DNA from: an uncultured Planctomycetaceae bacterium
GTDB lineage: Bacteria; Planctomycetota; Planctomycetia; Pirellulales; PALSA-1355
Length of the DNA: 64,000 nucleotides
Assembly: GCA_963828155.1 (NCBI GenBank)
Contig: CAWHDQ010000006.1
Span: 282,119-346,118 of the forward strand
Reading direction: 5' to 3'
Part shown: positions 1 to 64,000 of the stretch, one piece after another
Layout: each line of letters begins with the position of its first letter
How positions within the stretch are numbered: the first letter of the stretch is position 1
Notes under the pieces: generated by a model
What the model saw: the letters and a program-made list of their open reading frames with translations, nothing else
Told to the model about the DNA's origin: nothing
The model's database searches: none
Program-made: the position numbers and the translations under genes

Positions 1-212
1 GGGTGGCTGAGCAGAAACCGGACGAAGGCGCACTCGGACGAATCGTTGATCGAGAGGGCCACGATCTTGACCTTGCTCCCCTCGAACCGCCGAATGACCT
101 CCAGCAGCTGGCCCACCTTGTTTTCCAGAAACACGGTGAACTGCCGGATCGACGGATAATTGCGGCCGCGCATCGTCGAGTAGCCGGTACCCGTTCCCTC
201 GCCGATGCTCAT
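1..212 (-). CDS. ACT-domain (amino-acid-binding regulatory) protein, N-terminal part only; the gene runs off the left edge
   Basis: Absent from the ORF track because it has no stop in the window. Reverse translation from ATG 212..210 gives MSIGEGTGTGYSTMRGRNYPSIRQFTVFLENKVGQLLEVIRRFEGSKVKIVALSINDSSECAFVRFLLSH, an ACT-like pattern. Confidence 0.5.
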   Translation of the reverse strand, partial: MSIGEGTGTGYSTMRGRNYPSIRQFTVFLENKVGQLLEVIRRFEGSKVKIVALSINDSSECAFVRFLLSH

Positions 213-726
213 CGGATAGCCGCTCCGAAATCAGTCTGATTTGCCCCGCGCGGGGCGGGTCCTCCGGCCCCGGCGCTCGCGCCACTATAAAGAATCGGTT
301 AAGCCACCGTCAAACCGGCTGCCCGCGGAGCGGCCGATGGCGGCTATCGCGGCCCCGAGAGAGCCAAGGGACGAAATCGGCAAATTTGTGGCTCTTTTTT
401 TCGCTGTTTTCCCTGGGGCAGCAGGTCATAATGGAGCGACTCGGGCAATAGCTGCGGAGAGTCGGCGTGACGCGCACTACGGGGATGATGGCTCTGTGGA
501 CCCTTGCGGCCGGCGGCCTGCTGGCCGCCATGCAATGGGGGCTGTGCGCCGATCCGCCACCCAACTCGCGGCCCACGAGACCGGCGGCGGTCGAGGAAGT
601 TCGTCCCGAGCCGGCCCGTTCCGCTCATGATCAGGCCGCCAGCGCCAGCTAGCCATCCGCGACAAGTCCACCGTCGGCGAAACCAGCTCGGCGGACGACG
701 GGCCCCAGCGGGCGGCCGAAGAGTCG

Positions 727-2829
727 TTGTGCCGGCAGCTGGCCGGGCAGGTGACGATCTATCGCGATTCGTACGGCACACCGCACGTCGATGGGCAAAA
801 CGACGAGGCCGCGATCTTTGGCTTCGCCTACGCCCAGGCCGAAGATTACTTCTGGCAAATCGAGGACAACTACATCCTGGCCCTCGGCCGCTATGCCGAA
901 GTGCACGGCACGCGGGGGCTGAACTCCGATCTGCTCAACCGGGCCTTCGAGCTGGTGCCCCGGGCCAAGGCCATGTTCCCGGTGCTCGACACTGAGCTGC
1001 GCTCGATCTGCACGGCATTTGCCGCGGGGCTGAACTATTACCTGGCGACGCATCCCGAAGTGCAGCCAAGGCTGATCCGCCACTTCGAGCCCTGGCACGT
1101 GCTGGCCTTCGGGCGGCACATCGCGCTCGAGCTCTGCTTCCGCCGGACCGGACTTTCGAGCACGTACTTGCCGCGGGCCCACGACCGCATCTGGGCCGCC
1201 AGCGGGTCGAACGGCTGGGCGATCGCGCCGGCCCGCTCGCGCTCGGGAAATGCGCTGCTGCTGGTCAATCCGCATCTGCCCTGGTTCGGCTTCTCGCAAT
1301 TGTTCGAAGCCCACGTCCGCAGCGCGAGCGGCTGGAACTTCAGCGGAGCCACCAGCTACGGCAGCCCGGTAATGATCCTGGGGCACAACGACCACCTGGG
1401 CTGGACCCTCACGACCAACGAGCCCGACATTGCCGACGTCTGGCGGCTGGACTTCGACGATCCCAAGCATCCGCTCCACTACCGCTACGGCGACGAATAT
1501 CGCACCGCGGTCGAATGGCGCGAAACGATCGGCGTGATGACTCCGGCCGGCCTGCACGAGCGGGGCTACACGCTCCGCAAGACGCATTACGGACCGGTCG
1601 TGGCCCGCGAGGACGACCGCCATTTCCTGGCCGCCCGGATTGCCGGGCTGGACAACACGCTGATGCTTCGGCAATCGCTGAAGATGATGCGGGCCCGGTC
1701 GTTTGAGGAGTTCCGCCAGGCCCTCGACTTGCAGCAATTCTCGCTGATGAACATCGTCTACGCCGATCAGACCGGCAACATCTTTTACCTCTACAATGGG
1801 CTGATCCCCCGCCGCGACGATTCGTTCGATCGCCGCCAGCCGCTCGACGGCGCCGACCCGCGCACCGAATGGAGCGGCCTGCACGCCGTCGACGAGTTGC
1901 CGCAGGTGCTCAACCCGGCGTGCGGCTACGTGCAAAACTGCAATTCCAGCCCGTTCACGACGTGCAGCGCGGGCAATCCCGAGCGGGACAAGTTCCCCCG
2001 CTACCTGGCCGAAGACGCCGACGACGACAAGCGCCGTGCCCAGCGCTCCAGGCAGGTCCTCGACGCCCTGCATGACGCGACTCTGGAAGACATCGAGCGG
2101 GCGGCGTTCGACACCACGGTCTACTGGGCCCAGCAGGAGCTGCCCAAACATGCCGAACAATTCAAGCAGCTGAAGACGACCGATCCGGCCCTCGCTGCCG
2201 AAGTGCAGCCCTACCTAGATCACTTGCTGGCCTGGGATTGCCGAATCACCGCCGACTCGACCGCCGCCACGCTCTGCGACGCCTGGTATACCGAGTTGTA
2301 CGGCCACGAATATCCCGGCGAAACACTCCGCCGCCGCTACGCCAAGGACCCCGAGCGGCAACTGCGGGCCCTGGTCAAGGCAGCCGGCGGCCTGCAATCG
2401 GTACACGGCAAATGGCGCGTCCCCTGGGGCGAAGTGTTCCGCCTGCAGCGCGGCACCCAAGTCGCCGACGCCGTCGAACTGCCGTTCGACGATCACGATC
2501 CGAGCCTGCCCTGCGTGGCCGGGCCGGGCCCCTTGGGCGTGATCTTCACGCAGTATTATTCGCCCAGCCTGCGGATCCCGTTCTACAAGACGCTCCGCAA
2601 TCGCTACGGCATCATCGGGCCCAGTTACTTGGCCGTGTATGAGTTCGGCCCGCAGGTGCGTGGCGCAGGCGCCGTTTACTTCGGCTCGAGTGGCGATCCG
2701 CAGTCGCCACACTTCGAGGATCAGGCCGGGCTGATCTCGCGGCAAAAGCTGAAGCGCGAGCTGTTCGACTGGCGCGAGATCGAAGAGCAGGCCAGCGCCC
2801 ACTACCATCCGGGCGAGCGGCGGCCGTAA
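727..2829 (+). CDS. penicillin acylase / acyl-homoserine-lactone acylase family Ntn-hydrolase
   Basis: 700-aa ORF. Family hallmarks: [16 protein letters not shown] at the mature N-terminus and the nucleophile region GSNGWAIAP...[10 protein letters not shown]. The TTG start at 727 leaves no signal peptide. A signal-peptide-like ORF (MMALWTLAAGGLLAAMQWGLCA, ATG 485) lies in another frame and stops at 652, so the true start is probably 485 with a frame break near 650. Confidence 0.85.
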
Positions 2830-3175
2830 TCGCGGCACTTTCGCTGCCGCACGTGCCGATCGGCGTTCAAGCTGCGGCGCACGCCGCCTCCGCCGGATTG
2901 GCGCGTTTGCTTAGCCGCAAATCGCCTAGACGCCGGAACTTGCGCCGCTTGACGACGCGCCGGCCCATTGTTAAATTGTGCCGTTTACCCTGCGGCGGGG
3001 CATTTGGACCTCCAGCCGGCCCGCGAAATCCTGTTCGACCGACTGGCTGCGGGTCGTTCGTCGACCGCCGGGCAGCTCAACATCGCCGATCATTCGTCCC
3101 CAGGCGCGCATCGAGCACGGCAGACCACGCCTGCTTGAGCCGGCGGGCGCACCACGACTACGAGGAACTCGATTT

Positions 3176-5980
<2,805 letters not shown>

Positions 5981-6013
5981 CGCCCGGCTGGGGTTCGTGG
6001 ATTAACAGTTAAG

Positions 6014-6041
6014 CCCGCCGGCGGCGTCCGGCGGGTTTTTG
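6014..6041 (+). terminator. rho-independent terminator downstream of ppdK
   Basis: Perfect 8-bp GC stem cccgccgg / ccggcggg with a 6-nt loop, followed by TTTTT. Starts 34 nt after the ppdK stop. Confidence 0.65.
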
Positions 6042-6137
6042 TTGCGCCGCCGTTGTTATCAGGCGCGGCTCCGACTCGCGCGTTTCCCGCCGCTTACCAC
6101 CGGCGGGCTTAACGGAGAAACATCGCTGACGCCGCCG

Positions 6138-7574
6138 TCAGGTCTGGTCGGCCGGGACGGTCTTTTCCGCGGGCCGCTCGACCTCATCGCGCTGATCGCC
6201 CTGCTGCCGCTTGCGGAGGTAGAGCTTGATCGGCACTTCCGAGAACGGCAGCCGAGCCCGAAACACGCCTAACAGATAACGGCGGTACGGCTCGCTGAGC
6301 ATCAACGGGTCGCTACAGAACAGCACAATCGTCGGCGGCTGGACGCTGACCTGCGTGGCGTAAAAAACCTTGGGCCGGTGATTGTGATGCAAGGGCGGGG
6401 GGTTGCGCTCCAGCGCTTCGCGAACCACGCGGTTCAGCTCGGCCGTGGCCACCCGCTGCCGGGCCTGCTTGAACAGCATCTGACCGTGGTTGATCAGGGC
6501 TTTGACGTTCTTGCCCGTCTGGCCGGTGATGAAGGCGATCGGCGTATAGCGCATCGTACGGAACGTGTCGTGCAGGTAGCTGACCCACTTGTCGGTCAGC
6601 ACGCTGTCGCAGACCAGGTCCCACTTGTTGACCACGAACACGCAGGGCTTGTAATTCTCGGCGATATATTCGCAGAGCTGCTTGTCGACCTTGGCGATCC
6701 GCTGCGTCGGATCGAAAAACATGAACACCAGGTCGGCCCGGCGGATGCTCCGCTGAGCGCGGTGCGTGCTGTAGAAGTCGATGTCGGTGGCGATGCTCTT
6801 GGTCCGCCGCAGCCCGGGCGTGTCGATCGCCATGAATGACTTGCCGTCGAGTTCGAACCGCACGTCGACGCTGTCCCGGGTGGTGCCCGGCAACTCGCTG
6901 ACGATCACCCGCTCGGCCTGGGCCAGCGTGTTGACGAACGTGCTCTTGCCCACATTCCGCCGGCCGACGATCGCGACCTTCATGACCGGCTCGGTCACAT
7001 CCTCGGGCTGCTCCATATCGGGCTTGGGCAACCGATCGGCAATCATGTCGAGCAGGGTGAAGCGGCCCCGGTTCTGGATCGTGCTGACGCGAACCAGCTT
7101 GCCGCGGCCGAGCTTGTAGAACTCGTCGGCCTGCGGGTCGAACGAGACGTCGTCGGTCTTGTTGGCCACGCAGATGATCGGCGTCTCGACGTACCGTAGC
7201 CGGCGGACCACTTCCAGATCCTGGGCGGTGATGCCGGTCCGGGTGTCGACGACGAACAGGATCACGTCGGCCGATTCGATGCCGGCCGAAATCTGGTCGT
7301 CGATCTTGGCGGTAAGATTGTCGGGATCGACAAAGCCGATGCCGCCGGTGTCGACCAGGTCGAAAAACCGGTCGCGGTGGCAGACGAGATAGCTCAGCCG
7401 GTCGCGGGTAACGCCTTCAGTGTCGTCGACAATTGCCAAACGCTTCTGCGCAAGCCAGTTGAAAACACTGGACTTGCCCACGTTGGGCCGGCCGACGATG
7501 ACGACTTGAGGAACACCCATAACCGATTGAGCCGCCGGCCGATCATTGCCAGCGAGTGCGAGAGCAGCGCGCAA
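6138..7574 (-). CDS. der: ribosome-associated GTPase Der/EngA
   Basis: Two tandem GTPase domains (GRPNVGKSS...DTGG...NKTD and GRRNVGKST...DTPG...NKWD) plus a KH-like C-terminus. An alternative ATG at 7520 (MGVPQVVIVG) is equally plausible. Confidence 0.92.
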   Translation of the reverse strand: MRAALALAGNDRPAAQSVMGVPQVVIVGRPNVGKSSVFNWLAQKRLAIVDDTEGVTRDRLSYLVCHRDRFFDLVDTGGIGFVDPDNLTAKIDDQISAGIESADVILFVVDTRTGITAQDLEVVRRLRYVETPIICVANKTDDVSFDPQADEFYKLGRGKLVRVSTIQNRGRFTLLDMIADRLPKPDMEQPEDVTEPVMKVAIVGRRNVGKSTFVNTLAQAERVIVSELPGTTRDSVDVRFELDGKSFMAIDTPGLRRTKSIATDIDFYSTHRAQRSIRRADLVFMFFDPTQRIAKVDKQLCEYIAENYKPCVFVVNKWDLVCDSVLTDKWVSYLHDTFRTMRYTPIAFITGQTGKNVKALINHGQMLFKQARQRVATAELNRVVREALERNPPPLHHNHRPKVFYATQVSVQPPTIVLFCSDPLMLSEPYRRYLLGVFRARLPFSEVPIKLYLRKRQQGDQRDEVERPAEKTVPADQT

Positions 7575-7852
7575 AAACCAGTTCTCATCATAGTCGAACG
7601 ACCGGTCGCGACAACGGCGCGAGCCAGCGCGAGACCAAGTGTCTCATTCTACCGTCCCGCGGCCGGTGGCGGACCACTGCCAAGCGGCATATGCGACGGC
7701 AAAAAAACGGAACGTCGGGCCCCACCCCCTTTAACCCCGCCTGGCGGCAATGTCTGCGCGATCGCGGACCCCTACCGCCCCGCGACCGGTTGCCTATACT
7801 TTGGACGGCTTTCCCTAGGTAAAGTTCGCGCTCTGCGGGAAACCGCAAGCCG

Positions 7853-8788
7853 TTGTCGACGCCGCCGCGTGCATGCTTTCGGAAGTGCGCCCGTTACGCC
7901 TCGAGAAGTTGCCAGAACAGGAATCTTTTGCATGGCAGTAAGCGGTGGGGGTGCGGAAAAACGTGGCAATCGCCGGGCAGCCGCGCAACAGCTGGAAAGC
8001 CTGGCTCGAGCCGGCGTGACCAATTTGCCCCGGCACGACGCCGTTCGGCCACCACAGCGTCTCCGGTCGAGGCGGTCCGGCCCGGGACCGAGGGAAGCCA
8101 GCAGGCTCAACGCGGCCCAACGCCCCAACCTCGCCTCGCCACTGCGGCACAACCCGCCCCGGTTGCGGCATCCCCGGCAAAGCCAGTTCCCGCCAAATCG
8201 GCCGCCGGGGATCGATCGGACCACTTCGCCCGGTTGCAGGTCCTTCGCCAGGAAGTGGCGAGCTGCGTGCGCTGCGCTGAGCTCGCCAGCACGCGTACCC
8301 AAACCGTTTTCGGCGTCGGCAATCCGCAGGCCCGGCTCTGCTTCCTAGGCGAGGCGCCGGGGGCCGACGAAGACAAGCAGGGCGAGCCGTTCGTGGGCCG
8401 CGCAGGCCAGTTGCTCACCAAGATCATCGAAGCCTGCCAGATGAAGCGCGAGGATGTCTACATCCTCAACGTGCTCAAGTGCCGCCCGCCGGGCAATCGC
8501 ACGCCCGCCCCGGACGAAGTCGAGAACTGCCGCGGTTATCTCGACCGGCAGTTGGAGATCATCCGGCCCGAATTCCTGTGCTGCCTGGGCTCGGTGGCTG
8601 CCCAGCGGCTATTGGACACGACCGAGTCGATCGGCCGGCTGCGCGGTCGGTTCCACGAGCGCAACGGCATCCGCATCGTTTGCACGTATCATCCGGCCTA
8701 CCTGCTCCGCAATCCCGCCGCCAAGCGCGACGTCTGGGAAGACATGAAAATGCTGCTGCGGGAGATGGGCGTCAACCTGGATCAGTAA
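7853..8788 (+). CDS. uracil-DNA glycosylase, family 4
   Basis: The C-terminal ~190 aa carry CVRC...TQTVFGVGNPQARLCFLGEAPGADEDKQGEPFVGRAGQLL...LNVLKCRPPGNRTP...HPAYLLRNP. The N-terminal ~120 aa are low-complexity and the start is uncertain. A better-looking N-terminal peptide (AAQQLESLARAGVTNLP) lies in another frame near 7980-8030. Confidence 0.78.
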   Translation: MSTPPRACFRKCARYASRSCQNRNLLHGSKRWGCGKTWQSPGSRATAGKPGSSRRDQFAPARRRSATTASPVEAVRPGTEGSQQAQRGPTPQPRLATAAQPAPVAASPAKPVPAKSAAGDRSDHFARLQVLRQEVASCVRCAELASTRTQTVFGVGNPQARLCFLGEAPGADEDKQGEPFVGRAGQLLTKIIEACQMKREDVYILNVLKCRPPGNRTPAPDEVENCRGYLDRQLEIIRPEFLCCLGSVAAQRLLDTTESIGRLRGRFHERNGIRIVCTYHPAYLLRNPAAKRDVWEDMKMLLREMGVNLDQ

Positions 8789-8802
8789 TGTTTTTGGAGA
8801 TG

Positions 8803-9010
8803 GGGGGATGCGGCAGGGGATACGGGAGATGACGAGGGAGAAGCGACGGAAGACTTCGGATTGGCCGCAGAAACCCGAGGAGTGAACCCGACCGGCGGAG
8901 TTTCGCGAATCAGTCGGTTTGATCTTCGCCCTCAAGATTGGGACCCCGAACTCGCCCACTCGTCTCTCGATTCCTTTCCTTCGTCCCCCGTATCCCCTAC
9001 CGCGTCCCCC
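8803..9010. repeat. long imperfect inverted repeat filling the UDG / serine-hydrolase intergenic region
   Basis: Left arm 8803-8826 gggggatgcggcaggggatacggg. The reverse complement of 8987-9010 is gggggacgcggtaggggatacggg (22/24 identical). Weaker complementarity extends about 40 nt inward on both arms. Confidence 0.6.
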
Positions 9011-9027
9011 TTATCCCCTCTCCTTCA

Positions 9028-10136
9028 ATGCCGGAACTTCGCGAGCTATCGCGCACCCGAGTCGTCATCGAGCAAGGCATCGCGGCAGGGCTGCATACGG
9101 GGGTCCAGGTTTTCGCGTCGATCGGCGGTGAGGCCGTGGCGGAATTGGCGATCGGCGAGCGGCGGCCGGGCCTGCCGATGCAGGCCGATTCGCTGGTGCT
9201 GTGGCTTTCGTCGACCAAACCGATCGTCGCCGCAGCCGTGATGCAACAGGTCGAGCGTGGACAGTTGGCGCTCGACGAGCCGGTCGCCCGCTACTTGCCG
9301 GCCTTCGCCGCCGAGGGCAAACAGTTGGTCACGCTCCGGCAACTGCTCACGCACACCGCGGGTTTCCGCTTCGTCGAGCTGAATTGGCCTGAATCGGATT
9401 GGGATGAGATCATTGCCCGGCTCTGCCGCGCTCGCCTGGAACGAGGCTGGGTGCCGGGCGAAAAAGCCGGCTATCACCCGTTCACCAGTTGGTACATCCT
9501 GGGCGAGCTGGTCCAGCGGGCCGCCGGGCGCCCTTAAGCGAATACGTGCGGAGCAAAATCTTCGAGCCCCTGGGCATGCGCAACTGCTGGCTCGGAATGC
9601 CGCACGAGCGATACCGCGAGTACGGCGATCGGATCGCGATCCTGCCCGACACGGAAAAGCCAAATCGCGCGGCCCATCGCTATAGCAGCGAGCGCGGAGC
9701 GACCGATTGCATTCCCGGCGCCGGCGGGCTGGGCCCGATGCGCGAGCTGGCGATGTTCTACGAAATGCTGCTCGGCGGGGGCCAACGCAGCGGCGTGCGA
9801 GTGCTTGCGGCGGAATCGGTAGCGCAAATGACCCGCCGGCAGCGCGAAGGGATGTACGACGAGACGTTCAAGCACCGCATCGATTGGGGCCTGGGCCTGA
9901 TCCTCGATTCAAAGCGCTATGGCGAACTGAACGTGCCGTACGGTTATGGGCCATTTGCCTCAGATGGCGCTTTCGGGCACAGCGGCAGCCAATCGTCGGT
10001 CGGGTTTGCCGATCCGGCTCATCGCCTGGCCGTGGGCTGCTACCTGGGCGGCACGCCGGGCGAAATAAAACATCAGTCCCGGATTCGGGCCGTGCTCGCC
10101 GCCCTGTATCAGGACCTGGGGCTGGCGGAACGTTAG
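9028..10136 (+). CDS. beta-lactamase-related serine hydrolase (class C / esterase EstB-like), interrupted by one frame break
   Basis: SxxK motif in LWLSSTKPIVAAAVMQ. ORF 8938..9537 ends ...ILGELVQRAAGRP* and ORF 9489..10136 continues PLSEYVRSKIFEPLGM. The break is at the CCC run 9531-9533; CCCC would restore the frame. Confidence 0.8.
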
Positions 10137-10146
10137 CTGGCCGTAA

Positions 10147-11498
10147 CTAGCGCGCCGCCGCTTCCAATACAGCGGCGGCTTCATTGCACAGCTGCAGAGC
10201 CTCGGCCGCGGTGGGCGCTTCGGCGATTGCCCGGACGATCGGTTCGGTGTTGCTCGCCCGCACGAGCAGCCATTTGCCGGGCCAATCGAGCCGCACGCCG
10301 TCGAGCTGATCGGCCGTGGCCGTGGGAAAATGCCTGGCAAGCGCGGCTAGCGCCGGCGCGATCCGCTCGCGCGGGAGAACGATCTTGGTTTTGACGATTT
10401 CGTACCGCGGTAGCTCGTTTGCCAGCTTGCCGACGGCCAGACCGCGAGCCGCCATCGCATCGAGCACCAGCGCCATCCCGACAAAACTGTCGCGCACGAG
10501 CACCACCCGCGGATCGATGACGCCGCCGTTTCCCTCGCCGCCCAGCACCGCCTGTCGAGCCAGCATCATGTCGACGACATTGGCCTCGCCCACCGCCGAG
10601 CGAAAGAACGGCACGCCGTAGCGAGCGGCCAGGTCTTCGGTCATGCGGCTGGTCGAGCAGTTCGTCACGACCGGCCCCGGCGTGCGGCGTAGCTGATGGT
10701 CGGCACAGAGGGCCAGCGTGTATTCCTCGCCCAGGTATCGGCCGCGCTCGTCGATCACGGCCAGGCGATCCGCATCCGGATCCTGGCAGAAGCCGACGTC
10801 GAGCCCCGCCTTTGCGACCCGATCGAGCACGCCGGCCAGATTCTCGGCGGTCGGCTCGGGTGGATGGGCGAAGCTGCCATCGGGCGTGCCGCCGAGCAGC
10901 GGTGAGCTGGCAGCCCGAGCGCTTCGAGCAGCCGGGTGCCCAGCACGCTACCCGAGCCATGATTGGCATCGAGCAGCACGCGAAAGTTGCGGCGGCGGAT
11001 CGCCGGCACGTTGACCAGAGACAGAATCAGGCCGAGATGGGCGGTCGTGGTGTCGACGACCGCGGCCTGCCTGCCCACGCGGTCGAAAGCGGCCCACTGG
11101 CAGGCGGATTGCTCGTAACGATTGAGAACCAGCTTGCCGGCGATTGCCGGCAGCACGCGGCCGGCGGCCGAGAAGAGTTTGAGCCCGTTGTATTCCGGCG
11201 GGTTGTGGCTGGCCGAAATCTGGATGCCGCCCGCCGCCTTGACGCTGCGGACCAGCACGCCCACCGTGGGCGTGGAGGCCACGCCCGCGTCGAGCACGTC
11301 GCGGCCGGCCGCCGTCAGGCCGGCGGAAAGCGCGGCGGCCAGCATTGGGCCAGTTGAGCGGCCATCGCGGCCGATCACGATCGGACCGGGCGGCAAGTCG
11401 GCAACAAAAGCCGCGACGTAGCGAATCGCTTCCAGCGGCGAGAGGCTTTCGCCCACGACGCCCCGCAGACCCGACACGCTGATAATCAATTGGCTCAC
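10147..11498 (-). CDS. alpha-D-phosphohexomutase (phosphoglucosamine mutase / phosphomannomutase-like), interrupted by one frame break
   Basis: GTG 11498 gives VSQLIISVSGLRGVVGE. Active-site loop GGIQISASHNPPEYNGLK; PDGSFAHPPEPTAENL; FCQDPDADR; GGEGNGG. ORFs 10755..11744 and 10147..10830 join near 10895-10910. Confidence 0.85.
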
Positions 11499-11749
11499 GA
11501 ATTCCCGCTCCGTGGGAACAACCGGTGATGCGCAACGCGCCAGCAATGGACCGCGAGACCCAACGGCCGGCAAGCGGCAGTATAGATTCACGCCGCCGCC
11601 TGGGAAGCGGGCCGCGCAAACCATTTTCCACGAGTTCGCTCGCTGCCGGTTGCCAATCGCGGCGGCCACTGGCCCGGCCCGGGCAAATCGGGCACAATTG
11701 AGCCGGCTTTCTGGCGAACCGCTTCCGCAAAACCGACCAACCAATCGTT

Positions 11750-13585
11750 ATGGCACTCGATCGCACTTCGGCCGCCGGCTACGACCAGGCCGCAGCCTTG
11801 GCCCAGCTGGACGCCGCCGCCAAGAATCAACAACTTTCGCCCGGTGCAGTGACCAACCTCCGCGCCTGGCTGTCCGAACCCCGCTACCGCGAATACGCCC
11901 CGCAGGTGGTCGAACACATGCAGGCCGGCCGCTGGAAGGACCTGGACGACGTCTTCTGGACAGTCATTCCCTTCGGCACCGGCGGCAGACGGGGCAAGAT
12001 GTACCCCATCGGCTCCAATGCGATTAACGACCGCACGATCGGCGAAAGCGCCCAGGGCCTGGCCGACTACGTGAAAGGCGTCCTGCCGGGCGGCAGCTTG
12101 TCGTGTGCGATCGCCTACGACACCCGGCATCAATCGCGACATTTTGCCGAGCTGTGCTCCGAGATCATGACCGCGGCCGGCTTCAAAGTCTTTTTCCTCG
12201 ACGGTTACCGCAGCACGCCCGAGCTGTCGTTCGCCGTGCGGATGCACAAGTGCAGCTGCGGGATCATGGTCACGGCCAGCCACAATCCACCCAGTGACAA
12301 TGCCGTGAAGGCCTATTGGTCGACCGGCGGGCAACTGCTCCCGCCCCACGACCAGGGCGTGATCGACCGCGTCATGAGTTGCAACACGATCGAGCGGCTT
12401 CCATTTGCCGAGGGGGTCGCCGCCGGAAAGATCGTCCTTTGCCAGCAGGAGACCGACGCGGCGTATATCGCCAACGTCGCGGCTCAGGCCTGGCCCGGAC
12501 CACGGCAACTCAAGATCGTTTATTCCCCGCTGCACGGCGTGGGAGCAATCGCGGTGCTGCCGGCACTGGCCGCCGACGGATTCAAGGACGTCGAGCTGTT
12601 CGGCCCGCACGCCCAACCCGACGGCGATTTTCCGAACGTGCCGGGTCACGTTTCCAATCCGGAAAATCCGCGGGTCTTCGACATCATCATCGAGCGGGCC
12701 CGCCAGACCGGCGCCGACCTGGTGCTGGCCAGCGATCCCGACTGCGACCGGATCGGCCTGGCCGCTCCCCTGCTGCCGCAAGCCGGCAGCGACTGGGCCA
12801 CGATGACGGGCAATCAGATCGCGGCCCTGCTGGCCGAGTATTTGCTCGAGCGCCGCCAGGCCGCCGGCCGGTTAGCCCCGCAGGGCTATGTGGTCAAAAC
12901 GCTCGTCACGACCGAGATGGTCCGCCGGATTGCCGACGCCTACGGCGTGCGGACGTTGGGCGATCTGCAGGTTGGCTTCAAGTACATCGGCGGAACGATG
13001 GACGAGGCCGGACCGGAGAATTTCATCTTCGGCTGCGAGGAATCGCACGGCTACCTGGTGGGCTCCTATGCCCGGGACAAGGACGCGGCCGTGGCGGCGA
13101 TGCTGCTGGCCGAGCTGGCCGCCCAGGTGAAAGCGGCCGGCCAGACGCTGCACCAGAAGCTCGATGCCCTGTATTGGCAATACGGTTGCCACGCCGAGCG
13201 GCAGGTTTCGATCGCGATGCCGGGTTCGGAAGGAATGGCCCGCATCGAGGCCCTGATGGCGCTGCTACGCAAGGAGCCCCCCCAGCAACTGGCCGGTTTG
13301 CGAGTGCGCCGAGTGCGCGATTATCTGAACCTGCGCGAACTGACTCCCGGCACCGCCTGGACCGCGTTCGCCGGTCCCAAGGGGGACATGGTGATGATCG
13401 ACCTCGACGCACCCGGCACGTACGTGGCCGTGCGTCCCTCGGGCACGGAGCCCAAGGTGAAGTTTTACATGTTCGATTTCGAGCCGGCCGAGCAGATCCA
13501 CGATTTGGCGGCAGTCAAGCAGCAGCTGTCCGATCGGCTCGACCGTCTGGCGGCCGACCTGGCCGCGTGCTCGAAGACGTCGTAG
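11750..13585 (+). CDS. phospho-sugar mutase (PgcA/PGM2-type phosphoglucomutase-phosphomannomutase)
   Basis: Intact 611-aa ORF. GIMVTASHNPPSDNAVKAYW active-site loop, ASDPDCDRIG metal loop, GCEESHGY sugar-binding loop, RPSGTEPKVKFY phosphate loop. Confidence 0.9.
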   Translation: MALDRTSAAGYDQAAALAQLDAAAKNQQLSPGAVTNLRAWLSEPRYREYAPQVVEHMQAGRWKDLDDVFWTVIPFGTGGRRGKMYPIGSNAINDRTIGESAQGLADYVKGVLPGGSLSCAIAYDTRHQSRHFAELCSEIMTAAGFKVFFLDGYRSTPELSFAVRMHKCSCGIMVTASHNPPSDNAVKAYWSTGGQLLPPHDQGVIDRVMSCNTIERLPFAEGVAAGKIVLCQQETDAAYIANVAAQAWPGPRQLKIVYSPLHGVGAIAVLPALAADGFKDVELFGPHAQPDGDFPNVPGHVSNPENPRVFDIIIERARQTGADLVLASDPDCDRIGLAAPLLPQAGSDWATMTGNQIAALLAEYLLERRQAAGRLAPQGYVVKTLVTTEMVRRIADAYGVRTLGDLQVGFKYIGGTMDEAGPENFIFGCEESHGYLVGSYARDKDAAVAAMLLAELAAQVKAAGQTLHQKLDALYWQYGCHAERQVSIAMPGSEGMARIEALMALLRKEPPQQLAGLRVRRVRDYLNLRELTPGTAWTAFAGPKGDMVMIDLDAPGTYVAVRPSGTEPKVKFYMFDFEPAEQIHDLAAVKQQLSDRLDRLAADLAACSKTS

Positions 13586-13652
13586 CGGACGTGTCCGGCG
13601 CAGAGCCGCCGGCGAAAAACGCGCGGGGGATAGACACCGAGCGAGGTGCGCC

Positions 13653-14285
13653 ATGGTCGACGCAGTGCCGCCAAACCAGAGCAATCCCTACGCCGCGCCC
13701 CTGGCGATCGACGGACAGACTGCCGGGGACGACGACCCCGACTCGCACGCGGCACTGTTACGGGCCGCCGTGGGCCGCAATGCGGATTATTACCTCAAAC
13801 ACTGGCGCAACGGACGCGCGACAATCCATGAAGTCACAGGCTTCAATTGGGCGGCCTTTCTGCTGAGCGGTCTGTGGCTTCCCTACCGCAAGCTGTATCT
13901 GGCCACGCTCGTCCTGTATGGGGCGTTTCTCGCGATCATCGTGGCAGAGGGTGTGTTCGAGGCCCTGACGGAGACGGAGGTGCCCGCCCTGGTCGATCGG
14001 GGGATGTCGCTGGGCACCTGGATCCTCTGCGGCATCCTGGCCAATCGACTGTACTTGTGGCACGTCAACAAGCTGATTGCGAAATCCCGCCAACTCGGGC
14101 TCGCCGGCGAACCGTTGCGTGCCGAAGTCGCCCGCCGCGGCGGCACGAACATCTTGGCGTCGATCCTGGCGCTCGGCCTGTTTTTCGCCGTCCTCTTCGC
14201 CTTGGGGGGCCTGCTGGAGAACGTACCGCCCGAGGACGCAGAGTTGGAGCCGCTGCTGGTGCCAATGGAGGAAGCCGAGCCCTAA
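13653..14285 (+). CDS. DUF2628-like membrane protein
   Basis: NADYYLKHWRNG...GFNWAAFLLSGLWLPYRKLYLATLVLYGAFL matches my memory of the DUF2628 core. Several hydrophobic helices. Confidence 0.6.
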   Translation: MVDAVPPNQSNPYAAPLAIDGQTAGDDDPDSHAALLRAAVGRNADYYLKHWRNGRATIHEVTGFNWAAFLLSGLWLPYRKLYLATLVLYGAFLAIIVAEGVFEALTETEVPALVDRGMSLGTWILCGILANRLYLWHVNKLIAKSRQLGLAGEPLRAEVARRGGTNILASILALGLFFAVLFALGGLLENVPPEDAELEPLLVPMEEAEP

Positions 14286-14407
14286 TCCGTCATACTTTCA
14301 GCGGGCTTTGTTGAGAACCCGCTCGCCGTCCATTATTCTGAGGCCCTGCCAAAGCGGGGCCGCGCTCGGCGGCTGAATCGCGTGAACATCTTTTGAAAGG
14401 ACCAACC

Positions 14408-15100
14408 ATGAGGCGGATCGGATTGGGCGTGATTCTGATGGCGACTTGCTCGTTGACCGCGTTTTCGCTGGCGTCGGCCGCCGACAACACGCCGCCCGAG
14501 GGCTTCGTGGCCCTGTTCAATGGCAAAGACCTGACCGGCTGGAAAGGCCTGGTCGCCGATCCGCCGAAGCGGGCTCAAATGTCGCCCGAGCAGCTGGCCG
14601 AGGCCCAGACCAAGGCCGACGCGGACATGAACGCCCACTGGAAGGCCGACGGGGGCGTGCTGGTCTTCGATGGTAAGGGACAAAATATTTGTACGGCCAA
14701 GGATTACGGCGACTTCGAATTGCTGCTCGATTGGAAAATCGAAAAGGACGGCGACTCGGGAATTTACCTCCGCGGAACGCCCCAAGTGCAGATTTGGGAT
14801 CCAGATTGCAAGCCGGCCGGAGGGATCGGATCGGGCGGCCTGTACAACAACCAGAAGAACCCGTCCAAGCCGACCGCCAAGGCCGACAAACCGGTCGGTG
14901 AGTGGAACACGTTCAAGATCAAGATGGTCGGCGACAAGGTGACCGTGTACCTGAACGATCAGCTCGTGGTCGACAACGTCCCGCTCGAAAACTACTGGGA
15001 GCGCGACAAGCCGCTCTACCCGACCGGCCAGATCGAACTCCAGAATCACGGCAACACGCTCTATTTCAAGAACATCTACCTGAAGGAGTTGCCGCGTTAG
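14408..15100 (+). CDS. DUF1080 (3-keto-disaccharide hydrolase-like) secreted protein
   Basis: Signal peptide MRRIGLGVILMATCSLTAFSLASA, then FNGKDLTGWKG...WKADGGVLV...DFELLLDWKI..GDSGIYLRG...GEWNTFKIKMVGDKVTVYLND...GQIELQNHGNTLYFKNIYLKEL. Confidence 0.85.
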   Translation: MRRIGLGVILMATCSLTAFSLASAADNTPPEGFVALFNGKDLTGWKGLVADPPKRAQMSPEQLAEAQTKADADMNAHWKADGGVLVFDGKGQNICTAKDYGDFELLLDWKIEKDGDSGIYLRGTPQVQIWDPDCKPAGGIGSGGLYNNQKNPSKPTAKADKPVGEWNTFKIKMVGDKVTVYLNDQLVVDNVPLENYWERDKPLYPTGQIELQNHGNTLYFKNIYLKELPR

Positions 15101-15215
15101 CCGCCTGTTGATGAATTCAACAGGCGGCGCGATCGCAGGGATGCGATCCCAAAACGACAACGCAAGTCGTCGTTTTGCGAGCCGGGCGGAGCTTTGCTCT
15201 GCCCTTGGCGAGATT

Positions 15216-15240
15216 GAAAAATGCCAGGAGGGCATTTTTC
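15216..15240 (+). terminator. terminator-like hairpin after the DUF1080 gene
   Basis: Perfect 10-bp stem gaaaaatgcc / ggcatttttc with loop aggag. The T-run lies inside the 3' arm and an A-run inside the 5' arm, so it could act in both directions. Confidence 0.45.
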
Positions 15241-15332
15241 AACAGGCTGCAGCCACCACGCGCGGCCGATTGCCGACCTATAGTTGCACTGCCGGGTGAA
15301 TCCCCACCGACGCGCGGCAGGCGCCATAATCC

Positions 15333-16416
15333 ATGCAATCGGCCCAATTCCAACTCCACGCCGAGATCGAGCTGCGGCACTGGTGGTTCGTTGCCCGGCG
15401 GGAGATACTTCGTCGGGTGATTGGGGCCGTGGCGCCGCCAGGCTGCGGCCAGCTGGTGGTCGACGTCGGCTGCGGCACCGGAGCCAACCTCGGGGCCCTG
15501 GCCGGCGATTACGAGACGTTGGGCATCGATACCTCGGCCGAGGCGATCGACTTGGCCCGGCGGCGGTTTCCCCAGGTCGAGTTCCGCCAGGGCTTCGCTC
15601 CGGACGACGTCCGGGATGGCCTGGCGCGAGCGAGCGTCGTCGTGCTCTCGGACGTCCTGGAACACGTGCCCGACGATTTTGCGCTGCTTCTCGTCGATCC
15701 TGGCGGCCCTGCGGCCGGGTGCCTGTCTGCTGCTGACCGTGCCGGCCCATTTGGCCCTCTGGAGCCAGCACGACGAGAGTTTCGGCCACTATCGCCGCTA
15801 CGACCAGCGGCGGTTCGAGCAGTTGTGGCAGGGGCTGCCCGCCCGGGCAGAAATGGTGTCCTACTATAACAGCCACTTATACGGCATCGTGAAGCTGGTC
15901 CGCGGTTGGAATCGCTGGACGGGCAAAGCCAGCGGCCACGCCGGCACCGATTTTCGCGTGCCGCCGCCGCCGCTGAACCAGCTGCTCCGCTGGACGATGA
16001 CCCGCGAGAGCCGACGCTTGCTGCGGCTCGTTCGCGGCGAGCGGGCCACGCCGTTTCGCAGCGGGGTCAGCCTGATGGCCCTGGTGCGGCGCGAGCCGGG
16101 GGCATGCGTCGTGCGGGGCAAACCGGCCGGCACAGCCGCGGATTACTTCGATCCGCAAGGGCAACGGGCGTCGGCGCTGAGTCGCCCCTCGAAACTCGCA
16201 AGTCTCGATTGCCCGAGCCCCGCTTTTCGCCTTGGGGCGCCGCCAGTCGCCACCCGCTGGGCACTCGCTAGCAATCACGCTACAATGAGCGTCGTCGCGG
16301 CAGCGAGGCGGCTTAAGTCTGACCGCGCCAGAAAACGCCTGTTGGCGACCGCAAATTTGGGTACCCGACGATTCCCGGATCCAGCCAGCGGTTTGCCCGT
16401 CGGCGCAAAAAAATAG
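15333..16416 (+). CDS. class I SAM-dependent methyltransferase, interrupted by one frame break; 3' end uncertain
   Basis: Motif I VVDVGCGTGANLGAL and LSDVLEHVPDD in ORF 15333..15869. Continuation ILAALRPGACLLLTVPAHLALWSQHDESFGHYRRY in ORF 15421..16416. Break near 15685-15700. The last ~100 codons are low-complexity and may be out of frame. Confidence 0.75.
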
Positions 16417-16448
16417 AGGGTCCTTGCTCGCCGGGGCAAGAACCCTCT
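16415..16448 (-). terminator. hairpin with its T-run on the minus strand (orphan or bidirectional terminator)
   Basis: agagggtccttgc...gcaagaaccctct imperfect 13-bp stem. Preceded on the plus strand by A7 (16407-16413), which reads as hairpin + T7 on the minus strand. Confidence 0.4.
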
Positions 16449-16634
16449 TACTTGGCTGTCTGAACTTCACAATTTTGGGTTTGTGTTGTCCAGAGACCCA
16501 CAGCCGTACAGACCCTATCGGGCCAGCCCGCCGGGGAACTTTAGCTTGCTAGCCGCAAACTGCCTGCCTGGCCGCCGGCCGGACCGTTCGACCCGCACCT
16601 TCCCCACCGTTTGACCCCGCACTGGGCTTGCGCC

Positions 16635-17774
16635 ATGACCAAACCCGCCAAACTGGCTCTGGAAGACGGTACCGTTTTCACGGGAATTTCCTGCGGTGCC
16701 GAAGGAGAGGTCGACGGCGAGGTGTGCTTCAACACCTCGATGACCGGTTACCAGGAAATCCTCACCGATCCGAGCTATCGCGGCCAGATCGTGGCGATGA
16801 CCTATCCGGAAATCGGCAACTACGGGGTGAACGAGGAAGACCTCGAAAGCGAGCGTCCCCAGGTCGCCGGCTTCATCGTCCGCAATCCCAGCAGCATCGC
16901 CAGCAATTTCCGCTCGCAACAGCGGCTGACCGAGTATCTCGAGCGGAGCGGGATCGTGGCGATCGCGGGCATCGACACCCGGGCCCTGGTTCGCCGGCTG
17001 CGGCAATTCGGGGCGCTCAAGGGCGTGCTGTCGACCGTTGACTCGGACGACGCCAGCTTGGCGAATAAGGCCAGGCAAAGCCCCGGCCTGGTCGGCCGCG
17101 ACCTGGTCCGCGAGGTGGTCCCGCCATCGGCCCGCGAGTGGCACGAGCGGCTCAGCCCCTGGGCCCGCGACGCGGCGGGGGTCCGCGAGCCCGCGGCACA
17201 GGTGGCTGCCGAGCGTCCGCACGTGGTGGCGCTGGACTTCGGCATGAAGTGGAACATTCCCCGGCATCTGCACGAACGGGGTTGCCGCGTCACGGTGCTG
17301 CCGGGAACCGCCTCGGCCGCCGAAGTGCTCGAGCACAAGCCCGACGGCATTTTCCTCTCCAATGGGCCCGGCGATCCCGAACCACTGCAATATGCCGTGG
17401 AAACGATCCGCGGCGTGCTGGGCAAGGCGCCGGTGTTCGGAATTTGCCTGGGGCACCAGCTCTTGTCGCTGGCCTGCGGGGCGCGGACGTTCAAGCTCAA
17501 GTTCGGCCATCGCGGCTCGAACCAGCCAGTGCAGAATCGAGAAACGGGCAAAGTCGAGATCACCTGCCAGAACCACGGCTTCGCAGTGGCTAGCGAGGAT
17601 TTGCCTGCCGCCCTCGAAGTGACGCACATCAACCTGAACGATCGCACGATTGAAGGCGTGCGGCACCTCGAGCTGCCGGCCTTCAGCGTGCAGTATCATC
17701 CCGAGGCATCAGCCGGCCCGCACGACAGCAACTACCTGTTCCGGCAGTTCTACGAGTCGATGGTCAAGGCGTAG
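16635..17774 (+). CDS. carA: carbamoyl-phosphate synthase small (glutaminase) subunit
   Basis: [17 protein letters not shown]...[36 protein letters not shown], catalytic [23 protein letters not shown] 16635 is preferred over 16611. Confidence 0.93.
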
Positions 17775-19121
17775 GCCGGGCGGGTTGCTGATGCCGGTCC
17801 GCCGGCCGCCGGGAAGGATTGCCGCCACCGGCCGGGTTTTCCCCCTCAGGAAACAGCAGGCACAGCACGTCGAGGGCCGCGGCCGACCGCTCCGCACTGC
17901 CCTCGGCCGCCGGCTCGGCCCGATTCCAGACATCCAGCGCCCGCCGCAAATACTGCTCGCGGGCTTCGGCGAGCACCGCCGGTGCCAACTGCTCGGCCGC
18001 CCGCGGCCAACATTCGCCCAGCCGGGCCAAGGCCGCCGCGTCGCCGGCAATTGCCTCGAATACCAGATCGTCGAGTTCTTCAACCAGCTCCAGCGCCTCG
18101 TGATTCCGGCAACGTGAGCTGGTGACTCGCGTGGTCGCTGCCGGTGTTTGCGAGGCCACTGCCGCGGCAGGCCGTTTGGATTGAGATTCGGACGCAGCCG
18201 GATGCGCGGCGGAGACACGGCCCTCCCAGCCCAGGGTGGCCACTTCGCCCAGGCTGGGCTGCCCGGTGGCGGCGGCAACCGGGACGGGTGTGCCGCGGCG
18301 TACAATTTCGGCCGCCAACTGGCTGAAGCGGAAGTCCTTCAAGGCCGAGCGGACCGTTTCGGCCCAGGAATCTTGGGGCACCTGGGCCGCGCAAATCGTC
18401 GAGCACGACGACCTCGGCCCCGAGCGATCGCGCCTGGCGGCGCAGCTCGGCGCTGTCGGCAGGCACGGTCGAGACGCGAAACGGCCGTCGCGGCGACAGC
18501 TTCAGTCCGGTCGAAAACGAAACTCCCTCGCGCCGTTCCAGCGGCAAGCAACTGATCAGTCCGGCCAAGACCTGCTCACCGGCCGGCGTCACGACAACCA
18601 GCCGCCGACTGGAGAGAACCAGGTCGACCAAAGCCGCCATCGCCTGCGGCCCCGGATCGAGGGACGACTGGGCCAACAGCATGTGATCGACCGCCGGCGC
18701 ACTGCCGACCAGCCGCAGGGCCGCCAGGCGGCCGCCGTTGGCGGCCAAGGCGTCGGGGTCGCCCGCGGGCAACTGACCACAGGCTGCGGCCGCGCCAAAC
18801 CGCGAACGAATTACCGGCGAGCCGGCTCAACACGGCGGGCGGCACGACCAGGCACCAGGTCTGTACCTGGGCCCCGCCGCGGCCGCTGTATTCGGCGCCG
18901 GCGTTGCGGGTTTGGGCGATGCAATAAGCCCCGCTTTGCAGCGGAAAGAAGTTGTAGCTGACGGCTTGCGGATCGCCCGCGGCGAGCGAGTCGTGCGTCG
19001 GTCCCCAGTGGCTCAAATCGCACGCATCCGACTCGCTGAGCCCGGCCGAGCGCTCGATCAGATGATACCCCTCGGCGTGCCCGCGGCGGGCGGACGCGAA
19101 TATCGCCTGTTCCACAAGCAT
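17764..19121 (-). CDS. large uncharacterised protein (~450 aa) downstream of the zinc-ribbon GTPase; two frame breaks
   Basis: Three ORFs join colinearly. 18576..19121 ([46 protein letters not shown]...[11 protein letters not shown]); 18080..18772 ([23 protein letters not shown]...AEVVVLDD); 17764..18381 ([21 protein letters not shown]...). Breaks near 18797-18803 and 18391-18397, both next to AAA/TTT runs. I recognise no domain. Confidence 0.6.
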
Positions 19122-19275
19122 GGTGACCTGTCTTGTTCAGAAGTTGCGTTGCAGAGCTGGCCGACGGAACGGAATTCGAAGTCGGATCGTGCAAACGGCA
19201 CGCGTGAGATCGGGTCCACGCGACTCGGCTTCCGCGAGGAAGAACACCTCCCTCCTGCGGCGCCCAGTCGCCCGC

Positions 19276-20186
19276 TCAGGCTTTGAGCCGGCCGAGCAGC
19301 CACTCGAACGGCTCGATGATGCCCCGCGGCTCGATCCGCAGGGGCACACGTTTGGTCTCGCCGCGGACCACGCGCTGGGCGCAGGCACCGGCCAGTCCGG
19401 CGGCGAAGAAGCGATAATCGCGGAACAATCGGTGGCAATGCTCCCAGAGCCGCGGTGCCCGGCGCTGGGCAAACAACTCCGGATCGTCGAAGCATTCGTC
19501 GGCTTCGTCGGCCTTGCTGAAAATGATCGCCAGCGGGCGGTTGCGCCAGCCGGTCTTCGGGTTGCGGTCCAATTCGCTCAAGTAGCTGAGCAGTTTGAGC
19601 GTGAAATAGTCCTGATCGGGCGAGCCTTCCTGCAATCGCACGGCGTCGACCAGCACCAGCACGCCAGCCGCGCGCGAGAGTAGCGGACGAACGACGCGAT
19701 ACGTGCCCGGGTGGTCGAACTCCTCGCACAGCGCTTCGCCGGCCAAGTCGGGCATCATCAGCTCGCTGGGCCGCTTCTGCTTGGGCCGCTGCACCTGGCA
19801 ATGAATCCAATTCCAGCGGTCGGGCTCGCCCGGCGTCTTGGTCGGAAACTCGCAACGGGCCATGGCGGCGATCGCGGTTTGCTGGAGCGTGATCGAGAAC
19901 GCGCCGCGGGCCATGATCTGCAGCCGCTCGGGCTGCCGGGCCAGCATGTCGAGCAGCATCCCCAGGTAAACCGTCTTGCCCACGCCGCTGGCCCCCAGCG
20001 CGGCCAGCAGGCGCGGCGCCGTAGCTTGGCTGGCGGCCTGGTGGGCCAAGCGCCATCGGCGCGAAGCAATGCCGGCACAGCTCGGCGTCGCGCAGGTTGC
20101 CTTCGCCACAGATGTGGCATGCGACTTGCGACCGCGTACTGGGCCAGACGATACGAATCGAGTTCGATGGCGACGGCCCGGTTCAT
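19276..20186 (-). CDS. P-loop GTPase with N-terminal zinc ribbon; two frame breaks
   Basis: ATG 20186 overlaps the upstream stop (ATGA). MNRAVAIELDSYRLAQYAV, then in a second frame CHICGEGNLRDAELCRHCFAPMAL (CxxC-x9-CxxC), then in a third frame G1 GASGVGKT, G3 DLAGE, G4-like SKAD. Breaks near 20118-20132 and 20040-20056. The first 200+ aa of the 525-aa track ORF are an out-of-frame artefact. Confidence 0.7.
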
Positions 20187-21475
20187 TGCACGACCTCCTC
20201 GACCAAAGCGGCCAGTGCCACGTCCGCCGAACACAAAGCCGCAGCCAGCTCGGACTCGAATTCGACGGCGGCTGCGACGGTGTCCGGCGGCGGGGCCGGC
20301 TCCGCGTCGCGATCGGCCGACTCGGGGGCGCCGCCGGCTCGAGGTCGCAGGTGCCCAGCGCAGCGAAAGCCGATATTGTGCTTGCGGGCCAGCGGATGGT
20401 CGCCACTTTGAAACTGGCAGGTTGCCTGGACGTCGAAATACGTGTCGAAGGCCCCACCGCGGAGCGATTTGCGGGCGGTCGAGCGGAGCGAGCCCTCGGG
20501 CGACAGGCTGGCTTCGCACTGGGCGTCGAAATCGCCGCTGGTCCATTCCCAAGTATTGCCGACCATTTGCCGGATGCCGCCGGCGCTATCCCCCTGCGGC
20601 AAAGCGTCGACGGGCAGCGTGCCGCCCGGGCCGGCGCCCCACAGATTGGCTCGGGTCCGCTCGGGCTTGTCGCCCCAGGGAAAGCGGCGTTGCCGCAGCT
20701 CGCCGCCGGGTAGCAGAATCGGTGCGGACGCCGCCCGGACCCATTCACAGTCGGTCGGGAGCCGCTTGCCGAGCCAGCGGGCAAAAGCGGCGGCTTCATA
20801 CCAACTGACGCCCACGACCGGGTGATTCTCCAGGTGCGATTCGTAGCGGCCATGCGACCAGAACCGCGGCCCCGGGGCGCCGGTACGATCGACGAACTCG
20901 GCTACAACCGGCCAGACCTCTGCATCCCAGATCGATGCCTCTTCATAGCCACCGGCGTCGACGAACTGGCGAAATTCGCGATTGGTGACCGGATGGCGAT
21001 CGAGAAAGAACGAGTCGACCAGCACGGCTTCCGCCGACGACGGCGGCGGCGTCAGACCGTCGCTGTCGAGATCGGCCAATGCATCGGCCACGCCCAGCAC
21101 AACCACCGGCCCCGACTTGATCAGCGCCAGCCGGGCCGTCAGGTCGGCCACTGCCCGCGCGCGCTGGTCGGCATTCAGATTGCCGATCAATTGCGGACGC
21201 AGAAGCAACGAGGAACGTCCCTGCGAGAGCATCACCTCGACCAGCACTCCCGGTTTGTCGGGCAAGGCGGGGCGCGATTTGCGCGCGGGCGTGCAGGCCG
21301 CCGCGCTCGCGGCCACCGGCGGACGCCGGCCGCGAGCCAGGTTCAGCCCCTGGTGCAACCGGCGGCTGGCAGCGCGCAATGCGGCGCGGAGCCGGCCGGC
21401 ATAGCTCAGTCCGGTGCGTGCGGTCATCGACAAATCCCCCTGCGGTCGTCCACTTGCGATTCGAGTGGTCGGCAA
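20183..21475 (-). CDS. FGE-sulfatase (SUMF1/EgtB/PvdO-type) domain protein with an uncharacterised N-terminal domain
   Basis: Intact 430-aa ORF. FLDRHPVTNREFRQFVDAGGY...HPVVGVSWYEAAAFARWLGKRLPTDCEWVRA...GNTWEWTSG...LRGGAF...NIGFRCA. TTG start at 21475; alternative ATG at 21427. Confidence 0.85.
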   Translation of the reverse strand: MPTTRIASGRPQGDLSMTARTGLSYAGRLRAALRAASRRLHQGLNLARGRRPPVAASAAACTPARKSRPALPDKPGVLVEVMLSQGRSSLLLRPQLIGNLNADQRARAVADLTARLALIKSGPVVVLGVADALADLDSDGLTPPPSSAEAVLVDSFFLDRHPVTNREFRQFVDAGGYEEASIWDAEVWPVVAEFVDRTGAPGPRFWSHGRYESHLENHPVVGVSWYEAAAFARWLGKRLPTDCEWVRAASAPILLPGGELRQRRFPWGDKPERTRANLWGAGPGGTLPVDALPQGDSAGGIRQMVGNTWEWTSGDFDAQCEASLSPEGSLRSTARKSLRGGAFDTYFDVQATCQFQSGDHPLARKHNIGFRCAGHLRPRAGGAPESADRDAEPAPPPDTVAAAVEFESELAAALCSADVALAALVEEVVQ

Positions 21476-21491
21476 TTCGGCTGGCCGGTGG

Positions 21492-22212
21492 TTAGTGCCC
21501 GTCGGCCGCGGAGCGGTGCCCCGCGTCCGGCCCGTCGTGGTGCAGCCCTTCGAACTGGGCCAGCACGGAGCCGAGTACCGGATCGGACTGAGTCGCGGGC
21601 CGCAGCGGACGCTTGGCGGCGAGCCCGCCGGGCGACTGCGAGTGGCTGGCGGCCAGCACGGCGGCCTGCTTTTCGAACAGCAGCCGCCACTGCTTCAGTT
21701 CGTTATTCCAGGTGGAGCGTTCCTGCGCCGACTGCCGCTTCTGGGCGGCCAGTTCCTCACCCAACTCGGCGGCCCGCCGGCGGAGGATGTCGAGTTCTGA
21801 TTCCAGGCTGCGGCGCTCCAGTTCGGCCTCGTGCAGCGCGTCGCGCTGGGCCTGCTCGTTGCTGGCCGCGGCCATGAGCTGATCGCGCAGCCGGCCGGCC
21901 TTGGCCCGGGCGTCGGCCAGCTCAACGCGTACGCTCGCCAATTCGACGGCCGTGCCCGACAGTTGGGTGATCTCCTGCCGGGCCGCGTCGAGTTCGCTCT
22001 CCAGGCTCAGCCGGTCGGCCGAGAGTTCCTCGATTTGGCGACGGAGCAGGTCTTCGCTGACCGCGTCGCTTCGCTCGCCATGCTCCAAGTCCTGGAACAA
22101 CTGTTCCAGGAACTGCCGCAGCGCGTCTTGCGAAGCGCAGCAGCTGCCCCAGCGATCCCTGCAGGGGGGACCAGGAACTGGGAGCGGCGGTAGCGTCGGG
22201 CGCAATAGGCAC
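21492..22212 (-). CDS. coiled-coil protein, first gene of the GTPase cassette; one frame break near the N-terminus
   Basis: Heptad-rich, E/R/L/A-rich sequence (LLRRQIEELSADRLSLESELDAARQEITQL...ELERRSLESELDILRRRAAELGEELAAQK). The N-terminal peptide VPIAPDATAAPSSWSPLQGSLGQLLRFA (GTG 22212) joins DALRQFLEQLFQDLEH if one A is removed near 22125-22135. Confidence 0.6.
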
Positions 22213-22767
22213 GGCGAGCTGGCAATACTGCGACGCGCGCTCGTCCGAGGACGGTCAGGCGCGTCTGGTGTCGAGTCAAATGCGTGCAGAACTCAAGTGC
22301 CGCCAGGGCTTTGCTGCCGGCACGGCGCTAGCCATCCCCGCGCCAGACCCGCAGCCACGCTGCTCGTTCGCCAAGACAAGTCGCCTGGGACCTGCCGCGC
22401 GTGAACTGGGATCTGACGGGGAATTCGTACTCAGATGAGGTTGCAATCGCCCGCAGACGGGAATTTCGGGCCTTGCATCGCAACTCTAGGTCGCTGCCGC
22501 GCGGGCGGCAAATCGGCGGTGAAAAATGCCGCCCCACGGCGTTGCGGGCCGGTTGTCCGGCCGGCAGGCGGCGGACGCTTGCGATGAATGTTCCGATTGC
22601 GACGCGGATTTTTTCACCGGCAGCGGTTCGCGTTGCCTAAAAACACCTCGCCGGCTGTTCATCACCCTAAACTTGCGCGTGGCCTGCTGACGCAGATATG
22701 CCAGTTGTGCCTAGGGAGCCGAGACACGTTCCCCTCGGCCCCGCGCTTCACAAAGGAGGAATCGATC

Positions 22768-23382
22768 ATGAAAACGTTCTTCAGTCTGGCCGCTTTGGCC
22801 CTGGTCGCTGGCTCAGCGGTCGCGGCCCAACCGGCAATTGGCGAGAACCCGTTGCCGAACGGGATGCCCGGAAGGTACGAGCCGCTGGACCCCGTGCCGC
22901 AGAATGCATTCCAGCCAAATGCCTACCTGCCAAGTGCGTACGGGCCAAATGCGTATGGTCCCAATGCTTTCCAGCCGGCGGCGCTGCAGCCACCCGCTTA
23001 TCCGCCCGCATATCCGTCACCGGCATTCGGGACTCCTGGCTTCCCGCCGGGATATGCGCCGGCCGGATTCGCGGCGCCCGCTCTCTTGCCGCCCGTCGCA
23101 CCCGCGATCAAGTACGTGCATCATGGTCGCGTGCCGGAATGTGCCCGCTGCTTGACGCCGATCGAGACGGTCCTGGAGGTGAAAGTGCCTTGCGGCTGCA
23201 CGACGACGACCGTGCCGGTTCCGGTTTGCCTGCCCGCTTGCTGCACCGACGCCCCGCAAGTGACCTGGCGTGACGGGCTGTCGGGCCGGGAAGTGGTCCG
23301 CTACGATTATTGCTGCGGCGTGAGCGTGAAGATCGTGGTCCGTCCGTCGGGCGGCATCGTCGTACACTACATCCACGCCTGA
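22768..23382 (+). CDS. secreted Pro-rich / Cys-rich protein
   Basis: Strong SD aaggagga 8 nt upstream of ATG 22768. Signal peptide MKTFFSLAALALVAGSAVAA. Degenerate NAY/NAF-x-P repeats, then a Cys-rich C-terminus (CARC, CGC, CLPACC, YCCG). Confidence 0.8.
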   Translation: MKTFFSLAALALVAGSAVAAQPAIGENPLPNGMPGRYEPLDPVPQNAFQPNAYLPSAYGPNAYGPNAFQPAALQPPAYPPAYPSPAFGTPGFPPGYAPAGFAAPALLPPVAPAIKYVHHGRVPECARCLTPIETVLEVKVPCGCTTTTVPVPVCLPACCTDAPQVTWRDGLSGREVVRYDYCCGVSVKIVVRPSGGIVVHYIHA

Positions 23383-23450
23383 TGGGCTAGCCCCGCTCGC
23401 CGAGCGGCGTGCCGCAGCCCGCTTGAGACGACTGGCGGCAGGCCGATCGC

Positions 23451-23798
23451 GTGAAGCAGTCGAAGAAGTTGAAGGCCCAGCCCGAGCTGCGGGCGGAAAG
23501 CCGCGCCGCCGAAGCCGCCACCGCGGCCTGGATGCTGTCGGTGCTGGTCGTGCTGGGCTGCGAATTGGGGTTCGCCGGGCTGCGCGGTTGGCTGGCCCTG
23601 CAGCCCGATCAGGCCCTGGCCGCCGCCGGGGCGGAGCTGCTTTTATTCAGCGCCCTGGTGATCGGCCTGGTGGCCTTGCTGCTGACGCCGGTCGTGCTTC
23701 GCTCACGCCGCGTGCTGCCGCCGCGGGGACTCACGATCTTCGCCGTGGTCGTCGCCGCCGCTCCTCTGCTGGCCCTGCTCGTGCGGCTCGTTCGCTGA
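23451..23798 (+). CDS. small membrane protein, three predicted TM helices
   Basis: GTG start. Basic N-terminus MKQSKKLKAQ followed by three hydrophobic stretches. The 3' end overlaps the tail of the convergent radical SAM ORF by ~96 nt, so one of the two termini may be wrong. Confidence 0.45.
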   Translation: MKQSKKLKAQPELRAESRAAEAATAAWMLSVLVVLGCELGFAGLRGWLALQPDQALAAAGAELLLFSALVIGLVALLLTPVVLRSRRVLPPRGLTIFAVVVAAAPLLALLVRLVR

Positions 23799-25190
23799 AC
23801 CGACCCGCGGCACGGAGCCGAGATCCGTCCCGGCGGAATTGCTCGCCTGGCGTGATCGCGACGCGCCGAATCCCAACCACTCCAGCGCCGGCCAGAACGA
23901 CGCCGCATTCGTGGCCAACCAGCGCGAGCGAAAGTAATATCGCACGAACGCCCGCGCGTGCAGTTCGGCCACTTGCCCGGGCGTGAGGTGCCGGTACTTC
24001 AGCACGGGTTCGTAGACGCTGTACCGCGAATAGTCGAAATCGGCAATCTGGTCCTTGATCTGGGCAAAGAACTCGGTGCCGGGGTACGGCGTCACGATAT
24101 TGAAATTGGCGAACGTCGGGTTCAGCGTCCGGGCATAATCGAGCACGCCTTCGATCTGCTCGGCGGTGTCGTCGGGAAAACCCAGCATGAAGCCCGCCAC
24201 CGTGCGGATGCCGAGCCGTCGGCAGAGCTCGATGAACTGCCGTTGGCGGTCGTCGCGAATCGGTGCGCGGCGATAGCGGCGGAGCCTGGCCTCGTCGGGC
24301 GTCTCGATGCCGAAGGTGATGCTAGTGAGTCCGGCCGCGCGGAGCGTCCGCAGCGTGTCCTCGCGAAGCACGTCGATCCGGCTCTCGATCGAAAACTGGA
24401 TCGGCCGCCGCAGCCGGGCCAACCGTCCGGCCAGTTCCTGCGTCGCGGCTCGATCGACCCCGAATAGCGGATCGCGAAATTTGAACGAGCGGAAGCCGTA
24501 GCGCTCCGCCCCGGCGGCGATCTCGGCAACGACCCTTTCCGGCGACCGCTGGCGGACTTTGTTCTCCACCACGATGTAGGGGCAATAATTGCACGCGAGC
24601 GTACAGCCGCGGCTGGACTGCACCAGCCCGGTCGGAAACCGCGAAAAATCGTAAGACACCCGAAATCGCCGCGGACCAAACAGCGACCAGTCGGGCAGCG
24701 GCAGCTCGTCCAGATCGGCAACACGCCCTAAATCGACAATCGGCCGGCTGTCGGCCAGCACCGCCTCGAATTTCCAGAACAGTTGCTCGCACTCGCCCCG
24801 CAGCACGGTAACTCCCGGCAAGGCGAACGATTCGCCCAGCGTGTGGGCCACCAATCCCACGACCAGCACGCGGCAGCCGGGGGACGCCGCTTGGGCCTGG
24901 CGGATCGCCCGCCGCTCGAGCGGCAGCGTGATGAGCGAGGGATGGAAAACGTAGACGTCCGCGCCGGGCGGGACTCGATCTTCGGCATATTCGACCGTGT
25001 GCCCGAGCGCGCGGAAGATTGCGGCCAGATAGGCGTATGCCAAGGCCACCGGCCGCCGATCGCGGGTGAAGGCCCAGCGGATGAATCGGCCGGCCAGCCC
25101 GCCGCGACCGGGAAACTGCCCGACGCCGAAACCGCCGGCAAAATCCTTGGTCACGCCGCCTTGCCGGGTGTCCCAGAGCACAATGTGCAT
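23703..25190 (-). CDS. B12-binding-domain radical SAM protein
   Basis: SSRGCTLACNYCPY (CxxxCxxC), N-terminal Rossmann-like B12-type domain (VLVVGLVAHTL), FGIETPDE, typical C-terminal YSRYSVYEPV. The last ~40 codons are low-complexity, so the 3' end is uncertain. Confidence 0.85.
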   Translation of the reverse strand: MHIVLWDTRQGGVTKDFAGGFGVGQFPGRGGLAGRFIRWAFTRDRRPVALAYAYLAAIFRALGHTVEYAEDRVPPGADVYVFHPSLITLPLERRAIRQAQAASPGCRVLVVGLVAHTLGESFALPGVTVLRGECEQLFWKFEAVLADSRPIVDLGRVADLDELPLPDWSLFGPRRFRVSYDFSRFPTGLVQSSRGCTLACNYCPYIVVENKVRQRSPERVVAEIAAGAERYGFRSFKFRDPLFGVDRAATQELAGRLARLRRPIQFSIESRIDVLREDTLRTLRAAGLTSITFGIETPDEARLRRYRRAPIRDDRQRQFIELCRRLGIRTVAGFMLGFPDDTAEQIEGVLDYARTLNPTFANFNIVTPYPGTEFFAQIKDQIADFDYSRYSVYEPVLKYRHLTPGQVAELHARAFVRYYFRSRWLATNAASFWPALEWLGFGASRSRQASNSAGTDLGSVPRVGSANEPHEQGQQRSGGDDHGEDRESPRRQHAA

Positions 25191-25260
25191 CGGTGTGATT
25201 CCTTCTCGGACTGTCTGACTCGCGTCCGCGAGCTTGTGGCGCGTCGCGAAGGGCTGAAGC

Positions 25261-26433
25261 TCAAGCGGCGTGTTGCAAGAGATCCTGCTCCGGCGCCGTG
25301 GCCACCGGGCCGCGGACCACGTTCACTTGCCCGCCGGACTGCAGTTCGTACCGAATGCCGCGCCAGGCGATCTGCCGGCCGGCGAGCGCCGCCAAAAGTC
25401 CCCAGCACTGCAGCAGGCCGACAAGCGGCCCGGCCCAAACCGCGATCCTCCGCGCCGCTGCCGTTTGGACAGCCACCTCGGGCAGTAAGCGCCGGCCCGC
25501 GTCTTCGCGCAGCCAGCCACGAACCATTTGCAGCAGATATATGCCCAGGCTGGCAGCCACCGCCACGACCGGCCAGCCGCCGCTGCGCCAAGCGGAGGGC
25601 GCCAGTGTGATGCCAATCCAGAACACCGCTTGCTGCAGACAAGCAGCCACCGTCGAGATGCTCCAAAACGCCGGGACGTAGAAACGGCCCATCGTCAGTT
25701 GGCGGCGCACGAACTCGAACATGCCGCGGCGATCGAAATCGATGCCGCTGGGCACCACCGCCGTGGGCTCGAATTCCACCCGGCCGTGCCGGCCTAGCAC
25801 GCGGCTGGCCACCAGGTCGTCGCTGAGCGTGCCCTGCCACTGCTCGCGCAAGCCAGCGGACTCGAACACGTCGCGCCGCACGACCCACGAACCGCCCCAC
25901 ACCAGCCGATGCCGCGACGGGCCCACGAGGGATGCCACGGCCGCGTCGAGCGCGTGGACCACCGAGTTCGCCAGATTCGGCCGAGCCGGCACCAGCCAAC
26001 GGTACGCCGTCGCGGCGACGACGCCCGGCAAATCGAGCCGCTGAACGAGTTGCCGCAGCCAATCCGGTCGAGTTCGGGCGTCGGAATCGACGAAGGCCAG
26101 ATAGCGAACGTCGGCCGGCAAGTCAGCCGTCGCGGCGAGCAGATTGTGAACTTTCTGTCCCGAGTGGCTCGCTTTTCCGGCGACGATCAGCCGGGCGGCG
26201 ATTTGTCGGTTTTCGGCCAACAGCCGCCTGATCGGCAGACAAGCGGGGTCACGGACATCGTCGACGACCAGGGCCAGCCGATAATCGCCATGATCCTGCT
26301 GGAATAGCGAGCGGAGGTTTTCTTCCAAATCCGGCTCAGCCCCGCGGCAAGGACAAACAACCAGCACTGCGCCGCCCGGGGGCCGGGCATCGCGATGCCG
26401 AGCGCGCGCAGCGCGCAAAGCGGCGGAACTCAT
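25261..26433 (-). CDS. family 2/21 glycosyltransferase, ceramide-glucosyltransferase / HpnI-like
   Basis: VLVVCPCRGAEPDLEENLRSLFQQDHGDYRLALVVDDVRDPA...SGQKVHNLLAA...YLAFVDSDARTRPDWL, followed by a multi-TM C-terminal half. Confidence 0.75.
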   Translation of the reverse strand: MSSAALRAARARHRDARPPGGAVLVVCPCRGAEPDLEENLRSLFQQDHGDYRLALVVDDVRDPACLPIRRLLAENRQIAARLIVAGKASHSGQKVHNLLAATADLPADVRYLAFVDSDARTRPDWLRQLVQRLDLPGVVAATAYRWLVPARPNLANSVVHALDAAVASLVGPSRHRLVWGGSWVVRRDVFESAGLREQWQGTLSDDLVASRVLGRHGRVEFEPTAVVPSGIDFDRRGMFEFVRRQLTMGRFYVPAFWSISTVAACLQQAVFWIGITLAPSAWRSGGWPVVAVAASLGIYLLQMVRGWLREDAGRRLLPEVAVQTAAARRIAVWAGPLVGLLQCWGLLAALAGRQIAWRGIRYELQSGGQVNVVRGPVATAPEQDLLQHAA

Positions 26434-26723
26434 ACGCCTGCAGCGTCAGCAGCGCCGAGCAAACGAGGGCCAGCCGGCCAGCGTCAGATACCCAAGCACG
26501 GCAGGGGGCATGACCTTCTGGGCCCTCGGGGCCAAACTCAAATCGGGGTGCCAGGCGGGACTCGGCCGACGCAAATCCTCGGCCGCGGGCGGGCCAGTTC
26601 GCGGGGGCGGGAACGATAGCAGGCGCACCGAACGGGGTCAAGGTCGGGCGCCGCTGACACTGCCAGCCTACTGCTGGCAGCTGACTTGCCGCCGCACAAA
26701 ACGCCTGCCAAACTGGGCGGGCT

Positions 26724-27146
26724 ATGAATCGCTTGTTCGTTTACGGCACGTTGCGTCCGGCGGTCGATCTGCCGCGGATCCGGCACCTCGTCGCCCGACT
26801 GAGGCTGATCGGCACCGGCCGATTGCCCGGGCGGCTCGTCTACCTGGGCAGCTACCCCGGCGCAGTGGTCGCGACAACCGAGGCTGACACCACGTTCATT
26901 GTCGGCGAAATCCTCGAATTGACCGACGAAACGATTCTGGCCGATATCGACGACTACGAAGGCTTTGATCCCCAGCGGCCCCAGGCCGGCGAGTATGTAC
27001 GCGGCATGCGTGAAGTCGAACTGGCCGACGGCACGCGATTCGAGTGCTGGGTCTACGAACTGCGCGAGGTGCCGCCGCATGCCGTACCGATCGCGGGCGG
27101 CGACTACCTCGCCTGGCTGGCGGCGCGGCCCACCGGGTCACCGTGA
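26724..27146 (+). CDS. gamma-glutamylcyclotransferase (AIG2/GGACT) family protein
   Basis: MNRLFVYGTLR...LPGRLVYLGSYPGAV...VGEILEL...DDYEG. Confidence 0.8.
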   Translation: MNRLFVYGTLRPAVDLPRIRHLVARLRLIGTGRLPGRLVYLGSYPGAVVATTEADTTFIVGEILELTDETILADIDDYEGFDPQRPQAGEYVRGMREVELADGTRFECWVYELREVPPHAVPIAGGDYLAWLAARPTGSP

Positions 27147-27290
27147 CCCGGCCGAAGCGCCGTAGGCAAGCGAGACCCATTCACGCCCGGGCGTGGGGTG
27201 CCTCTTGCACAGGCCCTGCAAGTCTGGCAAGGTGAAGCAAATCGGCCGTTCGTGGCGGTGGATTCCAGGCAACGATCAGCGAGGTCCCCG

Positions 27291-27964
27291 ATGCACCGTG
27301 GTTGGATGGCGATTGCCGTTTCGATTCTGATTTGCGGCTGCAGCGGCCGGCCTGACGGTAATCCGTCAGCCGCGGCCTCGAACGACCCAAACGGCAATCC
27401 GGCTCCCGACGGGACGGCCGAAATCGCTTCGCCGGCCGGGGCCGTGGAGATCGCGATTCTGGATTACGACGGCATCGAGCAGCTCGTCGGCAGCCACCTG
27501 GGTCAGGTGGTCGTGATGGACGCCTGGAGCACTTCCTGCGTGCCCTGCGTTAAGGAGTTCCCCAAGCTCGTGGCCTTGTCGAAGCGTTACGAGCCCGAGC
27601 AGGTGGCCTGCATCTCGCTCAGCTTCGACTACGAGGGGATCGGCAAGCCCGAGGAGCAGCTACCCGCGTGCGCAAGTTTCTGGAGCGGCAGGGGGCCACG
27701 TTCGAGAACGTGCTGGCGGGTGAAGAGTCGGACGCGCTCTACCGCAAGTTCCATCTGGCGTCGGTGCCGGCGGTGTTCGTCTACGATCGCAGCGGCAAAT
27801 TGCGCAAGCGGTTCGACAACGAGCAGGCCGCCGGCGACGCCGACGTGTTCACCTACGAACAGGTGGACCACTTCGTGGCGCAGTTGCTGGCCGAACCGGC
27901 CGAAACTCCGCAGGAAGACGCCGCACAGCAAGGCACAGCGCAGGACGCACCGTCGTCCGAATAG
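27291..27964 (+). CDS. TlpA/redoxin-family thiol-disulfide oxidoreductase lipoprotein; one frame break
   Basis: Lipobox MAIAVSILICGCSG; WSTSCVPC (CxxC). ORF 27198..28004 reads ...GKPEEQLPA and ORF 27668..27964 continues VRKFLERQGATFENVL...ASVPAVFVYDRSGKL. Break near 27665-27670. Confidence 0.8.
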
Positions 27965-27984
27965 CTTCGCCGAATGCGGCCGAC

Positions 27985-28398
27985 TCAGGCCGGGGCCAGG
28001 CTGAGGACGTAATCTTCGAACCGCACCCGGCGATTTCCCTCGGGCATCGTCGCAAAGAAGACGTCGAGCAGGCGGGTGAAGCGGTCGGTCTGCAGGTAGT
28101 AGAAGTTGTGCTTGCCTTCGCGGCGGCGGTCGATCAGGCCGGCCACCCGCATCAGGGCCAGGTGGTGGCTCACGGCCGGCTGGCTCTCGCCCAACAGCTC
28201 GCACAGGGCCCGCACGTGCAGCTCGTGCGATTGAGTCAGGTAGTAGAGAATCCGCATCCGGGTTTCGTCGGCCAGCAGCTTGCAGAGCTTGACGACGTCT
28301 TTGATCAAAGCTTCGGGCACCGCCACCGGCTTGGTCTCGCTGCGTTGATCGTACGAGCTTGCTGCTGGGCCAGGGGTCGGATGGAGAAGTTTGACCAT
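27985..28398 (-). CDS. ArsR/SmtB-family transcriptional regulator
   Basis: LLADETRMRILYYLTQSHELHVRALCELLGESQPAVSHHLALMRVAGLIDRRREGKHNFYYL. ATG 28398 is preferred; the ORF extends to 28431. Confidence 0.85.
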   Translation of the reverse strand: MVKLLHPTPGPAASSYDQRSETKPVAVPEALIKDVVKLCKLLADETRMRILYYLTQSHELHVRALCELLGESQPAVSHHLALMRVAGLIDRRREGKHNFYYLQTDRFTRLLDVFFATMPEGNRRVRFEDYVLSLAPA

Positions 28399-29280
28399 GG
28401 AAACCTCGACTAAAGAAAAGAGTAGCCCCAACCCGGCGCCATCACGTGTGCGCTGCGGCCAGGATCGATCGAAACCTTACACCCTCCGTGGCAACCCGGG
28501 CAGCGGCCAACGATCCGGCACCGAAGGCCAAGACGCTGCGGGTCGACTATGCACACCGTCAGATCGACAATCGAGATGAGCTTGCGAAAAACGCCAGGCT
28601 GCTCTCGGCACGCCACAGAACGTGGCGACGGGTTGCCGGCGGAGCGCTTCGCCTGACCCAATTCTGCCGCCATTGTAGCCCGAGTCGGGCGAAAATGGAA
28701 ACCGCGCGCGAAAAAACTCAAGCCCCATTCTCCACTCGCTTGCTGGCATGGCTGCGGCGCTCCGGCCTGCCGGCCCAAGTCCCCCGCGGCGTACCCACTG
28801 CCGCCTGCCAAAACCCAAAAACTTCAATTCCGCTCCGTTTTTTCCAGGCCGCGCTCCGCTAAGGCTGAGCCCGGGGACAGGACCCGCCGGCAATGGATTG
28901 CCAAAAAGGGGCGGTCGGTCGCGGAACAATACGCAGCATCGGCTGTGCCGGCCAGGGCCAGAAGAATGCGCCACGGGCGAGGCTGCGGCCCCAAGTCGCC
29001 TGCTCGCAAGCCAGATGCGCCGTTTCGACCGACAGCGGGCAATGGCAGTTGGACAGCTTCGGCCGGAGGGTGCCGTGGAGTCCCTCGGAGCTGACCGCGA
29101 CCGAACTTTCCCCCCAAATTGGCCGGCGGTAAACGTTACGGCCCCGTTAGCCGCTCCAACCGCTCGCTGCGGTTGCCACCAGTCGCGGCTGGGTTAATCG
29201 CAACCTATGGTTGCCCAGCGGGAGTGCGGAGCAAAGGGTGGTGGCAGCGAACATTCCCTAAAGATCGGGTTGAAGAGGAC

Positions 29281-30449
29281 ATGTCGGTCAAGGAACGAAA
29301 CTCGGCGCTGGCCAAGTGGATGCTGCTGGGCAAGCTCGGCGACGCGGGACCGCTGCAGAAGTGGCCGGTCGAGCCGTTGCCTTTTCAGGTCGGCCGCGCG
29401 CCGGCGCCGCGCTCTGCCTGCCGGTGCCGCAAATCTCGAAGCTGCACGCCGAGATCTTCGAGCAGTGCGGCACGCTCTGGGTCCGCGACAACAACAGCAC
29501 CAACGGCACTTACGTCAACGGCCGCCGCGTGGTTGGCGAAGCCCGGCTCAACGACGGCGACATGATCCAGTTCGCCTCGCAAGTCTTCCGCGTGCAGTTC
29601 GACAGCGCCGGCTCGGTGGCCGCGACGATCGGCACCGCCCACTGCGATCGGGCGATGCTGCTGTTGCAGCTCGACCGGCTGCTGGTCGATCGCGAAGTCG
29701 TTCCCCATTTCCAGCCGATCGTGACCCTGGCCGACGAATCGATCTTCGGTTTCGAGGTGCTGGGCCGGAGCCGGCTGTTCGGCCTGCAGAATCCGAAGGC
29801 CATCTTCGACGTCGCCGGGATGTTCGACCTCGAACAGGATGTGAGCGAGTTGTTCCGCTCGGCCGGCGCCGGCTTGGGAGCCCAACTGCCGGGCACCCCC
29901 AACTTGTTCCTCAACACACATCCCACGGAGCTCGGCACGCCGCAGCTGGTCAACTCGATCCGCGGCCTGCGCGACCTGCACCCCGAGGCCAGATTCACTT
30001 TGGAGATCCACGAAGCTGCGGTCACCAGCCCCACGGCCATCGCCGAACTGCGGGCCAGGTTGCTGGAGCTGCAAGTCGGGATTGCCTACGACGACTTTGG
30101 CGCCGGACAGTCGCGGCTACTCGAGCTGGTCGAGGTGCCGCCCGACTTCATCAAGTTCGACATGGCCTTCATCAAAGGTATCGATCGGGCTCCGGCCAGC
30201 CGGCAAACGCTGGTCGAATCGCTGGTCCGGGTGGTCCGCTCGCTGGGCATCGTCTCGGTGGCCGAAGGCATCGAAACGGCGGGCGAGGCAGCGGTTTGCC
30301 GCGAGCTGGGCTTCGAGCTGGCGCAGGGTTTCCACTACGGCCGGCCGGAACAAATCGGACATCACTTGGACGCCGTGCTCGGCGCCGCCGGGGACACCCA
30401 GGCTGCTGCACCGCTCGCCCCGCCCACCCTGCCAGGAAACTTGTCATGA
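29281..30449 (+). CDS. FHA domain - EAL domain (c-di-GMP phosphodiesterase) protein; one frame break in the FHA domain
   Basis: MSVKERNSALAKWMLLGKLGDAGPLQKWPVEPLPFQVGRAP (frame of ORF 29119) joins GAALCLPVPQISKLHAEIFEQCGTLWVRDNNSTNGTYVNGRRV (ORF 29316). Break near 29395-29410. The EAL catalytic set appears intact: FEVLGR, NTHP, TLEIHE, DDFGAG, KFD, AEGIET, QGFHYGRP. Confidence 0.85.
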
Positions 30450-31783
30450 GCAGCAGCTGTTCCACCAGTTGGTCGCACGAAGAGGGGGGCGTATTGGCCG
30501 CCCTGCTGGCCAACGATTCGTACGTGCCGCGCGTGCCTGAGCGGATCGAGGACACCGGCTTGTCGATCGCTCAGCTCGAAGCGCTGATCTGCAAGCAGAT
30601 CGCCACCGTCGGAGCCAGCTCGGGACACCAGGTTGCCCGCCAGCTCGGACTGTCGTTGGGTGTGTTGCAACCGGTGTTCGACGCGCTGCGCACCCGGCAG
30701 GTGTTGGTTCACGTCGGCTCGGCCCCGCTGAGCGACTACATCTACCGCCTGACCGAGCAAGGTCGGGCCCACACCCATGCCTTGCAGCAGGCCTGCTCCT
30801 ACGTCGGACCGGCTCCGGTGCCCCTGGCCGACTACGTGCTCTCCTGCGAAGCCCAGTCGATCCGCGGCGAAACACCCAAGCGGCGCGACCTGGAGCGGGC
30901 GTTCGCCGACGTCTCGGTGCCGCACGGCATGCTCGACGCGCTCGGCCCGGCGATCAACAGCGGGGCCGGCTTGTTCCTCTACGGCTCTCCGGGCAACGGC
31001 AAATCGACGCTTGCCCGCTGCATGACTGCCTGCTTCGGCCAGAACATCTGGATTCCGCACTGCATCATCGAGGACGGGCAGATCATCCGCCTGTTCGACC
31101 CCGCCTACCACGACGCGGTCGATGCCCAGGCCGGCAGCGAAAAGACGGCCATTTCGCACGACCGCCGCTGGGTACGGATCCGCCGGCCGACGGTGATCGT
31201 CGGCGGCGAGATGACGATGGACAGCCTGGAAATCCGTCACGACGCCCAGTTCCACGTCAGCGAGGCGCCACTGCAACTGAAGAGCAATTGCGGTTGCCTG
31301 CTGATCGATGATTTCGGCCGCCAGCGGATCGAGCCGCACGAGTTGCTCAATCGCTGGATCATCCCGCTGGAAAACCGTCACGACTTCCTGACGCTGGCCA
31401 ACGGCAAGCGGATCAAGGTGCCGTTCGAGCAGCTGATCATCTTCTCGACGAATATCGAGCCCTCGGAGTTGGCCGACGAAGCTTTTCTGCGGCGGATTCC
31501 TTATAAGATCCACGTCGAAGACCCGCACGAGGACGAATTTCACCGGCTGTTCGCCCAGTATGCGGCGGCAGTCAACGTCGAGTATCGCCGCCAGGCGGTC
31601 GAGCACCTGCTCGAGGCGCATTATCGCGCCGCCGGCCGCTCGCTGCGGCGCTGCCATCCTCGCGATCTGCTGTTCCAGCTGCGCAATTACTGCGCGTTTC
31701 GCGAGGTGCCGCTGGAAATGACCAACGATTATTTCGATCTGGCCGTCCGCAGTTACTTCACCGCGGTCGAAGCCCGCAAGTAA
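30446..31783 (+). CDS. AAA+ ATPase with N-terminal winged-helix-like domain
   Basis: ATG 30446 overlaps the FHA-EAL stop (ATGA). Walker A LYGSPGNGKST, Walker B CLLIDDFGRQ, then NRWIIPLENRHDFLTL..G..IKVPFEQLIIFSTN...DEAFLRRIPYKI. The first 413 aa of the 858-aa track ORF are an out-of-frame read across the FHA-EAL gene. Confidence 0.85.
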   Translation: MSSSCSTSWSHEEGGVLAALLANDSYVPRVPERIEDTGLSIAQLEALICKQIATVGASSGHQVARQLGLSLGVLQPVFDALRTRQVLVHVGSAPLSDYIYRLTEQGRAHTHALQQACSYVGPAPVPLADYVLSCEAQSIRGETPKRRDLERAFADVSVPHGMLDALGPAINSGAGLFLYGSPGNGKSTLARCMTACFGQNIWIPHCIIEDGQIIRLFDPAYHDAVDAQAGSEKTAISHDRRWVRIRRPTVIVGGEMTMDSLEIRHDAQFHVSEAPLQLKSNCGCLLIDDFGRQRIEPHELLNRWIIPLENRHDFLTLANGKRIKVPFEQLIIFSTNIEPSELADEAFLRRIPYKIHVEDPHEDEFHRLFAQYAAAVNVEYRRQAVEHLLEAHYRAAGRSLRRCHPRDLLFQLRNYCAFREVPLEMTNDYFDLAVRSYFTAVEARK

Positions 31784-31855
31784 GTCGACCCGGGGCGGGC
31801 CCAACCAGACCGGCCCGCCGCGAGCTACCCGTTGCACGTCGTCGAGGTCTAAGTC

Positions 31856-34800
31856 ATGCCTTCCACCGTTGCCGCAGCAGGCCTCAGCTCATCGCCGGTT
31901 ATGTGCTGCTCGAGCGCATCGGCGCGGGAGCCTATGGCGAGGTCTGGCGGGCCGAAGCGCCCGGCGGGCTGACCAAGGCCGTGAAGATCGTTTATGGCTT
32001 CCACAACGAAATCCGGGCTTCGCGCGAGCTGAAGGCCCTGGAGCAGATCAAGCAGCTGCGGCACCCGTTCTTGCTGTCGCTCGAGCGGATCGAAATCGTC
32101 AGCGGTCGGTTGATCATCGTGACCGAGCTGGCCGACATGTCGCTCAAGCAGCGATTCGTCAACTGTCAGGCTGAAGGACATCCCGGCATCTCCCGCGACG
32201 AGCTGATCAGCCATCTCCGCGACGCGGCCGACGCGCTCGATTACCTGAACACCAGCCAGTCGCTCCAGCACCTGGACGTGAAGGCCGAGAACCTGCTTTT
32301 GGTCGGCGGCCGGCTGAAGCTCGGCGATTTCGGCCTGGTGCGCAACCTGGCACAGTGCGATGGCTCGGTGCTCGAAGGCATGACGCCGCGCTATGCCGCT
32401 CCGGAAGTGTTCGAGGGCCGGCCCACCCGATTCAGCGACCAGTTCAGCCTGGCGGTCGTCTACGCCGAGTTGCTGACAGGCCAGCCGCCGTTCGAAGCCA
32501 AAAGCCCGGCCCAGTGCGCGCGCAGCATCTGCTGGGCGCCAAGCCGAAGCTCGAATTGCTCGATCCGGCCGATCAGGCCGTCGTCGGCCGAGCGCTTTCG
32601 CGGCAGCCTGCAGAACGCTTTCCCTGCTGCCGCGCGTTTGTCGACAGTCTGGTGAGCGGAAATGTCGGGCAGGCGTCCGCTCCGGCGGAGTCAAGTCGCC
32701 GCGAAGCCGACCAGCCCGCGGTCGCGCGTTCGCCCTTCGCCGTCGTGGCGACGCCCGGCGCTGGTACAGGGACGCTGGCAAACCCGCGCCCAGCCGGGCC
32801 GCCTGCGGGTCGGCCGATTTCGCCGCCGGCGACCGAAGACGCGACCCTCGTCCTGACGAGCGGTCCGGCGTTCGAGCACTCCCCGCTGGGCACTGCGGCG
32901 CCGCTGGTGGCCAATCGTCTGCCGGCCTTCGAATACGACGAGCTCAGGTGGCAGCCCCGGCCGACCTTTTTCGTAGCGCTGGGCGGGGCCGCGGCGCACG
33001 TCGTCCGCCGACTGGAGCAGCGCCTCTCCGAGCGATTTGCCGCGCCGCTGGCGGTGCCGGCCTGGGCCACGCTGGCGATCGACACCGACCCGGCAAAGTG
33101 GCACCGCGAGGACGGAACGTCCATTCTCGGCGGCGCCGCGGCCGAGGGCACGCTGCTGGTCCCACTGCGGACGACGCAAGACTATCGCACCGAATCGCCG
33201 CAAGTGCTCAAGTGGCTCAGCCGCCGCTGGCTGTACAACATTCCCCGCGTGCCGCGCACCTCAGGCTGCCGCCCGCTGGGACGCCTTGCCCTGATCGACC
33301 ACGCGCCGCAAGTGCTCGAGCGGCTGCGCCACGAGCTACAGACCTTTGCCGCACCCGACGCCTTAGCCGCGAGCGCCCCGGTCCTTGGCGTTCCGCTCGT
33401 AAACCGGCCGGTGATCGTGCTCGTCGCCTCGATCAGCGGCGGCACGGGTAGCGGCATGGTGCTCGATTTGGCGTACGCCGTGCGGAAGCTGGCCGCTGAG
33501 ATCGGGCTGGCCCAGTACGAGCTCCGGGGTCTGCTATTGCACGCCACCGAAGGCGATGGCCCGGCGCGGGATCTGGCGCTCGCCAACGCGGTGGCCTGTC
33601 TGACGGAGCTGGCCCACTTCAATCGCCCTGGCGGCGGTTACCCGGGCGAAGAAGCCCTCGGGATCGCGCCGGTTCCGAGCATTCTGCCGACGTTCGACGA
33701 AACCCTGATCGCGCACCTGGGCGACGGCCTCGACAACGTCGGCTTCCAGAATCGCTCGCACTCGGTCGCCGATTATCTGTATCACCGGCTGGCGACTCAG
33801 GCCGGAACGCTGCTGGACCGGGTCCATGCCTGGCCGGCGGCCGACGGAGTCGCCCTGTCCGGCGACGCACGGCTGCGTACGTTCGGCCTGTATACGGCCG
33901 ACAACCTGCCCGCGGAGGTGGTCGACGGCTACATTGCCCGGCTCTGCCAGGCGGTGGCCGACCGCTGGCTGGGCACCGCCCGAACGATGCCCTTGGAGCG
34001 CGGCCCGGTTGGCGGCTACCCCGACGAACTGGCGGAAAAGATCAAACGGCTGGTCGAGCTGGCCCTGGGCCCCCCCGCCGATCGCCGCTTCGTGCGCGAC
34101 ATTGCCACGGCCCTGGCCGAGAGCGTCGCCGGCGGGGGCTCGCGGCAACCTGGATCAAATTTTGAACGCTTGCAGCAGCGAGTTGGGTCGGCTGGCCGCG
34201 TCGCTGCGGACGCTCCGCGACAGCCTCCCGCGATTGGCGAATTGCAGGAGCGGCTGGGAGAAGGCTCGATCCACGAGGCCCCGCTCCTGCCGCTGCACTC
34301 GGCGGTTCAATCGTATCTGCAGCAACGCATCGCCGAGCTTGCGGTGCCGCTGGCCAACGATTTTGCCAGCACATTCTTTGCCCGGCAGCGTCCAGCGGGT
34401 GAACCGGCGGAGTCGGGCGGCCAGATCCTGGCTGGCTTGACCCGGCAGCTGCGGCTCACCGCCCAGGCCGAAGTGCTCAAGTCGCTCCAGCAAATCGACG
34501 TGACGCGGCTATTGCTCGATCTGGCCGGCAAGTCGGCGGCGGCCCACGACCCGCTCCGCGGCATGTTGGCGGCCGCCGCGCCGTTGCTCTCGGGCGAGGG
34601 CGCCGAGGAACGGCTGTTCGTCTTCAGCCCCGGCTATGCCGATGCGGGAGTCCTGCGGCGCCTCATGGCCGACGAGCTCAAGCAGCCTGCCACGATCGTG
34701 CCGACGATCGATTCGCGGCTGTCGATTTGTTTCGAGCGCGACAAGCTGCCGCTGCGGGACGTGGCGGCCGCGCTGATCGACGGCCAGAACAGATTCCTGG

Positions 34801-34862
34801 AGCTTGCCGCGCGGCTGCACACCCGGGTCGACGTCAACTGGTCGCCGCTGCGGCTGAGCTGA
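31856..34862 (+). CDS. Ser/Thr protein kinase fused to a tubulin/FtsZ-like (Tubulin_2-type) GTPase domain and a long helical C-terminal region; at least two frame breaks
   Basis: GAGG SD 8 nt before ATG 31856 (MPSTVAAAG), joining PQLIAGYVLLERIGAGAYGEVW near 31878-31885. Kinase motifs AVKIV, HLDVKAENLLL, DFG, AAPE. Break near 32508-32512 (FEAKSPAQ / LRAQHLLGAKPKL). Tubulin-like part: FFVALGGAAAHVV... and VLVASISGGTGSGMVLD (GGTGSG at 33438-33455). Confidence 0.8.
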
Positions 34863-34918
34863 CGGTTGCCGGCTTCCCAGCGTCGCCGACATCGCCCCGC
34901 CGCGTCCCAGGTCGTCGG

Positions 34919-35344
34919 CTACGGCGTCCAGGGTTTCCGCTTCTGAATCCGCGGCGGCTTGCGGCCGGGGCCGAATGCTCCCCGCACGGCGATGACCAAC
35001 GCGGCAGACAGCAGAGAACCGAAGATGATCGCCGCCCCGAGCATCGTGCCGAAGTAATGCGCGAGCAGGACCAGCGTCGGCGGCTCGGCGCTGCGCGTCT
35101 TGGCCCGGCGAACTGGCCCGCTCTGCGACTGCTCGTCGGCGGTTTTTCGCCAAGCGTCCCAATCTTCCTGGGCCTGGGCGGTGCCCAGTTGCTCGACCAA
35201 TCGGCCGCGGAGCTGGAACATCAGCGCGACGATCGCGAGCACCAATGCGACCCACGCCGCCAGCCAGATAGCCGCGGCCCGGCCGATCCGCCGCGGGGGC
35301 CGGTCTTCCTCGAACGCGGATCGCCGTACACTGTCGCCGCTCAC
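34919..35344 (-). CDS. hypothetical membrane protein, two TM helices
   Basis: 141-aa ORF with two clear hydrophobic helices (AAAIWLAAWVALVLAIVALMF; MLGAAIIFGSLLSAALVIAV). Its start overlaps the stop of the upstream M20 gene by 4 nt. Confidence 0.5.
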   Translation of the reverse strand: MSGDSVRRSAFEEDRPPRRIGRAAAIWLAAWVALVLAIVALMFQLRGRLVEQLGTAQAQEDWDAWRKTADEQSQSGPVRRAKTRSAEPPTLVLLAHYFGTMLGAAIIFGSLLSAALVIAVRGAFGPGRKPPRIQKRKPWTP

Positions 35345-36652
35345 TTCGATTTGCCCGCGGGGGGAAGCAGTTCGAGCGCCGCGGCCGCCATTGCTGCCAC
35401 ACTGGTCGCCAGTGTCAGATCGGCATCGGGATAGTAGCCGGCCGAATGCAGCGAGGGAGCGTCCATTCCGCCGCGAGTCAGGCCGGCCAGCCGTGTCGGC
35501 TCGATCGATCCCACGCGGAACATCAGCACCGCCGCGCCGGCTTTCTGATAGAAGCTGAAATCCTCACTTCCCATCGTCGGGTCTTTCTGAATCACGTTTT
35601 CTGCGCCGAGCAGCTTCTGCCAGACCGGCACGAGCCGCTCGACCAGCTGCTCATCGTTGAAGACGGCGGGAGTGAAATCGCCCAGCAAGGTCACCTCCGG
35701 CTCGGCGCCAGCCGGCGCTGGCGGCCACGGCCTTGGCCTTGCGGCGGATGCCGTCGAGCAGATGCTCGCGAACCTTGTCGGAGTAGCTCCGCACGGTTAG
35801 CTGCAGTTTGCAGTCCTCAGGAATGATGTTGTGCTTGGTGCCGGCGTGGATCGAGCCCACCGTGACGACGGCCGGTTCGATCGGATTGGTTTCGCGGCTG
35901 ACCAGCGTTTGCAAGTCGAGGATCAGCTTGGCTGCCATCACCACGGGGTCGACCGTGGTGTGCGGCGCGGCGCCGTGTCCGCCGCGACCGTGCAAGGTGA
36001 TGTCGACGCTATCGACGTTGGCCTGGGCAAACCCGGCCCGATAGCCCACCTTGCCTGTCGCCAAGCTGCCGTCGACGTGCAGGGCCACGGCATAGTCGGG
36101 CTTGGGAAACTTTTCGAATAGCCCGTCGTCGAGCATCTTTTTGGCCCCGTTGCCCACCTCTTCGGCCGGCTGGCCGATCAACATCAGCGTGCCCGACCAG
36201 CGGTCGCGATTAGCGGCCAGGTAGCGGGCGACGCCGATCAAGTTCGTGATGTGAATATCGTGGCCACAGGCGTGCATCACGCCCGTCTCGGTGCCGCTGG
36301 GCTGCTTGACTTTGACCTTCGAGCTGTAGGCCAGGTTCGTGCTCTCGGTGACGGGCAGAGCATCCAAATCGGTGCGGAGCATGAGCGTCGGCCCCGGCCC
36401 GTTCTTCAACAGGCCTACCACGCCGGTACCGCCGACACCGGTGGTCACGTCATAGCCGGCCGATTTCAGCTCCTGAGCCAGCCGGGCTGCGGTTTCCTTT
36501 TCCTGGAACGACAGCTCCGGATGCTGGTGAAAATGCCGATACAGCTGAACCAGCTCCTCGTTGTGGTCGTGGGCCCATTGGGCCGGCTCGTCGGCCCGAA
36601 GGGGGGCGGCAGCCAGGGCGCCGATCGTCAAGAATGCGAACATCCGAAGCAT
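35341..36652 (-). CDS. M20D-family amidohydrolase (N-acyl-amino-acid amidohydrolase / hippuricase-like), secreted; one frame break
   Basis: Signal peptide MLRMFAFLTIGALAAAPLRA. YRHFHQHPELSFQE, MHACGHDIH, GQPAEE, GRGGHGAAPH. ORF 35651..36724 (...AKAVAASAG) joins ORF 35341..35694 (AEPEVTLLGDFTPAVFND) near 35705-35722. Confidence 0.85.
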
Positions 36653-37058
36653 CGACCGAGTCTTTCGTGTAAGAGGACGCACCGGCGGCGGGTAGTCGAA
36701 AGCGGGGACCGTAGCTGGCGGCATCCTTATTGTAGGGAAGTGGCCGTTAGCGGTGGAGGACCCGGATTGGATCCCACAACCCGGCGTGGCGTTTGTAGTT
36801 GCGGCTGAAGGGTGCTACTGGGGGCGAGTGACACCATCCGTCGGCATCTGTGTGAGGGAGCGTCTCCGCGTAAAGGATTGAGGGACCCAATCCGCCGGAG
36901 GGCTGTCTCGCATCTGCTGGCCTGCTGATTCGACCCGCTCATCGCCGTTGACCCATTTTTCAGTTTGCAGGATACTTGGCAGAGGCGACCCGCCGCGAAT
37001 GCGGCGAACCCACCCGACCGACTAAGTCCTTTTTTACCTTCGCCTTGCGACTAATCTG

Positions 37059-38352
37059 ATGGCCGTTGCCGAGTCCCGTAGTTCTGCTGCTCAGCAGCCC
37101 GACCTGGGGGCTTATTGCCTGGAAGTGGCCCAGCGCCCGCCGGGCGTCGGCCGCTTTGGCCGTGGCGGGGGGCGAGTGCAAGAACGCCTGGCTCCGGGCT
37201 GCGGCCCGGCTGCTGCGGGAAAACGAAGCCCGGCTGCAGGAAGCGAACGCCCAAGACGTGGCCGCTGCCCCGCAGTTTGGCCTGAGTCCGGCCGAGATCG
37301 ACCGGCTGCGGCTGACGCCCAAGGTGATCGAGTCGATGGCTGCGTCGCTCGAAGCGGTGGCCGCCCAGGCCGATCCGATCGGCGAGGTGATCGATTCGTC
37401 GATCCGCCCCAACGGCCTGGAAGTCCGCAAGATTCGCGTCCCTCTGGGCGTGGTGTTTTTCATCTACGAGTCGCGGCCGAACGTCACTTCCGACGCGGCG
37501 GCAATTGCCGTCAAGAGCGGCAATGCGATCATCCTCCGCGGCGGCAAAGAGGCTGCGCACTCGAATCGGGCCGTGGGCGAGCTGTTGGCCGCGGCCGCCC
37601 GCGAAGTCGGCCTGCCCGAGGATGCCGTGCAACTGGTGAGCACGACCGATCGCGAGGCGGTGGGCAAGTTTCTGGCCCTGTCCGATTACATCGATGTGGC
37701 GATCCCCCGCGGCGGCGAGGGGCTGATCCGCCGCGTCGTGGCCGAAGCCCGGATGCCTGTCATCAAGCACTACACGGGCAATTGCCACGTCTATGTCGAT
37801 CGGTCGGCCGACCTGGAGATGGCCGAGCGAATCACGATTAATTCCAAGTGCCAGCGGATGGGCGTCTGCAACGCGGCCGAGTCGCTGGTCGTACATCGCG
37901 ACGTGGCGCAGACGTTTCTGCCTCGGATCGGCCAAGCTCTGATCGAACGCGGGATCGAAATTCGCGGCGACGACGAGACCCGGCGCTACGTGCCGCAGGC
38001 TAAACCGGCCACGGAAGACGACTTTTCCACGGAGTACCTGGGCCCGGTGATTTCGGCCTGCGTGGTTGCTTCGCTGGACGAGGCGATCGAGCACATCAAT
38101 CACTTCAGCTCGCATCACACCGAGGCGATCATCACCACCGATTTGGACGCGGCCCGGCGGTTTACGGCCCGGATCGACAGCTCGGCGGTGATGGTCAACG
38201 CCAGCACGCGGTTCAACGACGGGGGCGAGTTCGGGCTGGGAGCCGAGATCGGCATCAGCACTGACAAGTTCCACGCCCGCGGACCATGCGGCGCCAGCGA
38301 GCTGACCAGCTATAAGTACGTGGTCTACGGAGAGGGCCAGATTCGTCAATGA
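37059..38352 (+). CDS. proA: glutamate-5-semialdehyde dehydrogenase (gamma-glutamyl phosphate reductase); one frame break near the N-terminus
   Basis: [25 protein letters not shown] (ATG 37059) joins [20 protein letters not shown] near 37130-37140. [39 protein letters not shown], catalytic [15 protein letters not shown]. Confidence 0.9.
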
Positions 38353-38383
38353 CACGCGCCCCGGGCGCGGCAGGGAGGCCAAC

Positions 38384-39434
38384 GTGGCTGGAGACGTACT
38401 GAGTCAGGCCGAAGTCGAAAGTTTGCTGAGCGCCATGGAATCGGGCGCGATGGCCGAGCCGCGGACTGATTTCTTGGGCACCGCGCCGCGCCGCCCAGCC
38501 CCCACCGCGCCCGCCCGGCCGCGGGAAAAGGTCATCGCCTACGACTTCAAGCGGCCCCGAGCGGGTCGGCAAAGAGCAGATGCGGGCCCTGCAAACCCTG
38601 CACGAAGGCTTCGGCCGCAACTTCGGCGCCGCGCTCTCGGCCCTGCTCCGCAGCATCGTCGAAGTGAAGCTGACCAGCGTCGATCAGCTCACCTACAGCG
38701 AGTTCGTCTTCAGCCTGGAAAATCCCACCTGCTTCAACCTGCTGCGGGCAGCTCCGCTCGAAGGCAACTTGATCCTGGACATCAATCCCTCGATCCTCTA
38801 CCCGATCATCGATCGGCTGCTGGGCGGCGGACGCGAAAGCGCTCCCTTGGCTCGGCGGCCGCTGACTGAGATCGAACTGCGGCTGGTCTCGCGGATCACC
38901 CACCTGTTCCTGCAGGAGATGCACCACGCCTGGCAGAATGTGATCGAATTGGACCTGAAGGTCGAGCGGGTCGAGAGCAACCCGCAACTGGTCCAGATCG
39001 TGCCGCCCAACGAAGTGGTCGTGCTGATCAGCTTCGAGCTGACGATCGGCGACCTGCGGGGAATGATGAACCTGTGCATTCCGTTCAACTCGATCGAACG
39101 GATCGGCGGCAAGCTCTCGTCGAACAGCTGGATCAGCTACGGCAAGCGGCAATCGTCGCCCGAGACGATCAAGCAGATCAGCACCAATTTGAAAGGGGCC
39201 GTCGTCGAGCTGGTGGCCCAGTTGGCCGACACCAAGATCACGACCGGCGACCTGATCGGGCTGCGCGTCGGCGACGTGATCACGACCGACAAGGACATCA
39301 ACAGTCCGGTGGCGATTAGCCTCGAAGGGGTCGTCAAATATCTGGCCCGGCCCGGCGCCTTTAAAGGCCGCAAAGCGGTGCAGGTCGAGGCGGAAGTCGC
39401 GCCGACGCCCAATCCGCCGCCGGCGAAGAAGTAG
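38384..39434 (+). CDS. fliM: flagellar motor switch protein FliM; one frame break
   Basis: (M)AGDVLSQAEVESLLSAM N-terminal CheY-P-binding-type peptide; VIAYDFKRP joins ERVGKEQMRALQTLHEGF. The CCCC run at 38555-38558 would restore the frame as CCC. C-terminal SpoA/FliN-like domain (ITTGDLIGLRVGDVITTDK). Confidence 0.88.
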
Positions 39435-39583
39435 GGTTGGCGAAGGCGGCGGACTTGTTGCCGAATGGGGGCCACGCCGGGGGCAAAGGGGGAAGTTTCA
39501 CCGCAGAGTGCGCGGAGGACGCGGAGGGCACGTGCGAGCGCAGGGGAACGGGCGCCGGTGTGAACGACAGCCAACGAAATAGC

Positions 39584-40327
39584 TTAGACGTTCAAACGTT
39601 CTACCACGAACCGCGGGTACCGGCGCCGGACGAGATCCTCGATGCGGGCGGCCTCGCGGCTATCAACTTCGCCGCCCAAGTGCGGCGGGCCGCCGTACCA
39701 GCGCGGTGCGGTGGCGCAGAGCGCATCCCCGACCGACCAAGGGGTAACGAGCGGGTGACGCAAGCCAAACGAAAATACGACAAATACGCTGCCTGTGGCG
39801 ACGTCGTTGATCTCAAGCAGCACGCCCGGCAGCGTCGTTAGGTGGCAGTAGTAGCATTGTCGCTGGTGCGTGGTTCCGTCCTCGTTCAGCTCTAGCTCAA
39901 CGCTCGTGTCGGCGCCGTCAACGTGGAGAATGACGCGTTGCGCTCGACGCGTTCTGACGCATAGCACGTCGAGTTTGTCGTGGCGCGACGAGCCGCCCCC
40001 GGGGCACAGGACCAGTGCATGCTGCACCTCGGGCATCATCCCTTGAATGATCCACGGCGGGTCGCCGATGCTGCCTGAGTAGACCGCGAGGCGTGCCTGC
40101 CGCTTCAACAATCGGTCGCGAATCCGGCGGGCCAATCGCAACTCGCCGGAAGTAAGGTCGAAGCGCCATGATCCCCCGCAATCCAGTAGGTCAGGCCGCT
40201 GGCCTGACGGGCGCTCCGCGATGGTTGCCGAAATCCAGCGAATCACGATGACGCTATTCTCGCTCGGTGCCCCGCGGCGCCGTCGGGGGCCAATCCAATC
40301 GCCAAGCGTTTGACGTGGGTCACGCAA
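39584..40327 (-). CDS. hypothetical protein downstream of the ParDE-like pair
   Basis: 247-aa ORF, codirectional with the toxin gene and 30 nt downstream of it. I recognise no domain. Contains CYYCH and several Cys/His residues. Confidence 0.4.
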   Translation of the reverse strand: MRDPRQTLGDWIGPRRRRGAPSENSVIVIRWISATIAERPSGQRPDLLDCGGSWRFDLTSGELRLARRIRDRLLKRQARLAVYSGSIGDPPWIIQGMMPEVQHALVLCPGGGSSRHDKLDVLCVRTRRAQRVILHVDGADTSVELELNEDGTTHQRQCYYCHLTTLPGVLLEINDVATGSVFVVFSFGLRHPLVTPWSVGDALCATAPRWYGGPPHLGGEVDSREAARIEDLVRRRYPRFVVERLNV

Positions 40328-40357
40328 ACAGACACGTGTACCGTGTGGCTCGGCAAG

Positions 40358-40648
40358 TTAAACCAGGTCAGTTTGGTCACGAGCGCCATGAATATTACGG
40401 ACGACGCCGATGCCGTCGGCCAGCGCGACGTAGTATATCAAGTAGCTGCCCACGACATGCCGGCGGAGACTGCCCAAACGAAGCGATTCGACCCGTTCGC
40501 CACACTCCGGCTGGGATGGCAATAAGTCACAGGCGGCGGCAATCTGATCGATCAGGCGGAGCGCGGCATCGACGTTGTCGCGGGCAATGTATTCAGTGAT
40601 TTGATCGAGGTCACGCTCGGCCTCCGACGAATAGATCACGCCGGGCAT
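40358..40648 (-). CDS. parE: ParE/RelE-superfamily type II toxin
   Basis: 96 aa. Pattern I.YS..AERDLDQITEYIARDNVDAALRLIDQI...L...P..G......LR...VGSYLIYY....DGIGVVRNIHGARD is typical of ParE. Its ATG overlaps the antitoxin stop (TAATG). Confidence 0.8.
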   Translation of the reverse strand: MPGVIYSSEAERDLDQITEYIARDNVDAALRLIDQIAAACDLLPSQPECGERVESLRLGSLRRHVVGSYLIYYVALADGIGVVRNIHGARDQTDLV

Positions 40649-40929
40649 TAGCGGCCGCCGTGCTGGGCACCCGCGGCCACGTCGCGGGCCAACTGACGTA
40701 GCCGGTCCCAGTCCTGAGCAACAAAAGGCCGGCAGCGGCCGGCTCGCAGAGAGTTCAATCCCTGTTCGACCGTTTCTTCGTGCTCAGGCGGGACAGACGA
40801 ATGGGGTTCGAGCTTTTCTCGCAGCGCAACGATCGCCGCTTCCAATGCTGCCTCTTGCGAAGGAAATAAGCCGCCCGCAACAACACTAGCCAGGTAGTGC
40901 TCGACGTCGGGTGAGAGTTCTTTGACCAT
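40648..40929 (-). CDS. type II antitoxin (ParD/YefM-like position)
   Basis: 93-aa acidic protein immediately upstream of the ParE-like toxin, overlapping it by 1 nt. The family assignment rests mainly on position. Confidence 0.65.
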   Translation of the reverse strand: MVKELSPDVEHYLASVVAGGLFPSQEAALEAAIVALREKLEPHSSVPPEHEETVEQGLNSLRAGRCRPFVAQDWDRLRQLARDVAAGAQHGGR

Positions 40930-41000
40930 AGGATCACACTATGCCGATTCAAACTCACGAGCAAGAGTCCGCACGACCCGCGCTCGGAGGCGAACGCGCC

Positions 41001-42253
41001 TTACGCAAACAACTCTCCGATCGGCTTGCCGCCGTCGACGAGCTTCATGGGACGCTGGAGCGGGGTCCAGACTTCCTTGTTGGGGTCGATGCCCAGAGCG
41101 TGGCAGACCGTGGCGTGCAGGTCCGGCACTTGGACGGGCCGATCGGCCGGCTCGGCCCCGTCCTTGTCGGACGCGCCAATGACGGCTCCGCCCTTGAGCC
41201 CGCCGCCGGCCAGTAGGGCCGTGAAGCACGTGGCGTGGTGGTCGCGGCCAGCGTCCTTGTTGATTCGCGGAGTGCGGCCGAACTCGCTGAGCATCACGAC
41301 CAGCGTTTTGGAGAGCATTCCGCTGGCGGCCAGGTCTTCGATCAGGGCGGCCAGGGCCGGGTCCATCACTTCGCCGTGATCTTCCATCGCCGGGAAGTTG
41401 CGGGTGTGGGTGTCGAAGCCGCCCCGATTGACCTGCACGAAGCGAACGCCCTTCTCGACCAGCCGCCGGGCCAAGACGCCCCGCGGCCGAACGTGGTGTC
41501 GCCGTAGCGGTCGCGCACGGCCGGTTTCACTTCGTCCAGCTCGAAGGCCGCGAGGGCCGGGCTGCGCATCAGTTTGACGGCTTCTTCGGTGGCCGTGGCG
41601 GTCGCGTCGAACTGGGTGTCGGGCGAGCCCTCGGCAAAGCGGCGGTTGATTTTGGCCAGAGCCTCGAGCCGCTTGTTGCCGCGAACCTCCGTGATCTGGG
41701 CGGGGAACGCCAGATACGGGTCTTTCTGGCCGGGCTGGCCGATGAAATAGGCCTCGCACTTCTGGCCGAGGTAGCCGGCCCGCGGGGCCTCGCCGCTGAT
41801 CGTGATGTAGGCCGGCAGATCGCCGATCGGCTGGCACTCGTGAACCACGACCGAGCCCAAGCCCGGGTGGCGGAGGTTCGAGCTCTGGTTGTAGCTGGTC
41901 TGCAGCTGATAGGTTGCCCGGCCGTGGTCCCCCTGCGTGCCCGCAATCGAGCGGACCAGGGCCACGTGGTGCATCTGCTTGGCGAGCTGCGGAAAGATTT
42001 CGGAGATGGTCAGGCCGGGGACCGATGTCTTGATCGGCTCGAATTCGCCCTGCGTCGGCCGGCCCGGCTTGGGATCGAACGTGTCGATGTGGCTCATCCC
42101 GCCGCCGTTCCAGAACAGGATCACATGCTCGGCGGTCGGGGCATGGTCGGTGCCGGCCAGGGCCACGAGCTGGCGAAGATTCAGCCCGAGGAACGTCCCG
42201 CCCGCGGCCCCCAGCATCGCCCGGCGACTGAAGCGGTATCCGGCACATTCCAT
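41001..42253 (-). CDS. DUF1501 (sulfatase-fold) protein with Tat-type signal; one frame break
   Basis: MECAGYRFSRRAMLGAAGGTFLG; ILFWNGGGMSHIDTFDPKP; RYGDTTFGRGA joins LARRLVEKGVRFVQVNRGGFDTHTRNF near 41471-41480; SEFGRTPRINKDAGRDHH. Confidence 0.88.
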
Positions 42254-42336
42254 GACTTGAGCTCCTGGCAAAGCGGAGGGATGAATTTCGTTGGCTTGGC
42301 GAAGCAGGACGGACTGTCGAAGACGCTTGGTCCCCG

Positions 42337-44520
42337 TCAGGGCAGATAGCGGAATTCGTGACAGTTGAACAGCAGCCAACGCAGGTCGGCCAGGCCGTCG
42401 AGCGGCGTGGCGCCGGCGGCGACCAGCTCGCGGCCTTCGGCTAGTTCTTCGGCCGATGGCTCGCGGGTGAGGATTTCGCGATAGGCAAAGCGGACCGCCT
42501 TGGCCGGATCGGCCTTGGGCCCGGCGATCAGGGCGTAGATCGGCTCGAGCTTGCCGACGCGCGAGGCTTCGTGCGTCAGCCGGCCGTTGAGCATCATCAG
42601 GGCCTGCCGCATCGAGGGGCCATGTTCGCGAAACTCGCCCAGGGCGTCACGCGACGTCTGGCCGAAGATCCGTAAAAAGTGCGGCGGCGCGGCGGGCGAG
42701 GCCATTCGCATGGCGACTGCGTGAATTTCGGGTTGTCGTCGATCTTGGCGGTCACCTTCCGCTCGACGTAGCGGACCCGGGCATTCATCATCTGGACCTC
42801 TTCCAGATCCTCGGTTTTGACCTTCTCCATCGCCTCCATCGCCGGAGAGTCCTTGGCGTCGGCCAGGACCGAATCGAAATCCACCTCGATGGCTGATTCC
42901 AGGTCGTAGCCGCCGGGAATTCTTTCGCTGCGGCCAGCCATCGACATCTTGCCGGCTTCTCCCTTGGCACCGGGCTTGAGCGGGGCCACGCCCTCGCGGG
43001 GAACCGCCTCGCGGATATAGCTCGTTACTTCGCGGATGTTTTCACCGGCCTCGTGCTTCGGTTCAAACAGGTGGCCGGCCAGCACGATGCTGTCGAACAG
43101 CGATTCGCTTAGCATCCGGCGGCGGGGCTGGGCCACGAACGCCCGCTCGGCCGCCTCACGCTCGGGAACCGAACCGGCCGCATGGCCCCGGGCGTAGGCC
43201 TGGCTACCAACGATCAGACGGATGGGCACCCGTAGATCGAAGCCGCTGGCCACGAACTCGTCGGCCAGATAGTCGAGCGTTTGCTCATGGCTGGCCGGGT
43301 TCTGGGCATTGAAATCGTCGACCGGCTCGACGAACCCGCGGCCCAGCAGTTCGGCCCAGAGGCGATTCACCAGGCGCGGGAAAAGTACCGATTGTCCGGG
43401 CTGGTCACCAGCTCGGCCAGTTGCTTGCGAAGCTCGCTCTCGCGGTTCAGGTCGCGCTCGACTTCCAGCGCCTGGGCAGCCCGCTGCGATTCGCCGCCCA
43501 CGTCGGCCAAGACGGCCGAGCCGGAAGGATTCGTCCCTGTGCCGGCCTTGGCGCTGGCTTCGGCCAAGAGGTCGTCGATGCTGGGGCCGGCAGGCTTGCG
43601 CGCTTCACGACCTTGTCCGCTTCAGTCTCGCGGAGGGTCTTCAGCCGTTTGGCGGCCGAGGTGGTAGTGCTGGCCAGCTGGAAGGGGAACTTGGGTTCCA
43701 TCGGCTTACGCGGGTTGCCCCGGGCAACGTCCTCGGGCGGCCAGAGAACGGCGGTCTCGTCCATCTCCGTGGTGTAGATCGCCTTGGTCAGCCGGCTCTC
43801 GATGCGCTTGGTGCGGCCGAAGTAGGCGGCCAGCCCATAGAATTGCTCGCGCGTCCAGACGTCGAACGGATGGTCGTGGCACTGGGCACAGGAAACGCGA
43901 ATGCCCATGAACACCTGGGCCGTCACGCCGGCCATCGCGAGCGGGTCGGCATTGTCGCCGAGGATGAAACCCACCTGCGGCGACTTGCCCGCCTTGCCGT
44001 TGGCCGAGATCAATTGCTTGCAGAGCACGTCGTAGGGCATGTGATCGGCCAGGGCCTGATGGACGAAGGCCATCAGCGTGTCGCCGCCAGGCGAATCGGA
44101 ACGGATCCGCAACAGGTCGGCGAAGAACACCGTCCAGCGGTCGGCAAACCGGTCGTCGGCCAAGAGCCGGTCGATCAGCTTCGCTCGACGCTCGGCGCCC
44201 GGGGTGGCCAGATATTGCCGCAACTCGGGCTCGGTCGGAATCCGCCCGACGAGGTCGACCGACACGCGGCGCAAGAAAGCCTGATCGCCGATCGGATCCG
44301 CCGGCTGAGGCTTAGTGGCGGTGCTGTCTTTAGCCGGGCTATCCTTGGCCGCTTCTTCTTTGGCGGTTTTTTCGCGAGCCGCGTTGTCGGCGGCGAGCAG
44401 TTGATCGACTTGGTTGCGGGCGGGGTCGGCAGCCCGGGCCGGCGCGGCAAACACCGCTACGGCCACTGGCGCGGACGTCGCGAAGAGGGTCGGGAGCGGT
44501 CGCAGGCGGTCGAGTTTCAC
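42337..44520 (-). CDS. DUF1549 / DUF1553 protein (planctomycete PSD-type partner of DUF1501); three frame breaks
   Basis: FLRRVSVDLVGRIPT...LIDRLLADDRFADRW (DUF1549); CAQCHDHPFD; RAW / VNRLWAELLGRGFVEPVDDFN (DUF1553). Four ORFs (43447..44520, 43367..43567, 42597..43370, 42337..42711) join near 43595-43605, 43369-43372 and 42720-42730. Confidence 0.85.
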
Positions 44521-44739
44521 GGCGGCACACTTCCTGTTGATGTCGGGAAACCTGGCGGACTGGTCGCAGCATCCACGGGCCTGCCGGTCCGGGCCGAATG
44601 CTCGATGGGGCCCACGTCGGCTAGGAATGGCCCGATCGGATCAACGGTTACGCGTCGTTGGGCAGGGTTCGGGGCGGGCCGGTCGAGGCGGTCGCTCCAC
44701 AACATACCCGGCCGGGGGGGTAATTGCGAGAAAAATTGC

Positions 44740-45120
44740 TTACCGCCCGCATTCCGGGGCGACTTTGACCGCCTGGGTGAGCGAGCTGTTGGGCACCAGG
44801 CAGAGAAATTTGAGCGGGGTCGCCCCGGTGTTGCGGAACTGGTGGATTTCGTCGGGCACCACGAAGACCACGTCGCCCGGCCGCAACGGGTGTTCTTCGT
44901 TCCCCTCGATCACAACCCCCTCCCCTTCCAGGACGAACACCTCGTGTTCGTAGGGGTGGCTGTGCCGGGGCGTAAAACCGCCCGGAGCGACCTCGAACTG
45001 CCGCATGGCAAAGTTGGGCGTCCCCTGCTCCGGTCCCAACAGCCAGCGGACCTGGCAACCGGAGGACCCTTCCATATGCACGGGAGCCTGAGACGTTTGT
45101 TCGAAGTGCTTGACGTTCAT
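44740..45120 (-). CDS. cupin-domain protein
   Basis: GGFTPRHSHPYEHEVFVLEGEGVV......LRPGDVVFVVPDEIHQFRN, the two-motif cupin signature. Confidence 0.8.
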   Translation of the reverse strand: MNVKHFEQTSQAPVHMEGSSGCQVRWLLGPEQGTPNFAMRQFEVAPGGFTPRHSHPYEHEVFVLEGEGVVIEGNEEHPLRPGDVVFVVPDEIHQFRNTGATPLKFLCLVPNSSLTQAVKVAPECGR

Positions 45121-45159
45121 CGCGGGGGCCCTAGGGTTGGACTTCTGAATGTTGGGCTG

Positions 45160-45561
45160 TCATGCGCCCCGGCTCGTGTCGTCCGGCGGCGGAGGATCGG
45201 CACCGCGCCGCGACCAGTAGCCGTCGGTGGCCATCGCCAGCACGCAGGTCACGCCCAGCAGGGCCAACTCTCCGCCCAGCAGCAGCATGCCGTGCTGATC
45301 GAGAAACACCATCAGCGGGTGCTTTTCGTCGGCCACGTCGGGCGACATCGCCTTGAGCGCCATCACGCCGTAAGCGCAGGCCGTCAGCGCGAACGCGACC
45401 CCGGCCAGCACCAGCAGCGGGTAAAACGGATTGATGCGTTCTTTGCACTGCGCCACGATCTTCCTCGCTGGAGCAAACCGCCCCCAGTCGCCATCCGCCG
45501 GGTAAATTGTACCACGATACCAAGTGCCCGGCCCGTCTGTCGTGACCAAAGGGTGCCGCAC
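45160..45561 (-). CDS. small membrane protein downstream of murD
   Basis: The GTG at 45561..45559 overlaps the repaired murD stop (TAGTG). Two hydrophobic helices (FYPLLVLAGVAFALTACAYGVMAL; LLLGGELALLGVTCVLAMA). Alternative GTG at 45456. Read from the frame of track ORF 45160..46140. Confidence 0.4.
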   Translation of the reverse strand: MRHPLVTTDGPGTWYRGTIYPADGDWGRFAPARKIVAQCKERINPFYPLLVLAGVAFALTACAYGVMALKAMSPDVADEKHPLMVFLDQHGMLLLGGELALLGVTCVLAMATDGYWSRRGADPPPPDDTSRGA

Positions 45562-46861
45562 TACCGGCCCGCCGCGGCGGCCAGCTCGCGAAAGACGTCG
45601 GCCCGGTGCTCGAAATCGCGGAATTGGTCCAGGCTGCGCAGGCCGGCGAGAGCAGGATCGTGTCGCCCGGCGCGGAGTGTGCCCAGCACCAGGCGAAGGC
45701 GGTCGCGAGATCCGGCACTGTGCAGCAGGCAAACTCGGGACGCCGGGCGGCCAGCAGATCACGCAGCCGCCGACCGGTCGCGCCGTAGCAAGCGGCTCCG
45801 GCGGCCTGGCGGACGACCTCGTCGGCCAGGGGGCCGAAATCGGCGCCTTTGTCGAGCCCGCCCAATAGCAGCCACGTCCGGCCCGGGGTGGCGGCCAAGG
45901 CGGCGAGCGTTGCCTCGGGCGTGGTCGATTTCGAATCGTCGACGATCTTCCGGCCGCCGATTGTGCCGACGAGTTGGCAGCGATGGTCGAGGCCCGTGAA
46001 CTGGGCCAACGCGGATTGAATTCGCGGTTCGGCGATACCCAAATGCTCGGCGGCGGCGGCCGCCAAGGCCGCATTGCGGCGATTGTGCTCGCCCGGCACG
46101 GCCAGCGGACCGACACGATCGACCGGCCACGCCGGCACAAGCTGCGCTCGCTTGCCCACGGTCCAAGACCGCAACAGCGCGTCGGCCGGGTCGATCACGA
46201 CGAATCCGCCCGCGGGCAGCATTTCGACCAACCGGCGTTTGGCCGCCACGTACGCTTCCCAACTGCCGTGCCAATCGAGATGGTTGGGCGTGCAGCCGGT
46301 GATCACGGCGCCCAGCGGCGGGCGAACGCGATCGCTCAGATGCGCGAGCTGAAAACTACTCACTTCGAGGACCACCCGGTGGTCGGGTTCGATCTGGGGC
46401 AGCTTGTCGAGCAGGCTGACGCCGATGTTGCCGCCCAGCCAGGTAGTACCACCGCCCGCCGCCAGGCATGCCGCGAGCATGGTGGCCGTTGTGCTCTTGC
46501 CGTTGGAGCCGGTCACCGCGACGACCGGGGCCGGACAGCGGTCGAGGAACAGCTCGGTCTCGGAGGTCATCGCGATGCCGCGATTGCGTGCCAGGGCGAG
46601 CAACGTGCTCTCGGGCCGCACGGCCGGATTAACCACAATCGCATCAGCGTCGGCAAAATCGGACTCGTCGTGCCGGCCGAGCGTCCAGCGGTCAATCGAC
46701 ACATCGGCCAGGGCCGCGATCGATTCACGCAAGTCGTCGGCCGAGGCCAGATCGGTCACCGTGACCAGGGCCCCTTGCCGGGCCAGCCAGCGGGCGGCCG
46801 CCACGCCGCCTCCATGCCGGCCCAGGCCCATCACGGTCACGCGCTGGCCGGAGAAATCCAT
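45561..46861 (-). CDS. murD: UDP-N-acetylmuramoyl-L-alanine--D-glutamate ligase; one frame break ~25 codons from the end
   Basis: MDFSGQRVTVMGLGRHGGG, VAVTGSNGKSTT, NHLDWHG, DDSKSTTPEA, ILLSPACA. The canonical tail DQFRDFEHRADVFRELAAAAGR* lies in another frame; break near 45636-45645. Both ends of the 640-aa track ORF are artefacts. Confidence 0.9.
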
Positions 46862-46968
46862 TTGCTCGCTCCCGCGCGAGAAAACGCGCTGCGGTCGGCC
46901 TGACTTCCGGCGACCGCAGCGCGCTGGATGCTTTCGACTCTCAGCCCGGCGCGCCGGCCGCGCAGCGG

Positions 46969-49539
46969 TCAATCCGTCATTGAGCCGCCTTCGCGCTTCG
47001 ATTGCCATACGGACCAGAGCAATCCCAGGACGCAAACGGCCACCGCCCCCCAATAGAAGTTATTGAGCGGCTCTTCGACCAGACCGGTGACGCCGATGCT
47101 CTTGAGCTTGTCGACGACCGCATGATCGAACGGCAGGATCAAGGGAATGATCAGCAGGCTGACCATGTTCATCACCTTGATCAGCGGGTTGATCGCCGGA
47201 CCGGCAGTGTCCTTGAGCGGGTCGCCCACGGTGTCGCCGGTCACAGCGGCCTTGTGCTTCTCGCTACCCTTGCCGGTATTGGCTTCCAGGTCGCGGGGTT
47301 CGTCCTCGACCATCTTCTTGGCGTTGTCCCAGGCGCCACCGGCATTGGCCATGAACACGGCCAGCAACTGGCCGCTGACGATCATGCCGGCCAGGAACCC
47401 GGCCAGGGCGATGATGCCCATCCCGAAGCCGACCAGGATCGGCACCAGAATCGCGAGCAGCGCCGGACCGACCAACTCCTTCTGCGCCGAGCCGGTGCAG
47501 ATGGCCACGACGCGGCCGTAGTCGGGTTTCTTGGTGCCGGCCCAGATTTCCTTGTCGCGGAACTGGATTCGGCATTCCTTGACGATCAGAAACGCGGCCC
47601 GGCCCACGGCCCGAATGGTCATCGAGCTGAACAGGAACGGCACGCTGGCCCCGATCAAGAGGCCGACGAACAAGCTGGGATTGGAGACCGTGATCATGGC
47701 CGCCACGGCATCGTAGACGTCGCGACTGACGTTGGCCTTTTCGCCCTGGCCGCCGGAGCCGACCGAGACGATGAAGCTGTTGAACAGCGACACGGCCGCG
47801 ATCACGGCCGAGCCGATCGCGATGCCCTTGGTGATGGCCTTGGTGGTGTTGCCCACCGCGTCCAGGTCGGCCAGGGTCTGGCGGGCTTCCTTGTACTTGG
47901 CATCGCCCATCGCCTGGCGGTCGTAGCCCATTTCGCCGATGCCGTTGGCGTTGTCGGCGACCGGCCCGAACACGTCCATCGAGATCGTGTTGCCGGTGAG
48001 CGTGAGCATGCCGATGCCGCACATCGCCACGCCGTAGGCGACAAACGTGGCATTGGTGCCGGAATAGACAAACACGCTCGCCATGATGGCCGCGGAAATG
48101 ATGAGCACGGCGGCCACCGTGCTTTCGTAACCCACGGCAAAGCCTTGAATGATGTTCGTCGCGTGGCCGGTACTACAGTTCTTGGCCAGGCTCTTGACCG
48201 GCTCGTACTCGGTGCCGGTGTAGTATTCGGTACACTTGTTGAGGAGCACGGCCAGGATGATGCCGATCAGGCAGGTCCAGGCGGGGCGCATGTCCAGGCC
48301 GGGCATGTTGAAATTGACCCACTGCGGCAGGCCGGCCGTGGTGTTTTCGATCGTGTGACCGGGGAAGCCAGCGGCGGCTTGCGGGTACTCCTGCAGGTAG
48401 TGATCGTCGAACCGCAGATAACCCAGGCCCAGGAGCACGAAGCCCACGATCGACAGCATCGAGCCGATCACGAAGCCCTTGTTGACGCTCTTCATGGCCT
48501 CAGAGGCCGTGCCCTTGTCGCCAGCCCGGACGCTGTAGGTGCTGATGATGCTGGCCACGACGCCGATGGCCCGGACCAAGAGCGGGAAGATCACGCCCTT
48601 GTGGCCGAAGCTGGCAATGCCCAGGATCATGGCGGCCACGATGGTCACTTCGTAGCTTTCGAAGATGTCGGCCGCCATGCCGGCGCAGTCGCCGACGTTG
48701 TCGCCGACGTTGTCGGCGATGGTGGCGGCGTTGCGGGGGTCGTCCTCGGGAATGCCGGCCTCGACCTTGCCGACCAGGTCGGCGCCGACGTCGGCCGCCT
48801 TGGTATAGATGCCGCCGCCGACCCGCATGAACAGGGCCAACAGCGTGCCGCCAAAGCCGAAGCCCAACAAAGCTTCATAGGCCTCTTCGCCGTAAATCAA
48901 AAAGATAATCGAGCCGCCCAAGAGGCCCAGGCCGTCGGTCAACATGCCGGTGATCGTGCCGGTCCGGTAGCCAAGCTGGAGGGCCTTGCCGAAGCTATCC
49001 TGGGCCGCCGCGGCGACGCGCAGGTTGCCGACCGTGGCCAGCCGCATGCCGACGAAGCCGACCGTTGCCGAGAAAATCGAGCCGATCAGAAACGAAATCG
49101 CCCGGCCGATGGCGATTTCCTGCGGCGCGGGTGGCTCCTGTTTGGTGGCCGCCAGGTACAGGCCGATCGTAATCACGACGATCAGGACGGCCACGACCCG
49201 GAACTGCTTATAGAGATACGCGTTGGCCCCTTCGCGGATGGCCTGGGCGATCTCTTGCATCCGGGGCGTGCCCTGCGGAGCATTTTGCACCTGACCGACC
49301 AGCATCAGCGCATACGCCAGGCCGGCGATGGCCACGAGCACGTTGGCGATCAAGGCGATCTTCTCGACCTGGTTGTACTTGTCGCTGGTCAGAGGCTCCC
49401 AGAGCGGAATGTGGCTGACCACGGTCTCGCCCGCGGCGCCGATCACCAGCGCCGGCCGCATTTGGAGCCAACTGGCCGCTCCCAACAGCACCACCGCCAG
49501 GACGGCTAGGGCCGGAACAACAGCTCGCTTCATGATCAC
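46969..49539 (-). CDS. hppA: membrane-bound proton-translocating pyrophosphatase
   Basis: Intact 856-aa polytopic ORF. GGGIYTKAADVGADLVGKVE, DNVGDNVGDCAGM, GDTVGDP. The GNTTKAITKG motif has Lys where K+-dependent enzymes have Ala, suggesting the K+-independent type. Confidence 0.95.
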   Translation of the reverse strand: MIMKRAVVPALAVLAVVLLGAASWLQMRPALVIGAAGETVVSHIPLWEPLTSDKYNQVEKIALIANVLVAIAGLAYALMLVGQVQNAPQGTPRMQEIAQAIREGANAYLYKQFRVVAVLIVVITIGLYLAATKQEPPAPQEIAIGRAISFLIGSIFSATVGFVGMRLATVGNLRVAAAAQDSFGKALQLGYRTGTITGMLTDGLGLLGGSIIFLIYGEEAYEALLGFGFGGTLLALFMRVGGGIYTKAADVGADLVGKVEAGIPEDDPRNAATIADNVGDNVGDCAGMAADIFESYEVTIVAAMILGIASFGHKGVIFPLLVRAIGVVASIISTYSVRAGDKGTASEAMKSVNKGFVIGSMLSIVGFVLLGLGYLRFDDHYLQEYPQAAAGFPGHTIENTTAGLPQWVNFNMPGLDMRPAWTCLIGIILAVLLNKCTEYYTGTEYEPVKSLAKNCSTGHATNIIQGFAVGYESTVAAVLIISAAIMASVFVYSGTNATFVAYGVAMCGIGMLTLTGNTISMDVFGPVADNANGIGEMGYDRQAMGDAKYKEARQTLADLDAVGNTTKAITKGIAIGSAVIAAVSLFNSFIVSVGSGGQGEKANVSRDVYDAVAAMITVSNPSLFVGLLIGASVPFLFSSMTIRAVGRAAFLIVKECRIQFRDKEIWAGTKKPDYGRVVAICTGSAQKELVGPALLAILVPILVGFGMGIIALAGFLAGMIVSGQLLAVFMANAGGAWDNAKKMVEDEPRDLEANTGKGSEKHKAAVTGDTVGDPLKDTAGPAINPLIKVMNMVSLLIIPLILPFDHAVVDKLKSIGVTGLVEEPLNNFYWGAVAVCVLGLLWSVWQSKREGGSMTD

Positions 49540-50073
49540 CTCGAATGCGTTTGCGGGAATTGTCGTCGAAACGAAACTTCACGCGGCCTGGGCGCCGCCA
49601 CGCTCGACCCGATCTCGTCCGGCGGAAGGAGCCGCGACCATGTCTGGCCGACGACCCGCCCTTGCCGGCGGCGCGCCCTGCGCCGACGAGCCAGATGGAC
49701 GCGGCGCCCCGTGGGTGACGCGTAAAAAAACCGATTTGCCTGGGCCCTTCCAGAGCGGTCGGGCGGGACCGCATTGGCCTCCGCCGCGGCGTCCGAAAAG
49801 CTGAAGATACCGTCTGGGGGTTTGCTTCCTAACCCCAAATTCTGCGATTGTCCCGGCTTTTTGGCGGCGCCTCCCGCCGCCAGGAAGCCGCGAGTTTACC
49901 CCGTGTTTCCCTACGGGGCAAGTTGGCGCCACGTGGTATTATTGAGCGGTCTCACGAAGCCCCCGCGGACGGCGCTGGCCGACGGCTTGCCGGCCCGGAC
50001 GACCGTCCGATTCCGGAGGCGACAAGGTGAGCGTTTTTCCGTCCCTCGCCGCTGCCCGGAGCCAAATCGTCCC

Positions 50074-51816
50074 ATGACGCTGCTTTCGATCGTGCTGGTC
50101 TCGGCCGTGATCCTGTCGGTGGCCTATCTGACCTACGGCCGGCTGCTGAGCCGGCTCTTGCAGCTGGATCCTACGGCCCAGACGCCGGCCGTGGAGCTGC
50201 GGGACGACGTCGATTACGTGCCGATCGAGCCCAAGTTCCTGCTGTCGCAGCATTTTTCGGCGATTGCGGCGGCCGGACCGATCGTCGGGCCGATCGTGGC
50301 CGGCGTGGCCTTTGGCTGGCTGCCCGCCCTACTATGGATTTTGATCGGGTCGATTTTCATCGGCGGGGTACACGATATCACCACGCTGGTGGCCTCGATC
50401 CGGCATAAAGCCCGCTCGATTGCCGAAGTCGTCCGCGACCACATGAGCGGCCGGGCCTATATGCTGTTTCTGGCTTTCGTCTGGCTGAGCCTGGTGTACA
50501 TCATCGTGGCGTTCACCGATGTGACGGCCGGCGCCTTCCTGGGCCAGGTCGAGCTGGAAAGCGGGGAGAAAACGACCATCCTCGGCGGCGGCATCGCCAC
50601 CAGTTCGCTGCTTTACCTGGCCCTGCCGATCATCATGGGCCTGCTGCTGCGGTACACCAAGCTGAGCCTGGGCTGGGCGACGCTGATCTTCGTGCCGCTG
50701 GTGGGCGTGGCGATCTGGGCCGGCCAGCTGATGCCGTTCGACATCCAGCAGCAGTTCGATCTCAGTCCGGCCAACGCCAAGCGCTGCTGGAACACGGCCC
50801 TGCTGGCCTATTGCTTCGTCGCCTCGCTGATCCCGATGTGGCTGCTGCTCCAGCCCCGCGGCCATTTGGGTGGCTACTTTCTGTATCTGGCCCTGGGCGG
50901 CGGAATGCTGGGCGTGATCGTGGGCGGGATTCGCGGGGTTGACCAGATTCAGTATCCGGCCTTCAACGGCTGGGAAACGCCCCTCGGCGCGCTGATCCCG
51001 ATGCTGTTCGTGACCATCGCTTGCGGCGCCTGCTCGGGCTTTCACTCGATCATCGCCTCGGGCACCACCTCCAAGCAGCTCCGCCGCGAGACCGACGCCC
51101 GGGTGATTGGCTACGGGGCCATGCTGCTCGAAGCGATGGTCGCCATCATTTCGCTCTGCTGCGTGATGAAACTGGCCAAGGGCAGCAGCGGGGCCAAGCT
51201 CGACCCCAATCATCTGTACGCGGTCGGCGTGGGCGATTTTCTCAAGGTGCTGGGCATTCCCCACGAATTCGCCGTTTCGTTCGCCCTGATGGCGTTCACG
51301 ACGTTCGTCTACGACACGCTCGACGTCTGCACCCGACTGGGCCGCTACATCCTGCAAGAACTGTTCGGCCGCCACGATCGCGCTAGCGGCTGGATCGCCA
51401 CCGGCATCACCGCCGTGGTGCCGCTGGTGCTGCTGTGGATGCCGCCGACGGTCGACGCGGCCGGCCGGCCGATTCCCGCCTGGCGGATTTACTGGAACCT
51501 GTTCGGGGCAAGCAACCAGCTGTTGGCGGCCCTGGCCCTGATTGGCGTGACCGTCTGGCTCTGGCAGACTCGCCGGGCCTGGTGGGTGTGGGTCGTGACG
51601 GGCATTCCCGCCGCCTTGATGTATACGATGAGCACCTGGGCCCTGGTGTCGCTCATTCAGAGCAAGTTCGCCGCCGGTTTGACCTACGACCCGGTCCCCT
51701 GGGTCGGCATCGTGCTGATCGGGCTGGCCATTCTGATGCTGGCCGAGGCGGCTTGGGTGATCGCCGGACCCAAACAAAAAACCGCCAGGGCCGAAGCCCT
51801 GGCGGTTGTGGATTGA
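50074..51816 (+). CDS. cstA: carbon starvation protein A (peptide/pyruvate transporter family)
   Basis: MTLLSIVLVSAVILSVAYLTYGRLL...DYVPIEPKFLLSQHFSAIAAAGPIVGPIVA...FIGGVHD...CGACSGFHSIIASGTTSKQL. ATG 50074 is preferred over the ORF start 49774. Confidence 0.92.
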   Translation: MTLLSIVLVSAVILSVAYLTYGRLLSRLLQLDPTAQTPAVELRDDVDYVPIEPKFLLSQHFSAIAAAGPIVGPIVAGVAFGWLPALLWILIGSIFIGGVHDITTLVASIRHKARSIAEVVRDHMSGRAYMLFLAFVWLSLVYIIVAFTDVTAGAFLGQVELESGEKTTILGGGIATSSLLYLALPIIMGLLLRYTKLSLGWATLIFVPLVGVAIWAGQLMPFDIQQQFDLSPANAKRCWNTALLAYCFVASLIPMWLLLQPRGHLGGYFLYLALGGGMLGVIVGGIRGVDQIQYPAFNGWETPLGALIPMLFVTIACGACSGFHSIIASGTTSKQLRRETDARVIGYGAMLLEAMVAIISLCCVMKLAKGSSGAKLDPNHLYAVGVGDFLKVLGIPHEFAVSFALMAFTTFVYDTLDVCTRLGRYILQELFGRHDRASGWIATGITAVVPLVLLWMPPTVDAAGRPIPAWRIYWNLFGASNQLLAALALIGVTVWLWQTRRAWWVWVVTGIPAALMYTMSTWALVSLIQSKFAAGLTYDPVPWVGIVLIGLAILMLAEAAWVIAGPKQKTARAEALAVVD

Positions 51817-51864
51817 ACTTATTCGGATCTCAATACCCCACGCCCGAAGCCGTGGGCTCGGCAC

Positions 51865-53579
51865 TCACTGACCACAGGCCGGAGCGCAGCCGCCGGCCGC
51901 AGCACAACCACCGGCCACCGGCACCTGGCAGGTCACGGTCTTGGGGACCATCTTGCAAACCTGAACCTGGACTTCCTTCTGCACGGTGTAGGGCACCTGG
52001 ACCGTGACGGTCGACTTCACCTCTTCGGCCACGCAGCGGTAGGTGGTCACGTTACGCGTGCCGGTGCGGGTTTCCGGCTCGCAGTAGTTCTCGGTCACTT
52101 CGCGGGTGGCCGGCTCACTGACCATCTTGCAGACCTGGACCTGCTTGGTCCGGGTTTCCGGATGGCACTCGGTGTACTGAACCTCGCGAGTCGCCGGCTC
52201 ATTCACCATCTTGCAGACCTGAACCTGCTTGGTCCGCGTCTCCGCGTGGCACTCGGTGTACTGAACCTCGCGAGTCGCCGGCTCATTGACCATCTTGCAG
52301 ACCTGAACCTGCTTGGTCCGGGTCTCCGCGTGGCACTCGATGTACTGAACCTCGCGAGTCGCCGGCTCATTGACCATCTTGCAGACCTGAACCTGCTTGG
52401 TTTGCACTTCCGGCTTGCAGAGCGTCACCTGGTACTCGAACGAAACGTTCTCAATCTGCTGCTGCATGCAAGTGACGGGCACCTGCTTGCTGACGATGTT
52501 CGGCACCCAGCGGCGCTGCGTCGTCGCACATCCGCTTGGGGCACATCCGCTTGGGGCACAGCCACTCGGAGCGGCACAGCCACCCGAATTGCAAGCCGGA
52601 GCACAGCCGCTCGGCGCACACCCGCCGCCGCCGCCGCGGTGATGGCGGAAGCCGATCGTCTGAATCGAGTTGGCGGCCGTCTTAGCCGTCTTAGCCGCCG
52701 CGGGCGCGGCCGAGGCACCATTCGACGCACAGGCAGGCGCACCACAACCGGGCGCCGCAGCCGGAGCACAGTTGACCGGCACATCTTCCCAGTGGCCTTG
52801 ATCCTCGCAAACGGTCTTCATGACGGTCACGGGAACGAGCTTGCAAACCGGGCGGCGTGCCTTGCCGCGTTTCGGTGTAAGGCACCATCACGGTCACCTG
52901 CTGGTCAACCGTTTCCATCACCGGCTTGCAGACCGTGTAATTGACGGTCCGGGTCTTCGTCTCGGGGACCATCACCGTGTATTGCTGTTCGACCGTCTCC
53001 ATCACCGGCTTGCAGACGGTGTAGTTGATCGTCCGGGTCTTCGTCTCGGGGACCATCACCGTGTACTGCTGTTCGACCGTCTCCATCACCGGCTTGCAAA
53101 CCGTGTAGTTGATCGTCCGGGTCTTCGTCTCGGGGACCATCACCGTGTACTGCTGTTCGACCGTCTCCATCACCGGCTTGCAGACCGTGTAGTTGACGGT
53201 CCGGGTGCGAGTCTTGGGCACCATCACGGTGTATTGATAGCAGACCTGGCGGGTCTCGGGCACGTTGCGATAGACGGTGCGAGTGACTTCACGCTGCTCG
53301 GCGCGGCACTCGGTAACGTTGACCGTGCGGGTTTCCGTGACCATCGTCGGCACCATGATCGTGCGCTCGACGGTCTGATAGGCCGGCGCACAGGCCGGCG
53401 CCTGCAGCCTGGCAGGCACCGCCCGCCTGGCAAGGAGCCGCGGCTTGGCAAGGCGAATTGTTGCAGCCCGAATCGCAACAGCCGCCGCCGCGTCGCCAAT
53501 GTCCTCCGGCCTCCGCCACCGAAACTCCGGCCGCGAGAACTGCCAAAACTGCCCACCAACACTCACGCTGAATCTTCAT
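51865..53579 (-). CDS. secreted Cys-rich YTV-type repeat protein (planctomycete envelope protein class); two frame breaks
   Basis: GGAG SD before ATG 53579. Signal peptide MKIQRECWWAVLAVLAAGVSVA. CxxC/GC-rich spacers. Four 28-aa repeats YTVMVPETKTRTINYTVCKPVMETVEQQ and 3.3 28-aa repeats KQVQVCKMVNEPATREVQYTECHAETRT. ORFs 53289..53663, 52691..53566 and 51865..52830 join near 53395-53410 and 52845-52855. Confidence 0.8.
52121..52400. repeat. 84-bp tandem repeat, ~3.3 copies, coding (28-aa unit)
   Basis: The unit start accatcttgcagacctg recurs at 52121, 52205, 52289 and 52373. Copies 52205-52288 and 52289-52372 differ at 2 of 84 positions by my reading. Confidence 0.9.
52915..53250. repeat. 84-bp tandem repeat, 4 copies, coding (28-aa YTV unit)
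   Basis: The unit start ccatcaccggcttgca recurs at 52915, 52999, 53083 and 53167. Copies 52999-53082 and 53083-53166 differ at 2 of 84 positions by my reading. Confidence 0.9.
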
Positions 53580-54182
53580 GATGTTTCTCCTGGTCCATGA
53601 CGAGTTGCCGATCGCGCTGTACAAGCCGGCCTGGAAGATAATCCCCTCCCTCGCCGGTGTCAATCATTGACGCTCGTTTGTGGATGAGGCGAGTAGACAA
53701 TTAAAATGCTCACGCGGCGCTCATCTCGCCATCGCGACGTTTCGGCCAGCCGCTTCAGGATGGTTGTGCAACAACCGGCCGCTCCGGCATCGATTCGGCG
53801 GCCATGTGGGACGACGAATGGAACGGGTGTCAGTGCGTTCCTGCGCGCTGTCACGCGCGCGATGGTCTGCCACAATGGAGCGCGCTTGAGATGGGCGGGT
53901 AGGGGTCGTCTGCGGTTCCGGCACGCCATTTTCGGCGCTGGCCTCGGCCCAGCGCGCCCCCGTCGAACCCGGAATGCTACCGCGGGCTGCTTGCCTTCGA
54001 GCGCAAGCCGCAGTTAGCATGATGGAAGTGGCCGTGGCGGCATGACTTGCCGCGCGGGCATCCCTCGCGTTCGGGTCGCCGCCCGTCCGCTGTGTCCCCC
54101 GAAAGCGGACCGGCAAGTTGACCCCGTAGCCGGACCCGCAAGCCGCCATTTCCCTACATCCACTACGCGAATAGAAAATCCG

Positions 54183-57100
54183 ATGCAGAGTTTTTGGTCG
54201 CGGCTGTGCGTGATTGCTTTACTGGCCGCCGTACTAGGTTTGGCGATCGAAGCCACCCGTTCGGACCGGGGCGGTTCGCAATCTGGCCCGGCGGCGCCAA
54301 CCGAGCTGCGCCAAGGCAGAATCTTCACCAGTTGGCACCGCGATTGCTCCGGACGGCAAATCCACAGCCGCAAGCCCGTCACCGGGTAGCCGGGCGGCCG
54401 CCGAACCGCCGGGCGAACTGCTGGCGATCGCTTCGCCACCGGACATCGAGCGGTCCGAGCCGCACTTCGGCATCACCGAGCGGACGCCCTGGACCACGTC
54501 GCACATCCAGGGCACGCCCGAGCCTCCGCCCCCTTACCAGACGCGGCAGCTCTACCCGCACCTGCATTTCAAGGAGCCGGTGGCGATCGTCGCGGCGCCG
54601 ACGATAAATCGATACTTCCTCTGCGAGCACGAGGGGAAGATTTATTCGTTCTCGTTCGATCCCCAAGTCGAGCAAGCCCAGTTGGCCATTGACCTGCGGA
54701 AGCAAGTGCAAACGGTCCACTTGTGCAAAGACGCCGCCAAGGTGACCGAGCTCTACGGAATGGCGCGTGCACCCCAAGTTCGCCGAGAACCGGTACTGCT
54801 ACGTCTGCTACAAGATGGATCCCAACTACTGGGGTCAAATCGAAAATGGGACGCGCGTTTCACGGTTCACCGTCACCGAGAGCGATCCGCCCAAGCTCGA
54901 CCCGGCCAGCGAGCAGATCGTCATCAGCTGGCTCGGTGGCGGACATAACGGCGGCTGCCTCGAGTTCGGTCCCGACGGCTGCCTGTACATTTCCAGCGGC
55001 GACGGCGGTTTTCCGAATCCACCCGATCCGCACCATACCGGCCAGGATGTCGGCGATCTGCTGAGCTCGGTGCTGCGGATCGACGTCGATCACGAGCAGC
55101 AGGATTCCTCCGGCGCAACCCGGCCGTACACGATTCCGGCCGATAATCCGTTCGTCGGCCAGAGCGGCGTCCGGGGCGAAATCTGGGCCTACGGATTTCG
55201 CAATCCCTGGAAGATGAGCTTCGATCGGGCCACCGGAGACCTGTGGGTCGGCGACGTGGGTTGGGAACTGTGGGAGCTGGCCGATCGCGTCGTCCGCGGA
55301 GGCAATTACGGCTGGAGCGTCGTCGAAGGTCAGCAACCGGTCTACCCCGATGCGAAGCGCGGTCCGACGCCCATTCTGCCTCCAACAATCGCCGTACCGC
55401 ACACCGATGGCGCTTCGATTACCGGCGGCTACGTCTATCGCGGCAAGCGCCTGCCCGATCTGGTCGGCACGTATGTCTTTGGCGATTGGGAATCGCGCCG
55501 CATCTGGGCGCGCGCGCGTCCAGGGCGACAAGGTCGAACCCTACGTCGAGATCTCGTTGCCCGGCCCGCGGATCGTGGCCTTCGGCGAAGATCCGGAGGG
55601 CGAACTGCTCGTCCTCGACTTCGATCACGGCACGATCCACGAGCTGGTGCCCAACCCCCGGGCAGGCTCAGTCGATACCTTTCCCACCAAGCTAAGCGAG
55701 ACCGGACTGTTCGCGAACGTGGCCGAGCAGCGGCCGGCGCCGGGCGTGATCGACTTTTCGATCCAGGCCCCGGCCTGGGCCGATTATGCCACGGCCCAGC
55801 GTTGGGTAGCCCTGCCCGACCGTTCGACGGCCACGATCCACGCCGAGCCGGTCGAAGTACACGAATCGATGTTCCGGGAGCTCGTCACGTTTCCTGCCGA
55901 CGGCGTGCTGGCCAAGACGATCTCGCTGGAGATGAGGCAAGGCGACCCGGCGACGGCCCGGCGTCTGGAAACGCAGATCCTGCACTACGACGGCCGCTAT
56001 TGGCGAGGGTACACCTACGCCTGGAACGACGAGCAGACCGAGGCCACGCTGGTCGAAGCCGCGGGCCGCAATCGCACCTTTGACATCGAAGATCCGCAGG
56101 CTCCCGGCGGCCATCGCAAGCAGATTTGGCACTTTGCCAGCCGCAACGAGTGCCTGCAGTGCCACAATCCCTGGGCGGGTTTCCGCCTGGCCTTCACCGC
56201 GCCGCAGCTCAATCGCGACCACTGCTACGGCGAGCGCACCGACAACCAGTTGCGGACCCTGGAGCACATCGGCTTGATCCGCTTCGAGCCGCCGCTGCCT
56301 TCGATCGACGAGCCCGAAGTGACTCCGGAGTTGAAACCGCCGGGCCGCCTCGCCAATCCGTACGACGAGCATGCCGAGCTGGATCCCCGAGCCCGGGCCT
56401 GGCTGCACGTCAATTGCTCGCATTGTCATCAGTTCGGCGCCGGCGGCACGGCCGACATCGAGCTCCGCGAGGAATACCCGGTCACGGCCACGAAGGCGCT
56501 CGAAGCCCCCCCGCGGCAAGGCAGTTTCGGGATCGCCCGCGGGCAATTGCTCGCGCCGGGAGATCCATACCGCTCGATCCTCTACTACCGCATTGCCAAG
56601 ATGGGCCGCGGCCGGATGCCCCACATCGGATCCGACCTGGTCGATGTGCCTGGAACGAAGTTGATCCACGACTGGATCCGGCAACTGCCGGTCCATAAAG
56701 ACGAATTTGCGGCGGTCGAGAGGCTGCGGGCGCTGGATGAGCAAACCAACCTGGACCGCGAAGCTCGGGAAAACCGCCGCCGTCTGCGGCAATTGGCCCG
56801 CGACATCGCCCGCGAAAGCGAGCGGCTCGAGCCCACCGACGAAGACCGGGCCCAGGCCCCCAAACGCCGCGAGCGCGAGTTGGCCGACGCGGCCAAGAAT
56901 CGAGCGACCGACCGGATCAACACGATCAATCAGCTGCTGTCGGCGCCGGCATCCGCCCTGGTCCTGGCGCGTTCGATGGATACGAAGCCCTTGCCGCCGG
57001 TGATCGAACAGCAGACGCTGGCCGCTGTCGCAGCCCTGACCGACAGCCAGGTGCGCGATCTGTTCGAGCGGTTCCTGCCGCCCGAGCAGCGGTTCGAGCG

Positions 57101-57561
57101 ATTGGGCACCGCTTTCGACGCCGCGGCGCTACTGGCCAGGCCCGGTGACTCCGAGCGCGGCAAGGCAATCTTCTTTCAACTCTCGGGCGTCCAGTGCAAG
57201 AATTGCCACCGGATCGGCGAGACAGGGGGCTCCATCGGCCCCGAATTGGACCACGTCGGCAAAAAGCTCAATCGGGCCCAGCTGCTCGAAAGCCTGGTCG
57301 AGCCGTCCAAAACGATCGATCCCAAGTTTACCGTCTACCTCGTCGAGACGACCGCCGGTCAGACCTACAGCGGCCAGCTCGTCGAACGGACGGCCGAGCA
57401 AATCGTGCTCAAGGACGCCGAAGGCAAAATCATCCCCGTGCCGGCGGGCGAAGTGGAAAAGGTTTCGCAGCTGACCAAGTCGCTGATGCCCGACCAATTG
57501 CTCCGCGACCTCAGCCCAGCAGGCCGCCGACCTGCTCGAATACTTGGAATCGCTGAAGTAG
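54183..57561 (+). CDS. large secreted glucose/sorbosone-dehydrogenase-like beta-propeller protein with three CxxCH heme-c motifs and a PVC-type heme-binding C-terminal domain; four frame breaks
   Basis: MQSFWSRLCVIALLAAVLGLA signal/anchor. GGHNGGCLEFGPDGCLYISSGDGG, GEIWAYGFRNPWKMSFD, NYGWS. CLQCH, CSHCH, CKNCH. Tail SLMPDQLLRDLS-QQAADLLEYLESLK*. Pieces from 54183, 54580..54948, 54767..56083 and 55350..57596 join near 54305-54315, 54760-54770, 55508-55520 and 57510-57520. Confidence 0.8.
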
Positions 57562-57706
57562 GACGAGTGCCGCTTCGAGTCCGGTCGAACCGATGACGAA
57601 CGGCGGCACCGCGCAGCGAGCCGTGGGGCTCGTCCCCACGGTATGCCCGGCGCCGAAATCGGCGCTGCGCCAATCGGGAGCGTGGCGTCAATCTGCCTGG
57701 CACGCC

Positions 57707-58532
57707 CTACCGCCCTGCCAGTTCTTGCCGCAAGGCGACCAACAAGTCGGGCCGATTCGTGATGATGCCGCTCACGCCCCAGGCGGCCAGCGTGCGCATT
57801 TGCTCCGGTTCGTCGACAGTCCAGGCCCAGCAGCCCAGCCCCCGGCGCGAATTTGGCCGACCAAATTGGCGGAGAGTTGCTCGTGGTCCCAGGCGAGCAG
57901 AGGCAGTTGTCGCCGCTCGATTTCGTCGAGTCGCTCTGAGGTAAGCTCATCCTCGCCCAGGGCCGCCAGAACCAATTCGGGCGCGAGCCGCCGACAAGCC
58001 GACAGAAACTCCCAATCAAATGCCTGAACCACAACCCGGTCTAGTGCGTTCAAACGTCCGAGCAGTTCGAGGCACCGCTCGGCCGGCCCCGCCTTGCGCT
58101 CGATGAGCACGAGCGCGCGGGGAACAATCAGCTCCACGGCCGCGGCGAGCGTGGGAATCCGGCGCCGGCGAATGCGGGCTGGAAACAACCGCCGGCATCC
58201 AGGGCGGACAACTGCTCGGCCGTCCAGTGATCCAGTCGATCGCTGGGCGCCAGCGCCGCATGCCGCCGCCAGTCGGTGGTGCGGTCGAGCCGCTCGTCGT
58301 GAAACACCAGCGGCACGCCGTCGGCCGATTCGCGGCAGTCGAGCTCGACCAGATCGACGCGGTCGGATCCATCGGCGGCGCCGCCGATTTGGAGCGCCGC
58401 TTGAAACGCCGGCAGCGTATTCTCCGGGGCGACGGCGCTCGCCCCGCGATGGGCAATCGCCAATAGCCGGCCGGACTCGATCAACTGGCGGGCCGTCGGA
58501 CGAGCGGGGGAAAGGTCGGCGGTTCCACTCAT
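57707..58532 (-). CDS. glycerophosphodiester phosphodiesterase (GDPD) family protein; two frame breaks
   Basis: LLAIAHRGAS..APENTLPAFQAAL...VELDCRESADGVPLVFHD; AFAGA / RIPTLAAAVELI near 58155-58165; IRAGG / LGCWAWTVDEPEQMRTLAAWGVSGIITNRPDLL at the C5 run 57839-57843 (six would restore the frame). Confidence 0.82.
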
Positions 58533-58560
58533 CGCCAGGCGCTGATCGCGATCCTCAGGA

Positions 58561-59049
58561 CTATTTCTTTTTTTCGACAGCGGGCTTTTCGTCTCGCGTG
58601 CTGGAATACAGATGCAACGCTTCGCCCGTGGCAAACCGAAACACCAGCCGCCCGCTCGGCGGCAACAGCTTGATTGCCGCGGGGGTGAGGAAGTCGATGG
58701 CGCAATCGCTGCCGTCGAGGTCGACGCTCACGCCCTTGACCTGCATCAGGTTGATGTAGGTATTGCCGCGGCGCTGCTTGACGGCGGGAAAATATCGCAC
58801 CGTGTCCCACTTCTTGGCCCCCTTGACCAGGATCCGCACGTGGCGGAATTCGGTATCGTCCCAATCGAAGTCGACCGTAAACTGATCGTCCAGGGGTTTG
58901 AGGACGACGAGGAATTCCTTTCCCTTGTCGGTAATCTCCTGGCGAACGATCTCGACGTGCTTGCCCTGGTACGTGTCGATCTTGGCCACTTCGACTGGCG
59001 CGCTGGGGTCGTACGTCAAGGTCGCCAGCAGCAGGACCAGAGATTGCAT
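58561..59049 (-). CDS. hypothetical protein, possibly secreted
   Basis: Intact 162-aa ORF with normal amino-acid composition (K/D/E/V-rich, unlike antisense artefacts) and a hydrophobic N-terminus MQSLVLLLATLT. I recognise no domain. Confidence 0.55.
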   Translation of the reverse strand: MQSLVLLLATLTYDPSAPVEVAKIDTYQGKHVEIVRQEITDKGKEFLVVLKPLDDQFTVDFDWDDTEFRHVRILVKGAKKWDTVRYFPAVKQRRGNTYINLMQVKGVSVDLDGSDCAIDFLTPAAIKLLPPSGRLVFRFATGEALHLYSSTRDEKPAVEKKK

Positions 59050-59162
59050 GACCGGGACCGTCGCGTGGGGATGACCGTGGGGCGGGAACGACGCTCAGCC
59101 CAAAAAAACAGGGCCGCAGCGGCGGCCCTATTGTACCATGCCCGGAAGCGCGACGGCGCACG

Positions 59163-60125
59163 TCATTCCGGGAACAGTTTGGTCGACAGGTAGCGCTCGC
59201 CCAGGTCGGGCAGCACGGCCACGATCAGCTTGCCGGAGTTTTCCGGTCGCTTGCCCAGCTCCAGGGCGGCCCAAGCGGCCGCGCCGCAGCTGATCCCGCA
59301 CATGAAGCCCTCTTGCTTGGCCAGCTGCCGCGAGGTTTCCATGGCGTCCTCGTCCTGCACGGTGACGACGTCGTCGAGGATGTCGACGTTCAGGATGTCG
59401 GGAATGAAGCCGGCCCCGATCCCCTGGATCGTGTGCTTGCCGGGCTTGAGGTCCTGGCCGGCCCGCCGCTGGGTGATGACCGGGCTGTTGGCCGGTTCGA
59501 CCGCCACGATCTTCACGCCCGGCTTGCGCAACTTGAGCACTTCGCCCACGCCGGTGATCGTGCCGCCGGTGCCCACGCCGGCCACGAAGATGTCGATCTG
59601 GCCGTCGGTGTCGCGCCAGATTTCCTCAGCCGTGGTCTTGCGATGGATCTCGGGGTTGGCCGGATTCTTGAACTGCTGCGGCATGAAGTAGTTCTTGTTC
59701 TCCCGCACCAGCTCCTCGGCCCGCCGCACGGCGCCCGGCATGCCTTCGGCCGCGGGCGTGAGGATGATTTCCACACCGAACGCCTTGAGTAGCCGCCGCC
59801 GCTCGAGGCTCATGCTCTCGGGCATCGTGACCTTGAGCTTGTACCCGCGGGCGGCCGCCACATAGGCCAGGGCGATGCCCGTGTTGCCGCTGGTGGGTTC
59901 GATGATGACCGTGTCCGGCTTGAGCATGCCGTCGCGCTCGGCGGCATCGATCATCGCCCGGCCGATGCGGTCCTTGACGCTCCACAGCGGGTTGAAGTTT
60001 TCCAGCTTGCCGACCACGGTCGCCACGCAGCCCTGGCTGATATGGTTGAGCTTCACCAGCGGGGTATTGCCAATGCAGCGCGTGATGTCTTCGCGAATGC
60101 CCTTGGGCAGGGTTGCCGTGGCCAT
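59163..60125 (-). CDS. cysK: cysteine synthase A (O-acetylserine sulfhydrylase)
   Basis: [12 protein letters not shown]-lysine region [34 protein letters not shown] 60125 is preferred over the ORF start 60242. Confidence 0.93.
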
Positions 60126-60343
60126 GGGTGTCCTTTCGTCGAATGCTCGAAAAATGCCGGCTTCCGCGGTCGGGCCCCGCTTCTGCGACCTTGCAGTGCC
60201 GATTTGCCCGGGATTATAGCGGTCCGTGCGCAGAGCGGTCAACGCTGCGGCGCGCTCCCGCCCAGCAACCGGCGCGCTCGAGGTCGAAGACGCCCGGGCG
60301 AATTGTTAAAGGCGTGTAAAAAAACCGCCAGCGTGCGCCCGGC

Positions 60344-61120
60344 TCACGGCAGCTTCTGCTCGAACATCCAGGGGAGTACGCCTTCGGGGTCGGTGTAGGC
60401 CTTCGTCCAGCTGTCGTGGCCCACGCCCTTGAGCTCGGTGTACTTGGGCTTGCCGCCGGCCGCCTCGATGGCGGCGATCATCTTCCGCGAGCGCTCGACC
60501 GGCACGGCGCCGTCGGCATCGCCATGCCACGCCCAGACCGGAACCTTGACCAGCCGATTGGCCAACCGCTCATCGCCGCCGCCGCAGATCGGGGCCACGG
60601 CGGCGAACCGCTCGGGCATCCGCTCGGCGAGGTCCCAGCTGCCGTAGCCGCCCATCGACAGCCCGGTCAGATAGATCCGTTGCTTGTCGATCGGCTCGGT
60701 CTTAAGCAGTTCGTCCAGCATGGCGACCGCGGCTTTCATCGACCCGGTCAGTTCAACCTGCTCGATAGGGCCCTTCGAGGCCCAGTCGACATCGGACCAC
60801 TTTTTGCCGTTGGGACATTGCGGAGCGATCACAAAACAAGGGTACTTGGCCCGGTTCTCCGCGCTGGCGAGCCACTCGGGAAGATAGGCCAGCTGGGCCT
60901 TGTTGTCATTGCCGCGCTCGCCCGCGCCGTGCAGAAACAGCACCACCGGATACTTCTTGCCCGGCTCGATCTTTTCGGGCTTGAGCAAGCGGTAGGGATA
61001 GGCCTGGGTGCCGTCGGGCGTGGCCAGTTCCAACGTCCGGGCTTCGTACAGGGCAACCGTCTCAGCCGTCGGCATGGCGCTCAGCTCCAAGGCCACCAAG
61101 GCCGCCAGGGTGGTAATCAT
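60344..61120 (-). CDS. secreted alpha/beta-hydrolase (phospholipase/carboxylesterase-type esterase)
   Basis: Signal-like MITTLAALVALELSAMPTAE; YPVVLFLHGAGERG; nucleophile elbow GLSMGG; WHGDADGAVP; GVGHDSW. The start is uncertain (61120, 61159 or 61210). Confidence 0.8.
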   Translation of the reverse strand: MITTLAALVALELSAMPTAETVALYEARTLELATPDGTQAYPYRLLKPEKIEPGKKYPVVLFLHGAGERGNDNKAQLAYLPEWLASAENRAKYPCFVIAPQCPNGKKWSDVDWASKGPIEQVELTGSMKAAVAMLDELLKTEPIDKQRIYLTGLSMGGYGSWDLAERMPERFAAVAPICGGGDERLANRLVKVPVWAWHGDADGAVPVERSRKMIAAIEAAGGKPKYTELKGVGHDSWTKAYTDPEGVLPWMFEQKLP

Positions 61121-61372
61121 GGCAGGGTCGTCTCCAGGGTGAGGGTGGAGGTAAAGCATGCCCGAGCGTCTGCGGGAAATCAAGTCAACCGCCGATGCCC
61201 CAGCCTGCATTCGAGGCCGGGGAGCGATGGCAGGCCAGGCCGCGGGCGGGGGCCGTTTTTGCCGCGCTGATTGGATTGATCGAGACTGCGTGCTAGGTCA
61301 AGATAAGAGACCAGCTTTTCGCTCGCTGTTCTCGTCCCGGCCACTCCTCTGGCACTCGACAGGCAGTGGAAT

Positions 61373-64000
61373 ATGCCCATCGAAAACTTTTGCGATTCGT
61401 GCGGCAAGCTGCTGCGAGTGCCCGATCAATTTGCGGGCAAGCGTGTGAAGTGCCCCAGCTGCGGCGGGGCGGTCTCGATGCCGGCAGCCGGCCAGGTTGT
61501 CGTCAAGGTCGCGCCCGTTGACCAGCCGCAAGCTCGCGCCCAACCCAAAGTCGCCCGGCCAAAGCGCGCGAATCCAGAAAGCGCCGGCCCAACCCAAGCC
61601 CGCCACCAGTGCGGCGGAGCCCCAGTCCCCCGTCCCACGGGTGACGGCCCGACCCGTGAAGGTCGTCCCGATTCAGCCGGAAAGCCTGCCGGAACCGAAC
61701 GGGCTCGGCGCCAACCTGGACGAATTCGGCGAGCTGATGCAGTCGGGCGGCGAGCTGGCTGCGGCCGGCGCTGTTTTCGGCACCGCTGCCGGCGCGGCGC
61801 CGCCCGACGCCCTGGCTGAAGATCGGCGGCGCGGCACTCGCCGGGGTGGCGGCCCTGGTGGGCGTGGTCTCGGCGATTGTCTCACTCAACGGCAATTCGG
61901 GGGACGCGCCGGCCCCGCATCCAGTGGCCGCGAACTCCAGTGGGCCATTGCCAGTCGCGCCCATTGCCGGAGGCATTCCGTCCGCGGAAGCAGGATCGTT
62001 GCCAGCGACGGGCTCGGCACCAACCGCCGCTGGACTGACGCCGGTTTGGGTCAAGAAAGGGGACCTCGAACAAGCCGATCTGCAACTGGCGGGCACGCCG
62101 GGGCAACCAGGGGGCGGCATGAAGCTATATCTCTACCGCCCCGCGGGTCAGATCGAGCCGCACACCTTGCCCTGCATTTTCATGGCTCCAGCCGGGGCCA
62201 CGGTCCTTTCGGGCATGTCGCTAGGAGAAGGAGATCGGACCGAGCATTATCCCTGGGCTCTGGCGGGCTACTTTGTCGTTAGCTATGAGATCGACGGCGA
62301 CGTCGGCGACCTGGCCAAATCGACGGTTGCCGATTTGCAAGTGGCCTTCCGCAAATTCGCCGCGGCCGAGGCCGGGCTCACCAATGCCCGCCTGGCCATG
62401 CGAACCGCGCTGGCAAGTTGTCCGGAAATCGATCCGCAGCAATTGTTCGTCGTCGGGCACAGTTCGGCCGCGACGTTGGCCTTGATCCTCGCCGAGAACG
62501 AGCCGAACTTGCGCGGCTGCGTAGCATTTGCCCCCGTTTCAAACATGGTCGAGCGGGCGTCCGACGGTGGCGGCGATTTGTTCCGCCTGGTGCCGGGATC
62601 CGAGGCCTTCGTCCAGAAATACTCGCCGCACTTACACGTGCAATCGTTCGGCTGCCCGCTGTACTTGTTTCATGCTCAGGACGACGACAACGTTCCTTTT
62701 CAGCAAAGCCAGACCTTTGCGAACCTGCTCCGCGGGCAGGGAAAGGAAGTCCACTTGGCCCAAACCAACGTTGGCGGGCATTACGAATCGATGGTGAAGT
62801 CTGGCATTCCGTTGGCCATCGACTGGCTGGCCAAACAGCGCGGCATCGACCCGCGCCGCCCGGCGGCGAAGACGCCCCCTGCGAAGACGCCGCCCGCCCA
62901 GCCTGATTCGCCCGCTGAAACACCGGTCGCCGGCCCGCCGCCGATTCCCATGCTGCCGGGGTTCCCGGGCCGACCGGAAACGCCGAAAGCCAAGCTCGCT
63001 CCTGGCTCACCCCCCGCGCAGTGGCAAGTCGAATCTGATGGAGTCGAGCTGACCGCGGGCGAGTGGAGCAAGCGCCGGCGCCGTGCCGGTGGATGGAGCG
63101 TACGATCACAAATCGGTCGGATTGCCAGCCTACGCCAGTCCGCTGGTAGCGGTCCGTGATCCACAGCACACGATCGGCATCTGGAACCTCGCCACAGCCA
63201 AACGCGTGGAACAGATCAAGGCCCGGGGCATCGACCAACTGCAGTCGCTGGCGCTGAGCCCCGACGCAAAATATCTGGCAGGGCGCAATTGGAATTCGCT
63301 CGAAGTCTGGGATTGCAGCTCGGGGCGCCGGATCGTCAAAACGGAGGTCCAATTGCATGGTGACCACTCTATCCAATTCGCCGGTCTCGAACGGTTGATT
63401 TGCGTCGAGCAGCGCAACGGCAAGGCAACCGCGTCGGTCTTTGGGCTGCCCAAGGGTCAGCTGGAACATCAGATCGAGCTGGGGGAATGGACCTTTAACA
63501 CCGCTCAGCTCGCCATGAGCCCCGGCGGACGCTATCTGGCGATCTGCGGCAAGACTCTGCGGCTGGTCTCTGTGGCTGATGGCGAAACGGCCGGCGAGGT
63601 CGCCTGGCCCAAGGCCCAGCAGGCCGGTCACCCGGTCGAGCTCGCCCCCTCGGCCGCGGCGTTTTCGCTCGACGGTACGCGACTCGTCACACTCTGCCGC
63701 GCCGGCGCCGACACGTTGGCGATCGTCTGGAACGTCGCCACCGGCGAGGTTGTGCAGCATGTATCAATCGCCGACCGCGGGTTCGGCTTTGGCTGGCGCG
63801 GGCAGCGGGCGATTCAGTGGTCGCCCGATCAAAAACACTGGCTGCTCTACGAACGGGCCCTCGCTGCGGCCGAAACCGGCGAGATCGTCTGGCCTCCCAA
63901 CGCCACGCCCCGGCACGATGCCCCGGCGGTAGCCTGCTACGTCGATAACGATCGGGTGCTGATGATTAGCGGCTCGGGCTTCAGTTACAACGCGACGGTC
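61373..64000 (+). CDS. multidomain protein: N-terminal zinc ribbon, Pro-rich linker, TM helix, alpha/beta-hydrolase (dienelactone-hydrolase-like), Pro-rich linker, WD40-like beta-propeller; three frame breaks; runs off the right edge
   Basis: MPIENFCDSCGKLLRVPDQFAGKRVKCPSCGG; WLKIGGAALAGVAALVGVVSAIV; VVGHSSAATLAL...HAQDDDNVPF...VGGHYES. From ~63085 an open frame with no stop to 64000 reads TIGIWNLATAKRVEQIK...LALSPDAKYLAG...LEVWDCSSGRRI...FSLDGTRLVT...LAIVWNVATGEVV. Breaks near 61565-61600 (poorly placed), 61808-61813 and 63078-63083. Confidence 0.7.

Follow-up and report, generated by a model that had tools for sequence, protein, structure and literature searches.

One-base frame breaks in a Pirellulales contig concentrate at GCGC and are very probably consensus errors

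The window, the whole 64,000-nucleotide stretch of DNA analysed here, has a GC content of 65% and derives from a Pirellulales-like planctomycete. Frameshift-aware alignment to intact orthologues, combined with the colinearity of Pfam matches, revealed about 36 one-base events across 21 of the 42 mapped genes (roughly 22 insertions vs 14 deletions), and several single genes carried two to four breaks in the alignments. The initial annotation had described about 30 breaks in about 20 conserved genes, in which consecutive, colinear pieces of one protein lie in different frames and the gain or loss of a single base rejoins them. Both statements held in the Viterbi segmentation, the tblastn searches and the alignments, and 29–30 of the 32 junctions listed at that time were confirmed. 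Six further breaks were added: a second insertion in the phosphoglucosamine mutase (PGM) gene, one in the FGE-sulfatase gene (~20317–20359), a pair in the glycosyltransferase (GT) gene (26410/26473) and a pair in the kinase/tubulin-like gene (~34155/~34228). Rfam and tRNA scans were both without a match.

Frame switches were located by Viterbi segmentation based on codon usage, orthologues were collected by tblastn from four related contigs (labelled L001–L004), and events were placed by a frameshift-aware protein-to-DNA dynamic programme written for this analysis. GC1/2/3 filtering of stop-to-stop ORFs was dropped in favour of the Viterbi segmentation because long spurious ORFs at this GC content blurred it. 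Plain nucleotide global alignment to the relatives, which was too noisy outside conserved stretches, was likewise replaced by the protein-to-DNA programme. The events are given below with their coordinates, strand and supporting evidence; "new" marks those beyond the earlier list.

642–652, + strand: putative, unproven 1-nt deletion between a signal-peptide ORF (452–649) and the penicillin-acylase body (652–2829)
9526–9533, + strand: 1-nt deletion, beta-lactamase-family gene (9061–10136); Viterbi switch at 9525/9526; context GGGCGCCC
10897–10907, - strand: 1-nt insertion, GlmM-like phosphoglucosamine/phosphohexose mutase gene (10150–11510); aligned to L001 and L002 orthologues
10913–10917, - strand: second 1-nt insertion, GlmM-like mutase (PGM) gene, ~10–19 nt from the first; GCGC 2 nt away; new
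15686–15687, + strand: 1-nt insertion, class I methyltransferase gene (15333–16182); 2/2 references; context TTGCGCTGC
18375–18386, - strand: 1-nt insertion, GAP1-N2 gene (17839–19121); 2/2 references
18790–18792, - strand: 1-nt insertion, GAP1-N2 gene; 2/2 references; overlaps GCGC
20046–20051, - strand: 1-nt insertion, DO-GTPase gene (19279–20186); 2/2 references; overlaps GCGC
20129–20133, - strand: 1-nt insertion, DO-GTPase gene; 2/2 references
20317–20359, - strand: probable 1-nt insertion, 3' end of the FGE-sulfatase gene; both references, residue 360; loosely placed; new
22139, - strand: 1-nt insertion, conserved hypothetical gene (21501–22260); alignment; context AAGCGCAGC
26410–26411, - strand: 1-nt insertion, glycosyltransferase gene (25264–26530); 2/2 references; context GCGCGCGCAGCGCGC; new
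26473–26476, - strand: 1-nt deletion, glycosyltransferase gene, compensating that at 26410; 2/2 references, with only ~6 upstream residues; new
27665, + strand: 1-nt deletion, redoxin gene (27291–27928); alignment
29403, + strand: 1-nt deletion, FHA-EAL gene (29281–30449); 2/2 references; context GCGCGCCGGCGCC
31885, + strand: 1-nt deletion near the start of the kinase/tubulin-like gene (31862–34859); one reference
32520, + strand: 1-nt deletion, kinase/tubulin-like gene, residue 221; alignment and three-way comparison with L003 and L004
34131–34159, + strand: 1-nt insertion, kinase/tubulin-like gene, in an A3T4 run; Viterbi excursion 34143–34230; new
34225–34232, + strand: 1-nt deletion, kinase/tubulin-like gene, compensating the insertion at 34131–34159; Viterbi and alignment; new
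35706, - strand: 1-nt insertion, M20 peptidase gene (35344–36652); 2/2 references; context GGCGCC
37136–37147, + strand: 1-nt insertion, proA (37083–38352), ~codon 19; alignment; context CAGCGCCCGCC
38553–38558, + strand: 1-nt insertion, fliM (38384–39431), in GGCCCC; homopolymer case
41477, - strand: 1-nt deletion, DUF1501 gene (41004–42283); 7/7 metagenome orthologues concur
42714, - strand: 1-nt deletion, PSCyt2/PSD1 gene (42340–44454); 7/7 references
43373, - strand: 1-nt deletion, PSCyt2/PSD1 gene; 7/7 references; context AGGCGCGG
43597, - strand: 1-nt deletion, PSCyt2/PSD1 gene; 7/7 references; context TTGCGCGC
45635, - strand: 1-nt deletion, murD (45564–46861), residue 409/433; alignment; context CTGCGCAG
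52856, - strand: 1-nt insertion, YTV-repeat gene (~52470–53579); 2/2 references
53384–53416, - strand: 1-nt insertion, YTV-repeat gene; 1/2 references
54765–54767, + strand: 1-nt insertion, PQQ-sugar-dehydrogenase (GSDH)/cytochrome c gene (~54343–57561); 2/2 references; context GGCGCG
55509, + strand: 1-nt insertion, PQQ-sugar-dehydrogenase/cytochrome c gene, at GGGCGCGCGCGC; 2/2 references
57514, + strand: 1-nt insertion, PQQ-sugar-dehydrogenase/cytochrome c gene, 15 codons 5' of the stop; Viterbi and 2/2 references
57838–57844, - strand: 1-nt deletion, GDPD gene (57716–58532), at GCCCCCGGCGCG, a C5 run; alignment
58161–58164, - strand: 1-nt deletion, GDPD gene, at GGCGCC; alignment
61589–61628, + strand: 1-nt insertion, Zn-ribbon/alpha-beta-hydrolase/WD40 gene (61373 to >64000); homologues P0362 and P0363; GCGC at 61581–61584
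61740–61813, + strand: 1-nt insertion, Zn-ribbon/alpha-beta-hydrolase/WD40 gene; alignment; GCGC sites at ~61770–61805
63052–63083, + strand: 1-nt insertion joining the hydrolase and WD40 parts; needed by P0362, P0364 and P0368; context AAGCGCCGGCGCCG

Close orthologues confirmed 26 of the junctions in the initial annotation, mostly within 10 nt of where they had been put. The junction at 9531 was confirmed by Pfam colinearity, with positions 6–159 of the Beta-lactamase profile in 9061–9525 and 163–305 in 9528–10055. In the DUF1501 gene, the Pfam profile likewise runs from 1–223 to 235–386 across the break, and the gene is unbroken at 80 metagenome loci. The three junctions at 61565–61600, 61808–61813 and 63078–63083 were supported by the 888-aa homologue P0362 (50% identity), which spans all of them. 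The placement at 54305–54315 was not confirmed; one of two references points to a pair near 54406–54456. At the first event, the Penicil_amidase profile is intact over 652–2817 (1–674 of 675), and upstream of it the signal-peptide-like MMALWTLAAGGLLAAMQWGLCA lies in a different frame, with GCGC at 642–645. Several low-similarity events, backed by some references only or by alignments of at most 50% identity, were left uncounted: GAP1-N2 at 18096–18214, h201 at 28731–28966, the YTV C-terminus at ~52436, the GSDH N-terminus at 54406–54456 and DUF1501 at 42248.

Every break could be repaired by one base, after which colinear homology returned in the frameshift-aware alignments. Undoing the events in 16 genes yielded 7,355 codons whose sole stop was attributable to the imprecise placement of one event; no genuine in-frame stop remained after correction, and no nonsense codons, larger deletions or IS insertions were found across these codons. 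In tblastn searches, frames 3' of the breaks matched orthologues as well as the 5' frames did, a comparison that is powerless for very recent events. Naive ORF calling does mis-annotate the window, as had been stated, with half of the mapped genes mis-called. Since the unbroken genes were consistent with random placement both in number and in combined length, selection has not shaped the break pattern. Placement was indifferent to gene function and essentiality: the alignments bore out that proA, murD and the GlmM-like mutase gene are hit. They also showed no frameshift in the 611-aa mutase, carA and cstA, which had been listed as untouched. The same held for ppdK, der and cysK (full-length NCBIfam coverage) and for hppA (NCBIfam profile 13–733 of 782, with an unbroken alignment to eight relatives). 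The search with hppA on genome contigs returned a closest relative of 82% identity without synteny, and so served only to show that hppA is intact.

The context statistics were limited to the 31 well-placed events (18 insertions and 13 deletions, an excess of ~1.5:1), among which both signs occur as the initial annotation had reported. Sixteen of the 31 lay within 1 nt of GCGC vs 2.0 expected, an approximately eight-fold enrichment (binomial tail p ~7e-12), and 19 lay within 4 nt vs 3.2 expected; the other 12 were distant from any GCGC. Among 178 k-mers tested, GCGC had the lowest p-value, tied with its sub-word CGC. Based on the intervals of the initial annotation itself, GCGC was present at 21 of 32 junctions vs 3.8 expected, and 5,000 simulations peaked at 11. 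The number of breaks per gene correlated with GCGC count (Spearman 0.60, p = 2e-5), compared with only 0.36 for gene length. The (GC)n case at 55508 follows the GCGC rule rather than departing from it. Homopolymer runs of at least three bases were not enriched (12 of 31 events vs 9.1 expected, p = 0.15), runs of at least four were marginally so (5 events vs 2.1 expected, p = 0.06), and the best placement of many events fell at a run length of 1–2. The earlier statement placing the resolvable breaks at short homopolymers therefore applies to a few cases only (C4 at 38553–38558, C5 at 57838–57844 and C3 at 9531), and homopolymer indels, then proposed as the mechanism, are not the main one.

The broken genes are whole on the relatives' contigs, and the PQQ-sugar-dehydrogenase/cytochrome c gene has >100 full-length orthologues of 1,050–1,100 aa. 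The protein database also holds P0241, which is the window's own truncated 707-aa product of this gene. Relatives' contigs named contig_N_np1212 carry breaks of their own elsewhere, in cstA, GDPD, murD, serS, the kinase and the h445 gene; by eye, ~5–6 of 19 breaks in relatives lie at GCGC. In one MFD long-read MAG hppA is split. The initial annotation had named orthologous breaks in sister genomes, together with uniform support from high-quality reads, as a sign of true pseudogenes. Orthologues on L001 and L003 and in metagenomes were intact, and the closest relatives showed no breaks at the same positions; the lone shared site, kinase residue 221, is common to the window and the more distant L004. 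In the three-way alignment, both are one base short at GCGC(C)GC, where the intact L003 reads GCGCCGC. L004 is nearer to L003 than to the window, yet L003 is intact at this residue, and because the shared loss contradicts the phylogeny we regard it as a recurrent error.

Judged from the sequences, the frame breaks are very probably consensus errors of a long-read metagenome assembly, with a GCGC-specific systematic error as the main source, and not gene lesions; that they represent a data-quality problem rather than biology is almost certain. The earlier preference for sequencing or assembly error over genome decay is well supported by the occurrence of indels only, the involvement of essential genes, the intact orthologues and the contig-specific breaks. 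Approximately 60% of the breaks would stem from a motif-specific systematic error in which basecalling or polishing adds or drops a single base at or beside GCGC, at roughly 5% of such sites. The likeliest cause would be a GCGC modification in the organism (HhaI-type cytosine methylation) that perturbs the signal, although a weakness of the consensus model on the GCGC k-mer could have the same appearance without any modification. No DNA methyltransferase, for GCGC or any other site, is evident in the window. The remaining ~40% would be ordinary sporadic or short-homopolymer indels, and the names of the relatives' contigs (ending in _np1212), together with the 478-kb length of the contig that holds the window, suggest a nanopore platform. 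It is unlikely that ordinary homopolymer indels of long-read or flow-based sequencing explain the whole set, with GCGC incidental: the three C runs above, the A3T4 run near 34155 and the marginal excess at longer runs fit such an origin, but runs of at least three are not enriched, many placements have a run length of 1–2, and the GCGC enrichment was repeated with the earlier coordinates.

Real pseudogenisation or genome decay of very recent date, in which the organism truly carries the frameshifts, is very unlikely. In principle the glycosyltransferase and kinase genes could carry true compensating pairs, and the murD break, only 24 codons before the end, might be tolerated. Against this stand the restriction to one-base indels in the 7,355 corrected codons, the random-like placement that takes in essential genes, the accumulation of as many as four breaks in one gene, and downstream frames that resemble orthologues as much as upstream frames do. 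The lone recurrent site is at odds with the phylogeny, and without it no break position recurs in the closest relatives. One-base indels at GCGC also match no known mutational signature. We consider it very unlikely that the breaks are real through a GCGC-targeted process, such as faulty repair of nicked or restricted (un)methylated GCGC sites, that very recently scattered one-base indels over the lineage's genome and inactivated about half of the region's genes. The chance that the cell recovers the frames by programmed recoding (ribosomal frameshifting or transcriptional slippage) is negligible. The breaks all shift the frame by one base, in one direction or the other, which is nothing specific to recoding, and the ~36 sites are spread over 21 unrelated genes, require both +1 and -1 shifts, and have no common slippery heptamer or A/T run. 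The single-frame, unbroken orthologues effectively refute recoding.

Systematic nanopore errors that centre on a motif and result from base modification have been documented (Modpolish, Chiou et al. 2023, PMC10687267; Genome Res 2024, PMC11610573; Hammerhead, Liu et al. 2024, PMC11610603), and GCGC is the 5mC site of M.HhaI (PMC6547721). Like these Oxford Nanopore errors, the breaks in the window are centred on one short motif and recur at a homologous site; the likeness extends to the persistence of the errors through consensus building and polishing, their specificity to a lineage, and the damage they do to gene calling and typing. Mismatches rather than indels make up most of the published modification-mediated errors (PMC10687267, PMC11610603), with substitutions dominating (C>T, G>A, purine/pyrimidine ambiguity), whereas the window shows indels, and its platform and modification are presumed; methylation is therefore not established as a cause of indels. 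Only indels are visible in the window because frame breaks are what the analysis detects, substitutions being inseparable from divergence. The window also resembles long-read-only bacterial assemblies and MAGs with homopolymer indels in its split ORFs (~0.7 per kb of coding sequence), its inflated gene counts and a minority of events in C4 or C5 runs. It differs from them in the lack of enrichment at runs of at least three, in the surplus of insertions over deletions and in having most events at GCGC. Pseudogene-rich decaying genomes, such as those of host-restricted bacteria, share with the window many frameshifted conserved genes. In such genomes lesions of several kinds occur together (stops, deletions, IS elements), essential genes are spared and close relatives have breaks in common; none of these traits was found in the window.

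The breaks carry little biological weight, as the cell's own copies of the genes are almost certainly unbroken. Truncated products such as P0241 are nevertheless already in public protein collections, and this MAG would give wrong pseudogene counts, wrong estimates of completeness and wrong pathway inferences. The association with GCGC suggests a targeted fix, either inspection or re-polishing of GCGC sites or a methylation-aware model, and also leads to the prediction that GCGC is probably modified in this uncultured Pirellulales. Mining the contexts of frame breaks across deposited assemblies could reveal error modes tied to particular motifs. The insertion excess is unlike the classic nanopore homopolymer-deletion signature.

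The window contains about 36 one-base insertions or deletions, distributed over 21 of 42 genes, which split single genes between reading frames. A codon-usage Viterbi segmentation, trained on the window's intact genes, gave many direct same-strand frame switches, and tblastn with relatives' proteins placed consecutive portions of single proteins in different frames. We employed a custom protein-to-DNA aligner permitting one-base insertions and deletions, validated on the DO-GTPase gene and applied to 25 genes with one or two references per gene. Events were found in 15 genes, and both references agreed wherever two existed. Frameshift-aware alignment to relatives' orthologues revealed no frameshift in 13 control genes (mutase, DUF2628, 3-keto-disaccharide hydrolase-like, carA, cstA, an HTH gene, and the hypothetical genes h146, h103, h500, h445, h131, h201b and h166), among which the mutase, carA and cstA had already been described as untouched. 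The closest relatives, at 75–85% amino-acid identity, are found on four contigs from a single ENA metagenome assembly (ERZ26871208), syntenic with the window at positions 10–39 kb and 45–59 kb:

contig_158605_np1212, loci L001 and L003
contig_184753_np1212, loci L002 and L004
contig_88748_np1212, locus L085
contig_189725_np1212, locus L086

Based on these alignments and on Pfam colinearity, 29–30 of the 32 junctions in the initial annotation were confirmed as real frame breaks. Its count was too low, with six further breaks in the following genes:

10150-11510, minus strand, GlmM-like mutase (a second insertion)
FGE-sulfatase gene (one break)
25264-26530, minus strand, glycosyltransferase (two breaks)
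31862-34859, plus strand, kinase/tubulin-like gene (two breaks)

The junction at 54305-54315 was not confirmed at that place. At position 650, an intact Penicil_amidase domain is preceded by a signal-peptide-like ORF in a different frame, which makes a one-base break plausible, though unproven. In DUF1501 and PSCyt2/PSD1 the Pfam profile halves were colinear; the single deletion in the former and the three in the latter received the same placement from 7/7 independent orthologue pairs, and the rejoined 411-aa DUF1501 protein matched a single uninterrupted frame at 80 loci in a metagenome scan. The beta-lactamase-family gene broken at 9526 matched its Pfam profile at 6–159 and then 163–305. An 888-aa homologue of the last gene (P0362, 50% identity) spans 61565-63997 only once three insertions, near 61628, 61782 and 63082, are removed. 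On the minus strand, the alignments of the glycosyltransferase (at 25261-25320) and of an M20 peptidase (at 35344-35400) end 45–64 and about 21 residues, respectively, before the orthologues' C-termini; these ends are either divergent or hold further undetected breaks.

Next to the positions of the breaks, their sequence context was analyzed by rescoring all possible indel positions against orthologues, which gave a best-placement interval per event. The 31 best-placed events comprised 18 insertions and 13 deletions, in line with the earlier observation that both occur, and were compared with 2,000 random draws of coding intervals matched in width. Homopolymer runs, initially proposed as the cause, were not enriched at a length of at least 3 (12/31 events vs 9.1 expected, p = 0.15) and only marginally so at a length of at least 4 (5/31 vs 2.1, p = 0.06), so that this mechanism was largely wrong. 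Among 178 strand-collapsed 2- to 4-mers, the largest excess was that of GCGC, whose p-value, equal to that of its sub-word CGC, was also the lowest. GCGC lay within 1 nt of 16/31 events (2.0 expected) and within 4 nt of 19/31 (3.2 expected), with binomial tails of about 7e-12, and the bias was present in both signs (12/18 insertions, 7/13 deletions). The intervals of the initial annotation, picked without knowledge of the motif, showed the same GCGC bias, with 21/32 cases vs 3.8 expected, where 5,000 simulations peaked at 11. The less precisely placed junctions 650, 9531, 54309, 61581, about 61800 and 63075 were likewise on GCGC. No flanking specificity beyond NGCGCN was apparent by eye. Breaks per gene correlated with GCGC count (rho = 0.60, p = 2e-5) and more weakly with gene length (rho = 0.36); of the 411 GCGC sites within genes, roughly 5% bear a break.

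The preference for sequencing error over genome decay was right. Correcting one base per event allowed 7,355 codons in 16 genes to be read through, with a lone stop at the one loosely placed event and no nonsense mutations, large deletions or insertion elements elsewhere in these codons. Broken genes include proA, murD and the GlmM-like mutase, while 36 events placed at random by gene length or by GCGC count reproduced both the 21 untouched genes (P = 0.34 and 0.57, respectively) and their total length (P = 0.08 and 0.20). Hence, the intact ppdK, hppA and cstA require no selective explanation. Relatives carry these orthologues unbroken, as do many independent metagenome contigs, most of them from short reads. 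The np1212 contigs have breaks of their own that fall in other genes: on L085, cstA is divided into three pieces and GDPD into two; murD is broken on L086, and serS, h445 and the kinase on L002/L004. hppA is split in one long-read MFD MAG. Across assemblies of the same kind, split genes were h445, kinase, redoxin, cstA, GDPD, murD, serS and hppA, and about 5–6 of 19 breaks in relatives adjoin GCGC, judged by eye. The frame-split regions are:

L004 7619-10004
L085 5832-7573 and 13364-14162
L086 5411-5911
L002 5570-6887
L016 9938-12548

The window and L004 are each one base short at kinase residue 221, where intact L003 reads GCGCCGC; L003 is nearer to L004 than the window is, and recurrent error explains the site better than shared ancestry. 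One-base indels at GCGC are not known to match any mutational signature. Slippage in (GC)n would alter two bases at a time, and 5mC deamination produces transitions, which argues against a biological origin. As biology, the frame breaks are almost certainly not a real feature; the pattern is that of a systematic, motif-specific consensus error, and a GCGC-linked error mode should take the place of the homopolymer mechanism.

We infer a nanopore platform from the Flye-style contig names with 'np' suffix in the relatives and from the size of the window's contig. Recurrent nanopore errors at modified motifs, which withstand polishing, are documented (PMC10687267, PMC11610573, PMC11610603), and GCGC is the 5mC site of M.HhaI (PMC6547721); we therefore favor a GCGC modification in this organism that would disturb basecalling or polishing. 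Published errors of this type consist mostly of mismatches, whereas only indels can be detected here, and a consensus model weak on GCGC regardless of modification would give the same picture. Besides the favored GCGC-modification errors, the remaining events may be ordinary sporadic and short-homopolymer indels, such as those at C4 (38553) and C5 (57838). The value of the breaks lies in a data-quality warning and a hint that this uncultured planctomycete methylates GCGC.

GC content was 65% throughout, and tRNA and Rfam scans of the 64 kb found no tRNA genes or Rfam matches. The phospho-sugar mutase (11750-13585) was 100% identical to P0001, a database protein from a single 478,418-bp contig, whose nearest named homologues are MAG proteins from Pirellulales/Planctomycetota. 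hppA (46972-49470) lies between murD and cstA and is absent there in L085 (4145-6653) and L086 (5411-8086); hppA loci of other Planctomycetota had no neighbours in common with the window. A 1.6-kb stretch (39432-41018), non-coding by score under the host codon model, is located exactly where L003 synteny ends. Within it, a ParE-toxin ORF (40358-40648, minus) abuts a 93-aa ORF (40648-40929, minus), and the two probably form a toxin-antitoxin pair within a small accessory insert. The kinase gene, of roughly 1,000 aa, encodes a Ser/Thr protein kinase in fusion with a Tubulin_2 (tubulin-like) domain, an architecture (1,000–1,200 aa) that predominates among the best 120 matches, all on Planctomycetota-type contigs. 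GAP1-N2, DO-GTPase1-2 and an FGE-sulfatase-domain protein form a conserved three-gene block, syntenic between the window and two relatives and with breaks in 3/3 of the window's genes; to judge by its domain names, it may be a conflict or defence-type system centred on a GTPase:

17839-21406, minus strand, window
15896-19489, L001
17922-21687, L002

Two adjacent YTV-repeat proteins (51874-53579, minus) are internally repetitive, and the final part of the upstream gene shares an open frame with the downstream gene, so that naive ORF calling fuses the two. The truncated 707-aa product of the 55350-57596 region, which comprises just the cytochrome c part, is a separate entry in a public protein collection (P0241); the frame breaks have thus already propagated into protein databases.
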